A stretch of 64,000 bases of DNA from Diplonema japonicum (taxonomy: Eukaryota; Protista; Euglenozoa: Diplonemea): contig OZ025719.1 of assembly GCA_964019335.1 (NCBI GenBank), positions 124,001 to 188,000 of the forward strand, read 5' to 3'. Every line of letters begins with the position of its first letter. Positions within the stretch are counted from its first letter, which is position 1. The notes beneath the pieces are model-generated. The model did not search any database, had not been told where the DNA came from, and worked only from the letters and a program-made list of their open reading frames with translations. The position numbers and the translations under genes were made by a program. Below are positions 1-64,000 of the stretch, in pieces.

Positions 1-1082
1 CCCCACTCCGTGTACTCCAGCCACCGATCCCTGCATGGACAGATTGCCGCCTCACCGCATTTCCAACAGGAAGCAATTTACTCAAGCAACACTTTCGGCT
101 TGTTTGCAGCTCTCACCTCTTCATATCCACACAACTCAGGATACCACTGCTACTCCTGGAAACACCTCTGCGTCCCCTCAACCTTTCATATTTAAGGATC
201 CTGGGTAGAGTGGGGAAATGGGAGGAGAAGTGTAGCAAGAATGTAGATTTTTCTTTGTTTTTTTTTTCGGGGGGAGGGGGGGGGAGTACAAAAAAAAAAC
301 CTTCTTTTTTTTTTTCCCTTTTTTTTTCTTCTCAAAAAAAAAACTTTTTTTTTTCTATTATTTTTTTCCCAATTATTTGAATAGAAAAAAAAAAGAAGAA
401 GAAGAAAAAAAAAAGAAGAAAAAAAGAAGGATGAGTTTTGAGTTTAATTAAAGGGGGAAAAGAAAGGGGGGGGGGGGGGAAACGAGAAGTGTTGGTACAG
501 CAAAAAGAGTACCTGTATTCTGGAGCAGACAGCAGAGTCTGTGTATGTTGCAATGCCTAATGAAAGGTATTTCTTTTTTTTTTTTTTTGTGTGCAAGAAC
601 GAGTCTTTTGGCTTGTTAAAGGGGGGAAGAAAGAAAAAAGGGGATGTTGGAATTGATGTTTTGGGTTGAACACCTACTGGTTTTTAACCCTTAACTTTTT
701 TTTTTAAAAAAAAGAAATACATTTTTGATTCCACCATTGCAAATGCACCCCGCCATAATGAAAAAAAAAAAAATTTTTTTTTTTTCGTTTTTGTCCGATT
801 TTAAATGGCACGAAGTTTCCTTTGTGCATCCCTTCCCATCAGGCTGAAATTCTATTTCATGTGCTGCGGAAAGGGCGCCTTTTGCCTGGTGAAGAATAAC
901 AGCACCTTGAGGGGCAAGACAAGCCTGAAGCTGAGTACAGAAGGGGGCCAATGAAGGGAGACAGTGCGGGAAGGGGGGAGTGCGTGATTTGTTTATAGCA
1001 ACAATACGTATTTAAAGTGTACCAAAAAAAAAAAAAAAAAAACCCCTTTTTTTGTTGTTCTTTTGGTACAATTGAGTGAGCG

Positions 1083-1117
<35 letters not shown>

Positions 1118-1162
1118 AACCCCTTCTCAAGATGTTAGATTTTTTTTTCTTCTTCTTTTTTT

Positions 1163-1202
<40 letters not shown>

Positions 1203-1359
1203 CGCTTCCCCTTCGTTGTATCAGAAAAAAAACTAAAAAAAAGAAAGAATTCCATCCCCCTCCTCAAAAAAATGAGCCGTTCCCTTTTTAGTCGTTTCCC
1301 CCCCCTTTTTTTTCATCACCTATCGACCAGACAGCCTTTAGACAAAAGGGAGGCGTTAC

Positions 1360-1406
<47 letters not shown>

Positions 1407-1410
1407 AATA

Positions 1411-2097
1411 ATGGCAATTCACGTTATGCATGAATCCGCCATGAAGTTCGTGCAAAGGGAAAGGAGCGAAACCCCAAGCAACGAAGAAGGAACCATGACC
1501 AGGGAACAATTTAAAGAAGCGGCGAAGATGATGGAGATGGGTGGCTGGAAGTACTATGATGACGGGTGTTACGTAGTTTGCGAGAGGGCAAAGTGCAGGC
1601 GGAGGATATCTGAAGAGCCACTCGACGATGCAAGCACCAACGAGGAAGAACTAGAAGTCGAAGGCAGTGTGGAGTCAGATGACGATGCCGCTGCCGTCAA
1701 CGCTGTAGTAGGCACCCAAGTCGATGATGCCAACACCAGATACTACACAATCTACATACAATATCACGGGTATTACCAGGTACCTACCTGCTACTTCATC
1801 GGCTACAACTCAAGGTTAGAACCTCTTAGCACCAAGGAAATGTTTGAAGATGTCATGCAACATAAAATTGTCTCCGGGAACCACTGTGAGGCAGCCGGGG
1901 ATGTGTGGATGATGCACATACACGCGTGTACCCACCATAAGAAGCTGGCGGAGCTCCGGCCTTTGAACGTGAAGCCTGAACACCACCACCGCTTTGCTGT
2001 TGCGTCGTATATCGATTACGTGAGTAATCACATCCTACCGTTTGTGGAAATTAAGCATAATTTTGAGTTCACGCGTGATTACTCTAAGTTCGTGTAG
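1411..2097 (+). CDS. Divergent Atg3-like autophagy E2-like conjugating enzyme (Atg3/Atg10 family)
   Basis: Collinear Atg3-like blocks: N-terminal EEGTMTREQF..AA, acidic flexible region, YTIYIQYHGYYQVPTCYFIGYN..LEPLS..EMFEDV, active-site-like HIHACTH (canonical HPC), C-terminal ILPFVEI...EFTRD. Intact 228-aa ORF. Confidence 0.8.
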   Translation: MAIHVMHESAMKFVQRERSETPSNEEGTMTREQFKEAAKMMEMGGWKYYDDGCYVVCERAKCRRRISEEPLDDASTNEEELEVEGSVESDDDAAAVNAVVGTQVDDANTRYYTIYIQYHGYYQVPTCYFIGYNSRLEPLSTKEMFEDVMQHKIVSGNHCEAAGDVWMMHIHACTHHKKLAELRPLNVKPEHHHRFAVASYIDYVSNHILPFVEIKHNFEFTRDYSKFV

Positions 2098-2291
2098 GGG
2101 GGGGGGCCAAACGGGGGGCCCCAAAAATTAGAACATGATTCTGGGCACTTCTGGGGCCGGAAACCATCGGGAAACGGGGGGTGATTTGTGGGCACTTTTG
2201 GGGTGGTTACAGTTTTTTTAAGGGCCCAAAATGCCCTTGGCGAAGAGCTTGAAAAAGGGCAAAAAACGACCCCCTTATGACCCCCCCCCTA
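2096..2291. mobile_element. Short non-autonomous repeat (MITE-like) with G-run/C-run termini
   Basis: Internal sequence matches 33319-33504 (partly inverted) and 10262-10345; right end reads TATGACCCCCCCCTA. Confidence 0.5.
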
Positions 2292-2650
2292 TTTTATGTT
2301 CCAGGGGGGGTATATAAAAAAGTGTTTTCTATCCTATTTTTCTTTGGAGGAGGCTTCCTGGGCGGTGTGTGTTATCTGGGGGGGGGGAGTATTTTATTCT
2401 TCCAGTTTGTCGGCCTTGAAAATGGGGATCTTTAGATCTTACCCCTTTCTTTTTTTTTCTGAGTAGAAATGATCCTAAAAAAAAAAAAAGAATCGTTTTT
2501 ATTATTTTGATATTTTAATATATCCCCCTCCCTCCCTCCACCCGTATCTGTGGCAAACACAACCAAGCTCATACCGTGCAAGAGGTTTACTATCCACCCC
2601 CTTCCCCCCCCCATATCTACAAACTAAGCTTAGAACACTGCAAGGGAAAT

Positions 2651-3451
2651 ATGGTCGGTGAAGAAGAATCACAACAGGTCGAGCCATCCAAGAGTGCAGT
2701 CGAAGGCAAGAAAGGGATCCTTCTACAAGGCGTGGCACAGGATGTGTCGGTAGAGTTCTTCCAGCGGCGAGGGTGCGTCACACACCAGGTGCATCTCGTG
2801 TCAAAGCTGCACGGCGACGATGGGCTGAAGGACCTGGTACTGTACCCGAGGGAGGGCAGTGCCTACGCAAAGGTAGACCGACTGAAGAAAGCCGTGAACT
2901 GCAAAGCGGCAAAGGTGGTCACGTTAAAAAACGAGGAAACGAAAAAAAGAAAACCGACGAGGGTGGTGATGTACCAGGTAGTTGGTGTCAACGAACTGCA
3001 CAGCCACGATGTGGAGAATCTCATCACATTGTTCAACACCCGTGCGGGGACCTGCGTGAAAAAGCTAAACTACGAGGTGGGGAACAGCGGTAGGGGTAGG
3101 AAGAAAAACACGAAGATCTGCACAATCTACGTTCAGGTGGAGGACAAGCATGGAGCAGTGAACATCGCAAACTGTGCGGTCCCACTATTCGACAGCGAGC
3201 CGTACAAGCTGGTAGACTCTAGCGTGGTGTACCTCAACACACTGCAAACCTCCCCAAAACCATACGTTTTCCACCATGAAAAGTTTCCAAAGCATGTGAA
3301 GCGGCAGGCTCCGCAATATCCCCTTGAACCAGAGGTACAACTTGCGTGGGGCCCAGACGAAAGTTTCTCTAACTTTGATGTGGATGAAAGAAGTCCAGAT
3401 GTTGGCAACGAGGTACCTGAAGAGAACTCAAGAAGGCTGTATGAGCGATGA
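2651..3451 (+). CDS. Tandem family member 1: double RRM-like protein, acidic tail without HxPY
   Basis: ATG at 2651; motifs GILLQG..QVHLVSK..KDLVLY..RVVMYQV..TIYVQV..YLNTLQTSPKPYVFHH are shared with the other members; core is nearly identical to 9523-10161. Confidence 0.8.
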   Translation: MVGEEESQQVEPSKSAVEGKKGILLQGVAQDVSVEFFQRRGCVTHQVHLVSKLHGDDGLKDLVLYPREGSAYAKVDRLKKAVNCKAAKVVTLKNEETKKRKPTRVVMYQVVGVNELHSHDVENLITLFNTRAGTCVKKLNYEVGNSGRGRKKNTKICTIYVQVEDKHGAVNIANCAVPLFDSEPYKLVDSSVVYLNTLQTSPKPYVFHHEKFPKHVKRQAPQYPLEPEVQLAWGPDESFSNFDVDERSPDVGNEVPEENSRRLYER

Positions 3452-3711
3452 AAGGTTTCATAGGTGAGGAAGACGCAGGAGCAAGGCATCGTACCTCGTC
3501 GGCATTGGAGGTAAGGCAGCTATTGGCTTCTCCAGGAGGCCCTTTTCGCCACCCACTCCATGCACGACAAGCTGATGGAATTGAAAGCCGCCTACAAGCG
3601 GGACCGCATGATGAAAGCAATCAACGACCCTCTAGCTCGGGGGGCTTGTCCTGTGCTTTGAGTTGTTTTTTTTTTTTTGTTACAATTATTTATCTTTCAA
3701 AAAATGATTTT

Positions 3712-3802
3712 ATAACTATATGCAACTTGTGCCGAGCAAAAAAACTTTCGCAGCTTTTTAAAAATCTTTTTTGCTCGTGCGAACAACAAAGACATATAGT
3801 CA
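3712..3802. mobile_element. Short hairpin element with ACTATATG...CATATAGT ends
   Basis: Inverted termini; a reverse-orientation copy lies at 11411-11531. Confidence 0.5.
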
Positions 3803-3817
3803 TAAAGAATTATTATT

Positions 3818-3860
<43 letters not shown>

Positions 3861-3861
<1 letters not shown>

Positions 3862-4370
3862 TGATGGACAGGCTGCTGGGGCCGGTGCTGAGGTGGCTGA
3901 GTGGCTTGCTGTGGGATGACGCCCCTGGACGGCACACGACGGTTACGACGCTGGAGCTTGCCCTCGACTTCGAGCGGGAGACGGAGCTGCCGCTAGACGA
4001 CGGCGGGGAAGTGGGCAAGGTGGAGGACCTGGGCGTCAAGGCAAGAAGGCTGAGGTATGTGCTGAGACGTGTCCAGGACCTGTACCACGCTGATGGCAGA
4101 GGGACGGCGTTCCCAGCAGCGCGAGTGGATCGCGTCAACTCCTTGCGCTGTATAGGAGGACCGACCACATGAAAGGAGGCCAGTGCTCCCGGAGCGAACC
4201 ATGAGCAGCATCGAAGGCTTGCGTGACACGTACCTGTCGCAGACCCCGACAAGGCTGCCCCGCAGTTTTACCACCGCAGTAGGAACCCGCCAGAGCCCCC
4301 AGAACGGGGACAACGGGGACTAAGAACAGCGCGGCCGGTGAGCGCAAAAACGCATACCTTAAAAGAGTAG
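3861..4370 (+). mobile_element. 5'-truncated non-LTR retrotransposon fragment (family B), T-run flanked
   Basis: Encodes VLRWLSGLLW..TTVTTLELALDFE..KARRL..FPA..SLRCIG, homologous to the C-terminus of the 59264-60426 element; T-runs at 3819-3860 and 4371-4385. Confidence 0.7.
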
Positions 4371-4385
4371 TTTTTTTTTTTTTTT

Positions 4386-5099
4386 CACATCAGCCTGCCA
4401 AGAGTCAAGGAACTCCACCTGATGCTTGCAGATATTGCAGGAAAACTCGATTGTCTGCACGCCGACAAGCAGGTCAGGTACGAAAACCAGCACTTCTGGA
4501 ATAGACCTTTCCAGCCAGGGAACCTCTTAACCCCGAAACCTCTCACTTGGTACCACAAGAACGGGCTGGCGAAGAAGTACTTCCCAGGCCTAATCCCGTT
4601 TATCCTCAAATGGCTGAAAGCCCTCAAGTGGGGCAAGGACGGTGGGCAGGTGTCCAAGGCGGAACTTGCGGTCGACCTAATTGCAACAGAAAGGATCCAC
4701 ATGGAGGGTGAAGACCTAGCGAGCTGGGCAAGAAAAATCGGCGGAATCCTAAGAGTTTTGGACAGGATTCACCAAAAAGGCACGGGGAGTCACCTGATTC
4801 CAGCAGAACCTAGGAAATCAGTACACTCTTTGCGTACCCTAGGGCTCCACAGCCAACCCATCACTGGGTACTCCACTCGTCCGGTCTTCGCAACCCCGAA
4901 GGTCACCCACCCTATCCTAGAGGAACAGTTACGAACTCATTGCATCCTCAACAACTCGCTAGTTGGTTTCACGCCCAAGCTGCTGAAAAGATACTACGAC
5001 GGGCCTAAGGCACTACCACGACAGAAGGGATCAAACACTAGATGAGTTGATTGTCGTTAGGCGATCCTGTCACATACTGCAGGTTCCCTCAAAGACATC
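4386..5099 (+). mobile_element. 5'-truncated non-LTR retrotransposon fragment (family C)
   Basis: ORF 4422-5045 contains ILKWLKALKW..ELAVDL..IPAE..HSLRTLG..RPVFA (same C-terminal domain); T-run follows at 5100; the same 3' end recurs at 61653-61763. Confidence 0.7.
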
Positions 5100-5111
5100 T
5101 TTTTTTGTTTT

Positions 5112-5151
5112 GGCGGGCCGTTGCTAACCACTTCGTTCCTATCATAGTGAA
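5112..5151 (+). mobile_element. ~40-bp 3' tip of non-LTR family D
   Basis: GGCGGGCCGTTGCTAACCACTTCGTTCCTATCATAGTGAA also occurs at the end of the 11800-12256 element and, with small variants, at 8226 and 27246; T-rich sequence follows each copy. Confidence 0.65.
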
Positions 5152-5770
5152 TTTCTTTTTTTGTGGCCTGTTCCCTAGCTCTTGTGTGAAAGCCTTCTTA
5201 CCGAATTAGTGAAACCTACGTCAAGTACGTCAAGGTTCTTGATTCGGCAAAAAGGATAAAATGTCAAGCGTCTTGTTGTGGCTAATTTTAACCACAGGTG
5301 CTGCACTTGGTGGTGCTTTCCACGGTTTCTCACTTTCTTTTTGTTCTCCCCTTCTCCCTCTTTTTTTTTTTTTTTTATTTCTGAGGATACATTTTTACGA
5401 AGGGGAAGTCGGGGAGGGTTTTTTTCTCTCTTTTTTTTCCCCCTCCTTCTTTGCTGCACTGGCTGCTGTGCCTTAATTAGCAGATTCTTTTTCTTTCTTT
5501 TTTTCTTTTCTTTTACATCTTAGTTGATGTTTGCATGTGTATGCACAAAGATGTAAAAAGAAGAAAGCAAAAAAGGAATAAAGGAATCTGCTATAAAATT
5601 AGGGCGCAGGACCCACCAGTCAGGATAGTTGCAGACCCACCCCTGCTGCACTGAAAACACATCTCCCAGGAAATCGAGTCACGGGGAAGAGAGGGGAGGC
5701 CCCCCTTTTTTTTTCGCAGAACGTGGCAAACAATCAATTTATAGTTTAAACCCCCCCTCCCCTTCCCCCA

Positions 5771-6292
5771 GGGCTATGTTGGCAAAGAATCGCGTTTCCA
5801 AGCATTTTCTTTTTGAAAATAAGGAAACGGAAACGTTTCTTTTTTTTTTTTGAGATGGAACAGAGGGCCAGTTTTTTGCATCAGAGAAAACCAAAAAGGA
5901 CCTTAAGAAACTGGGCAAGGAGGTGGCAAGAAGAAAGAGAAGGTACTTTAAGAAAGGTAACACAGCCGAAAAAGAAAGAAAGGCCGAGGACCCGGAAGAG
6001 ACAAGGGGGACGTTCCAAAACAAGAACCTCCTTTATCTCATCTCTTTTTTTTATAGGGGCCGTTTCCTTAAGAAGGAAACGCGTTTTCCCTAACCCCCCT
6101 CAGATCCGAAAAAGTGACCCGCCGTAGTCTCAAAGGGGTTCCCATGGGGGTACACAGGGGAAAACCAAAAAAGAATGTCCGGAGGTTCACTGGAACCTTT
6201 TTTCCATTCCAGCCCTAGAAAAAACATCTGAAGGGTTCAATATCTGCAACGGAAAACGGAAACGTTTCCCCGTTTTTCTGCCAACATAGCCC
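5771..6292. mobile_element. MITE with 14-bp TIR GGGCTATGTTGGCA, interrupted by a retroelement fragment
   Basis: Perfect inverted termini GGGCTATGTTGGCA / TGCCAACATAGCCC; internal AAACGGAAACG repeats; short relative at 27807-27910. Confidence 0.65.
5852..6044 (+). mobile_element. 3' end of non-LTR family A nested in a MITE
   Basis: Matches about 60215-60426 (with a short deletion) and ends ...CCTCCTTTATCTCATCTC; T-runs on both sides. Confidence 0.75.
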
Positions 6293-6634
6293 CCCCTTCC
6301 CCCGAACTTCCTATCTATCTGAGCTTCTTCTTCGTTTTTTTCTACACAGTAAACCTTCTGCGGAGCCTGCTCCACACCACACACCCCCATATTTACACGG
6401 AGGGGGAGGGTGGTTTGGGATTTTAAAAAACCACCCTTCGCCGGCAGCGTTTAGTTTGTTATTCTTATTAAAAAAAGAAAAGAAAACAACATTGTTTAGG
6501 TACCAAATGTTTCAATGAATATATACCTCGACCGGCGACGGACGTAGATCGACGGACCCTAAGCTCAGCTCGGTAGGAGCACAAAAAGCAAGAAAAAAGT
6601 TTTTTCAACGCACACCTTAAGTTTTTTTTTATTA

Positions 6635-8158
6635 CTGTAAAACGAATAATGTCGGACGGAAAAATTCTCGGACAGAAAAACTCCCGGACACCAAAAAAAC
6701 CCGGACATTTTTCCGTCCGGGAGTTTTTCTGGGAAGAAGTTTTTTTACTTAAGGGGGGTAGCAGCTCCCACCACGTTTGCCTGGAAGGGCTTTATTCCTT
6801 GTGCAGAGCCAAAATGTCACCCTGCGTGGCAGTTTGAATTTTTCTTCCCCTTTCAATGCACCAACAAACAGCACCCACGGGATCTTTAACTTCTCATAAA
6901 CCCGTACTTCTTTCGTCAGATTGACCAGTTCGACTACCCAAGGCACGTTGAGCAGCTGGCTTGTGAGGGGCCCAACTTTGGTGCTGACACCCCCGGCCAG
7001 CTCACCCCTGAGATAAACTCCTTACACCGGGCCAGTACAAACCCCCGAAAGCAGCTTGGCAGCCTCTGCCTCGGTCAGAAGACGGCAGCAACAGGTTCAA
7101 CAGAGTCCCCGGTTTCTTCCAGACGGAAATACTGGACGTTGCTATTCCACCCAACCACACCCTGGCCGCCGCGACGCCGTGATAGCTGCGTATCGCCCAA
7201 TACGGGATTTAGCATCCTTCGGGGGCTGAAAGGTTTTTGCTTGAGTCGATAGGTAAACGGGCTTGGTGAGCCTATCCCAGCACAACAAATATGCACCTAT
7301 GCAGAAGGGTTGTTGTGCGCCAATCCAGCCCGAAAGACAGACCTGGTAGACTTTGGTGGGGCACTGTCCTTTTCCACTGACTAGGCTGACAAAATTTTGC
7401 AGCAAGAAAGACAAAAGCCGCAAGCCACCTCCGGAAAGCCCGGAAACGAGAAGGACAACGAGAAGGCACGCTGTTTCACCATGGAATTCAGGTCCATAAT
7501 CGACACCCATAAAGTAAGGCCGGAATTGGTCTGGAATACGGGGTTAAAAACCAAAACAAAAAGGGGTGCTAAGGTCGTAAAAGTCCGTGGCTTGGGGGAC
7601 AAAACGGGCTATAACCGAACAGCTGGCTGTTTCCTTGGCTGGATGGTTAAATACAAAGGCAAAGCGGAAACGCAACCGGCAGGGATTATCCGTGCCCCGG
7701 TCAAGCACCCGCCCACCGAATGGAGCCTAACGGCATCGCCCAATCATTGGGCTAATGCTTGTCGGCGACCACAACTCTCACACGACCTATGCCTATGGGT
7801 TCGTAGAGTGGTTCGCAGGCGCAAACGTGCACATTGCTTTTGTCCCCCTGGGCTCACCTACATGGTTCAACCGATGGATTTTGGGTTGAACGCAGCTGTA
7901 AAGCATCTATTAAGAAAGGTAGTAGGCCACACGAAGGCTCGACAAGCTGATTGCCTCAGGGCAGCAAGGGAGGACAAAGATGCAGAAAGGGAACCCTGGG
8001 GGTTTCTTCGCGCGGTTGCCGTTTGCAGCCCAGGCCAGTATGTAGGTGGTAGTGGACCAGGCCCCCTGACTTACCTAAAAAAAATTCCCGGACGGAAAAA
8101 TTCCTGGACGCCAAAAAAACTCGGACATTTTTCCGTCCGGGAGTTTTTCGTTTTACAG
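6635..8158 (+). mobile_element. Degenerate pogo/Tigger-like (Tc1/mariner superfamily) DNA transposon
   Basis: TA|CTGTAAAACG ... CGTTTTACAG|TA termini with TA target duplication; remnant PPGLTYMVQPMDFGLNAAVKHLLR resembles the pogo DDE_1 QP(L/M)D motif. Confidence 0.75.
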
Positions 8159-8173
8159 TATTTTATTTTATTT

Positions 8174-8218
<45 letters not shown>

Positions 8219-8225
8219 CTTTTGT

Positions 8226-8263
8226 GGCGGGCCGTTGCTAACCTCGTTCCTATCATAGTGAAA
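8226..8263 (+). mobile_element. 3' tip of non-LTR family D
   Basis: Same ~40-bp sequence as 5112-5151, between long T-runs. Confidence 0.6.
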
Positions 8264-8622
8264 TTTCTTTTTTTTTTTTTAGCTTACTCCCTTTGCTAGT
8301 ATCCCCTCCCCCATCATAAAATAAGTTTCTTTACTGTAAAGCAACAGGTCCAGCCTTTGAGGGGCGAAAAAAAAAATTAGAAAAAAAAAGAAAAAGAAAG
8401 AATGAGGGTGAAAAGAAAAAAAAAACGGGTGGAAGAGTGGGGGGGAGTATATATATTCGCTCGCCGATAGTTCTTCTTCTTTTTTCTTCTTCTAGTGTCC
8501 CCCCCCCCCCCCCCCCCCAAAGACGTCCAAGCAGTATTATAGCCATCTGGCAGCTGTGTTTCCCAAGAGTCTTCGGCACACACACAAGATTGCCCACACT
8601 AATTCCTAGCACCTACAGGACG

Positions 8623-9378
8623 ATGAATAATGAGCTATCGACGGGGCTACACTTAAAAGCTATCTCACACGCTGTGACTTGCAAATGGCTAAAAGACTTA
8701 GGGTGCGAAGTGGTGCAGGTACATCTCAAATCGATGAGCAACAACGAGAGGAAAGATGTTTTCGTCAAGATAACGAACGGCAAGAAAATACGTGATATGA
8801 AGTGGAAAACAGCAATGGCTCTGCAGAAGAACGGATACAAAGGGGTTGTGAAAACAACCAACATTTCAGAGACCAAACCGCGAGAACCCACCCGTGTCAT
8901 CATGATTCAAGTATCAGGAGCAGGGCGCCATATATCGCTTCAAAAGAATGACGTTGTAATTATACTCAAGAAGTTTGAGGACCGCACGCACCAAAGTTAT
9001 GTTGCTATGAACTGGAGTCGTGAATCTTCATTCGTCGTCCAAATTTACGTAGAGGTCAAGACGAGAGAGGCTGCAGAGAAAATCTTAAGGGGCCCCACCT
9101 TCGACAGCGTGCCTCACAAGTTGGAAGACGGAACTCTAGTTTATCTCAACACTATTCTGACTTGCAAGAAAACGCATGCTTACGAAACTGTCGATGTACC
9201 ATCTCCTGCTCCTTCAGGCACTGCGCTGCCAGTTTCTTCTACGGAGCCCACTGTGGCTTCTGAAGCTTCTCCTGCGGCTGCGACGCCCTCTCCTGTGGTA
9301 TCCGCACGCACAGGCGTCTTATGCCCGCCTAAAGTATCTTCTGTTTTCCGCCACGATCCTTATAATAACGGTAATTGA
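8623..9378 (+). CDS. Tandem family member 2: double RRM-like protein, P/S/A-rich tail ending in RHDPY
   Basis: ATG at 8623; GLHLKAI..QVHLKS..RKDVFV..PTRVIMIQV..QIYVEV..FDSVPHKLEDG..VYLNTILT; HDPY at 9352-9363. Confidence 0.8.
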   Translation: MNNELSTGLHLKAISHAVTCKWLKDLGCEVVQVHLKSMSNNERKDVFVKITNGKKIRDMKWKTAMALQKNGYKGVVKTTNISETKPREPTRVIMIQVSGAGRHISLQKNDVVIILKKFEDRTHQSYVAMNWSRESSFVVQIYVEVKTREAAEKILRGPTFDSVPHKLEDGTLVYLNTILTCKKTHAYETVDVPSPAPSGTALPVSSTEPTVASEASPAAATPSPVVSARTGVLCPPKVSSVFRHDPYNNGN

Positions 9379-9522
9379 TTTTTCTTGGATCTTACCCCTT
9401 CCTTTTTTTCTCTTTCTTCGGGCTTTTTGGGTGTCGGTACTCAAAGAGGTTTACAGTATCCCTCCCCCCCCCCATTTTTCTACAAACTAAGCTTAGAACA
9501 TTGTAGGGGCGGTGAGGGAAAT

Positions 9523-10272
9523 ATGGTCGGTGAAGAAGAATCACAACAGGTCGAGCCATCCACGAGTGCAGTCGAAGGCAAGAAAGGGATCCTTCTACAA
9601 GGCGTGGCACAGGATGTGTCGGTAGAGTTCTTCCAGCGGCGAGGGTGCGTCACACACCAGGTGCATCTCGTGTCAAAGCTGCACGGCGACGATGGGCTGA
9701 AGGACCTGGTACTGTACCCGAGGGAGGGCAGTGCCTACGCAAAGGTAGACCGACTGAAGAAAGCCGTGAACTGCAAAGCGGCAAAGGTGGTCACGTTAAA
9801 AAACGAGGAAACGAAAAAAAGAAAACCGACGAGGGTGGTGATGTACCAGGTAGTTGGTGTCAACGAACTGCACAGCCACGATGTGGAGAATCTCATCACA
9901 TTGTTCAACACCCGTGCGGGGACCTGCGTGAAAAAGCTAAACTACGAGGTGGGGAACAGCGGTAGGGGTAGGAAGAAAAACACGAAGATCTGCACAATCT
10001 ACGTTCAGGTGGAGGACAAGCATGGAGCAGTGAACATCGCAAACTGTGCGGTCCCACTATTCGACAGCGAGCCGTACAAGCTGGTAGACTCTAGCGTGGT
10101 GTACCTCAACACACTGCAAACCTCCCCAAAACCATACGTTTTCTGCCATGAAAAGTTTCCACAGCAAGTGGCCCCTACTGTGGAGTCGCAAGCCCCTTCT
10201 GCGCCTCCCCCACCACAGCACGACCCCAACCGGTACGCGCACACGCACAGCCCGTACACGTGGTCCCAATAA
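9523..10272 (+). CDS. Tandem family member 3: recent duplicate of member 1 with a different tail (HDPN..HSPY)
   Basis: ATG at 9523; nucleotide sequence nearly identical to member 1 up to HEKFP, unrelated after that. Confidence 0.8.
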   Translation: MVGEEESQQVEPSTSAVEGKKGILLQGVAQDVSVEFFQRRGCVTHQVHLVSKLHGDDGLKDLVLYPREGSAYAKVDRLKKAVNCKAAKVVTLKNEETKKRKPTRVVMYQVVGVNELHSHDVENLITLFNTRAGTCVKKLNYEVGNSGRGRKKNTKICTIYVQVEDKHGAVNIANCAVPLFDSEPYKLVDSSVVYLNTLQTSPKPYVFCHEKFPQQVAPTVESQAPSAPPPPQHDPNRYAHTHSPYTWSQ

Positions 10273-10344
10273 TTAGAACACGATCCTGGGCCTTCTGGGC
10301 CAAAAACCATCGGGAAATGGGTTGAGTTTGGGCACTTTGGACGG

Positions 10345-10486
10345 AGGGCCCTCGATGGTAAAATGCGGAACCGAGAGGCGAAAAAGTTATTCCTCGACAT
10401 AGGTAAATGGTTTTATTTCACAACTCTCTGGAATTACTTCACCACGGGGGAGCAAAAGAGGTGACCCGCGCACCGAGATTGATCAC

Positions 10487-10487
<1 letters not shown>
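10345..10487. repeat. Partial copy of the 21398-22072 / 45950-46258 repeat family
   Basis: Shares CCTCGATGGTAAAA and TAGGTAA.TGGTTTTATTTCAC.AC.CTCTG.AATTACTTCACCACG. Confidence 0.5.
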
Positions 10488-10517
<30 letters not shown>

Positions 10518-11410
10518 GACTTCGACCGGTTTTTCTTTTAAGACTGTGTACCTGGGTCAAGAACTTATTTTTTGTTTTGTTTTGTTTTTGTTTAAAAACG
10601 AGTCTTTGACTTGTCTACATCCCGTCTCTTTTTTTTTCTTTTTTTTTTTCTTGAAGCACTATAATTTTTTTTTCCGTTTCACAGTCCCCCTTTTGACAAC
10701 AAAAGCTTCCGAACAGAACGAAAACTAGGGGGGCAAAAAAAAAAAAAAAAGAAGCATAAAAAAATTTTTTGTTGTCAAAGCTCCTCAGCTTCCTTTCCTT
10801 TAAGGACTAGCAAACTAACAAACAAACAAATAATGAAAAAAAGAAAATAATGAAATAAAGTAATGAACGAAACACTCATTAACAGTTAACTGGCTTTTTT
10901 ACTATTTGTCCCATGTTTGAGTTTGGCACCTTTGTTCGTTCTTCGTTTCTCAAGGCTCATCCGGCTTTCACATACAACAAAAGCCGACTCTGACAGAATT
11001 TACTGATATAGCATAGGCAACCCCCCCAAAAAAGCTTTAACTGTTGCACTTCAGGTTTGATATCTCTTACCAGTCAAGCTACCTTTTTTTATTTTTTGTA
11101 TTTATAGCACAATCAAAACAAAAATTCTTTCGAACTCCCCCTCCCCCCCCCAAAAAAAATGTGTTGGCATTTTAATCCATCATTTAAAAGAGAAAAGCAG
11201 CATACACTGTAACCTATTTTTGTTTCCACTAAACCATGTAAGTAAGAACTTTTTTATCAACCATGCTTTGTATCCTTCAAGCCATGAGTACATCTGGGGT
11301 GCCAGGTGGCGGGCTTCCTTAGACCCTCGGACAGGCAGAAGGAGTGGGGCATAAAAGTGTAAAAGAGGTTGCAGTGGACGGTTGTTTTCTCAAAAAAAAA
11401 ATTTTTTTTT

Positions 11411-11531
11411 GTGACTATATGTCTCTGTTCGCACGAGCAAAAAAAAAAAAAAAAAAAAAAAAAGGTTTTTTTAAAAGCTGCAAGTAGCAGAAGAAAGTTT
11501 TTTTTGCTCGGCACAAGTTGCATATAGTTAT
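11411..11531. mobile_element. Short hairpin element, reverse copy of 3712-3802
   Basis: GACTATATGTC...TTGCATATAGTTA; reverse-complement match to 3712-3802. Confidence 0.5.
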
Positions 11532-11799
11532 TATCTGCCATCGGACCATTTTTGCCCACCAAGGGTAATTTTTCAAAGCTTCAAAAAAAAAAAAACTATT
11601 CTAGCGCAACGCCAGGGCAGGCTGAGCACTGAAACTGGGGTCTTTTCGACCTGCAATGCTTGCACCGCACGTTGCGCTACCTTTGGCAGAGGTGGTGAGG
11701 CGCAGGGACGATGCTCTGGCGGTGAAGTGGTTCGCGGTTGAAGGAACCGCCGTGTGTAAGCTCAAGCTGAGTAAGCTCAAGCTCAAGCTGACCCCGCAG

Positions 11800-12256
11800 C
11801 CAGGGAGTATGGTGATCAGGTGCTGAGGCTGGCTGGCTGCGCTGCGATGGGCGGAGGAGGGAACGTCCGTGTCGACTTCGAATGCTACACAAAGAAGACG
11901 TTGGGGGTCAACGTCAACACTACGATTGACATCGACAAGAAGGCGGTGAGGATCAAGCGGATCCTGGATACGCTGCAAGCGACATGGATGAGGGAGAAGA
12001 GGAGACGCGCTTTTCCGGCGCAGTCATGCAAGAACGTGAGATCACTACGATCCATTGGCCGCGACCACGTCGTTGGCTTTGATAGGAGGGCCCTGTTTGC
12101 ATCGGGGCTGACGGCGATCAAGCTGAAAGGACTGAGAGAAGAACGGAAGGATATAAACGACAGCTAGGCACTACGGTGGGTAGCAGGGAACGACCCCAAA
12201 AGGTAAGCACGCCACCGGCGGGCCGTTGCTAACCACTTCGTTCCTATCATAGTGAA
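11800..12256 (+). mobile_element. Degenerate non-LTR retrotransposon 3' region (family D)
   Basis: Frameshifted WLAALRW..DFE..KKAVRIKRILDTLQATW..AFPAQS..RSLRSIG..GFDRRALFA, homologous to families A-C; ends with the ~40-bp tip; the 5' boundary is approximate. Confidence 0.65.
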
Positions 12257-12632
12257 TCTTTTTGAAAGATAAATATTTGTAACCCCTACGTTTCTTTTTT
12301 TCCCAATGAATTACCTCGTTGGGGTATGACGACAAGAAGGCGGTGAGGATCAAGCGCATCCTAGATATTGCAGGCGACATAGTTGAGACACAGCAGGAGG
12401 CGCGCCTTACCGGCGCAGTCATGCTATCATAGGGAATTTCTTTTTCTATTTTCATTTTTTTTCTCTCCCCCTTTCCTCTAAATAACTATTGCAAAAAAAA
12501 TAAAAATAAAAAATAATAATAATAATAAATTAGGGTAGAGGCAGCTTGTCCGTTTATCCCTACTGTAGGTGAAAACGGCTTGCACAAACAAATTTCTTTT
12601 TTTTTTTTGAAGGGTTATGGTGGGTAGAGAAG

Positions 12633-13188
12633 AAACTATTTATTTAGTGAAAATAAGATCGCATGATTTTCACGTGGTGACAGTGGTTTAACGAGTGGGT
12701 ATATGACTTCACGAGCGAAGCGAGTGCAGTCATGAATGGTTACTTCACGAGCGAAGCGAGTTAAACCACAAGTGAAAATCAGATCTATTTTCACTAAATC
12801 CGTTGTTTTATTTAACGTCAGTCAGATTTGAAAGTGTGGGGTATTACAAGTTAGAAGTAGGGGGGCTTATGGTTGACGTTGATATTGATGTCAAGGCATG
12901 TCCTGCGTGGTGCGGGCTGTGCGTCCATGGGTGCTGACAGGACCTCGCTCTGCCAGCCTCCCAGCGATCAGATCCTAGAGTGACGTATAAAGTAAGATTC
13001 CCAGATTCGAACCGGGGCCTATGTGGTAACCACCTGGGTGATTTCTTTTTCATATTTGGGCTAGCGTCATATAAAGTACTTTATATTCATATATAAAGTA
13101 ATTTTCATATTCCTGCACCTGGTTTTCTCCTAGAACAAGCCTGAAATCTAGCAAATTTCCCGCAGTTGAAGATCTGACTGGAGTTATA
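12633..13188 (-). mobile_element. Non-autonomous Crypton-like element
   Basis: AACTATTTATTTAGTGAAAATAAGATCG end, two CGAGCGAAGCGAG motifs in a foldback, other end ATCTGACTGGAGTTA; internally deleted version of 19231-19995. Confidence 0.55.
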
Positions 13189-13499
13189 AAAAAAAAAAAA
13201 AGAAAGAACATATTCCGAGGGTGGTTTAGGAAAAAGAAAACTTTTTCTTTTTCTTTTTATTTTTCTTTTTTCTTTTCCCCCCCTCCATCTCTTCCTCTCA
13301 AGTTTGATAGCCCTCCCTCCCCCCCAACTTCTTGAACTTCTTTTCACCTTTTTTTCCCCGTGGTTCCCAGTGAACATGAAAGAAATGAAAGTAAATAAAA
13401 AAAGTCCCGTCCCTTGTTCACTCCGCCGTGCACCCCGATATCCTCCTCCCTTTAGTTTCTTCCCCCTAGTTTCGCACGGGTGGGTCCATTGTTATTTGC

Positions 13500-13544
<45 letters not shown>

Positions 13545-13942
13545 CCCTTCGAGTTTCACATGAAACCTTTAAGATCATACAAGAGAAAAACCTAGATTTC
13601 CTATTGGTATCCTTTTTTCTCCCCCCCCCCCACACCCAGTATCAAAAGCCCCCTTTTTCGTGATACAAACGCAAAAACTAGTTTGGCGCTCCATTTGTTA
13701 AAACTGTTTTTTTCTTCTTCTTCTTTTTTCCCCTTTCTTCCTCTTCTTGCCGTTCGTGCCTGTTGGCTAACGGCAGCCCTAATTCATATAACATTTTGCA
13801 CGAACACGTCTTTGACATGTCTCACAACAAAAAGGGGGACGACAGCACCAAACGTGCTGAGAACTTCTCCCGGGTTCTCCGGCTCGCACAAACTACGAAC
13901 CTTCCCCCCCTTTTTTTTCTTTGCATCTTTTTATACAATTAA

Positions 13943-15152
13943 CCCTTAAGGACCGGAGCTGAATAATCAGTCTAAAAAGAAATTTTAAAATTCTGCTAAG
14001 GCATTTTTAGTGCTCTGCATGCCCACTCTTTAAAGAGGGGCCTTATTGCGCGAATTTTTTTTTTACTGAACGCTATATCGCCCGTAAACTTTTGCATCCA
14101 AACTGCAAGGGGAGAAAAAAAAATAGTGGCACAGACAGTTTGTTTTTTTTACACCCCATTATGAGTCGTGCCGAAAGCACTTCTGAAGAAGGGTCAATGC
14201 CACCGGATGATGGGGATATCCCGGGAGGAAAATATTTCGCAAGGTGCCAGGTCCAAGTGTACCAGTAGTGGGTCTCAACGGGCTGGAGGTTTTTCCTTTG
14301 TTTTTGATAGGGCGGCCCTCCAGCAGGGGGCTTGTCCTGTAGGGTGGGCAGCAAGCCATTCGAGTGGTATAGAGGCCTTTGGATACTTAAAGGGCTCATA
14401 ATCAAGACAGATATCAAGGTATACTGGGCACAGGATGAACTCACAGATACCCCATATTCACAAAATTTCAGAACGGTAATGGAAAGAAACAGGCTCCTGA
14501 AAATAATGCGCCAAATGCGGTTTGGGTTGCCCCCTGGTGGAGGAGAAGGAGACAGAATGGCTAAAGGGCGCAATCTTATAAATCTTGTGGTTCCTTCTTG
14601 GTCATCCCTGTATACACCCAAGCGAAACCTTGCTGTGGATGAACCATCATACGCTGTAGAAGCCGTGTCGGGTTCATTGTTTGTGAGCCGAAGAAGAGGA
14701 AGCGTTATGGGTTCAAAATGCGATTCAGACACCGGTTACACTCTAAACATGATTGTTTGTACCGGCACGGGCACCCGGGGGAAAGAGGCAGAGCTGCTCA
14801 CACGAATATCAGCACCAGAGTTACTGGATTGTGACAAAGAACGGCCATAAGTGGTGGAAAAAAAATACCAGCCCACCCTGCACGCTGAATAAGCGCTGCT
14901 TGCCGAAACCATGGAACCCCCGGATAGCATGTGCCCTTTGCAAGAGTTGTTTCTCTCGAATGCTGCTCTACCACCAAAGTCCAAAGTTAGGGCGCGTCTG
15001 GGGCTGAAATGCAGGCCGCTTCGCGCTCCAGAAATGGGGTAGTGGAAATAATATGGGTACACACCCTCTAACTCCACCCTCGCCATTTTATTTTGGTATC
15101 TGAACGAAAAGTTCAAAATCGACTTAGACGAAAAATAGCGGTCCTTTATGGG
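13943..15152 (+). mobile_element. Defective piggyBac transposon
   Basis: TTAA at 13939-13942 and 15153-15156; TIRs CCCTTAAGGACCG / CGGTCCTTTATGGG; remnant YWAQ..PY..FRTVMERNR..IMRQMRF..YTPKRNLAVDE..CDSDTGYTLN typical of piggyBac DDE transposases. Confidence 0.85.
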
Positions 15153-15282
15153 TTAAACCCCCCCCCCCCCCCCCCCCTACTATCTCTTACTAGTTTCATC
15201 TTTATATCCCCCCGTTCTGCTACTGAGGGTGGGGTAAATTCAAAAATTTCCATCAGACCACAAAAAAAAAAAAAAAAAAAAA

Positions 15283-15733
15283 ATGGTCACCGTCAGCGAA
15301 CTGCACAGCAACGACGTCCTGGAGCTACTTTCACTGTTCATGATGCGCGCCAGGCTGTATAAGAAGCCGGCCTACAACGGTAACAGCGGTAGGAAGAAGA
15401 AAACAAACATCTACACAATTTACGTTCAGATGGACGACGGACAACAAGCAGCGAAAAATCGCAAACCTTACAACACCGCTTTTCGACAGTGAGGAATATG
15501 AACTACTGGACGGCGCGCGTGCCTTTCTAAACACCCTGCAAACCTCCCCAAAGCCATATGTGTTTCTACAGAAAAGCGTATCTCCGGCACCTCGTTATAG
15601 TATCGATCCGCTTGTTTGTTATTCGGGGTACCGTGATTGCGATGGTGTCGGTACTGACATTCTGAAGCATATGTGGTTTGTGTACAGCGAAGGGAAGAAG
15701 CGACATAATCCTTATTTCGTCTGTCAGCATTAG
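15283..15733 (+). pseudogene. Tandem family member 4: N-terminally truncated, frameshifted copy ending RHNPYFVCQH
   Basis: ELHSNDV..TIYVQMDD, then one extra A in the A5 run at 15454-15458; the shifted frame reads IANLTTPLFDSEEYELLDG..FLNTLQTSPKPYVF...RHNPY to TAG 15731-15733. Confidence 0.75.
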
Positions 15734-15780
15734 AATTGAAAGATTGGAAAAAAAAGAAAAAAAAAAAAAAGAAAAAAAAA

Positions 15781-15970
15781 GTATTGATTTTGGTAAAAAT
15801 AAAGTGGACTTTATTTCCCGCGGGCCGTTTTTTTTTTCTGTCCCGCGGGGGTTTGATTTTTTTCCCTCGCTACGCTCGGGGGAAATTATGACCCCAAAGG
15901 GACAGAAAACGAGGCCAAGGGAAAAAGGGGTAAAGTCCACTTTAATAGCAGAATCTGTAATTTTATTTAA
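15781..15970. mobile_element. Foldback element centred on CTCGCTACGCTCG (Crypton-like)
   Basis: Arms AAAGTGGACTTTA / TAAAGTCCACTTT and CTGTCCC / GGGACAG; relative of 20016-20191. Confidence 0.55.
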
Positions 15971-16310
15971 ATCGTTTTTGCCCCCCCCCCCCTGACCTAG
16001 TGTTTTGTGGCTGGGGACGTTTTGCTATGTCTTCTGCTTTCCTAGCTGCGCTTTTTTTTCAGCTTCATATTACGACCCATGGGGGCGACAGCCTGGTGTG
16101 ATTACAAACCTGCAAGAAACATGAGGAAATGTAGTTACTTTACTTAGCTTTATTGATGTTTCTAGCCAAAACAAGGGAAAATATAAAATAAAGTCTACTT
16201 TTTTTAAAGAGTGTTTTAAAGATTATTTGTAACGACAAAAAGAAAAGAGAAAAAAAAAGAGAAACAAAAAAAAAAAAAAAAAAAAAAAGAAAGCCATACT
16301 TCTATCAGCC

Positions 16311-16385
16311 GAGGGTTAAGCTGCACACCGCACGCATAAGGACACTCTGTGCAGGGCACTGCCAACACCGGCCTCCTTTAACTCT
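16311..16385 (+). repeat. Deleted copy of the SINE-like repeat at 53321-53477
   Basis: GGGTT.AGCTG.ACACCGCA.GCAT..AGGACAC...TGTGCAGGGC.C.GCCAACACCGGCCTCCTTTAACTC is shared. Confidence 0.55.
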
Positions 16386-16637
16386 TACATATATATTTTG
16401 TTGCAAGAAAAAAAACAACAATACAAGTCGCATCGCACAATTTTATGAAACAGGAAACAAAACAAAACAAAAAAAAAGAAACAAAAAAAGCACCCTCGAA
16501 TAACTTGCCTTGAAATCTACTATTCCTCTCTTTTTTTGTTTCGCATAGGTGTATTCAAAATAGAGCCTTGTGCTTTTTCACGTATTTTGAGCAGCGGAAA
16601 AAAAAAAAAAAAAGGGAAGAAAAAAAAAAAAAGAAGA

Positions 16638-16900
16638 AATAACTATTTATTAAATGAAAGTAAGATTGCATTATTTCACGCGTGGTTGCAGGGGGTTAAA
16701 CGAGAGAGGATGGTTGTAATTTCGAGTTAAACCCGGCACCACATAACATTAATGTTGATGTCGATGGGTTGAGCGGGCTGACTAGCATCACCGAGTACTT
16801 CTAGGGAGTTTGACATAATGTAGCAGTGTATCACTCCTGGGCCTTATTTCTCTAAACCGGGAGTGAAAATAAAATTGAGCATGAAAACCCGGCACTCGAA
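16638..16900 (-). mobile_element. Degenerate Crypton-like element
   Basis: Begins AATAACTATTTATT..TGAAA.TAAGAT..ATTTCACGCGTGGT.GCA..GG.TTAA.CGAG, like 19231. Confidence 0.45.
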
Positions 16901-17131
16901 TAAATAAAAAAAGAAGAAATGAGGAACAGAATTCTCTTTTTTTTTTTGTACTTATAAAACCTCAGCTCTTGCTGGCACTTGTGCATCTTTTTTTTCTTCT
17001 TCCTCCTTTTCCTTCATTTCCACGTTTTACACAAAAAAGACCCATCTAGCTTTCTATCTTTTTTTTTTTTTCTTCTTCTTCTTCTTCGACGAAACAGAAA
17101 AAAAATCAAAAAGGACGGGGGGGGAAAAAAA

Positions 17132-17401
17132 ATGACCCGTGGTCTCAGCCTCACTACAGGCAGCAAGCGAGCAGCTCATGCACAAGGCAGGGAGGGTTTG
17201 TCCTTTACTGGTGCTGCAGATGTTACAGATCTGGAAATAGAGGACTTTGGCTGCACTGTTCATGACCGGCTTGATTCCGGGGAATTGGTGGTTTACCCCA
17301 AGGATGGCAATGTTTCCTTATGTGTACAAGGGAATGCACTGCGGTGGCTGCTGTGGGAAAGAAAGAAAATCCATGTCACTTTTAAAGTTGTTATTATGTG
17401 A
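17132..17401 (+). pseudogene. Probable divergent N-terminal fragment of the tandem family (first domain only)
   Basis: REGLSFTGAADVT..EDFGCTVH..ELVVYPKDG aligns by eye with KKGILLQGVAQDVS..RRGCVTH..DLVLYPREG of members 1 and 3. Confidence 0.4.
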
Positions 17402-17624
17402 ATTGTGTGGGTCTTCTTTTCTTTTTTTTTTTTTTTTTCTGAGTAGATAGTTCATATGCTGCGTTGCACACTTAACGCCACTTAGAGTCGCAATCAAAGT
17501 CCTATTTTCTTTTTTATTTTCTTTTTAAGTCTCTCGTATTGTTGAGACACAACGTTTATTTTCCAGTTTTTTTTTTTTTCTTCTTCTTTTTTTTTTGGTG
17601 CAACGGAAAGAAAACAAAAGATAA

Positions 17625-18001
17625 CTGTAAAACGAGAAAAAAAAACCCCCGAAAGAGAAAAATATCTGAGGGGGGGGGGTTTTTTTTTCCCGGGAGTTTT
17701 GTTGTCGACATTTTTCTCCCCCGGAATCTTTTTTTTTAGCTGGGGCTTTTGAAAAGCACACTATCTCCAAGAAGGAGTCAGTTGCATAACAGTTAAGGTC
17801 ATCAACCATCAGCAGGATGGGGTCCTTACAGAAAGCGTGGAAATACTTCCTTACCCTGCCCAGTTTGGAGAGATGTACCTCGGGACCGAACTGTTGTCCA
17901 GATGGGGGGGCTATATCAGCTTCGGAAAAAAAGGACACGCGTGACGTATTTTTCTCTTCCGGACATTTTTTTTTTCTTTTTTTTTTTTTTCGCTTTTACA
18001 G
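17625..18001 (-). mobile_element. Small pogo-like relic
   Basis: CTGTAAAACG ... CTTTTACAG|TA termini as in 6635-8158; minus-strand remnant DPILLMVDDLNCYATDSFLE resembles the DDE_1 second-Asp region. Confidence 0.55.
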
Positions 18002-18379
18002 TATTCCTAACTAGAAAGCTTTCTCTTTTTTACAGTATTATTCTTTTTAAATTAAGGGGTCAACGTACTTTTTTTTTTTTTTTTTTTTTGATCCTTGCTT
18101 TTTTTCAACAAGGCGACCCCAACTATTTAAGAATGGTACATCCTTGCATGGTCTAACGCTTCACTTCCTCTCTCTCTCTCTCTCTTTAGATCGGTTTTTT
18201 TTCTTTTTTTTTTTTTTTTTTTTTTTCCCCATTTTCAACAACAGTGCGTTGAAAGTGATGTAGGCTCTGCGGTGCAATTGCTTAAAATTCAAAAAAAAAA
18301 AAAAAAAAAAAAAAAAGAAGAAGAAGACAAAAGGGTTAATGAAAGCCGACATGAAATAAAAACCCGGCTTTGCACCGGT

Positions 18380-18421
<42 letters not shown>

Positions 18422-19230
18422 ATGAACAAGAAAAACAGTATATTGACAATGAATTGTTGGTGCTAAAAGAGTAGCATTGTTGGGCTTATCCTTCTACAGG
18501 TTAACTCCACTCTTTTTCTTCTTCTTCTTTTTCTTTTTTTGTTACTCTTTCTTCTTTCGTTTTTCACCACTGCACACTTACCAGTGCAGTGGTGAAAAAC
18601 GCATTTTCTCTGGCTACCCTCTTTCTTTCTCTCTCTTTTTGAATATACAGTTGCTGTGAGCAGTTATATTTGTTAAAAAAAAAAGAAAAAAAAGGGGGGG
18701 GAGGAATTTCTTCCACCCAGGACAAATAAATGTTCCCCCCGGAGTAGAGGACCACAACTTTTCCCTGTTGTGCACAAGCAAAGGATAACTATAACTAGCT
18801 TATTATTATTAATAAATTATTTTTCTCTTTGAATCCCTCCGCTGTCACCGCCCCTTACCTGTGCATGAGAAGAAGAAATAGCATGAGAAGCCCACATAAA
18901 AGAGAAAGGAAAAAAGTGGGGCAGTAAAAAATACATATATGTGGATCATGCCTGCCCCCCCCCCCCCCCCCTTTTTCCTTCAATTTTTCTTTCCCCCCCC
19001 TTTTTTTTCTTTTTTGTTGCCTCTATTGAAGTGCTCCTCGCAAGAGAAACACTTGATAGTTTGATCATGTGAAGTTCTATTATTCAAGGTTCGCTTCTGT
19101 CCTGGTACCTGTAGTCCTTTTGAGTATACTTGTTGATATGAACTTTGTACACCAAGATGCATCTTCCGCCACCTCTAGCCTGTCCAACGTCGCGCCCCCG
19201 CATGAGACTGCCTATCTTCTAAAAAAAAAA

Positions 19231-19995
19231 AATAACTATTTATTTAGTGAAAATAAGATCGTATGATTTTCACGCGTGGTGGCAATGGTTTAACGAGTGG
19301 GTATATGACTTCACGAGCGAAGCGAGTGCAGTCATGAATGTCTACTTCACGAGCGAAGCGAGTGAAGTAACATCAACGAGTTAAACATGCCACCACAAGT
19401 GAAAATCGGATCTATTTTCACTAAATCCGTTGTTTTATTTAACGTCAGTCAGATTTGAAAGGGTGGGGTATTACAGGTTACAAGTTACAAGTTAAAATTT
19501 TACTGGGGGTGCTTGTGGTTGATATTGATTGTCAAGGCATATCCTGTGTGGTGCGGGCTGTGCGTCCATGAGTGCTGACAGGACCTGTGAGGCTGCTGCC
19601 TGGGTTGCTGAGGTTGCCCCACTAGCAGCTGTCACCGCTGCTGGCTTGCCAAGCCCACCTCTCTCCCCTTCTGTTGAGAGAGGCGACCAGATCCTTGAGT
19701 GACGTAAAAAGTGAGATTCCCAGATTCGAACCGGGGTTTCCAAAACAAGAGGCCTGTGTGGTAACCACTTAGGTGATTTCTTTTCCGTGTTTGCGCCCCA
19801 ACCCCTTGCTGTGCAGTGAAAATAGGGCAAGCGTGAATATAAAGTACTTTATATTCACTCATAAAGTAATTTTCATTTCTGCCCCTGTTTTCTTTCTAAA
19901 ACAAGCCTGAAATCTGCAATGAAAATAAAGTGAAGCGTGAAATAATGTGAAATATTATATTCACTCCCACCCTTGAAAATCTGACTGGAGTTATA
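19231..19995 (-). mobile_element. Non-autonomous Crypton-like element (longest copy)
   Basis: AATAACTATT terminus, ~210-bp foldback with tandem CGAGCGAAGCGAG, other end ATCTGACTGGAGTTA; both ends are homologous to 30413-31257, which carries a tyrosine-recombinase-like remnant. Confidence 0.6.
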
Positions 19996-20015
19996 TAAAA
20001 AAAAAAAAAAAAAAA

Positions 20016-20191
20016 AATAACTATTGATTTACGAAAAATAAAGTGGACTTTATTTCCCGCGGCTGATAATCTGTCCCAAGGGGGTGATTTTCCCTCGCTT
20101 CGCTCGTGAAAATCAGATTCCGAGGGACAGATTATCAGCCAAGGGAAAGAGTAAAGTCCACTTTAATTCATGAATACGTAATTTAGTTATT
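20016..20191. mobile_element. Foldback element AATAACTA...TAGTTATT centred on CTCGCTTCGCTCG
   Basis: Nested inverted arms AAAGTGGACTTTA / TAAAGTCCACTTT and GGCTGATAATCTGTCCC / GGGACAGATTATCAGCC. Confidence 0.65.
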
Positions 20192-20506
20192 TTCTGGTTC
20201 CCGATGGCACTCCCAAGCCCCCCAAAGCCAGGAAGTCCAGGATTTGACATAACATGAAGACAGGGGGTTGCTTGCACTGCTCGTCCACGCCTTCTGCATG
20301 GCAGTCAACCTGGGCCAGTCTTGCAGTTTTGTCCTTCTGCTCCATGGTATCCTTTGTACAGGGCATCGAACTACCTTATCATGTCAGCCTCCCTGGGCTT
20401 TCTGGTGTGGATGCGGCTGAACGCATGGCCCCTGTTCTCGTCCACCCGAAACAGCTCCCTACTTAGAGGGGCTGCGAGTGATGTTCTTACCGCAGATGCC
20501 ATCCAT

Positions 20507-21396
20507 GGGATTTAGCATCCTTCGGGGGCTGAAAGGTTTTTGCTTGAGTCGATAGGTAAAACGGGCTTGGCGAGCTTATCCCAGCACAACAAATATGCAC
20601 CTATGCAGAAGGGCTGCTGCGCGCCAATCCAGCCCGAAAGACAAACCTGGCAGACTTTGGTGGAGCACTGTCCTTTTCCACTGACTAGGCTGACAAAACT
20701 TTGCAGCAAGAAAGACAAAAACCGCAAGCCACCTCCGGAAAGCCCGGAAACGAGAAGGACAACGAGAAGGCACGCTGTTTCACCATGGAATTCAGGTCCA
20801 TAATCGACACCCATAAAGTAAGGCCGGAATTGGTCTGGAATACAGGGTTAAAACTAAAACGAAAAGGGGTGCTAAGGTCGTAAAAGTCCGTGGCTTGGGG
20901 GACAAAACGGGCTATAACCGAACAGCTGGCTGTTTCCTTGGCTGGATGGGTTGCAACTTAAATACGAAGGCAAAGCGGAAACGCAACCAGCAGGGATTAT
21001 CCGTGCCCCGGTCAAGCACCTGCCCGTCGAATGGAGCCTAACGGCATCGCCCAATCATTGGGCTAATTATGATACTCGGTATCTGGGTTACGGAGCTGTT
21101 TCTTCCTGCTTCTTGCAACGCAGCTGTAAAGCATCTATTAAGAAAGGTAGTAGGCCACACGAAGGCTCGACAAGCTGATTGCCTCAGGGGCAGCAAGGGA
21201 GGACAAAGATGCAGAAAGGGAACCCTGGGGGTTTCTTCGCGCGGTTGCCGTTTGCAGCCCAGGCCAGTATAGTATGTAGGTAGTAGTGGACCAGGCCCCC
21301 TGACGGCCTTACCTAAAAAAAACTCCCGGACGGAAAAATTCCCGGACGCCAAAAAAACTCGGACATTTTTCCGTCCGGGAGTTTTTCGTTTTACAG
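20507..21396 (+). mobile_element. Partial second copy of the pogo-like element (right end intact)
   Basis: High identity to about 7204-8158 apart from one internal segment; ends CGTTTTACAG|TA. Confidence 0.75.
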
Positions 21397-21397
21397 T

Positions 21398-22072
21398 AAT
21401 AGCTATTTACTGCCAACAAGTAATGACTTTACCGTTACCTCGAGGTCGGTAAAGCATTACTTGGCGGTAGGTAAGTGGTTTTATTTCACGACACTCTGAA
21501 ATTACTTCACCACGAGGGGCACAAAGGGATGACAAGGGGTACAACAAGAGAGGGGTTACAAAGGTTACAAGTTGTTTTTCCTCCTTTTGTTGACTAAGAG
21601 CTGCCGCTGTCGCTGGCATTGCCACTGTCACCATCTCTAATCAGGCCTTCTCATACCTGGCGCGGCCGCTGGCTCCTTTTTTTCTGCTGCTTCGGTATTT
21701 TGAAGTCTTTTGGGGTGCTTGGGCAAGCTGACTAAGTTACCCTTACCCACAGAAGAGTTACCCCCAGAAACTGGGAACAAGGCCTAGCCAAAAGTGGGCA
21801 AATTGGGAGGAAAAAGTAGTCCAACTTGAACTGAGCCGAGGCTAAAGTTGGCCAATTGAGCTGAACCTGGGGGGAAATAGCAAACTGAGAGGAAAAAGTA
21901 GCCCCACTGGGAACCGAACCGAGGCAAAAATTGGCCTACCGAGGCATATTATTTAACGGAAACCCCCTGTTACTTCACGGAAAACAGGCCATTATTTCAC
22001 CGTGAAGTAATGAGATTTAGCGTGAAGTAATGGGCCCCCCAGTGCGTGAAGTAATTTCTGAAGAGTGAAATA
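21398..22072. mobile_element. Repeat element with AATAGCTATT terminus and TTACTTCAC/GTGAAGTAA inverted motifs
   Basis: A reverse, internally deleted copy lies at 45950-46258; the terminus resembles the Crypton-like families. Confidence 0.55.
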
Positions 22073-22173
22073 AAATAAATAAAAAATCTTTTTTAAAAAA
22101 AAAAGTTCAATTTTCCCCTTTCTTTTTATTTTATTTTTTTTCCCTACTCCAAAAAAAAAAAAAAAAAAAAAAA

Positions 22174-22953
22174 ATGCCTTCATTCGTCATGTCGCAGCAG
22201 CAGCAGCATCAGCAGGGCCTGCTTCTGAGGGGTTGCTCTGCCAATGTCTCTGTGAAGTACGTTTCGGACCTGATTCTCGGTTGCCTGACCCCGTTCCAGC
22301 TGCACATGGTGTCGAACACTGTGCGGAACAGGAAGGACATGGTGTACAGATTCAAGTCTTGTGGCGGGGTGAGCATTGAGTGCGCTCGTGAAATTCTGAG
22401 GTCCAGGTTGGGAGATCAGGTGGTGGAGGTTAAGGTAATCCGTCTTAATGAGCAAGAGAAGAAGGAGACAAGGGTACCGATGGTTCAGGTCCACTGCACG
22501 CACGATACGAAATGGACATCGAAGGACACCAAGAAGATTGTGGAACTGTTCGAGCTCTACAGCGGGCACACGGTGGGGCAAAAGGACTTCCAGTTGGGCA
22601 AGAAGAAGAAGAAGGCAGGGCCCACGCACATTCGTACCATCTACATCAGGATGGACAGCTCCGATACTGCCGTTGACGTGGCCAACCCCTACAACCCGTG
22701 CATGGATGCGGTTGCCCACACGTTAGCGTCTGGTGAGACCGTTTACCTGTCGACTGTGCAGACCTCTCCTAAACCGGATGTTTTTATCCACGAGAACAAC
22801 GCTTCTGCCACCCCGCAGATTGAGGCTGTCTCCGAACAGGTTGAAGCTGTTTCCGAACAGGTTGAAGCTGTTTCCGAACAGGTTGCGCAGAGCGTGCCCA
22901 ACACATGGAGGTGGAACCCCTACTCTGTGTACGCCTATGAGTACTTGTATTGA
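22174..22953 (+). CDS. Tandem family member 5: double RRM-like protein, (EAVSEQV)x3 and WRWNPY tail
   Basis: GLLLRGC..QLHMVS..RKDMVY..TRVPMVQV..TIYIRM..VAN..MD..YLSTVQTSPKPDVFIH; WNPY at 22912-22923. Confidence 0.8.
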   Translation: MPSFVMSQQQQHQQGLLLRGCSANVSVKYVSDLILGCLTPFQLHMVSNTVRNRKDMVYRFKSCGGVSIECAREILRSRLGDQVVEVKVIRLNEQEKKETRVPMVQVHCTHDTKWTSKDTKKIVELFELYSGHTVGQKDFQLGKKKKKAGPTHIRTIYIRMDSSDTAVDVANPYNPCMDAVAHTLASGETVYLSTVQTSPKPDVFIHENNASATPQIEAVSEQVEAVSEQVEAVSEQVAQSVPNTWRWNPYSVYAYEYLY

Positions 22954-23171
22954 AGGTTTAAGAAAACTATGGTAAGAAAAAACGCACTTTTTTTTGAATC
23001 TCTAACCTTTTTTTTCAAGGAAAATTCGTTTTTATTATAAGGGAGGGAGGAAGAGTAGAGAACCTAGCTTTCCCTCACCTGAAGAAAAGCAGCTCTGTTC
23101 ATATTTCCCCCCCCCCTGTGAAAAGAAAATTTAAAAAAATTTAAAAAAAAAAATAAGCAAAGGAAAAAAAA

Positions 23172-24430
23172 AAAATGTCCTATCTTTTTAAAAAAGAAAA
23201 ATATTTTTGATATTCGATTCGTTCAGTTTTTATTTTTTCCCTGGGGTTCCTCCCGCCTCTGTCCGCCCCTTACCTTGAAAGAAGAACGAGAAAAAAAAAA
23301 AAAAGTTAGTACAACAAGAAGCAAGGAGGAAGAAAAGAAGAAAATAATCATGAAAGCCTAAGATAAATATGCATTACGTAATTTTTATTTGCTAGCAACG
23401 GGAATCAACAAGGGTTCGGGGTGAAATGGAGAAGGGAAAAAAAAAAAAAAAAAAAAAAAAAAACAAGTGGGGTACCCCACCCCCTTTTTTTTTTCCCCAT
23501 TTCCTTCTTCCCTCGCTTTTTTTCCAACTAATTACCGCATATGGAATTATGCTGAAGTGGTTGCAATTATTCCTTTCTTCTCTGCCTCAACCTCTTTTTT
23601 TTCTTTTTTTTTTTTTTCTAGACAACTTTCAGGTACCGGTTTTGAATGATAATTGTTTAACGTATACGGCATTTTGCATAAAGTGCAAAACACGTAAGAA
23701 ATGCGTTTCATAGTTTAGCTCAAATCCTAACTGTTATGCGCAAAGTCGTGCCAGAGCACAAAATGCGACCATTATCAGTCTCAGCTCCAGTCTCTCCCTG
23801 TTTTTATTTTATTTATTTTTTTTTTTTTGTTTTTTTTTATATAAAAAAATGCGAAAATGCAGAAAAAAAAAAAAAAAAAAAAAAAAAAAATGTCCTATCT
23901 TTTTTAAAAAAAAAATATTTTTGATATTCGATTCGTTCAGTTTTTATTTTTTCCCTGGGGTTCCTCCCGCCTCTGTCCGCCCCTTACCTTGAAAGAAGAA
24001 CGAGAAAAAAAAAAGAAGCAAGGAGGAAGAAAAGAAGAAAATAATCATGAAAGCAAGATAAGTATGCATTACGTAATTTTTATTTGCTACACATGTTAGC
24101 AACGGGAATCAACAAGGGTTCAGGGGTGAAATGGAGAAGGAAAAAAAAAAAAAAACAAGTGGGGACCCCACCCTTTTTTTTTTTCCCCATTTCCTTCTTT
24201 CCTCGCTTTTTTTCCAACTAATTACCGCATATAGCCTCAACCTCTTTTTTTTTTTTTTCTAGACAACTTTCAGGTACCGCTGTTATGCGCAAAGTCGTGC
24301 CAGAGCACAAAATGCAACCATTATCAGTCTCAGCTCCAGTCTCTCCCTGTTTTTATTTTATTTTTTTTTTTGTTTTTTTTATATAAAAAAATGCGAAAAT
24401 GCAGAAAAAAAAAAAAAAAAAAAAAAAAAA
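23172..24430. repeat. Intergenic tandem duplication (~720-bp unit; second copy has internal deletions)
   Basis: ATGTCCTATCTTTTT...GATATTCGATTCGTTCAG starts at about 23175 and about 23890; both units end GCGAAAATGCAG(A)n. Confidence 0.8.
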
Positions 24431-24535
24431 GCGAGTGCGATTAGGGGCAGGGGGGTGGGAGCCCTTCCCTCAAAACCCTTTTTCTCTATACTTTATTATG
24501 CTTTTTCCCCCCTTCTTTCAAGATGGGAGAACAAC

Positions 24536-24568
<33 letters not shown>

Positions 24569-24602
24569 AAAATGAAAGGGGGAAAAAAATAACACGACTG
24601 GC

Positions 24603-24633
<31 letters not shown>

Positions 24634-24792
24634 TATGCTCCCTTTTTTTTTTTTTTTTTTTTTTTTTGCCGACCTCCCCTCCGCCCTTTTTTTCACTCCT
24701 ATTTTTTACCTGCACACATCCAGTTAAAAACAAATGATTATAAAAAAATAAAAGGTTACAACTCTCCCCTCCCCCCACCCCCTTCTATACTT

Positions 24793-25578
24793 ATGTCAGC
24801 GATCTTTCTTCGAGGATGCTGTGGAAGTCTGAAATTGGCCGAGTTAAGGTGCTTGGGGCACGAAACGCACCAGGTCCACCTGGTGTCCAAGAAGCACGGC
24901 GACCTTGGTAAGAAGGACATTATTGTGTATTTTTCTGGCGAACAGCACAGCGAGGAAGAACAAAAGGCAAGACTACGGAATAACCTGCAAAATAGGGTAA
25001 TGGAAGTCAAAACTATACCCCTAAAGAATGAGCCCCAACCTCGCAGGCCAACAACAAGGGTAGTCATGATTCAGGTCCAAGGTGTCAACTCATTGAGTAA
25101 CCCCGATACCGTTCTACTAAAGGAGCTTTTTTCAGTGATCACCGATATTAAAGTTGGTGAAAAGCAATGGGAGGTGGGAAAAAACAGAAGAAGGAGCTTT
25201 GTGTGCACGATGTACGCACAATTGGAATCTCCTGAAGATGGGGCGTATGTGGCAAACTGTTGTAATCCAGCGTTGGATGCCGAAAGGATCGATCTCTCCT
25301 GCGGTGTGGGGTATGTCAGCACACTTCAAACCTCACCGAAACCTTACGTTTTTCGACATGACATCCATGTGAAGGGGAAAAACAGGCAAAGGACAGAATA
25401 CATTGACGACTCGTTTAGCAGCTCGAGTGCTGAAGGCACGGTGCAAGAATCATATTGCCACGATCCTTACCTTCCAGGAGCGCCGGTTTGGTCTGGCAGC
25501 TTCAACTGCCCTCAACTCTATGTTGAGTTCAACGGTTACAACTACTATAACTACTACGGCGCCAATGCCTGGGCTTAA
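24793..25578 (+). CDS. Tandem family member 6: double RRM-like protein, HDPY and Y/N-rich tail
   Basis: ATG at 24793; AIFLRGC..HQVHLVSKKHGD.GKKDIIVY..TTRVVMIQV..TMYAQL..VANC..YVSTLQTSPKPYVFRH; HDPY at 25459-25470. Confidence 0.8.
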   Translation: MSAIFLRGCCGSLKLAELRCLGHETHQVHLVSKKHGDLGKKDIIVYFSGEQHSEEEQKARLRNNLQNRVMEVKTIPLKNEPQPRRPTTRVVMIQVQGVNSLSNPDTVLLKELFSVITDIKVGEKQWEVGKNRRRSFVCTMYAQLESPEDGAYVANCCNPALDAERIDLSCGVGYVSTLQTSPKPYVFRHDIHVKGKNRQRTEYIDDSFSSSSAEGTVQESYCHDPYLPGAPVWSGSFNCPQLYVEFNGYNYYNYYGANAWA

Positions 25579-26339
25579 AAGTTAGGACCTAAAAGACGCC
25601 ACCCCCCCCCCTCTTTTTATTATTATTTTTTTAAAAAAACAAAGAATGCGTTGGGCCGATGTGTGTGTGGTTTTGTTTCATTCTTTTCTCCCCCTCTAAA
25701 AAAAAAAAATGAGAAAAAAAAAAATGAAAAATCCTGTTAGGTAAAGCAAGGTTTTTTTTTTTTTTTTTTTTCTTCTTTTTTTTTTTTTTTTCCTCCCTAC
25801 CATCAACGTAAAATATTTTTTTATTTAAAAAGGGGAGCAAGACGCCAGGCCCAAGTCCAAGGTGGGTAACAACACCTCACCTGCATTGCACTCCACAACA
25901 GCTGACATGAGATCTCTTTTTAAAATATGGCAGGCCGGAGTTGCTGCGAAGCTTCCTCCCTGCAGTAACAGAGCCACACCGCCTGGGGTTGAGGTGTACC
26001 CGTAAGGGCGTCGTAGGTTTACTGGCACGCGATCGAATTCTTTTCTTCTTCCTTTTTTATTTTTGTTTTTTTTGTTTTTATCTAAACTGCTACCGCCTGA
26101 CTTTCGCACACACGCATGAGTGGTGCGCGTGAAGTCGGTGGTGCAACATCTGAAAAAAAAAAAATATGCCGAAACACATCAGGAGCGTGTTTGCAGCTTT
26201 ACTGGCGGAAAACTGACCCTCACAGCGAAAGGAGGAAGGGGGAGGGGAAAAAAAAAAAAAAAAAAGCTTTGCCCGAAGATGCCGTACCTTACCCTCCGGC
26301 GTAGTATCGTTTATTTTCTATGTTTTCTCTTCTTCTTCT

Positions 26340-26373
<34 letters not shown>

Positions 26374-27195
26374 CTACTCTTTTTTGATTTTTTGTAAATC
26401 TTTCCGCCCGCCCCCCTCCGTTTGAAAATTCTCATCTACATTACAAAAAAAAAAAAAAAAAAAAACCCACCCCGATTTTAAGTGAGAATCCTTTTCATTC
26501 TTTTCCTCCCCTTGCTCGTCTCCCCCCCTTTTTTTTTCCCGTTAGTTCGGTTTTATTTTTGCCAGGGTGTACAAGTCCTCCTTAATTCTTTGAGCCTGTG
26601 GTGTGTTTTTTTTTTTTTTTTCTTTTTTTTTTTAAGGCATGCAGCTTTCGTCTCTGGGAGTTTGCATGTTAATTTGGGTTTTTTTATATTATTTCCTCCT
26701 TCGAATTCGTGAACACAAAAGTAAAAAAAAAAAAAAAAAAAAATTGTGTTTTTTTTGAAATTACTAAACATGATTAATTGGGGAGAGGGGAAGCTTACCG
26801 TGAACTGGCTCAGGGTTCAGTTCGTGGTGATGCAAAACGACCCCTCTCCAGAAAAAAGGGGGGGGGAGGACCACTCACACCTTTTTTTTTTGTTTGCCCT
26901 GCGAGGTAAAGTAATTTCATGTGAAATAAAAAAGCCACCTGGCTTTTCTTTCTCTCTCTTTTTTTTTTTTGTTCGTCTAAAAAAAATCTCCGATTGCACG
27001 AGTCCTTAGCATACCTGGACCCTCGGCTGCAACGGCGAATAATGTGTTGAGAAAATCAAAAATTGCTTTGGTCCTCGAGACATAGTTTTATTGTTGTACC
27101 TTTTCTGAGCAGATTTCGTCGTTAATTCATCGGCGAAAATCTGGTAACCTTCTCTATCTCTTTTTTTTTTCTTTTTTTTCTTTCTTCTTTTTTTT

Positions 27196-27285
27196 CCAGG
27201 GAACGACCCCAAAAGGGGAGCATCATAAGGTAGGCACGCCACCGCGGCGGGCCGTTGCTAACCACTTCGTTCCTATCATGGCGGA
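27196..27285 (+). mobile_element. 3' end of non-LTR family D between T-runs
   Basis: CAGGGAACGACCCCAAAAGG...GGCGGGCCGTTGCTAACCACTTCGTTCCTATCAT matches 12184-12250. Confidence 0.65.
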
Positions 27286-27806
27286 TTTTTTTTTTTTTTT
27301 TTTCAATCTCTCTCCCTTCAAACTTAGGTAGCACGTTTTTGTTTCCTTTTTTTTTTTTTTTTTTCTTTCCCCCTTTTTTGTATGCTGATACTGTCCCAGT
27401 TTTCTTTTTCTTCCTTCTTTTAATATTATGAGCTGAAAACGCGTTGTTATTTTAGTCATCAAAAAGAAGAAGAAGAAAAACCTTGCTTAAAAGCTTTTTT
27501 TTTTTTTTTTTTTTTTTTTTTAGGAATATCAAAGGGGCAGTATCTGTGAGTTACCGATAATCATTTCGCACAAACAATAAAAAATAATAATAATAATAAC
27601 CTAGCCCGCCGTATTTGTACTTAAGAGTGAAAACGGGAAGGGAAAAAAAAAAAAAAAAAAAACAGTTCTTTCGCCTGTTAAGTGTACGTGTTTATTTTAA
27701 AATTTCGTATTTTTAGTTTTTTGTTGGGGCGGATGGAGTTCCATCCGTTTCAAACATATTCCGCTCCAAATCCATATTGAGTACAAATACGGTCCCTCCC
27801 CCCCTG

Positions 27807-27910
27807 GGGCTATACTGGCAGGAAGGAAACGTGTTTCCAAGCTTTTTTTTTTTTTTGAAAATAAAGTAACGGAAACGGAAACGTTTCCCCGTTTCTTGCC
27901 AACACAGCCC
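27807..27910. mobile_element. Short MITE, relative of 5771-6292
   Basis: GGGCTATACTGGCA ... TGCCAACACAGCCC termini; AAACGGAAACGTTTCCCC core. Confidence 0.6.
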
Positions 27911-28162
27911 CCCTCCCCCCCCCCCCCCCCCCCCCTCTTTACTGGCACGCTTTGCGCTTTATGTGGTAGAAAACTGGATGGCCATTCTGCCGTAATGAGC
28001 GGACACAGCTTCACCACTGCAAAACACACTGGAAAAAAAAAAAAAGAAGAAAATCGTGGATCTCCTTTCAGTGTCAATTACTTCGATTATGTCCCTTTCT
28101 CCCCATTTTTTTTTTGATTTCCCCCCCCCCCTTTTTTTTTGTTAAGCGACAAACAAAAAAAA

Positions 28163-29227
28163 GAGATGAGATAAAGGAGGTTCCTGTTTTGGAACGTCCC
28201 CCTTGTCTCTACTTATCTACCCCTTTCTCCCTTCTGGGGCCTCGGCCTTTCTTTCTTTTTTGGCTGTGTTGCCTTCCTCAAAGTATCCTCCCTTTCTTCT
28301 TGCCACTTTCTGCCCAGTTTCTTAAGATCCTTCTTGGTTTTCTCTGATGCAAAAACTGGCCTTCTGTTCCATCCCAGACTCTTCTTCGCACCTATGGTTC
28401 TAAGCGCGTGGTTCTTCTTGCTCTCCGCTGGGAAGATCCGCTTGCCTCTGACCTTCTTCTGTATGCGTGCTGTGTCCCACCCTTCTTGGATTCTTTCCAG
28501 GAGGCCGTGGAAACTCCGCGCTTTCTTCTGTATCATGTCTAGATCACCCTTCTTCCCCGTGATCGGCTCGACGCCCAGCGTGTTCTCGAAGTCTAGTACG
28601 AGTTCCATTGTGGTGACTGTCGTCTTCCTCGGTCCATCGTACCACTTCAGCTTTTTGAGCCACTTGACGATGTCTTCACCGTGCTTCATCATCAGGCTCC
28701 CGCTCACATGCTTCCTCAGCTCCTTCCATTCAGGTGGCGCATGAGCGTTTCCTTCCGTTATCTGTTCCCAGGGGTGCGTCGTGTACGTTTCTAGCTTTCT
28801 CTTGTCCTGGAGAAGCTGGTCCCGTTTTGCCACCACTTCCAGTTGCGTCTTCCTCAGCCGGTGTTGGTGTGTTCGGTGACCACGCGGGAGCGTTCCATGT
28901 AGCTGCATGCAGATTGGCATTTCCGTCTTGTTGGCCACTACTTCTGCATGTACTTCCTTCTGTTGCACCTCCTTCGCCACACTGCATTCCCATAATGCGT
29001 GTCGCAGCATGTTGCTCTCGTCCTCCTCCGCACCGCACGCGTCGCATGTGACTTCGTCTGTTGTTGGTCTCTTGTTCACACGCTCGTGTGTCTCGTCCCC
29101 TTCCTCTTCCGAGCTGTCCTCGCTTTCGCTCTGCTCGCCCTCTGGGGGTGGTACCCGTCTGGTGATTTTGTCCTGGTACCACGCCTTTGGGTGGGTGTTG
29201 AAAACCCCTCCCGCCACGATCCTCCGG
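28163..29227 (-). mobile_element. 5'-truncated non-LTR retrotransposon (family A), minus-strand copy
   Basis: Near-identical to 59346-60426 apart from a 9-nt in-frame deletion (QYYLLE to QLE) and a few substitutions; zinc-knuckle CDACG..E..HALWEC; A-runs at 28155-28162 and 29229-29238 are T-runs on its coding strand. Confidence 0.8.
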
Positions 29228-29340
29228 CAAAAAAAAAATATACCCTCCCTGACTTTTTTTATTATTATTATGTACATCACAAAAAAAAGAAAAAAGAATT
29301 TCTTTCAAACAGGTTAACAACAACCCTGCAAGCATTTACC

Positions 29341-30075
29341 ATGGACGGGGTCCTCCTCAAGGGTTGTGCGGCATCGGTGCCTTCTCAATGGGAAGGGTTT
29401 GTTACCCAGAATGTTCACATGGTTTCGTCTCAGTACCCTGGTCTTAAGAACATCACGCTCCATTGCAAGAATGTGAAGCACGCCGTGAAGATGCTCAAGA
29501 AGAAGCTGGAGAATGATGTTAAGGACATCAAAGGAATAAAAATTCTTGAAAAGGACCCGAGGCCTCCTCACATGGGGGTGCTGCTGCAGCTTCACTACAA
29601 CAATGAAGTACGACGCCCCAGCAACGCTGACGTTGATTATGTTGTAAAGGAGTTCGAAGTGAGATCGGGAACAACAGTTCTTCAATCTCAATTGCCGAAG
29701 AAATCAAAATCGGGCACGCTCCACACAGTTTACCTCAAAATGGAGAACAAGGAAATCGCAGCAAAAGTAGCGAACTACAAATCACCAGCAATGGACACAG
29801 TCTGCATGGTTCTCCCAAGCGGGGCAACCACCTACGCCTCAACACTGCAAACCGACCAGTACTACTCTCATGAGGAGAATGTGAAGAAGGAGAAGCGGGT
29901 AAAAGTTGCTAGTACTTTTACTCACAACCCTTACGAGCACATCGAGTCGTGCCAGGGTACGTGGTGCGCTGTCTGTCTTCCGGGACCTTACGATTACCCT
30001 TTTGATTGTCTCCCCGACCCCTTTTATCCCTTCCCCATCATGGATTTATTTGAAGCAAATTATGGCCATAATTGA
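29341..30075 (+). CDS. Tandem family member 7: double RRM-like protein with THNPY
   Basis: ATG at 29341; GVLLKGC..QNVHMVS..LKNITL..VLLQL..TVYLKM..VAN..PAMD..YASTLQT..YSH; HNPY at 29923-29934. Confidence 0.8.
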   Translation: MDGVLLKGCAASVPSQWEGFVTQNVHMVSSQYPGLKNITLHCKNVKHAVKMLKKKLENDVKDIKGIKILEKDPRPPHMGVLLQLHYNNEVRRPSNADVDYVVKEFEVRSGTTVLQSQLPKKSKSGTLHTVYLKMENKEIAAKVANYKSPAMDTVCMVLPSGATTYASTLQTDQYYSHEENVKKEKRVKVASTFTHNPYEHIESCQGTWCAVCLPGPYDYPFDCLPDPFYPFPIMDLFEANYGHN

Positions 30076-30094
30076 CGGCCATATAAATATAAAA

Positions 30095-30129
<35 letters not shown>

Positions 30130-30412
30130 CTGATAGTTCAGAGAAGAAGAAAGCGGTGACCCCCCCCCTACAAAATTCTTTTGTTTCGCAAACAACCCTT
30201 TTTGGGTGTTTTTTTGTGGGGAAGTAGTACCGCGACGAAATTATAAAAAAATGGCTTTTTTTTTTCTTTTTTTTTTTTTTTTGAAATTCCCGAACTATCA
30301 GATAAAATAATTTAAAAAAAGAAGAAAAAAAAACTCTCCTTTTGTCCTTCCCACCATGAACTGCTTAAACGGCTGTCGTTTTATGCAGTACGTACTACCT
30401 AGCTTCATTATT

Positions 30413-31257
30413 TAACTCCAGCAAGATTTCCGTGTGTGGGAGTGAAAATCAGAATTCACTTTATTTCACTCCTGACTTTATTTTAAAGAAATTGGGCCCA
30501 GGAGTGAAAAGAATTCTGATAGCGTTTAAAATAAGAAATATTATTTCCCTCCTGGGCCTAATTTAAGCAAAACCCTCCAAGAATTCCTACCAAGGTTCCT
30601 TTGAGATGGGCAAGAACCCGACTGCACAAGAGGCGGACGCAGCAGGGTTCACCCCCTTCCAAGAGCCATACGAAAAAGGAGTGGGCACGCTTTTGTGTGT
30701 TTCATTATGGGGAAGGAAAAGAAGGACCTGTCCGAAAGAAGAGAATTCCATTCTATTTCAATGACATGAACAACCAAGGTTTGCTGTCCGTTCAGTCCGG
30801 ACGGCTTGTTCAAGGCTAAACTCGGTTGTGAAGAGGAATTACAACAAGCAGTTGCAAGACCACCCCCGACTAAAGGTCCCTCAAGAGGTTCCAAGAAGGC
30901 GAACATCTTTACCCAAGAGCAAATGATGGAATTCTTTAGCACCGGGTATGGCATCGTCCGCCACGCCTATGCAGCGTTGATGTTCGCAGGAAACATGTGC
31001 ACTACCGAGGCACATTTCTTATCCTTAGTTGTAATTTTTGTACCACCTGTACCTCCCACACACTCAAATTTTGCTGTCGTTAAATAAAATATCGTATTTG
31101 TGAATATAAGATTGATGATTTCACTTGTGGTGGCAGTTTTGGCTCGTTAAACGTTATAACACTCGCTTCGCTCGTGAAGTAATTCCCTCACTCGTCAAAA
31201 CCACTGCCACCACGCGTGAAATCATAGGATCTTTTATTCACTAAATAAATAGGTATT
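30413..31257 (+). mobile_element. Crypton-like element with a tyrosine-recombinase remnant
   Basis: Ends TAACTCCAG.. and ..TTCACTAAATAAATAGGTATT mirror those of 19231-19995; CTCGCTTCGCTCG hairpin core; KKANIFTQEQMMEFF..ALMFAGNMCTTEA resembles the start of a YR catalytic domain (G-x-x-R-x-x-E, R read as C). Confidence 0.55.
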
Positions 31258-31291
31258 TTGTTTCCATTCTGAATAAAAGTTTCTCGTTTAA

Positions 31292-33032
31292 CCCATAAAG
31301 GACCGGAGCTGAATATTCAGCTAAAAAGTTTTTTTTTAATTTTGCTAAGGCATTTTTAGTGCTCTGCATGCCCACTCTTTAAAGAGGGGCCTTATTGCGC
31401 GACTTTCTTTTACTGAACGCTGTATCGCTCGTAAATCTTTGCATCCAACCTGCAAGGGGAGAAAAAAAATAGTGGCACAGACATTGTTTTTTTTTACACC
31501 CCATAAGGAGTAGTGCCGAAAGCACTTCTAGAAAATCGAGAAGGTGGGGAGGAAAATATTTCGCAAGGTGCCGGGTCCAAGTGTACCAGTAGTGGGTCTC
31601 AACGGGCTGGAGGTTTTTCCTTTGTTTTTGATAGGGCGGCCCTCCAGCAGGGGGCTTGTCCTGTACTTTGAGTTTGTTTTTCACTCCTGCGGCTCGTGAG
31701 GTGGGCAGCAAGCCATTCGAGTGGTATAGAGGCCTTTGGATACTTAAAGGGCTCATAATCAAGACAGATATCAAGGTATACTGGGCACAGGATGAACTCA
31801 CAGATACCCCATATTCACAAAATTTCAGAACGGTAATGGAAAGAAACAGGCTCCTGAAAATAATGCGCCAAATGCGGTTTGGGTTGCCCCCTGGTGGAGG
31901 AGAAAGGAGATAGAATGGCTAAAGGGCGCAATCTTATAAACCTTGTGGTTCCTTCTTGGTCATCCCTGTATGTACCCAAGCGAAACCTTGCTGTGGATGA
32001 ACCATCATACGCTGTAGAAGCCGTGTCGGGTTCATTGTTTGTGAGCCGAAGAAGAGGAAGCGCACACAAGGTCCGAGGTGCCGCAGATATGCGACTTGTC
32101 CAATTTAAACGTATTTCTATTTTCAAGTGGTTTTCAAGAGGTTTTCAGGTGGTTTTTTAAGGTGTTAATGTGAAAAAATTCGAAACAGGGCACAGAGCAC
32201 AGGGCACATTGCTACGTTGCAATCTCTGCACGAGAACATGGCCTGGGTGCGTTTTTTCTCATTTGTTGCACACAGTGCAATTCTGTGCCTTTTGCATCTT
32301 TTCAGGACATTAAAGGTGCACCCTTGATACGTGAAAGTGCACCCTGAGGGGTAGGAATCTTAGGCTCCGGCGGGGAACACTTGATGTGGGTGCCACCCTT
32401 TTGCGATGATGTTGTTTGACAAGATTTCTTTGCCACACACTTGCTGACGCTGAATGGGTACTCTGGGAGCAATTTCCGGGTTTTCCTGATGGTCCCCATG
32501 CAGTGGAAATCCGCATTGTAAATCCGTATCAACAATGGGACAAGCGAAAGCAGTTGTCAAAGACAATCCAGTAATTCTGGTGCTGATATTCGGTGAGCAG
32601 CTCTGCCTCTTTCCCCCGGGTGCCCGCACCGGTACAAACAATCATGTTTAGAGTGTAACCGGTGTCTGAATCGCATTTTGAACCCATAACGCTTCCTCTT
32701 CTTCGGCTCACAAACAATGAACCCGACACGAAGTGGTGAAAAAAAAATAACCAGCCCACCCTGCACGCTGAATAAGCGCTGCTTGCTGAAACCATGGAAC
32801 CTCCGGATAGCATGTGCCCTTTGCAAGAGTTGTTTCTCTCAAATGCTGCTCTACCACCAAAGTTTGGGCGCGTCTGGGGCTGAAATGCAGGCCGCTTCGC
32901 GCTCCAGAAATGGGGTAGTGAAAATAATATAGGTACACACCCTCTAACTCCACCCTCGCCATTTTATTTTGGTATTTGAACGAAAAGTTCAAAATCGACT
33001 TTTAAGACAAAAAAATAGCGGTCCTTTATGGG
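31292..33032 (+). mobile_element. Defective piggyBac transposon with an internal inversion
   Basis: TTAA|CCCATAAAGGACCG ... CGGTCCTTTATGGG|TTGG; same family as 13943-15152; segment ~32064-32730 carries transposase motifs (WIVFDN, MGTIRK, Cys-rich tail) on the minus strand. Confidence 0.85.
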
Positions 33033-33318
33033 TTGGTAAAACAGGTAGGTAAATAACTGTTGCCTAAGAAGCTAGTTCCCTAGTTGGGGGACAACTTCGC
33101 CCTGTCAGCTTGGCCTAATTTCAGAAGGAAATAAAATGAAGTTCCCCCTTTTTTTTTAATTTATTTTTTTTTGGTTTGTTTAGTTTGCTTGTTTATTTTC
33201 CCTCCCTTCATTTCCTTTTTTGTTTTTGTTTTTTTTTTTTTGTTTTTTTTTTTTTTTTTTTTACCTCGAAACACTTGTTCACAATCGTCCCCCCCCCCCC
33301 CCCCCCCCCCCCTGGGCC

Positions 33319-33504
33319 TAGGGGGGTCATATGGTCCTTAAAAAGGGCCACTTTTTGCCCTTTTTCGCCAAGGATATTTTGGGCCCTTAAAAAAACTGTA
33401 ACCACCCCAAAAGTGCCCACAAATCACCCAAACCCCCGTTTCCCGATGGTTTGGCGAAGAGCCTGAAAAAGGGCAAATAACGACCCCCTTTTGACCCCCC
33501 CCCC
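33319..33504. mobile_element. MITE-like repeat AGGGGGGTCA...TGACCCCCC
   Basis: Inverted termini; internal match to 2096-2291. Confidence 0.55.
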
Positions 33505-34147
33505 TCTTTTTTCAAAATCTTTTAAAAAAATAACTATGATCCCATTGTATTCTCTCGGCCAGTACCTCTTTCCCCTTTTCTCTTTTTTTGTTTCCCTTGT
33601 CCCATCTTCTTCCTAATCACTCATACATGAGTGTTGCAAGAAGGGAGAGGGGAAGAAAAGAAAACTGAAAAAGGAAGGCAGCAGGCAGGGGTGGGGGGGG
33701 ACATAGTTATGTGTTTGCGATTACACCTTGGATGACATTATTAAACACCACATGGTTTTTTTTCGTCATTTTTATTTTCATTCTTTGCTACCTGTTGGCG
33801 CTGCTACGGGGGAAAAAAAAAGAAAAAAGAAAAAAAAAAGAGAGAAAGGTGTGATTCTCTTCATGATCTTTTTCCGAATCTTTTTTTTTTTTTTTTTTTT
33901 TTTTTTTTGGCGAAAAAGGTATTTGTAATTTAGAACGGAAAAAAAAAAAAAAAGAAAAAAAAAAAAAAAAAAAAAAAAACTGCTTCGACGAAATATTTCT
34001 TGATTTCTTTTTCTCCAACTTGTTCGGTTTCTTGACTTTTTTTTTCTTTCTTTGCGACAAAAGGAATCGTTTCCTTTCCTGCTTCATAAAAAAAAAAAAA
34101 AAAAAAAAAAAAGAATCACAGACCACTCTCGACACCCCTCCCTCACT

Positions 34148-35278
34148 ATGTCACTCAAACCTGCCCATGATGGTATCTGGCTCAGAGGCTGCTGCGCAGA
34201 CGTACCTTCGGGGTGGGTAGGAAGAGAAACCCGTCAAGTACACGAACAGTCGCAGAAGTATGAAGGAAAAAAGGACATCTTCTTAGGCCTCAAAGACGGG
34301 GAGAGCATAGAAGAGGGCTTGGAGAGCTTCCGCCGCGAGTCATCCATAAAGGGCAAGGTGCGACAAGTACGAAGTGTTACCCTAGGAAAGAACGAGGACA
34401 AGGGGGGCGAGTGTGGTAAAATATTTGTGCATTTGACATCTCCTGGACTGCTTACGGACGAAATGGTGAAGGATATTGTGGGGGAGTTTGAATGCCGTTC
34501 AGCTGTTGTTGTAGACAACAGGTACGAGCTGGCGGATAGGCACAGGAGAAGCTGCCAGCACACGATCATAGTGCAGGTGCCTGTGGTTGAAGGAAAGCAA
34601 AGGTTTTTCAAGAACGACAAGCCACTTATGGACACAGTTCTGGTCTCTAAAGCGGGCTCCAAAGTGGCGGCTTACGCATCGACTGTGCAGATGGCGAAGA
34701 AGAAAAAGTTTTACTCCCACAAGGTGAACCAAAAGAAGAGCACGAAGAAGAAGCCAAGGGGGGATCACGTCTGTTGTGAGCAACCACCGGTAGAGTGGCA
34801 GGAGGGAGGGCAGTACCAACCGTACCACCAACACCAACACCAACACCAGTACCAACACCAACACCAGTACCAACACCAACACCAGTACGAGTACCAGCAC
34901 CAACACCAGTACCAACACCAACACCAGTACGAGTACGAGTACCAGCACCAGTACGAGTACCAGCACCAACACCAGTACGAGTACGAGTACCAGCACCAGC
35001 ACCAGTACGAGTACCAGCACCAACACCAGTACGAGGACCAGCAGGAGGGGTACCTACTTCCGGTGCCAAATGCCTGCAATGCAACGGGTGGCCACCCTCA
35101 CTACGCTCACTACCCCGAGGCGGGGCTGAATCCTGCAATGTCTAACGAGGAGAACGCGAACCCTCCTTCTGCCACTCCCCCTGCTGGGCCACCCGCTCCT
35201 CTCGCTGGGCCCACCTGTTCCTCAAGGGATTCCCGTGCTGGTCCAGTCAATTTCCAAAAACGGAGCAAATCGGTGTAG
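34148..35278 (+). CDS. Tandem family member 8: double RRM-like protein with an H/Q/Y/E low-complexity insert
   Basis: ATG at 34148; GIWLRGC..RQVHEQS..KKDIFL..IFVHL..TIIVQV..PLMD..YASTVQ..FYSH. Confidence 0.8.
   Translation: MSLKPAHDGIWLRGCCADVPSGWVGRETRQVHEQSQKYEGKKDIFLGLKDGESIEEGLESFRRESSIKGKVRQVRSVTLGKNEDKGGECGKIFVHLTSPGLLTDEMVKDIVGEFECRSAVVVDNRYELADRHRRSCQHTIIVQVPVVEGKQRFFKNDKPLMDTVLVSKAGSKVAAYASTVQMAKKKKFYSHKVNQKKSTKKKPRGDHVCCEQPPVEWQEGGQYQPYHQHQHQHQYQHQHQYQHQHQYEYQHQHQYQHQHQYEYEYQHQYEYQHQHQYEYEYQHQHQYEYQHQHQYEDQQEGYLLPVPNACNATGGHPHYAHYPEAGLNPAMSNEENANPPSATPPAGPPAPLAGPTCSSRDSRAGPVNFQKRSKSV
34812..35041 (+). repeat. In-frame coding microsatellite (CACCAA/CACCAG/TACGAG/TACCAG units)
   Basis: Encodes about 75 aa of (HQ)/(YQ)/(YE) dipeptide repeats. 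Confidence 0.9.
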
Positions 35279-35300
35279 TCGGTGTCCCTCCCCCCCCCCC

Positions 35301-35354
<54 letters not shown>

Positions 35355-36296
35355 TCTTTCTTTTTTTTTAAGTAATGTTTCCCCCGTAGTAGCCGCTAGG
35401 GGCCTATTCTCTCCCCCCATAGGGGCCGCTTCTTGTGCGGAGTTTGCATGTGGCATCGCATTTCTTTATTTTTCCAATTTAAGATGAGCTCGGCTCTACT
35501 GGCACATTTCCTCTTTTTACTTCCCATAGCGAGAAGAAAAAGAGGGAACCAAACACTAAAGGGTGATGCAAAACTACTATTTTTCAGGCTCGCATAACAT
35601 GCAGAAAACCTACTCAGGGAGCCTTGATGACACTTTTTTTTCTTTTCTTTTCCAATTTATCGAAAAAACGTTTTTTTGCATCACTTTTTTCATCTTTTTT
35701 TTCCAGAATGTGCACCAAGAAAAAAAAAAAAAAAAAAACACTATTTTTCCCCTTTTATTTTTATTTTTTATTTTTTTCCCTTTCAAGTTTCTTTCTTTAG
35801 TAGGACCCGAAAACCATAGCATAGACGTGATATCAGTACCACAAAGTAATTCGAAAAAAAATCCAAAAAAGAATTCCATGCTTTGCACCAGATTTTTGGT
35901 ATCGGTATAATGTGTATGCTACTCTCCCACAAATTAGGAAGAGAGCACTGCTCTCCTCCATTGGCACATTTTTATTTCTCGCATTATGAGCGAGAAAGAA
36001 AATAATCCCCCCCCCCCAAACTTTTACTCTTTTTTTCCAGAATGTGCACACTTCTCCCTCCCCCCTTTTTTTTTTCTTTCCTGAAATAATTCAAAACCGA
36101 AGAAGCTCACATCACACCTAAACCCCAACGTGCGTGTTGAACTAACAATTCTCTTTTTGTTCTTCTCCCCCCCCCCCCCCCCAGCACGTTGGCGAAGGCC
36201 GTGGTAGACAAATCTTTTTTTCTTTTTTTTTTGTTGTCTTCATAAAAAAAATTATAAATAAGAAAATAAAGGGGGGGGAGGGGGAGGAGGAAGGTG

Positions 36297-39200
36297 ATGT
36301 CAAAAAAATCACAGGTCGTTGCACGATTCGTGGGTGAGAGAGGCCCCAAGGAGTCGGAATGTAAAGGGTTCAATCTTACCTTCGGCGATGCAGGCGGCGG
36401 GTCGATGCAGCTAACAGAGGGCTTGATACGCGCTGACGTCAGTCTAGAGCGCATTGTGCACCACCCACCATCAAGACTAAACCAAGCCGACGTCTTCGAA
36501 GGCGCGAAAAAAGTCCTTGCAACAGCCATGGACGGGTCACCGGCTGCAGTCCTCCTAGCAGGTGCACGGCAAGGCAACCTAGAGTCATTATTCGGTAAAA
36601 TCCCGTTGGAAGAATCTGATACTCATTTAGATTTATCAGCTGGGTTCGTACCCCGTGCAGTTCTCGCACTCTCAAAAGCCGCCGCAGAAACCCGCAAGGA
36701 AAAGGATGAGGACAAGCCTCTTATAAAGCTAGCATTCTACGGTGTTGCTGAAGGCCGCGGGCAGGACATGCTTGAGAACCGTAATTTCCCTACGGAGGAC
36801 AACGAGAAGTGGGGAAAGGAGGAATACCTCGGCGCGAAGTACATCTACGCAAAGAAATACTCCAATCTGGCCTGGAAGCTGAACAAAGCGCTGAAGCAAT
36901 ACAACGAAGATGAAAGGCTGCAGAGCGTTCTACCGAACCTCACGATGGTCATCAATGTGTGCATCCACCAGGGTGACAAGAAGCCCATATCGATCACCTT
37001 GGTCTCCGCTGCAGAGTGTCACACGAAGGGTGTTGCCGCCGCCATCAAGGCCTGGTTTGCAGAGATCGCCCCCCGTGACCCTGACAACAAGGCATCCAAC
37101 ACTATAGGGCAAGCCCTCTCCACATGCACGAACCTCTGTTTCATCCCGGCCCATCCCTGGTCCTTCACAAGCACGGAACCTTACTACCCCCTTCTCGCCG
37201 AATCGCTCCAATTGCTTTATCCCTCAATCGCTTCTTTTCCCGACGTGCCCAGTGAACTTGTCGCACACTTTCAAGCACAGAACAGCAAAAGCTCTGGGCT
37301 CGGTTCCCGCATTCTCGGGCAGAAGGCCTCCACCCCCACATCTGCAGGGAGTGCCAAACCAGGATCTAAAGGTTGGGGGCTTGTGAATCAGGTGGCCAAC
37401 CAGTTCAAGGCGGCGGGGAGCAATGCTAGAGTGAACCAGCTTGAGACGGAGTTGGAAAAGTTGAAACATGAGATCGGAGAGTCGAACCAAACGAGAGGCA
37501 TCCTGGAGGTGGAGGTCGGGCAGCGCAAGATAGACAACGAGAGGTTGCAGAGCGAGCTGCGCAATAAGAACGCACAGATCGCAGCCCTGAACGAGGAGCT
37601 GGACTCAATGACAAAGCAACGTGACAAGCTGCAGACAAACATGAGCGGAAGGGACCAAGAACTGGAGGCGAGGATCCAAGCTTTGATAAAAGAACGCGAC
37701 AAGGCACTAGAAGAAGTGGAGGAAGGGAAGAAGAAATACGACCAGCTGGCACAGCGCCTAGCCGAAGCCGAAGAAGAAGTCCACAACTGGCGCAAACTCA
37801 AAGCGGGCTGGGACAAGGAGAAAGCAGACCTCCTGGCAGAGATCAACGCTTTGAAGGACAAGCAGCAGCACATGGAGAACGAGTTCAACAGGAAGGTGGA
37901 CGACCTCGAAAAACAACTGGCGGATATGAAGTCCAAAAACAAAAAGCTAGAGGAAGAGCTGGAGAAACTGCGGAGGGCCAAAAACGAAACGGAGCAGAAG
38001 CTCTTTGAGGAAGAACGGCAGCGAAAGGAGGCGGAAGGGAAGAACAAAGACCTGACGAGGGCGAACAAAGATCTTACAGATGAAAACGGTGAGCTGAAGG
38101 TGTTCAAGAAAGAAGCCGAGGACAAAATCAGCGAGTTGACGAAGGAAAACAACGATCTGAGGGACGAGTTCATGAAGCTTGGTCGAGAACACGAAGCTCT
38201 GAAAGAGCAATTCGAGAAGATGCAACGCGAGAGGGACGCATTGAGGGAAGACCTCGACGACACTAGGAGGAAGCTTGCCGAGGCTCTGAGCAACAACCAG
38301 AGCAAAGACAATGAAAAGGAACTCATGAGCGACCTACTCAAGAAGCTGCAGAAGGAGAACGAGTACCTCAAAGAAGAGCTCCAGAAGCTGAAGGACAAGC
38401 TGCAAGAGGAACAAGACAACCAACGAGAGCTGAAAAAGGACAAAGACGACCTCACCGGCAAAGTCGAAGAGCTCACCAGGGAGCTAGCGGCCGCACGAGA
38501 AGCCGCCAAGCGAAGCAAGCAGGAACAAGACAAACTCCAAGCAGAGCTCACAGAGGCAGACCACATCATCACAGACTTACAGGACCAGCTGGACAAGCTG
38601 CAGAAGGACTATGCTGAGCTGGTTGGTAGAAATGAGAAACTGAACGTTGAGAAAAACGATGCTACCGCCGAGAACACACGTCTCACAGCAAACAACGAGG
38701 ACCTACAGAATGAGATGGACAGGCTTGCCCGTGAGAAGAAAAAGCTCCAGGAAGCCCTTGAAAACAGTCGCAAGAAAGAGAACTGGACGGAGGCACAGTT
38801 GAAGGAGAAGAAAGACGAGCTGCAGAACCTCAAAGACGCGTTTGACAAGCTGCTGGGCGAGAAACGTGCAGTTGACGAAGAGCTCAGAGACCTCAAGGAC
38901 AGAGAGGCGTCTCTTCTGGAAGACCTTGACGATCTTAAAAATAAGCTGGAAGAGATGCAAGACAAGCACGAGTGCTGTTGTAAGGACAAGGCTGCGCTGG
39001 AGGCAAAGCTAGCTGAGCTGAAAGCGCTTCTCAAACAGCTTGAAGCAGAGAACGATGAGTTGCGAAGGGCTAAGATACAAAATGGCGAAGCCATTGAGAA
39101 CCTGCAGAAGCAGAACCAACAGAAGTCCGACGAGATTGAAACATTGCGCGCGAAGCTGAAGGAAACCGCGGAAGACCTTGCTGAAGCTGAGAACGAGCGG

Positions 39201-42200
39201 GACAAGTTGATGGAAAAAGCAGAGAGATTGGATAAGGACAAGAACCTACTACAGGAACAGCTGGACAGGGCGAGGAATGAAGTGCAGCAGAAACATGACG
39301 ACGTGGACCGCCTGATGAAAGAGAAACAGGCCCTGCAAGAAAGGTTCGAAAAGCTTGCCAACGAACACTCCGCCTTAAAAGCGAAGCACGACAACCTAAT
39401 GAATGACAACCAGCAGAAGGCCATAGATATTGAAGCTCTTAAACGCGAGAGGGACGACCTGCAGCAGATGCTGGACAAGGTGAGCAAGGAACGCACGGAT
39501 CTTGAGGACGAACTTGACAAGGCACGTCAAGAAGTATCGAACCTGAAGCGTGAGCTTGAAAGGAACAAGATGGAGATGAACAACCAAAACGACCTCTTGA
39601 AAAGGGTCAAGGCAGACAAGGCAGCGTTGCAAGAGGATTACAACAACCTGAAGCATGTTAAGCAAGAGCTTGAAAGCGAGCGGGACAAGTTGCATCGCGA
39701 CTTGGGACATCTTGAAGAGGTCGCCGAGAAGCTGAAGGCTAGCGAGACCGCACTAATCGAGGAGAACGCACGCCTTAAGCAAAAGATTGAAGAAGTGGAA
39801 GCCGAGAAGGACGACGTCAAGAGGGATCTGCACGACTGCGAAGGCAGGGCCGCTACCCTCCAGACGCAGTTGACAGGTGCCAACTCGAGACTCAAGGCTG
39901 AGGCCTCCAGAGCCGCACAAGCGGAGCAAGATGCTGCAGAGCAAAAGAAGCACCGCCTTGCTGAGCAGCAGCGGCACGCAGCCCTGCTGAAGGAGCTTCA
40001 GAAGGAGCTAGAAGACGCCAGGGCGCAGAAGAACTTAATGGACGACCGTGTCAAGGAGCTAGACGGGGAGCTAACGCGCCTACAGGACAAGCTTGCAAGA
40101 AAAGAAGCGGAGCTGCAAGAAGCCAAGGCCGAAACAGAGAGGGAGCGGGCAGAGACGGAATCTCAGAAAGCAAAGAAATGGCAGGCCAGAGGAGAGCTCG
40201 ATACAGTAATTCATGAACGCGATGCGCTGCAGAGGAAGGTCGACAGCCTCCTGGCGGAGATAAAGCCTCTTAAAGAGAGGCTGGAAGAAGCAGGAGTCCT
40301 TGAGAGACGGCTTACCAATGAACTGGATGCTCTACGCAGGGAGAAGGACAGTGCTCAGGACAGGCTGGCCCGTGCTGCTGAAGAAATGCAGAAGCTTCGA
40401 AACGACTTGCATGAGTCTGACGAGAAGAACAACACCCTGTCGGCAGAGCTGGATGGATGTGTTAGGGATAAAGCCGCTCTCCAAGCCGAGCTCTCGGGTG
40501 CCCTTGCACGCATTAAGGGTCTGACGGAAGAGCTTGCCTCTGCCGATGCGGATAAGGCAGCACTCAACTCCGATAAAGAGCGTCTTTTGGCTGAGCTACG
40601 ACGCATGAAGCCCCGCCTGACTGCTTTGGAAGAGGAGGTTGATGTCTTGAAGCAGGAGAGGAACAAGCTGCAGGAGCAGTTTGCGAACGCTGAGGCCGAG
40701 TTAGCCACTACTGCAGACAGGCTGCGGAGGACGGAGAACGACCTGTCGCAGTGCGAGGGGAACTTCACCAGGGCACAGCGAGAGACGGCCAGCCTGCGCG
40801 ACGAGCTCGCCACGGTGCAGGAGAGGCTTGCAGCATCAAGGGACGAGCTCGACAAGCTGACCGAAGAGATCCGAAACGCAAGGACGGAGCAAGACCTCGC
40901 CCGCAGCCAAGCACAGTCTGCATTGGATGAGCTCATAGACGTCAAAGAGGTATGCATGATATGGGAAACAAAACCGTGAAACAGAAACTCGCGCGTTCCG
41001 AAGCCGACACGGCGGCCGTGGTAGCCACGATGGACGAGATGAAGCTCAACCTAAAACGCGCCTACGCCGAGAGGGACGAGCTGCAGCTCGAAAAAGCTGC
41101 ATGGGACCACGACAAAGCACAACTAGAACAGCAAACACGACAGTACAAGCAGCGCACCGGCGACCTCGAGTCGGAAATGCTGTCCCTGAAGAGAGAGCTC
41201 GCCAGGAGGTATGTCACCGCATCTACAAACAAAAACCGAAATACAGGAACGACGAGATCGAAACGGCAAAGCTTGACATCGAGAGGCTGCGGCATCAGGT
41301 GGAGGACGGGAAAGCCATGCTAGAAACTGCCCAGGAGAAGGAGAGGGGGTTAGCTCGCGACCTTGAGATGGCCCACGCCAGGAACAGACAGATGGCAACC
41401 GAATGGGAACTCGAAAACGATGGACTGCGCAGAGAACTCACAAAAAAGGAAGGAGAAATCTCAACACTGCAGCAAGAAGTGCGGTACACGACAGACTCGC
41501 TGGGCGACATCAAAGCACAGCTTGATGCATCGCAAGACAGGGAAAGACTCTTGAAGGCAGACATGGAGGACCACGTCAACAACATCAGCAGACTAGAAAG
41601 ACTACGCGTTGAAGATGGAAAGGATGCACGGAGGGAACAGGAACGCCTCTCGGCGGAGTACGCCAGAATCCGAAAAGAACGCGACACCGCTCTACACTCT
41701 GTGACGGAGGCAGAGCAGCAGTACAAAGACGAACAGGCAAGAACCCGCACCATCGAGATCCAACTGAAGCAGCGTGTGCTCGACAACGAAGCGCAGCTCA
41801 GCACGATACGAGACTTGCAGGATATCAAGCTGAGGCTCGAGGACGAACTGGAGAAACTAACAGAACAGGTTAGGAAGGTATGAAGAAAAAAGAAGGGAAA
41901 AAAAAAAATACCCCACAGCTGCAATCCGAGAAGATGCACCTCGAAACCGACATGAAGGACGCACGTCAAGAGATCCAACACCTGCAGCTCGACATCGAGG
42001 CACTGAGAAGGGACAGAGACGCTGCAAAAAGGTGTGCCCTGACTAAAAGTTAAAAAAAAGATTTTTCTTTTCAAAAAAGAGCGCAAGTTTCGCTAAAGAG
42101 TGAGATGGACATGCTGCTCGAGAAGATAAAGACACTGGAACAGTTCCTCGAGACAGAAGAGATAAAGAACAGGAGGCTGGACGACAGGGCCAGGGTGTTA

Positions 42201-43192
42201 GAGACCGAGCTGGAGGATATGAAGACAAGGCTGAGCGTGGCAGAGGACGCAGAAGTCATGGCGGAGGAGAGATACACCACAGAGAGGATGCGTCTCCAAA
42301 GAATGCTTGAAGACGCACGCGCACAAAGCAAGTCCCTTCAGTCAGACCTCGACCAGGTGGACGAAGCGTCTGGCGTCGCTCTACGCAGGCTGCAGACAGT
42401 TGTGACGGTAGCCGACTTCAATACTGACAACGACGACCCTGCCTCGGCAGTATGGCTTACCCCTTTTTATTAAAAAAAAATATAAAAAAAAAAACCCCAT
42501 TTATTCACAGTTCCAACTCCTTATTGCTGTGATCCAACGTCTCATGACGGAAGTCGAAGAGGCAAGGACGAATTTCAGGTTTTTTTTTTTTGAGGGGGAA
42601 AAAAAAAAAAAAAAAACATATTCACATTTACAGGGAGCAATCTGCTCTGATCCGCCAGCTTCAAATGACTGTTCAAGCTTCTTCTGCTGACCTCTCTGGC
42701 CTCTCAACACAGGTCCCCAAACTGTTGGGCTCGTCTGGGAGCCCACGGTCGGCTGCGGTGAGGTCACCCAGGATGCATTCTGAATCACCACAACGAGCAG
42801 AAAGCGAAAGAGAAAGCCCCGCAAGGGAAAGTCCTACAGGCATAGCGTGGAGGTCGCTGGACATCAGCAAGGGAGTGCCTGAGGCGGGGGACGTGGTGGC
42901 GACGCAGATGGTCGAATCGCGCCAGTCGCCTTTGAGGAGTAGCATCAGGCCTGTTGGTCTTTCCCTGGGTGCGTCCATCTCTCGCGCTGACTCGGCGTAC
43001 GGTCGAGCTTCTCCTTCTCCGTCTGTTCACTATACCCCTATGAGGACGTCATCTCCCCGTGCCCTTCCCAACCCCGACCCGATCGCAAGCTACCCTCGGA
43101 GAAGGACCTCTGCCGCATCAGTGCAGAGTGTACCCGTGTCCTCTGGTATGAGGAGGGCCCTTGCCATTGTCCGGGGTGTCGTTGATGAATAG
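36297..43192 (+). CDS. Very large kinesin-like protein: degenerate N-terminal motor-like domain, long coiled coil, S/P/R-rich tail; 7 exons
   Basis: Motor-like blocks NQADVF..AMDG..VLLAG, GFVPRA, IKLAFY..QDML, ISITLVSAAE. Frame-restoring GT-AG introns at 40950-40984, 41209-41246, 41878-41918 (alternative donor 41869), 42032-42079, 42450-42510 and 42579-42633; stop at 43190-43192. Confidence 0.8.
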
Positions 43193-43926
43193 ATAGAAAA
43201 CAATTTTTATTTCTAGATTTTTTTTTTTTTTTTATTCTAACTAGAGGAGTAATTTCTTTTTTTTTTTCCCATAATTACACTCCCGTGCAATTTTATGAAT
43301 GCCCCCACCATATGCTCTTTGGATATTTCCTTTATAAAAAGAAAAAAAAAAAAATCGAACGCCCGATTATCTAGAGGTTTAATAAGTGCGTTCTCCAGTG
43401 GGGTTGCGGGGGGAAGAAAAATAACTACTTACCTGTTGGAGCAAATTCCATCCTTTCGTTCCATCGTTAAAAAAGAAATGAGGTAAATAGGGAGGGGAGG
43501 GGAGGAGTTTTTTTTTTTTTAAATATCTGTACACTGTACTCTTCTTATTTTTATTTTTTCTTGTTGTTAAAGTTTTTTTTTCTCCCTCCGTTTATCTGTC
43601 CCCCCCCCTTTTTTTTCCTATGTGTGTATGTACCTATTATATTTTTATCTTTTTTTTTCTTCTTCTTTTCTAATATCCACCCACCACTCTAAACGTGTAG
43701 CAAAATATCTTTTTCTTTTTTTCTTTCCATGTCGGTTCCCCCCTTCTCTTTATAAAAAAAAAATACAAAAAACAAAGTTCGGGGAAACAAAGATTTCCGT
43801 TTTTTTCTTTTTTTTCATTGCTCTATTTTTCTCTTTTTTTTATTTAAAAAAAGTTTCTTCCCCCAAAAAACCCCCCCCAAAAAAAACAAAAGTTGGGGTT
43901 TAACAGGGAAAAAAAAAAAAAAAAAA

Positions 43927-44080
43927 ATGATGAACCCATCAGCCCCACCTTTGGAAGATATCAGTGCAATTGAAGACCTGATGGCGATGGGGTACGATCG
44001 CGAAACAGTGACAAATGCTTTGACGGTCTGCCGCGGAGATGTACAAAACGCAGCAACCATGCTGGTGGACGGGGTCCCGC

Positions 44081-44117
<37 letters not shown>

Positions 44118-45912
44118 TTACGACCCATCAATGCACGCCCCGCAGCCAGCAGAGGGCAGCGAATTCCTCGCCGAGAAAGCTCTGAACGATATGCTCCTGA
44201 CGCTTCTCGACGATAGCATAACTGATAAGCACACCAAAGGCCAACCCCTCAACCCTGCAAGTTCGCAAAAAACAGGCCTCCACACCAAGATAACCTTCAC
44301 AGGAAATCAATACCATGGAACTATTACCACCGACGAGTGGCTCAACGATCTTTACACAGCAAGACGCGCGCATATTTCACGACATCGGTACGCCATGACG
44401 GATATAGTCGACACTTTTGGAGAGAAGATATCCGACGCGTTTCATTCAAACACGATTACAAACAAAATCGAGTCCACTGTAAAGGTTTCGGGGTACAAGC
44501 TTCTCGGTTCGTTGGGGGGTAAAATCGACAAGGCGGCCAACAAGGTCATCAAGGCAACAGGGATGGAATCTCAAACCGCTCCATGCGTCTCCACAGAACG
44601 CCGCTACGCCGCCATCGAACTCCCAGAGGTCAAAATCGACTGGGCGAAAACATGGTACCCAACAGTTTTCGGCCGCGCCACAAAAATCCACCATTTCGGC
44701 CATATTCAAGGAAAACAACTAGACCCGATAGGAGCAGCGATGGTTCCAACCGCCGTCTCGGAAGCCCGCAGAAAATGGGATCAAGCAAACCAAGTAGACC
44801 CTGTTCTGTGGCGGTTCAAAACGCTAGCAATCCGCGTTCGACAAGCGGAACAATCTCTCGCGGAAATGTTGAATGTTGACCCGAACGATTTGAAGATAAC
44901 GCTCAACGCTGAGTACGGACTGTGCAGCGTGATAAAGTCGCTTCCGTGGATTGCAGGACAAGCGGTGATATACCTAGATAACGTATCACACGCGTGTAAA
45001 AAAATTCTACAGCGAGCCGCGAGGGAGTATGCAATCGAACTCGTCCCCGTTCAAGTAGCTTACCCCTTCAACTTCGACTCGGTTAAAACCAAGGTCAAAC
45101 ATACTATAAAAAACACCCCACACGCCGCACTCGCAGTATTCTCAGAAGTTGGATACGAAGACGGTGTGAAAATCTCCGTCAGAAAGCTGACGACGTACTT
45201 CCACGATCGAAAAATCTCCGTTTTAGTGGACGGGACCATGGCGGTCGGGCAGCACGACATCTCGATCTCCGGGAAGGGATGCGACTGGTACGTTGCCACG
45301 CTCTCGAACTGGATGTACTGTGAGCACGGTTGTGGGGTCATCATTGCACATCCTTTGAAGCAGCCTGTGACGCAGACTTTAACAGTGTCCTACTTTGACA
45401 GGGGTGACGCCTCCGCTCCGGGTTTCAATGTGTCTTATGAAAAGGAGTTCTCTTACCAGGGTTTGCAAGATTTTGCAAATTGGTGCAGTATTCACCAATC
45501 TTTTAGGTTTGCTGCGTCTGTCTGTGGTGGTTGGGGGAAGATACGGTCTTATACGCATGGGCTTGCCAAAAGAATTGTGAATGAGGTTTGTAAAATCTGG
45601 AACGTGCGGCCCATACAGCCGGACGGCGATTTTGGAGCCACTCCTGTCATTCCGATCCCGCATGGGAGAGGGCAGGACAGGTTTGTCGCTGCTATTCTCA
45701 CCGCGTACATCGCGATCTCGGGGCATTTTACCGTGCGGATCGTGTCTTTGCCTATAAATGGTGAGCCGTGTCTGTGTGCGAGGTTCTCGTGTCAAATTTT
45801 CAACGAGCTTCAGGAGTACATTGACGCTGCTCATTACATCCCTACCTTGCAGCCTTATAACGCTCTAGATGTTTCTATGGTGGACCTTAGTATGTACGAT
45901 ACGTTGAGCTGA
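43927..45912 (+). CDS. UBA domain + polyQ + class-V aminotransferase-fold (cysteine desulfhydrase / isopenicillin-N epimerase / Egt2-like) protein, probable pseudoenzyme
   Basis: IEDLMAMGYDRE.V.NAL..CRGDVQNAATML is a UBA consensus; LNV.P.DL..T.NA..G...VIKSL, VLVDG..AVGQ, DWYVATLSNWMY, F.YQGLQD and R.SCQIFN match the fold-type-I class-V layout. Confidence 0.8.
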
Positions 45913-45915
45913 ACG

Positions 45916-45949
<34 letters not shown>

Positions 45950-45951
<2 letters not shown>

Positions 45952-46258
45952 CACTCTTTTTCTGAAATTACTTCACACTCTCGGGGGGGGGGGGGGGGGG
46001 GGGGGCTAATACTTCACGGTGGCTCAGTTCCAAGTTGGACTACTTTTTCCTCCCAATTTGCCCACTTTTGGCTAGGCCTTGTACCCCTTGTCACCCTGTT
46101 GTGCCCCTCGTGGTGAAGTAATTTCAGAGTGTCGTGAAATAAAACCACTTACCTACCGCCAAGTAATGCTTTACCGTCTTCTCAGCTCCTCGATGGTAAA
46201 AATTCGGGAACCTCGAGGTAACGGTAAAGTCATTACTTGTTGGCAGTAAATAGCTATT
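45950..46258. mobile_element. Reverse, internally deleted copy of the 21398-22072 element
   Basis: Ends ...CATTACTTGTTGGCAGTAAATAGCTATT, the reverse complement of the 21398 terminus. Confidence 0.65.
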
Positions 46259-46465
46259 TTTTTCTTTTCTTTTTTAGCCATTTGTGTCGTGTGGTTGTCT
46301 TGTGCATTCCCCGTTCCTTTGTTGCTGGATTCGGGGATGCGTTGGTTTACGAGGGGGGGGGTTTTTTTTTTCCCTCCAGCTTTTTTTTTCTATCCCCGCA
46401 TAAAACGTTGCCGCTGGTGGTGCGTTCTGGAGCTTTTTTTTTTTTTTAAATGTCTCTTTTTTTTT

Positions 46466-46511
<46 letters not shown>

Positions 46512-46612
46512 CTTCTTCTTCCAAATTATTGAAATAAAAAGAAAAACAAAAAGAATGATTCCGATCCAATCGAAAGACAAAGCAAAACACACATTTCTTT
46601 TTTTTTTTTTAA

Positions 46613-47509
46613 CCATTAAACCCACATGTCATATATATATGACATAAAAAAAAAAAAAAAGAAAAAAAAATCTATAGGCCTTTTGGTCAAATTATGACCT
46701 TTCTTTCACTTTTCTGACGCCATTGCGCGATTTTTTCCACTTTGTTTGGCTAAATGCTGCCCTTTCTCAGCATTATTTTAAGAATTTGAGAGGTCGAAAA
46801 TCCGGGGGAAAATGATTTGAGAATGAAGAATACTCGACTGGAGCAGAGGGCTGGTCGTGAGTGATGAAGAATGCAAAGAAATGTCGGAAAATGGTAGTTC
46901 TGAGTCTAGTAGTACTTGGGGGGAGGAAAGTGTGGAAGAATTGGAGGAAATGGGGTGGAAAGAGGCACTGTAATCGAACCAGCAGACGACCCAACAGGGA
47001 AGAGCCCTCTCCAGCTTTTTTATTCGTTTTTTACTCCATGGCCCTCGGCTATGAATGTTCCACCTGTGGCAAGTGCCTCTATTCCACACCTTGCTTTTGG
47101 CTTTACCACCTGAACGGGGACATCACCGAGGATGATCTTCAGGAGCCCGAAACACCGACAAGTACCAGAAACTCACTGATGGACCCCCGGACCCCCTCCA
47201 CTGGCCAGAGAGGTGTGAAACGCAAGCTAAATCTGGGCTAGAATAGTGTTACAAGGGGTTTTTAGTGCATTTTATTATTATTTATTTTGCACTTTTTTCT
47301 ACTCCTCTTCCCCCCCTTACCAAAAAGGGTGTTGGGTCAAAAATCATAAGTTCAAAAGCCAGTTCAGGGGAACCCTGATACCTGAATGTCTCCAGAGGTC
47401 ATTTCTCCATAAAAAGAACACTTTGTATGGTTAAATGCTGCCATTTTTTTGAATTTTTTGGAATCGCAAAAATGGGCTTTTTTCGGTTTTTTGCCTGTGG
47501 GTTTAATGG
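46613..47509 (+). mobile_element. Non-autonomous piggyBac-like element (second family)
   Basis: TTAA|CCATTAAACCCACA ... TGTGGGTTTAATGG|TTGA; remnant YECSTCGKCLYSTPCFWLYH resembles the piggyBac C-terminal Cys-rich domain. Confidence 0.7.
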
Positions 47510-48988
47510 TTGAATTATAAAAAAATAAAAAAAAAAGAATGTTGTGGGTTACAAATAATCTTTTTATAATAATCTTTTTGCGTGCAAACAAAACAACAGG
47601 CAGAGTTAAGATGGTGTTATTTGACTTTTTTTTTCTTTTTTTTTTTTAGGTGGCCGCTGTGTCACATACTGCATGGCACCACTAAAATCGAGACAACTTT
47701 TTTTTCCCCCCTCAAGTTCTATTATCGAGACAAACGCGCAACGAGCACAATTTTCTATTAGGTAAAAATTAGGTTCGTGCGCACAAGCCCCCCTTCCCCC
47801 CCCCTTAAAAAAGAGAGGTAAAATAAAAAATGCGAGGAGAAAAAAAAAAGGTTTTCAAAAAAAGAAAAAAAAAAAAAAGAAGAAAAGTGTGAAAAACCAC
47901 GAAGAATGGCGCCCTACGATGAGAATAATAGAGTTCGTTTTTTTTCTTCTTTTTTTTTTTCCTTTTTTTTTCCCCCCCTTCTCGGTTTTACTTGTTATTT
48001 TTTTCCCTTTCTTTCTCTTTCAACACCATTTCAGCTACCTGCACAACAACAACAACAACATGCACCCACCTGCTACAACCCTCACAAAAGAGGGGAGGGT
48101 TGCCTTGGTCGGCGCTGTTTCAAAAGGGGACCTTGAGGAGATGAGGAAACTTGTTCTGGAGCGGGGTGTCGACCCTGGTGCAACGGACAGCGATGGTTTC
48201 ACAGCCCTGCACCATGCAGCTCGCGAAAACAACTGTGTCAAGGCTGTGGCTGCTCTCGTCTCTTCTTACCACCAGGACCCTGGTGTCAGAAGCAACGATG
48301 GTTGGACACCCGTTCATGAAGCATCGGAGAACGGCCACGAGACAGTTAAATATCTCGTCGAATCTCTCGGTCAAGACGCAGGTGTCAAAAACAATAACGG
48401 TAGGACACTGGTTCATCAAGCAGCAAAGAACAGCCACCTGGAGACAGTTAAATATCTTATTGAAATTAGCGATTGCAACGTAGGTGTCAAGAGCAACGAC
48501 GGTTGGACACCGGTTCATGCTGCAACACAGAACGGCCATCTGGAGACAGTTAAATATCTCGTCGAATCTCTCGGTCAAGACGCAGGTGTTAAAAGCTACG
48601 ACGGTAGGACACCGGTTCATCTAGCAGCCACTTGGAGACTGTTAAATATTTTGTTGAAACGCACTCTTTCCGTTTCATACACAAAAAAAAAAAAGAAAAA
48701 ACAATTTTGTCAAATGCAACGACGGAATGACACCGGTTCATCTAGTAGCACTGAACGGCCACCTGGAGATAGTTAAATATCTTATTGAAACTCGCGGTCT
48801 CGACACAGGTGTCAAAATGCAACGACGGTTGGACACCGGTTCATGCTGCAGCACAGAACGGCCACCTGGAGATAGTTAAATATCTTGAAACTCGAGGCCA
48901 AGATGCAGGTGTCAAATGCAACGGTGGTCGGACACCAATCTGGCAACATGGTACGGCCACCTGGAGACAGTTAAATATATTGTTGAAA

Positions 48989-49518
48989 GGTGGCAGCAGG
49001 GGTGCGCCCCAGGTGAGTAACGACACCTCCACCTTAAATGTGAGTTAACTCGCTCTGTGTCCAGGTGCGATGCGCGGCAGCAGCGACATGGGAGGGGAAC
49101 ATCTGCCAATTGAACATTGCGCAGGGTTCATCCCACCAATCCTTAGCTGGTCTGCAGGCGGTCGCCATGGGAGGTTTGCTAGAGGGCGGGCAGGGCCTGT
49201 CCCCAACGGTGGTGGTCTGGGTCGGCACGGTTGGCTCTCAGACCAGTAGTCGCTCCCAGTGGGCGAGCTCTCTGAGGGGCCGTGACCGAACCAGGCTGCC
49301 ATCGGGGGGACGCGGGCAGTCGTGGGCACACGCTGCGCGGTGTGTATTACGCATTCGTTACCTCGAAGGGGGTATAATGATTCTTGAGAAGAAAGCACAC
49401 ACCTAATGGGCGGAGCTCTGGTAAAGCTTTGTAAGTGCAACCACTTCGATGGATGAATAATTCTGGAGCAAACATCGCGAAAAAAAAAAAGAAAAAAAAA
49501 AAAAAAAAAAAAAAAAAA
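48989..49518 (+). mobile_element. Poly(A)-tailed retroposed insert with a ~9-bp TSD
   Basis: TTGTTGAAA (48980-48988), ~490-bp body, long A tail, TTATTGAAA (49520-49528). Confidence 0.7.
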
Positions 49519-49834
49519 CTTATTGAAACTCGAGGCCATGACGCAGGTGTCAAATGCAACGGTGGTCTGACACCAATTCATCAGGCAGCACTGAAGGGCC
49601 ACCTGGAGATAGTTAAATATCTTGTTGAAACTCTCGGTCAAGATGCAGGCGTTAAATGTAACAACGGTCGGACACCGGTTCATCAAGCAGCGGATTGCGG
49701 CCGCCTCGAGATGGTAAAGTATCTTGTCGAAACTCGCGGTCAAGACTCTCTCAGCAAAAGCAACAGTGGTCTGACACCAATTCATCATGCAGCACTGAAG
49801 GGCCACCTGGAGATAGTTAAATATCTTGTTGAAA

Positions 49835-49873
49835 GGAGAGGTGCGGCATCACGCACTCTTTCCGTCTCATACA

Positions 49874-49904
<31 letters not shown>
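49835..49904 (+). mobile_element. 70-bp poly(A)-tailed insert with a perfect 9-bp TSD
   Basis: TTGTTGAAA at 49826-49834 and 49905-49913; body ...CGCACTCTTTCCGTCTCATACAC(A)30; a shorter sibling lies at 48660-48701. Confidence 0.75.
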
Positions 49905-49907
<3 letters not shown>

Positions 49908-50300
49908 TTGAAACTCGAGGCCATGACGCAGGTGTTAAATGCAACGATGGTTGGACACCGGTTCATCAAGCAGCGGAGAGCGGACCACCTGGAGATTGTG
50001 AAATATCTTGTCGAAACTCGTGGTCAAGACGCTCTCAGCAGAAGCAAGAGTGGCCGGACACCAATTCATCTGGAGGGCCGACTCGAGACAGTTAAATATC
50101 TTGTTGAAACTCTCGGTCAAGATGCAGGCGTTAAATGTAACGACGGCTGGACACCGGTTCATCAAGCATACTCCCCCCTTAGCAACACTTACTCTAGTGA
50201 ACCTTTCTTTTGTTTTTTTGTTTTTATTTTTTATTTTAATAATCCCGCAATAAAAGAATATACACACAAGCCGGTGGGGGGCAAGAAAAAAAAAAGGGAA

Positions 50301-51332
50301 ATGTTAAAACAAGAACCCTTTACAAGAGATGTCAAGCTGGAGCGGAACATCTCGGGGAGCACGATAGCCTACTCAGACGGCGAAAGGAACCAAAAATTTT
50401 TGAATCGATTGAGCGCGCTTTTGGCCGCACCGTTCCCCCAAGAGGAGAACGTTAAGGAAATCGTGGCGTGGATGCACAAGCAGGGAGAACCGGGGGAACT
50501 ACCGCAAATCCTGTCCAACAAAATGCAGCGAGCCGCGGCGCAAAAATCAAAAGGGATCCGAGACGAGGAGCTGGAACGGCTGTGGATGGTCCTGGGGCGG
50601 GCATTACTGGATCTGGGAAAACAGTGGAGGGAGGCAATGTTCAAAACATTCGCACCGGAACCCGCAACAAACCGCCGCTACGCAGTGGAGCACGGCTACA
50701 TTTTACACTGGGGTAAGTTCATGCCGGAAGGCTTAGAATCGACTAACCTTCTGGCCCAATTAGAAGACAGAAGTATTTTACCGCCCTCTGTGTTGGCATC
50801 TCTAACAGATCGCAGAGAGAATGTGAGCCGGGCTCTGATGGCGGACTTCGACGGTGATGTGGACTACTTCTTTGCCGCCACACAGTCGGAATTGAAGGCC
50901 ATGGAAGTGTGGGAGTACCCCGTGGTGACGAAAGAAGATTTCCAAAAACTCATCAACCCCCTGGCTATGGAGAGGCAACAATCTCTTATGGAACAGGAAC
51001 TAGCCGACAAGAATCGGCCCATGCCCCTTTCCGAACAGGTTCGTCTCACTACTGGAAACAGGCCGGCTTGTGATGAGTTAATGCCTTTGTCTAAGCCTAA
51101 GGTCTTATTGCCACTCGCACCTGTTTCTTATGTACGGTCGGGGGGAACTGCATTGCCGCCCCCGCATTTGCGGAAACGCAAGGCGGTGGTGCCTAGTTTT
51201 GAACCGTCAGACGATATTTGCATAGTAGGGGAGGCGCCCCCCGTGCTCTCTTCCCCGCAGAAGAAAAAGCGCAAAGTGCGAAAACCGACAAATTTCGCAA
51301 ATTCGAAGGAAGATGCAATATACTTGGATTAA
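50301..51332 (+). CDS. Hypothetical protein, likely nuclear
   Basis: Open 343-codon frame from ATG 50301 with coding-like composition; C-terminal PQKKKRKV NLS-like motif. Confidence 0.7.
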   Translation: MLKQEPFTRDVKLERNISGSTIAYSDGERNQKFLNRLSALLAAPFPQEENVKEIVAWMHKQGEPGELPQILSNKMQRAAAQKSKGIRDEELERLWMVLGRALLDLGKQWREAMFKTFAPEPATNRRYAVEHGYILHWGKFMPEGLESTNLLAQLEDRSILPPSVLASLTDRRENVSRALMADFDGDVDYFFAATQSELKAMEVWEYPVVTKEDFQKLINPLAMERQQSLMEQELADKNRPMPLSEQVRLTTGNRPACDELMPLSKPKVLLPLAPVSYVRSGGTALPPPHLRKRKAVVPSFEPSDDICIVGEAPPVLSSPQKKKRKVRKPTNFANSKEDAIYLD

Positions 51333-51442
51333 AAGAGAGAACAAAAAGTGTTTTTTTTTTTTTTTTTTCATTTTTCGAATTCTTTATGAACAGTGTTTCT
51401 TTTGAGGGGGTTTTAAAAAAAAAAAAGAAAAAAGGGGGGGGA

Positions 51443-52993
51443 ATGGACGCCGATTTAACTGAAATTCGTGTCAACGAAACCTTAGAGATATTCAACGATT
51501 GGTGCTGTGGAAAGGACTATGTGGACTTTTTCAGTTTCGCCACGGCGGTCATGTCGCAGAGCAACATGACCAACCTCCGCACCAGGGAGAGGTTCGCCGC
51601 AGAGATGAAAAAACTGATCGCGCTGGGACGCAACAACGACATGCGACAGGAGCCCTTCACCCCCTTCGTCCTAGGGATAACTGAACACCTAACACCGGAG
51701 GAATGGGACGACTTCGCGAGATCACTATTCAGAGCGTCCCCTAGGTTAACATCTCCGTGTTTGGTGTACCACCTGGAAATCGATGGGAGAACCCGGTTCA
51801 ACATAAAAGTTGTAAACGCACTCCGTCGGTGGGACAGAAAGTCCCGCGGAATGGTGCATACTGACGATATTAACGAAGCGTTGCGAACGCAAAACATAAC
51901 GTTGGAAAACCCTGCGAGATTCCACCCGTTGTATAAGGTTCGCTTCGAAGATCCTGAAGGCGGGGAGGACCTTTCAGAAACAACGGTTAGCTTCTACAAG
52001 TCAATGCTATCATACACCCACGGGGCGGCGTACGTTGCAAAATGCCTCAACATCACCTCCACAACTAACGTGGACGAACGAGACTGCTACATCTTAGAAG
52101 AAGGATTCAACAAACTGTGGAAGATCCGCGAGGAAAAAAAACGCCGCCCGAAAACAAGACCAGCCTGCGTACGTGTTGGCATCGAGACCACCATCACACA
52201 TCTACAATGCCAGATATGCAAATACTGCATGCTGGCCATGGACGAGACAGGTTCGGTCTCCGCAGCGTCCGTTCGCGCTGAACGGGAATGCAGTTCTTGC
52301 GGAGTGACGCACGGCGATTGGCGTGGTTTGCCTGCCTCTGTAGCCGCGAAAAAAGCCGTGGAAAGCGTTAACGTTGACAAGATTGCCAGGATGGTGGCAA
52401 TGCGGGATGAAACTCGGGAAAAACTGATATGTTTCACGCCCGAACCCCAACAACAGAAGAGACAGAAGAAACCTTCCATAGTTCGTTGTATACAACGGGA
52501 GGCAACACCACCTACGTCCTGCGCTCCACGAATGGTCGCAAATGTGCTGTTGCAGTGCGGTGCTTGCAATCGGACGCTCCTAGACATGGACGCTCATGGT
52601 GCACCGCTTGACACGCCTTCGCATGCTTACGGTGGACGGTTTACCTTGCAGTGCCCCGGGTGTCACATCCCTGAACCGAAATGGGCAGCGGTTAACCTTT
52701 TTGATGAGCTCGCAAAAATTGACCCTTCGAAGCCTTGGTTATATCCTAAGGCTGCCGTGCCATTGCCGCTTCCTGAACCGGTGTGTGCTCCACAGAAATC
52801 GGGTACTAAATCGCCTTCTCGAGACTCACCTTACATTGAGTGCCTGCTTTGTGGGAGGCTTCAGCTACGTATTGACCAGCATGGAAGGCATCTTCCATTG
52901 AGTGTTGGCACGGATGAGAGGTACACGCCGTTGGACTGCCCTGGGTGCGGGGAGAGGCACACGGATTGGGTCGAAAGCAAACCGATTGAATGA
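51443..52993 (+). CDS. Hypothetical protein with degenerate EF-hand-like segments and three C4 zinc-ribbon-like repeats
   Basis: ATG at 51443; three units [LI]xCxxC..L.xD..G...CxxC......W; EF-like IFNDWCCGKDYVDFFSF and WDRKSRGMVHTDDI. Confidence 0.75.
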   Translation: MDADLTEIRVNETLEIFNDWCCGKDYVDFFSFATAVMSQSNMTNLRTRERFAAEMKKLIALGRNNDMRQEPFTPFVLGITEHLTPEEWDDFARSLFRASPRLTSPCLVYHLEIDGRTRFNIKVVNALRRWDRKSRGMVHTDDINEALRTQNITLENPARFHPLYKVRFEDPEGGEDLSETTVSFYKSMLSYTHGAAYVAKCLNITSTTNVDERDCYILEEGFNKLWKIREEKKRRPKTRPACVRVGIETTITHLQCQICKYCMLAMDETGSVSAASVRAERECSSCGVTHGDWRGLPASVAAKKAVESVNVDKIARMVAMRDETREKLICFTPEPQQQKRQKKPSIVRCIQREATPPTSCAPRMVANVLLQCGACNRTLLDMDAHGAPLDTPSHAYGGRFTLQCPGCHIPEPKWAAVNLFDELAKIDPSKPWLYPKAAVPLPLPEPVCAPQKSGTKSPSRDSPYIECLLCGRLQLRIDQHGRHLPLSVGTDERYTPLDCPGCGERHTDWVESKPIE

Positions 52994-53320
52994 ACGGGTT
53001 CGGCGAGAGGTTCTTTACAGTCCTCTCATTTTTTTTTCTTTCTTTTTTTTTCGTCGTGAAATGGTCAGCCCGCTAAATTCAAAATACCGTGAAGGGGGGG
53101 GGGGGGAGGGGACAAACGAAAAGGAAAAAAAAAAAAAGAAAAGAAACTGATGGTTCACGATGCAGAAGTGGCTAGGTCGAAAGCCTTGTACAAGAAGGCG
53201 GCGATGGAGAGCTGCAGGGGAATTCTGAAAGAAACTGCAACTTGAAAGCACACCGACCCCGAGCTGGTTCCTGAAGATTGATGTGGAGACTCGAACGAAC
53301 TCCCTTCCATTTTTTTTTTT

Positions 53321-53477
53321 ACCCGGGACGCACCGGCTGGGGTTGAGCTGTACACCGCATGCATTAAGGACACGACGCGGAACGCAGAAGAAGCTACAAC
53401 TCGGCCGCGGCGCGCCCCCTGTAATCAAGTAGACAGTTCTTGTGCAGGGCGCCGCCAACACCGGCCTCCTTTAACTC
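53321..53477 (+). mobile_element. SINE-like or truncated retroposon (family E) between T-runs
   Basis: GC-rich ~157 bp ending CCTCCTTTAACTC, followed by (AT)n and a T-run; partial copy at 16311-16385. Confidence 0.5.
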
Positions 53478-53509
<32 letters not shown>

Positions 53510-53629
53510 ACAACTTTATACTTTAAACTCCCGAGAGGTGGCTTCATCGCTGATAAGTCCCTAGGCCTGCACAACGCCTCTTGTTAGTTCCGCGGTCCGG
53601 TGGGAAGGGACGAAACCGTATTTTTTTTA

Positions 53630-53668
<39 letters not shown>

Positions 53669-53712
53669 CTCGTTCGTATTACTTAAAATAATTAAATAGG
53701 GGGATAAAAGCA

Positions 53713-54186
53713 ATGGTGTTCCTCCTCAAAGGTATGGGTGAGGAGTACGAGGTCGAGAAGGACGGGGGCGGTGTGTTGCTGAAGAGGCCTGTTCGAGTTT
53801 GTTCCAAAGCAATGGAGATGCTGGACGCCTTCGGAGTGTGTCTTGGGTACGGTGTGATATTTAGAAGGAAGGAGGCAAGTCACTGCGGGATAGAAACAGA
53901 AGACCGGGCAGGCGATATCGAGCTGCCCATCCCCACAGGAACCACAGGCATGCCTGGTACTGACCCAACTATTCCCAGTCCTGCCTCGGCCTTTGCTTCG
54001 TTGCACGCACCCCTTCAGTTTCGTTCTCTTTACCTATCCAAGGCTGCGCTTCCACCTTCGAGGTCGTCCTCCGTTCCAGCTATCATTACTCCTAGGTCCT
54101 TGTGTGGTTCACCTGCACCTGAGAATCCTCCAGTCTTCGCAGCCATCGACCCTTCCATAGATTCTCTAAAAAGAAGAATCCCTTAG
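53713..54186 (+). CDS. Small hypothetical protein with a Pro/Ser-rich C-terminal half
   Basis: 157-aa ATG ORF that fills a homopolymer-free island. Confidence 0.55.
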   Translation: MVFLLKGMGEEYEVEKDGGGVLLKRPVRVCSKAMEMLDAFGVCLGYGVIFRRKEASHCGIETEDRAGDIELPIPTGTTGMPGTDPTIPSPASAFASLHAPLQFRSLYLSKAALPPSRSSSVPAIITPRSLCGSPAPENPPVFAAIDPSIDSLKRRIP

Positions 54187-55160
54187 GGGGGGGGGAAAAA
54201 AACTGTCTAATATATATTTATATGTGGCGCGCAACACCCCGCGAACGTTAATTGTCTAGTTTTTTTTTTTTTTGATTTTATTTCCACACTAATTTTTTTT
54301 TTTTTTTTTTTTCCCTTCGTTTTTCTATTTTTTTTTTTTGTTAGTCCGTACTATCCACCCTTTCTCCCCCCCCTTTTTTGTTTCTTTGAAAAAAAAAAAA
54401 AAAAAAAAAAAAAGAGAGAGTTGAAAACTGAGATTTAAGAAATAAATAGAAAGAGAGAAAGAATTCCAGATTAGAGTTCCACAAAACAAGTCACGAGAGA
54501 AATCTTTAGAGACAATGGGGGGGGGGGGGGGCACGAAGAAGGAAAAAGTGAAACCTGTTAGCATCTCCTTTTTTCTTTTTTTCTTATTCGTGTGCTATTT
54601 CCTTTTAATCTCCATCCATGTCCCCCCCCCCCCCTTCCCTCTCAATAGGAGTGGAAAGAAAGAAAATGAAAAAAGAAAAGTGAGAAGCAAACTCGCTTTA
54701 TTTATTCTATTTTATTCTCTGCCTCCACTGATTCAATGAAGAGAATGAAGAAGAAAAAAGAAGATTGGGGTGGGGGTAAAAAAAAAGCCGTAACTTTAAA
54801 AAAAGAAGGACCCAGCAGCATGAAAGCTGCGACGTACTCTACTTTTTCCTCTTTTTTTTTCTTTTTTTCTGGGGTGTCCCACAAAAGGCCCCCTTTAACT
54901 CTGAATGTAGTATTTTGTAAAAAAAAAGGGGGAGGGGAGGAAATTAAATAATAATTTCTGTGTTATTTTTTTTTTCCCCCTTTCATTCTGTTCTTCTTTT
55001 CTTCTTCATCTTCTTCCCCTCAGCTCCACCTTGTGAAGTGTGTAAATCAGACTTCACCCGTTTCTCGTCCCGAATCCCCACCTGGCTATGCTGCTTCTTC
55101 CTTCTTTCCACAGGTTTTGACGTGTTTTAAAGTAAATTGAAGCGATGCAAAAAAAAGGAA

Positions 55161-55191
<31 letters not shown>

Positions 55192-55367
55192 AAAAACAAA
55201 CAAACAAAAACAAATTAAAGAGAGAGAAAACTATTGAAAAAAAAAAGGGGGGGAGGGTACCGTATCCTTTAGGTTTTTATTATTTTCCTTTTTTTTTATA
55301 CTTATTCTTCGTAAGTTTGTTGCCACCACAACCACGACCAGACCCCCTCCCCCCGTCTCTCCCCCCA

Positions 55368-56669
55368 ATGCCGAGGGAGACTCACAACGATCGTGAAAGC
55401 GACGCCTTGATAAGGAAATTAAAGGACGACCTGCTGCTGCGGTCGATAAAAGAATGGAGGGTGGACCAAGAACTGGGAAAGAAAATTATCGACGGTGCGC
55501 TAGTGTCGCCGAACGAAAAAGGATGGGAGGACGGCGACAAGATAGAAGAGCGGGCCATCCGCGCAGTGGGACGAAGACAAGCCCTCGACGAGTACATGCT
55601 AAGAAAAGCAAAACAAATAGACCACCTAAGAGAGGACAGCGAGAACTCCTCCGACCGCCTCCGCCACCTCTCTGAGTATATTCTAGACATCCTCCGCCCC
55701 TTCATAGACTGGGACTCCAAAATGTACACAAGATACTGCCGCGTGTACGGCCAAAACCCGGAATCGCTCGCAGAAGAAATTCTTGAAGACGGGAAGGAAC
55801 GAGAAGAATGGGCCATCCAAGTAGCTCAACGTGTAACACGTGCTGGGAAGTCATCGACAGAGGTTCTAGAAAAACTCCGTTTGGCGGAAAACAAAAACCA
55901 CCACGACATTCAAAAAATCCGGGAGGGGGCGAAGATGGAAGCGAGCAGCATAAGAGAACACTGGGAAGCATCGCTAATCGGGCTCGAAGAGGAATACTGC
56001 AACTTGGAAATCGTGAACAGAGAACAACGTTTCCACTTGAAACGAGGCTCAAACTATAAAACAAAGTCCCCCGCCCGCGACAGAGACACAATCGAAAATG
56101 AGGAAAGACGCACAGCCACCAACTCCATCCTATACCCCTCTGAAGGATCGCCCTTCAGAGGCGGGGGTTATGAGAAGCTTTCTCAAAGGAAATGGGAGGA
56201 AATAGAACACGCAGAAGAAGCGCTCGAGGCCGACAAGGAAGCGTTGAAACATCTCTCCGAGCTCGCCAAGCGTAGAGCCAGCGAACGTGCTGAGCTAATC
56301 GATGTCCGGGACATGCTCCTCAAAGAAGTCGACGCTGCACGGCTTGCTCTCCTTGATGGGTCAAAGCTCCCGTTTGATGGGGACATGGCCACCATCATCA
56401 GTCACTACACAAAACGGCACAGAAGTACGTCTCCCTCGCCAACTTCAACTAGACGTGGGTACCGATCGCCCACACCCACCCCTCCTACTGCTACGCGTCG
56501 TGCCCTGCCATCTCCTATTAGATCTGTTCCGGGGTCCATTGGGAGGGTCCCTTCACACTCCCCTGGGAGGACCGCGACACCGCGTACCAGTTCTCCTGCC
56601 GTTCCTGCTCGTCGGCACTCTGCGATAGGTGAACGGCTCCACCGTGGCGGGCATAGGACAGAAGTATGA
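55368..56669 (+). CDS. Hypothetical coiled-coil protein with an S/P/R/T-rich tail
   Basis: ATG at 55368; E/K/R-rich helical body and SP-rich disordered C-terminus. Confidence 0.75.
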   Translation: MPRETHNDRESDALIRKLKDDLLLRSIKEWRVDQELGKKIIDGALVSPNEKGWEDGDKIEERAIRAVGRRQALDEYMLRKAKQIDHLREDSENSSDRLRHLSEYILDILRPFIDWDSKMYTRYCRVYGQNPESLAEEILEDGKEREEWAIQVAQRVTRAGKSSTEVLEKLRLAENKNHHDIQKIREGAKMEASSIREHWEASLIGLEEEYCNLEIVNREQRFHLKRGSNYKTKSPARDRDTIENEERRTATNSILYPSEGSPFRGGGYEKLSQRKWEEIEHAEEALEADKEALKHLSELAKRRASERAELIDVRDMLLKEVDAARLALLDGSKLPFDGDMATIISHYTKRHRSTSPSPTSTRRGYRSPTPTPPTATRRALPSPIRSVPGSIGRVPSHSPGRTATPRTSSPAVPARRHSAIGERLHRGGHRTEV

Positions 56670-56681
56670 AAAAAATTTAGG

Positions 56682-56742
<61 letters not shown>

Positions 56743-57563
56743 TCCTGCGCTTGTTCGACGGCAGCTTATCGCACCGTCACCCATCAGGCGGGTCACGCCT
56801 TCCCCCAGTAGGGGGTATAGAAGGCCACCCTCGGGAAGTAGGAGCAACAACCCGTGAGAATAGTAAGTTTTTTTTTTTTTTTGTAAATATCAAGGAAAGA
56901 AGAAGAAGGGGGAGGGGGGGAAGCTCTCACTTCCTTATCCCCAATTACTTGTAAACCTGTGTTTTTTTTTTTAATTTTATTTTATGGGAAAAATCCACGC
57001 TACTCCTCCCTCTCCCACTCTCCCCTTGTATTAAAGTAACACGTCCTCTGGGAAGCTGGTAGACTTCACGCTTTATTTTGAAGGGGAAAAAAAGGGGAGG
57101 GGGGGCAAACTAAAATTAATAGACATCTGATTCAAAAAGAAAGGGGGGGAACAATCATGAAAACCTCTTTTTTCTTCTCTCCTCCTTTTTATTTTTTTTT
57201 CTCTTTTTATTTCTTCTTTTTTCTTATTTCATCCCCCCCTCCTTTTATTGTAACCCTTTTTTTTTAACAAGAAACTCCACCACCAAAAAAAAAAAAAAAA
57301 AAAAAAAAAAACTAGACGAACGAAATAATTATCTTGGAGGAAACAAAACAAAAAAAAAAAAAGAAGTCCCTAGTAATAATCTTTCCCCCCCGCCCGCCCC
57401 CCGTCTCCCATTTCCTTTCTTTGTTTTATTATTATCATCAAAAAAACCGTCATTTCTTTTTCTTTTTTTTTTTTAAAACCAACAAGAAAAAAAAAGGGGG
57501 TGGAGAGGGGTCCCTTTTTTTTTTTTTCTTCTTTTATAGTTCATATATCACCCTCTCCTTCAA

Positions 57564-58309
57564 ATGAGCGGGAGGGGCTGCAGCCAAAAGCCTGTAATGT
57601 CCATGTGTTCCCCAAACATGCGAGGGAGCGCGGCGGCCACAGCAGGTGGGGGGCCTCCAAGCCCCGGAGTAGGGAGGAAAGGCGCATCCATGTCACCAGG
57701 GGGGTACGGGAGAAAAGGCTCAGGCACACCAACACACCGGGATAAGAGGAGAGACGGAGGAGGAAGCCCTGGGGGAATGCACCATAAAGGAGGTAAGGGC
57801 CAGCCTAGGAGCCCTGCCGCAGCCTTCGTGCACGGCGGCTGGCTGTACGGAGGAGGGATGAACAGAAAGCTGAGACGGGCGATTCTCTTTAGCAACTCAC
57901 TAACAGAGGTCGTTGAAGGCGTCTCTAGGGTGTGGGTGGGGCAGCATGTCCCTGACGGTTCAGTTAGTGAGGACGCAGTTGCCACAGCTTTAAAGGTACC
58001 GCCACCGCCCCCACCGCTTGCCACACCGGCTCCTACTCCTACGTCCAGCACCAACTCCATGGGGCTCACACCTACAACTAACAATAGTACTTCTTCTCCT
58101 ACGCAGATTTTCTGGGGTGCTGCAGTGCGTGAGCCGACGTGGGCTACGCAGATGCCGGAGCCTGAGTTTACGTTTACGGCTGCTGTTCCGCCGCCAAGCC
58201 CGCCTGGGGAGCCGTTGTTGAACCTGCCTCCTCCTACGTTCGATGTGCTTGGGCCGTCTCCCGATCAGTTGGTGTTGAGCCCTTTGTTGGCTACGCTCAA
58301 TGCGGTGTG

Positions 58310-58316
<7 letters not shown>
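57564..58316 (+). CDS. Hypothetical low-complexity (G/P/S-rich) protein
   Basis: 250-aa ATG ORF that fills a homopolymer-free island; repeated SPG motifs. Confidence 0.6.
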
Positions 58317-58341
<25 letters not shown>

Positions 58342-58441
58342 TGCAGATGGAATTCAGTACATTGAGCACCACCCCTACCACCAACGAACTCTCTGCATTG
58401 CCGCTGTCATCGAGGAGGCAGTTGTGCCGGGCGAGGTGTGT

Positions 58442-58491
<50 letters not shown>

Positions 58492-58626
58492 AAATTTTAT
58501 ATTATACAACAGTGATGACTTCGCTCCTAGGCCGCTGGACCCCGGGCTTTTGCAAACCTTTGCGTAAAAGGGTAACAAAGAAACAAAAAAGAAAAAGAAG
58601 AAGAAGAGCAGAAAGTTATAAAACAC

Positions 58627-58658
<32 letters not shown>

Positions 58659-59263
58659 GAAATAAAAAAAAAATTGGGGGGAAAGAAAAAAAAGTGGGAG
58701 AGAAACAAAAAAAAGATGGAAGAGGTGGCTCCATCAACACCCCCCCCCCCCCCCCCCCCCCCTTCCTCATCCTCCTTTTGTCCCCTTTGAACGAGCGACT
58801 TTTTCTTTCTTTCATTGTTCTTTCTTATTCTTTTCCACCGGTATTTAGGGTGTAGAAGAATACAAAATACAAGTCACACCACACACACACAATTTAACCA
58901 CAATTGAATTGGCCTAATTGGACTTGTCTAACCAAAAGGGAGCCTTGGCAACAAGTTTACTACAGGTTAGAAACTTCTTCAGGTTTCTGCCAGCGGCACG
59001 TACAACCAACCAGCCCCTTATACTCATAGAGAGGCACAACCAAAGTAGTTACAGCTGCAGCCATTCGATTTCTTTGATTTCAGTATTTACGATTCCAGTG
59101 CCTCCACTTTTTTTTTTTTTTCCCCTTCTTTTTTTCGAAGGAAAAAAAAAATATCTATTTTTGAGTAGACATGGTTTCTGTCTTTTACCATATTGCTGTT
59201 GAGATACACTGTGGCCGACGGTCTCTCTCCATCAGTAAAACCAGATTTTTTTTTTTTTTTTTT

Positions 59264-60423
59264 CAAGACCGGGGCGCAGACCCACGCACGAACGACCTGT
59301 GGCGAGAGCTGATGAGACTCGGACCACAAGGAGCAATGGCAGCGAGAGACCTCCGGAGGAACGTGGCGGGAGGGGTTTTCTACACCCACCCAAAGGCGTG
59401 GTACCAGGACAAAATCACCAGACGGGTACCACCCCCAGAGGGCGAGCAGAGCGAAAGCGAGGACAGCTCGGAAGAGGAAGGGGACGAGACACACGAGCGT
59501 GTGAACAAGAGACCAACAACAGACGAAGTCACATGCGACGCGTGCGGTGCGGAGGAGGACGAGAGCAACATGCTGCGACACGCATTATGGGAATGCAGTG
59601 TGGCGAAGGAGGTGCAACAGAAGGAAGTACATGCAGAAGTAGTGGCCAGCAAGACGGAAATGCCAATCTGCATGCAGCTACATGGAACGCTCCCGCGTGG
59701 TCACCGAACACACCAACACCGGCTGAGGAAGACGCAATACTACCTGCTGGAAGTGGTGGCAAAACGGGACCAGCTTCTCCAGGACAAGAGAAAGCTAGAA
59801 ACGTACACGACGCACCCCTGGGAACAGGTAACGGAAGGAAACGCTCATGCGCCACCTGAATGGAAGGAGCTGAGGAAGCATGTGAGCGGGAGCCTGATGA
59901 TGAAGCACGGTGAAGACATCGTCAAGTGGCTCAAAAAGCTGAAGTGGTACGATGGACCGAGGAAGACGACAGTCACCACAATGGAACTCGTACTAGACTT
60001 CGAGAACACGCTGGGCGTCGAGCCGATCACGGGGAAGAAGGGTGATCTAGACATGATACAGAAGAAAGCGCGGAGTTTCCACGGCCTCCTGGAAAGAATC
60101 CAAGAGGGGTGGGACACAGCACGCATACAGAAGAAGGTCAGAGGCAAGCGGATCTTCCCAGCGGAGAGCCAGAAGAACCACGCGCTTAGAACCATAGGTG
60201 CGAAGAAGAGTCTGGGATGGAACAGAAGGCCAGTTTTTGCATCAGAGAAAACCAAGAAGGACCTTAAGAAACTGGGCAGAAAGTGGCAAGAAGAAAGGGA
60301 GGATACTTTGAGGAAGGCAACACAGCCAAAAAAGAAAGAAAGGCCGAGGCCCCAGAAGGGAGAAAGGGGTAGATAAGTAGAGACAAGGGGGACGTTCCAA
60401 AACAGGAACCTCCTTTATCTCAT

Positions 60424-60426
<3 letters not shown>
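59264..60426 (+). mobile_element. 5'-truncated non-LTR retrotransposon (family A), longest copy
   Basis: Open frame to TAG 60374-60376 with a CCHC-type knuckle CDACGAEED...RHALWEC typical of the post-RT region of non-LTR ORF2; T-runs at 59246-59263 and 60427-60454. Confidence 0.8.
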
Positions 60427-60454
<28 letters not shown>

Positions 60455-61652
60455 GCATGAGGGGAGGGAGGGGAAAAAAAAACCTCCTTTTTTTTCTTCT
60501 TTACTTTGAAGGTAAAGAAAGAAAACTAGGAGGGAAAAAAAAAGGAAAAAGAAAACTCGGGGGGGATCAAAAAAAGAATATAGGTTGTTAAACAACCTCC
60601 CCCCCCCCCCCCCCTCCCCTCACTTTGTTCCTTCCCTTTCGCTCTCCTTTCCCTGCAAGCCTTCGCAAATTTTCAAACCTATCCCGCTCGTAGATCTGGC
60701 TATTACCAACATATTTATTCCTAGTGTATTCCCTTCCCCTTTATCCCCCCCCCCCCTCTTTCTCCCTCTCTGGCGACACCACAGACAATGGAGCCACGGG
60801 TTCCCCACCGAGAAACAGTGTGCACCCAGCACACTGAAAAATTTTATCGGGGGGGGTTTTTTTTCTTTTAGGCGTCCTGCCACATACCGCAGGTACCCTT
60901 AAATGTCTCTTTTTTTTTTTGATTCTTTTGCAAAAAAAAAAATCTAGGTGGTTTCCCGTCTTAGTGCTTTTTCATGTGTTTTACACCCCCTCACTCGTCA
61001 TGTCACTCGATGATGTGTCAATTGCAAATCTGGTCCAAGTACAGCGAGTGACTCAAATGACGAAGGGGGTGTTAAACAAGCTAACAAAGGTGAATGAGAA
61101 TGTTACTATTGGGAAGAGCAGGTTGGCGGGGAAAAAAAAAAAAAAAAAAAAAAAAGAAGGAAGCAAAAAAAAAAAAGTACTGACTCATTGCACGCGCGGC
61201 ACATAGCGTTTAAATGAATGCACGACCTTTGCATAACATTATTTTTGTTGGTTAATAGAATACTGTACAGTGAAAGTGAATTTAAAAAAAAAAAAAAAAA
61301 AAAAAAAGAAAGAAAAAATGACATTTTTTTCGTTCTTTTTTTTTTTTTTTTTTTCTTCTCGCTTAACAGTGCTGCAAAACGAGAATGAACCTTCGGCATG
61401 AAAAAAAAAGTTTCACTTTTCACTTGACGGAGATTTCGTTTCACAGTATTTATATCTTGAGTATGACTGTCTGCCTCTTCCCCCCCCTTTTTTTTTCTTT
61501 TTTTTTTGCAGGGGCGGGCGTGCGGGTTTTTTTTCAAAATCTCGTAACTTGATTATCTTCAGACCAACTTTTTGTATTTTGACGGCCCATATCTCTAAAC
61601 CAGCCAATCAGGCTTTGGAGATAACCATCTAAAAATTCCTAATTTTGCATGC

Positions 61653-61763
61653 GATACCACGACGGGCCTAAGGCACTACCACGACAGAAGGGATCAAACA
61701 CTAGATGAGTTGATTGTCGTTAGGCGATCCTGTCACATACTGCAGGTTACCTTCAAAGACATC
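61653..61763 (+). mobile_element. 3' end of non-LTR family C
   Basis: Near-identical to 4990-5099 and followed by a T-run. Confidence 0.75.
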
Positions 61764-62611
61764 TTTTTTTTTTTTTATCTTTCATTTTTTTTTGTTTGTT
61801 TATCAATTTCTTTTTTTTACCCCCCCCTCCCCAAAGAACGAACTCCTGAAGAAGGAACCGAAAGAAAAAAAAAAAAAAAAACCCACAGCATATTTTTTTT
61901 ATTTTTGGAATAAAAAAAAGGGAGGGAAAGAGGGGGGGGGGGGGGGAACGAAAGAAAAAATGGTTTCATCAATTATTTTTTTATCTTGTACACTTTTGTT
62001 GCCGAGAAAAGGATTTTGCTTCATATTAGGTTTTTTTTTTCTTTTTTTTTTCTTTTTGTTTCTCCCCCTTCCTCGAGCGAAAAACCAAAAGAAGAAGAAA
62101 AAGAAAAGAAGAAAAAAAGAGAGAAATTTCAAAACTATTAAATATGTGAGTCTTAAAATACCGAAAAGAAACCCTAGAAAGGGGGAGAAGAAAAAATTGA
62201 AAGTCGCTTGCAAAAGTGCAACGGAGAAATGGGGGGGGGGGGGGGGGGGTATGGAAATGGAAAAAAAAACCTTCAATTTTTGATTTGTCATTTCTTTTTT
62301 TTTTTTTTTTAATGCTATCTCTCATTCTTTCCTAGAAGTATGTATTTTCTTTTTTTTTGTTGTTTATTTTCTATTTTTCTTTCCGCAACGCAGAATGAAA
62401 GGGGGCAATATAAAAAGATCTTTAAAAAAATACCCCAAGGCTAGGGCAGAATCACGCCCAAGAGTCTTTAAAAACAGTGTCCCCCCCCTCCCATCTTTTT
62501 TCCTTTTTTTTCTTTTTTTTTTTTACGTTTGGCACAAATTAAGTAATATAGTTGGATACATTAGGGGGTTCAAAATCATCCAGAAAAAAAAAAAGAATAA
62601 AAAAAAGAATA

Positions 62612-62701
62612 CTGTAAAACGGATAATATCGGACGGAAAACTCCCGGACGCCGAAAAAAAAACCCGGACATTTTTCCGTCCGGGAGTTTTTCGTTTTACA
62701 G
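62612..62701. mobile_element. 90-bp miniature pogo-like element
   Basis: TA|CTGTAAAACG...CGTTTTACAG|TA; consists of the left end of 6635-8158 joined to its right end. Confidence 0.8.
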
Positions 62702-62797
62702 TAATAAGAAAAAAATATAATGAGGAAAACGTTTCTTGATTCGCACCCACAAGAACTATAAGAATTTTTTTTTTTTTTTTTTTTTTTTGAAGAAGGG

Positions 62798-62831
<34 letters not shown>

Positions 62832-63022
62832 TACCACCCACCCCCCCCCTTTTCCCCACCAGATTTTCAACGAAACCCCTTTTCCCTTTTCCCCTTTCCC
62901 GTCGCTTCCTTCTCACCCACTGCTGCTGATTTTTTTTTTCTTTTTTTCCGTTTCAATTTTTTACACTTTCTATACAATAAAAAAAAAGGGGGGGAGTGGT
63001 GATATGAAATTAAAATATTAAC

Positions 63023-63403
63023 ATGAGCAACATAGAGAATGCAGCGAAAATCCTGGCAGAATCTCTATGCGGAGCCACAAGCCTTATAAATGAACGGCTG
63101 AAGGAGGACAAGACCATGACCGTGGTACAGGAAATACTAAGGTTGAGCGAAGTGGCTGCCACCCACTATAGAAGAGAAATAGAGTTATTGCAGCGGCGTG
63201 TGAACCTGCTAGAGACAGCCACAACTAAGTGCCCAACTTGCGAGAACAACAAAAGAGCTGCCTCTATGGCAGCGAAGAGAGAACTCTCGTTGATCGACGA
63301 ACAGCACGAAGCAGCAACCAGACGCCCTTCAGGCTCTATGGGACCATGGAACTCACAAGAGGCACCACCAGCGCAAAAAAAACGGAAAAAAAAAAGAACG
63401 TAG
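63023..63403 (+). CDS. Small hypothetical coiled-coil protein with CPTC and a basic C-terminus
   Basis: 126-aa ATG ORF in a coding-like island. Confidence 0.55.
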   Translation: MSNIENAAKILAESLCGATSLINERLKEDKTMTVVQEILRLSEVAATHYRREIELLQRRVNLLETATTKCPTCENNKRAASMAAKRELSLIDEQHEAATRRPSGSMGPWNSQEAPPAQKKRKKKRT

Positions 63404-63449
63404 AATTTTTTTTTTTTTTTTTTTTTTTTTTTTCCCCTCCCGGGTTCCC

Positions 63450-63485
<36 letters not shown>

Positions 63486-63496
63486 AAAAGGTAAAC

Positions 63497-64000
63497 ATGC
63501 CGCAAGATATTGCAGTTCTCATTGACGGGGCATACTGGCTGAAACGGCATCGCCCAGCAGAAGGGGACAATGTAGCAGGCATGTTGAGGGCGAATGTAAA
63601 AGAAATCGAGTCCCGGCTGAACAGCGAGGTGGCACACATAACGGTGGTGGACTCAGATCCCATGGAGTACGTCGTTGAAGCCGTGAACGAAGGAGTGACG
63701 TCCGGCGAACAACTCGTCGATCTGCAACACCGGCAGGAAAAAAAAGCTGAGGAGTACGAGGACGTGATAAGGGAGTTCGGAATAAACAAAATCGACGTGA
63801 AGCTCTTCGGGTACAAATACCAACTAACAAGGCTAATCCATCCTGCTTGGGACAAAGACAAACGGTGCAGCTACTCATACATCTCAGGCCTCGCACAACG
63901 AGGAGCAGATGTGGGTTTCGCCGTGCGTGCGTTGGAGTACTCTTCTGGGTGCTACCGTCCCCCGAATGCCACAAAACCTTTGAAAATAGCCAGTGTTGTG
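63497..64000 (+). CDS. NYN (LabA/DUF88, PIN-like) domain protein; frameshifted near the start and truncated by the window edge
   Basis: MPQDIAVLIDG, then with one G added at 63527-63529 the frame continues AYWLKR... open to the end, including QRGADVGFAV (NYN motifs hhIDGxY and QKGVDh). Confidence 0.65.
   Translation, partial: MPQDIAVLIDGAYWLKRHRPAEGDNVAGMLRANVKEIESRLNSEVAHITVVDSDPMEYVVEAVNEGVTSGEQLVDLQHRQEKKAEEYEDVIREFGINKIDVKLFGYKYQLTRLIHPAWDKDKRCSYSYISGLAQRGADVGFAVRALEYSSGCYRPPNATKPLKIASVV

Follow-up and report, generated by a model that had tools for sequence, protein, structure and literature searches.

What kind of protein is encoded by the co-oriented, mutually divergent genes clustered between positions 2651 and 35278 of a 64,000-nucleotide stretch of the Diplonema japonicum genome (contig OZ025719.1, positions 124,001 to 188,000; hereafter, the window), and what could such a repertoire do in the cell? 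Diplonemids rank among the most abundant heterotrophic eukaryotes of the oceans, and they share with trypanosomes a polycistronic, trans-spliced mode of gene expression; therefore, the control of their genes must be largely post-transcriptional. To our knowledge, almost nothing is known about the regulators of gene expression in diplonemids. Diplonemids have the same spliced-leader 3' end as kinetoplastids, and a spliced-leader motif was seen in this genome; a kinetoplastid origin, which that motif alone would allow, was rejected in view of the MKT1 and family matches described below. A first-pass annotation, made from the letters alone, had described the cluster as up to nine loci of an undescribed, lineage-specific family of double-RRM-like, RNA-binding adaptors.

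A family HMM searched against the six-frame translation of the window detected seven complete + strand ORFs, with E values of 1e-61 to 1e-78 (Table 1). All intact paralogs (n = 7) are thus co-oriented, and the remaining two of the nine claimed loci are of lesser standing. The locus at 15286-15715 is a frameshifted C-terminal fragment, matched by the HMM in two frames (E values of 1e-7 and 2e-15) and followed by stops. The ORF at 17132 had no match to the family HMM in the same search and aligned by BLASTP with the N-terminal half of a dispersed paralog, L009 (33% identity over 76 aa, E value of 2e-5); judged from its sequence, it would at best be a decayed remnant. The ordered motifs by which the loci had been recognized correspond to true columns of the family alignments, and the claim that most pairs are very divergent was confirmed, pairwise identity within the array being 23 to 37%. 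The one exception is the 2651/9523 pair, with 4 mismatches over the 642 nucleotides of the cores: the 2651 gene matches positions 9444-10170 at 96% nucleotide identity up to position 3298, and its protein has a replaced tail past residue 213, without the H(N/D)PY motif discussed below. The 22174 protein corresponds to P0001 (EukProt), the sole array member found in the public protein collection; five array proteins were not found in that set, which is probably transcript derived.

Table 1. Family loci and dispersed repeats in the array region (window coordinates)
Feature	Coordinates	Strand	Evidence and remarks
Paralog, 266 aa	2651..3451	+	HMM E value of 1e-74
High-copy dispersed repeat between family genes	6622..8200	.	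At least 40 genome copies at 91-99% identity
Paralog, 251 aa	8623..9378	+	HMM E value of 7e-63; tail end ...VFRHDPYNNGN, HDPY at nt 9352-9363
Paralog, 249 aa, recent duplicate of 2651	9523..10272	+	Family HMM; degenerate QHDPNRY / HSPY in tail
Older dispersed repeat	13939..14704	.	At least 40 genome copies at 78-89%; also at 31288-32062 (self-match)
Pseudogene fragment, domain 2 alone	15286..15715	+	HMM positions 96-164 and 142-211 in different frames
Doubtful domain 1 remnant, 89-aa ORF	17132..17398	+	Weak BLASTP match only
Paralog, 259 aa	22174..22953	+	Family HMM; tail TWRWNPY, WNPY at nt 22912-22923
Paralog, 261 aa, subject of AF2 model	24793..25578	+	Family HMM; tail SYCHDPY, HDPY at nt 25459-25470
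Young dispersed repeat, 355-aa ORF, weak zf-RVT match	28151..29227	-	At least 40 genome copies at 92-100%
Paralog, 244 aa	29341..30075	+	Family HMM; tail TFTHNPY, HNPY at nt 29923-29934
Paralog, 376 aa	34148..35278	+	Family HMM; variant QYQPY at motif position

Across the whole genome, HMM searches retrieved about 20 family loci, the free-standing proteins being approximately 210 to 380 aa long. The array is a genuine multigene cluster but not a simple local burst: array members form pairs with copies at other sites of the genome. When 1.84 billion proteins were searched exhaustively with the family profile, true homologs came only from Diplonema ambulator, D. japonicum, and D. papillatum, whose member is annotated as "hypothetical," so that the family is lineage specific at the level of diplonemids and does not extend to euglenozoans at large. 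That search was the informative one; quick searches with single sequences or alignments gave nothing or only P0012. Four proteins were rejected as homologs: for P0013 and P0018, repeat proteins of bacterial or phage-like character, the match is due to a repeated ISTLQVKPSEG-like unit, and P0017 and P0020 showed the same kind of multi-stretch match pattern. No Pfam family and no PDB sequence matched the family core, in agreement with the suggestion that the family is undescribed; the array thus adds a protein family that lacks a Pfam model and has a confidently predicted core. One member, L086, is a 1266-aa P-loop NTPase-TPR protein in which the family domain comes first, at the N terminus, and is followed by the P-loop (AAA_16) and by TPR_12/TPR_10; this protein is also conserved in D. 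ambulator, and its AAA_16 matches are weak and under the Pfam cutoff.

The description of the family as fast diverging was also correct: the best identity to homologs from D. ambulator or D. japonicum is at most 37%, whereas MKT1 of this genome is 90% identical to its D. ambulator counterpart, which raises the question of what drives the divergence. Among unsaturated family pairs, dN/dS ranged from 0.10 to 0.69 and none exceeded 1, but most pairs are saturated. A value of 1.03 for 2651 versus 9523 was discounted as a product of the replaced tails; the cores of these two copies show 3 nonsynonymous and 0 synonymous changes, too few to be read.

The AF2 model of the 24793 protein predicts, with a core pLDDT of >90, two beta-alpha-beta-beta-alpha-beta domains with the same order of elements in both halves, and the top Foldseek matches of the model were tandem RRMs (HuR, E value of 3e-4, probability of 0.91). 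The two halves are not equally RRM-like, however. In the VIA fold search, 45 of the 50 matches listed were RRM-type domains aligned to domain 2, with Z scores of 6.6 to 8.4 (by the tool's own guide, values up to 8.4 are often reached by ferredoxin-like arrangements of any kind); the best match was 1wex (Z of 8.4, rmsd of 2.7, 89 aa), and others were hnRNP L-like RRM2, raver1, the hnRNP H qRRM, and the UHMs of PUF60 and SPF45. Domain 1 alone is generically ferredoxin/ACT-like (Z of at most 6.7): ACT and RAM regulatory domains matched it best, and ACT domains, prodomains, and S6 resembled it as much as RRMs did. The view of two RRM-like halves therefore holds for the topology of both and, as a specific resemblance, for domain 2. 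Language-model look-alikes, taken as a lead only, were RRM clusters at 0.82 to 0.87.

Profile methods, in contrast to the structural comparisons, linked neither half to RRMs. Pfam scans of 15 members detected no RRM family, even at E values up to 10, and when 17 canonical RRMs from this genome were the hhalign targets, the probability was 0.4% with domain 2 and 2.2% with domain 1; a PDB sequence-profile search with the family returned chance matches only. Alignment of domain 1 with domain 2 by hhalign (probability of 0.6%) gave no sign of an internal duplication. The family thus has the beta-alpha-beta-beta-alpha-beta topology of its domain 2 in common with the RRM superfamily, including the qRRM, PTB/hnRNP L-type, and UHM variants, but differs from it by the lack of an RNP1 or RNP2 consensus and of HMM or profile-profile similarity, by an additional strand and a conserved TLQTSPKPxVY extension, and by a domain 1 that is not specifically RRM-like. 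As the first-pass annotation had noted, canonical RNP1/RNP2 aromatics are missing: the most conserved elements are the central strands of domain 2, beta1 (VVMxQV) and beta3 (TIY), with a single conserved aromatic, the tyrosine of beta3. The basic loop it had assigned to the second domain is indeed there, between beta2 and beta3, and is variable; the proteins are mostly basic (pI of 7.6 to 9.8).

Beyond the core, the tails of the family are otherwise unalignable but keep a block, (Y/W/F)-x-H-(N/D)-P-Y, in the MAFFT alignment, a feature that is new relative to the earlier note. Including close variants, about 17 of the 28 family proteins, from four species, have the motif, always C-terminal to the core and hence outside the folded domain, as the H(N/D)PY class requires; even the D. 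papillatum member, very divergent as it is, has retained it. The strict form, H[NDEQ]PY, was found in 12 of the 28 proteins versus 0.18 expected, a count reached in 0 of 20,000 shuffles, and five further proteins carry close variants (WNPY, YDPY, H-x-NPY). By comparison, the strict form was absent from 18,227, 27,570, and 14,137 residues (∼60,000) of other ORFs, and the canonical RRM proteins of this genome lack HNPY. Within the array, the motif is present in the 8623, 24793, and 29341 proteins, the second of which has a Tyr/Asn-rich end after it; 22174 and 34148 have variants, and 2651 and 9523 have lost it or keep it in degenerate form. In 34148, the variant precedes a long stretch of (Y/E)QHQ repeats, for which the underlying DNA is an 18/24-bp tandem repeat (34827-35043). 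Counted strictly, 2651, 9523, and 34148 among the seven intact genes of the array have no good motif, nor do the dispersed L011, L015, L016, and L018. Outside the family, 2 of 25 CCCH zinc-finger ORFs of this genome end in SRHDPYAF or YRNDPYSW, and the coding pattern Y-x-H-N/D-P-Y occurs 24 times genome-wide versus 7 for a control, with an Arg codon at x in 11 of the 24.

The MKT1-binding consensus of trypanosomes is (Y/W/T)(R/T/Q)H(N/D)PY, or more loosely (H/N)(D/E/N/Q)PY; a nonapeptide with the motif suffices for MKT1 binding in the yeast two-hybrid system, and RNA-binding proteins are strongly overrepresented among its carriers, which include the MKT1 partners ZC3H11, ZC3H20/21, and PUF and DRBD proteins (Singh et al. 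2014, PMC3985637). The tail hexapeptide of the 8623 protein, FRHDPY, is identical to the motif of T. brucei CFB2 (PMC3985637), which stabilizes an mRNA through MKT1 (PMC8051951). Like our family, the trypanosome partners combine a domain of a nucleic-acid-binding type with a motif that lies in disordered sequence, frequently at the very C terminus, but the globular part of the family is new: it has no Pfam model and is neither a CCCH, a PUF, nor a canonical RRM domain. Another close parallel is with CFB1/CFB2, likewise clustered, lineage-restricted paralogs that lack a canonical RNA-binding domain and end in FRHDPY. By profile search and description, the two groups differ in that the family has a double ferredoxin/RRM-like core and no F-box (Pfam scans of 15 members at E values up to 10), and kinetoplastid proteins are absent from the matches of the exhaustive profile search.

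The partners that the H(N/D)PY class requires are encoded here, as in trypanosomes. The MKT1 gene is intact (799 aa, with XPG_N, MKT1_N, and MKT1_C domains) and 67 to 90% conserved across diplonemids; the genome also has five LsmAD (PBP1-like) matches above the cutoff and one AD (LSM12-type) match above the cutoff, with one in-frame TAA stop. Our literature search found no description of an MKT1 system in diplonemids and, as far as we know, HNPY-mediated MKT1 binding has been demonstrated in trypanosomes alone.

We tentatively propose, at somewhat less than an even chance, that the family members are lineage-specific adaptors that would bring MKT1 to bound targets, most likely mRNAs. The core of two ferredoxin-like domains would bind the target, most likely specific mRNAs, and the motif in the disordered tail would recruit MKT1 and, with it, PBP1 and LSM12; by analogy with the HNPY RNA-binding proteins of trypanosomes, the bound mRNAs would be stabilized or better translated. 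The notion of an adaptor, already present in the first-pass annotation, thus receives independent support from a conserved tail motif identical to that bound by trypanosome MKT1, for a role that is predicted. The sequence evidence suggests that the MKT1-HNPY recruitment code may predate the kinetoplastid/diplonemid split, and in diplonemids this code would be tied to lineage-specific, rapidly diversifying adaptors. D. papillatum is transformable, so the hypothesis is open to a direct test.

RRM-like domains often bind protein instead of RNA, and it is possible, although we consider it rather unlikely, that the double domain serves protein-protein contacts, as a pseudo-RRM or ACT-like module. 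In that case, the partner of the free-standing members might be the NTPase-TPR protein, and these members would bring MKT1 to that complex or be regulated by it. In STAND-type NTPases, the N terminus is the usual place for effector or homotypic adaptor domains, and it is there that L086, with its AAA_16 and TPR_12 regions, has the family domain; the absence of RNP1/RNP2 signatures, the ACT-like domain 1, and the UHM and qRRM types among the fold matches are consistent with this reading. What argues for RNA instead is that the central strands of domain 2, which correspond to the RNP positions, form the most conserved part of the family and keep the Tyr of beta3, that most of the proteins have a basic pI in addition to the basic loop, and that the trypanosome carriers of HNPY are enriched for RNA-binding proteins (PMC3985637).

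More doubtful is a reading in which the NPY/DPY tail is a relic or serves another purpose than MKT1 recruitment, and the core is a ferredoxin-like domain with a small-ligand-binding or regulatory role outside mRNA control. It would account for ACT and RAM domains being the best matches of domain 1 and for the members without a motif, and MKT1 binding in diplonemids is putative, by analogy. Yet the motif and its flanks agree at each position with the trypanosome consensus, CCCH zinc-finger proteins of this genome have the same motif at their ends, its x position shows, as in trypanosomes, an Arg bias genome-wide, and MKT1 is well conserved across diplonemids.

A further reading, to which we give very little weight, takes the double domain for a homotypic adaptor module common to L086, which would be a STAND-like sensor, and to the fast-evolving free-standing paralogs, which would lie among active retroelements. 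These paralogs would link the MKT1-PBP1 translation machinery either to that sensor or to foreign or retroelement RNAs that they recognize themselves. The layout of L086 is that of STAND/NACHT-like NTPase-TPR proteins with N-terminal adaptor domains, but a single such fusion was seen and its NTPase is known only by the weak AAA_16 matches. If true, this would mean an innate-immunity-like or conflict-driven pathway acting on mRNA fate in diplonemids.

Almost all of the space between the genes had been described as transposon debris or homopolymer spacer; high-copy repeats in line with the former are the stretches 6622-8200, 13939-14704, and 28151-29227, each with at least 40 genome copies at 78 to 100% identity. 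That the array ORFs are themselves cargo or debris of these transposons, or a decaying pseudogene array without cellular function, is most improbable: high-copy repeats do surround the genes, two array loci are fragments, the 2651 copy has lost its tail, and the public protein set lacks most array copies, but each gene is flanked by different repeats, the ∼20 family loci are divergent where the neighboring repeats are near-identical, seven frames are open despite identities of 23 to 37%, dN/dS is <1, and homologs from other Diplonema transcriptomes or genomes have the same architecture. The repeats detected by self-BLAST of the window exclude the family genes, except for the 2651/9523 duplication and the 15283 fragment. 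The copy number of the 6622-8200 repeat has 2667 first-look candidates behind it, and the 28151-29227 repeat has a second copy in the window, at 59353-60438.

The array is best read as part of a diplonemid-specific adaptor family, whose double ferredoxin/RRM-like core would recognise a target (RNA being the most plausible one) and whose tails would recruit MKT1-PBP1-LSM12 through a conserved motif. An HMM built from 15 members and searched against the window translated in all six frames recovered seven complete genes, with E values of 1e-61 to 1e-78 (table; members are named by window start). The first-pass annotation had counted up to nine co-oriented loci; the one at 15283 proved to be a frame-split fragment of domain 2, the C-terminal half of the core, and the 17132 ORF has no HMM match in the six-frame translation, its one BLASTP match being weak (E 2e-5) and confined to the N-terminal half of a paralogue located elsewhere in the genome. 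The shared ordered motifs and the deep divergence proposed at that stage were both borne out: ORF listing and translation gave co-oriented + strand ORFs with common ordered motifs, alignable over ∼200 residues, and pairwise identities are 23-37% except between 2651 and 9523, which share 96% nucleotide identity across 732 bp (4 differences in 642 nt of the core). The similarity of these two copies ends at amino acid 213, so their tails, the regions after the core, differ.

Coordinates of features in the window and of genome loci named in the text
Feature	Position	Strand	Remarks
Family gene	2651-3451	+	complete (HMM)
Family gene	8623-9378	+	complete (HMM)
Family gene	9523-10272	+	complete (HMM)
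Family gene	22174-22953	+	complete (HMM)
Family gene	24793-25578	+	complete (HMM)
Family gene	29341-30075	+	complete (HMM)
Family gene	34148-35278	+	complete (HMM)
Domain-2 fragment	15286-15715		broken over two frames (HMM)
18/24-bp tandem repeat	34827-35043		within the 34148 gene
Very young dispersed repeat	28151-29227	-	
Second copy of this repeat	59353-60438		
Decayed relatives of its ORF	3771-4172, 4422-5045		
ATG3-like autophagy E2	1411-2097	+	Autophagy_act_C, E 4e-20
1561-aa coiled-coil protein	36294-40979	+	GAS and ATG16-like coiled-coil matches
102-bp (34-aa) periodic repeat	48272-50168		translation ankyrin-like by eye
NTPase-TPR protein (L014/L086)	L086:334-4131 (G000:C109:78700-82900)	-	1266 aa
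Second MKT1_C match (L022)	G000:C8:67883-68644		in-frame TAG
CCCH zinc-finger protein (L035)	G000:C107		ends ...VSRHDPYAF, residue 624 of 629
CCCH zinc-finger protein (L050)	G000:C37		ends ...YYRNDPYSW, residue 157 of 169
Spliced leader sites (examples)	G000:C5:515-533, C6:1908-1926, C24:7178-45964		

The window corresponds to C72:124001-188000 in a 62.5-Mb, 132-contig assembly that contains ∼20 matches to the family HMM, among them L008 on the same contig 70 kb upstream, a near-identical pair on two contigs (L009 and L010), a tandem pair on C79 (L015 and L018), single copies (L011, L016, and L017), and partial copies (L012 and L013). Searched exhaustively with the family profile, 1.84 billion representative proteins yielded 24 matches. 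Five are EukProt entries of this same species (the 22174 product, identical to its ORF as P0001, and four dispersed members), and 14 more belong to D. ambulator, D. japonicum, and D. papillatum; the D. papillatum entry is annotated "hypothetical protein." The other five are ENA entries: P0013 and P0018 were rejected as spuriously matching repeat proteins, P0017 and P0020 have the same multi-stretch match pattern, and P0024 matches weakly (E 2e-4). No kinetoplastid or euglenid relative was found in that search, nor a Pfam family for the core in Pfam scans, nor a PDB sequence relative, and the family stands as uncharacterised and lineage specific, as first proposed. Five array proteins are absent from the public collection; the EukProt entries of this species are probably transcript derived, since the other diplonemid entries in the collection are Trinity transcript ORFs. 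Ten sequencing runs of one organism, none recorded as RNA, contained 56-85% of the words sampled from the window.

A maximum-likelihood tree resolved two supported clades, one uniting the domain of the NTPase-TPR protein with L017 and a set of D. ambulator proteins, and the other with every array member. The array is not monophyletic, 22174 pairing with L008 and 34148 with L011, and the D. ambulator proteins form their own subclades. No member exceeds 37% identity to any homologue in D. ambulator or D. japonicum, in contrast to 90% for MKT1, which supports the earlier description of the family as fast diverging; it either evolves very fast or turns over. Among the pairs that were not saturated, dN/dS (NG86) was 0.10 for L009/L010, 0.31 for L015/L018, 0.51 for 34148/L011, and 0.69 for 22174/L008, values that show constraint, weaker in the array; they do not demonstrate positive selection. 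Readings of the array as pseudogenes or as transposon ORFs are poorly supported.

The AlphaFold2 model of the 24793 protein, run with a 15-sequence alignment, has pLDDT mostly above 90 over residues 1-195, followed by a disordered tail, and contains two beta-alpha-beta-beta-alpha-beta units, at 1-76 and 90-176, the latter of which has an additional strand. The best PDB matches in Foldseek are tandem RRMs, headed by HuR RRM1-2 (E 3e-4, probability 0.91), and in the independent VIA search 45 of the 50 listed rows are RRM-type domains aligned on domain 2, with 1wex first (Z 8.4, rmsd 2.7, 89 residues) and hnRNP L-like, raver1, qRRM, and UHM domains also present. Domain 1, modelled alone (pLDDT 84), matched ACT domains, protease prodomains, S6, and RAM domains, with only a few RRMs, at Z ≤6.7, and for this reason it is called generically ferredoxin-like. 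The RRM/ferredoxin-like fold anticipated for both halves is predicted in each, but is specifically RRM-like only in domain 2. In predicted fold the family resembles a non-canonical RRM protein, whereas by sequence it does not class with the RRMs: its profiles gave probabilities of only 0.4% (domain 2) and 2.2% (domain 1) against 17 canonical RRMs from this genome, a negative result. Compared with each other, the two domains show no detectable relationship. A language-model look-alike search gave RRM clusters at 0.82-0.87, no more than a lead. The most conserved columns sit on strands, among them domain 2's beta1 (VVMxQV) and beta3 (I-x-TIY), and in a TLQTSPKPxVY extension; the basic loop noticed in the second domain is present, variable, and placed between beta2 and beta3. 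Most members are mildly basic.

The main rival to RNA recognition takes the core for a protein-interaction module, and the reuse of the core as the N-terminal domain of the NTPase-TPR protein favours this. There, the double domain is followed by ∼110 aa, a P-loop NTPase (weak AAA_16), and TPR_12/TPR_10 repeats (NPHP3/MalT-like), and the D. ambulator orthologue is 48% identical (P0007 and P0025). The ∼110-aa stretch looks ubiquitin-like by eye.

In the tails a single block can be aligned, aromatic-x-H-(N/D)-P-Y, which occurs in this species as VFRHDPY (8623), SYCHDPY (24793), TFTHNPY (29341), TWRWNPY (22174 and L008), GYHHNPY (L017), and YHTNPY (L009), and in other species as SHDPY, RHNPY, RYDPY, RHEPY, VHDPY, and THDPY or, at the C-terminal end, VHNPYA and THNPYAS. 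The strict form H[NDEQ]PY is found in 12 of 28 family proteins (11 by script, plus 8623, which lies outside the script's core-end rule); shuffled tails gave a mean of 0.18 and reached the observed count in 0 of 20,000 trials, and the motif is absent from ∼60,000 residues of other ORFs in the window and fetched loci. Because the proteins are related, these counts are not independent events, and the real evidence is the motif's persistence while all its surroundings diverged. The block equals the MKT1-binding motif of T. brucei, (Y/W/T)(R/T/Q)H(N/D)PY or, more loosely, (H/N)(D/E/N/Q)PY; there, ZC3H11 no longer binds MKT1 once PY is changed to AA, and the nonapeptide PRRFRHDPY from CFB2 suffices in two-hybrid assays (PMC3985637). 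CFB2 stabilises VSG mRNA through its MKT1-binding motif (PMC8051951). The proposed role would be analogous to that of ZC3H11 and CFB2; homology to CFB was rejected, as Pfam scans show no F-box and there is no sequence similarity, the exhaustive profile search having matched no kinetoplastid protein. Gln-rich tracts are the second feature enriched in trypanosome MKT1 partners (PMC3985637); the tandem repeat in 34148 codes for a (Y/E)QHQ-rich tail, which is not a poly(Q) tract.

The genome encodes a 799-aa MKT1 with XPG_N, MKT1_N, and MKT1_C domains, 90% identical to that of D. ambulator (in a 90% cluster also holding D. japonicum MKT1), 77% to that of D. papillatum, and ∼70% to Hemistasia, Rhynchopus, Artemidia, and Namystynia proteins. 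These identities place the genome among the diplonemids, near D. ambulator and D. japonicum. LsmAD (PBP1/ataxin-2-type) and LSM12-type AD domains are also encoded, the sole AD match having one in-frame TAA stop. In both D. ambulator and D. japonicum there are two MKT1 paralogues, with 90% and 75% identity to the intact MKT1 here, so L022 may be a second copy, a pseudogene, or an intron-containing gene. An MKT1-type motif lies near the end of 2 of 25 CCCH zinc-finger ORFs, L035 and L050, which makes them candidates for the diplonemid equivalents of the ZC3H-type MKT1 partners known from trypanosomes. Genome-wide, the coding pattern Y-x-H-N/D-P-Y occurs at 24 sites, against 7 for a reversed control, and its free codon specifies Arg at 11 of the 24 and Thr or Gln at another 4, the preference of the trypanosome motif. 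Together with the zinc-finger ends, this excess suggests that this diplonemid uses the MKT1 motif code. Searching the literature for MKT1 in combination with diplonemids gave nothing relevant. The 3′ 19 nt of the spliced leader (CAGTTTCTGTACTTTATTG), of euglenozoan type, occur 232 times over most contigs, often a few kb from contig ends, and are not restricted to one SL RNA array.

As to the transposon debris reported between the genes, three intergenic pieces are dispersed repeats, each present in at least 40 copies in the genome. One of them (at least 40 copies, 92-100% identical) is very young and codes for a 355-aa ORF that has a KWLKKLKWY...ELVLDFE block and gives a faint zf-RVT signal; decayed relatives of this ORF also adjoin L013 and L016. 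The ATG3-like gene lies immediately upstream of the array, and the coiled-coil protein gene forms its downstream boundary.
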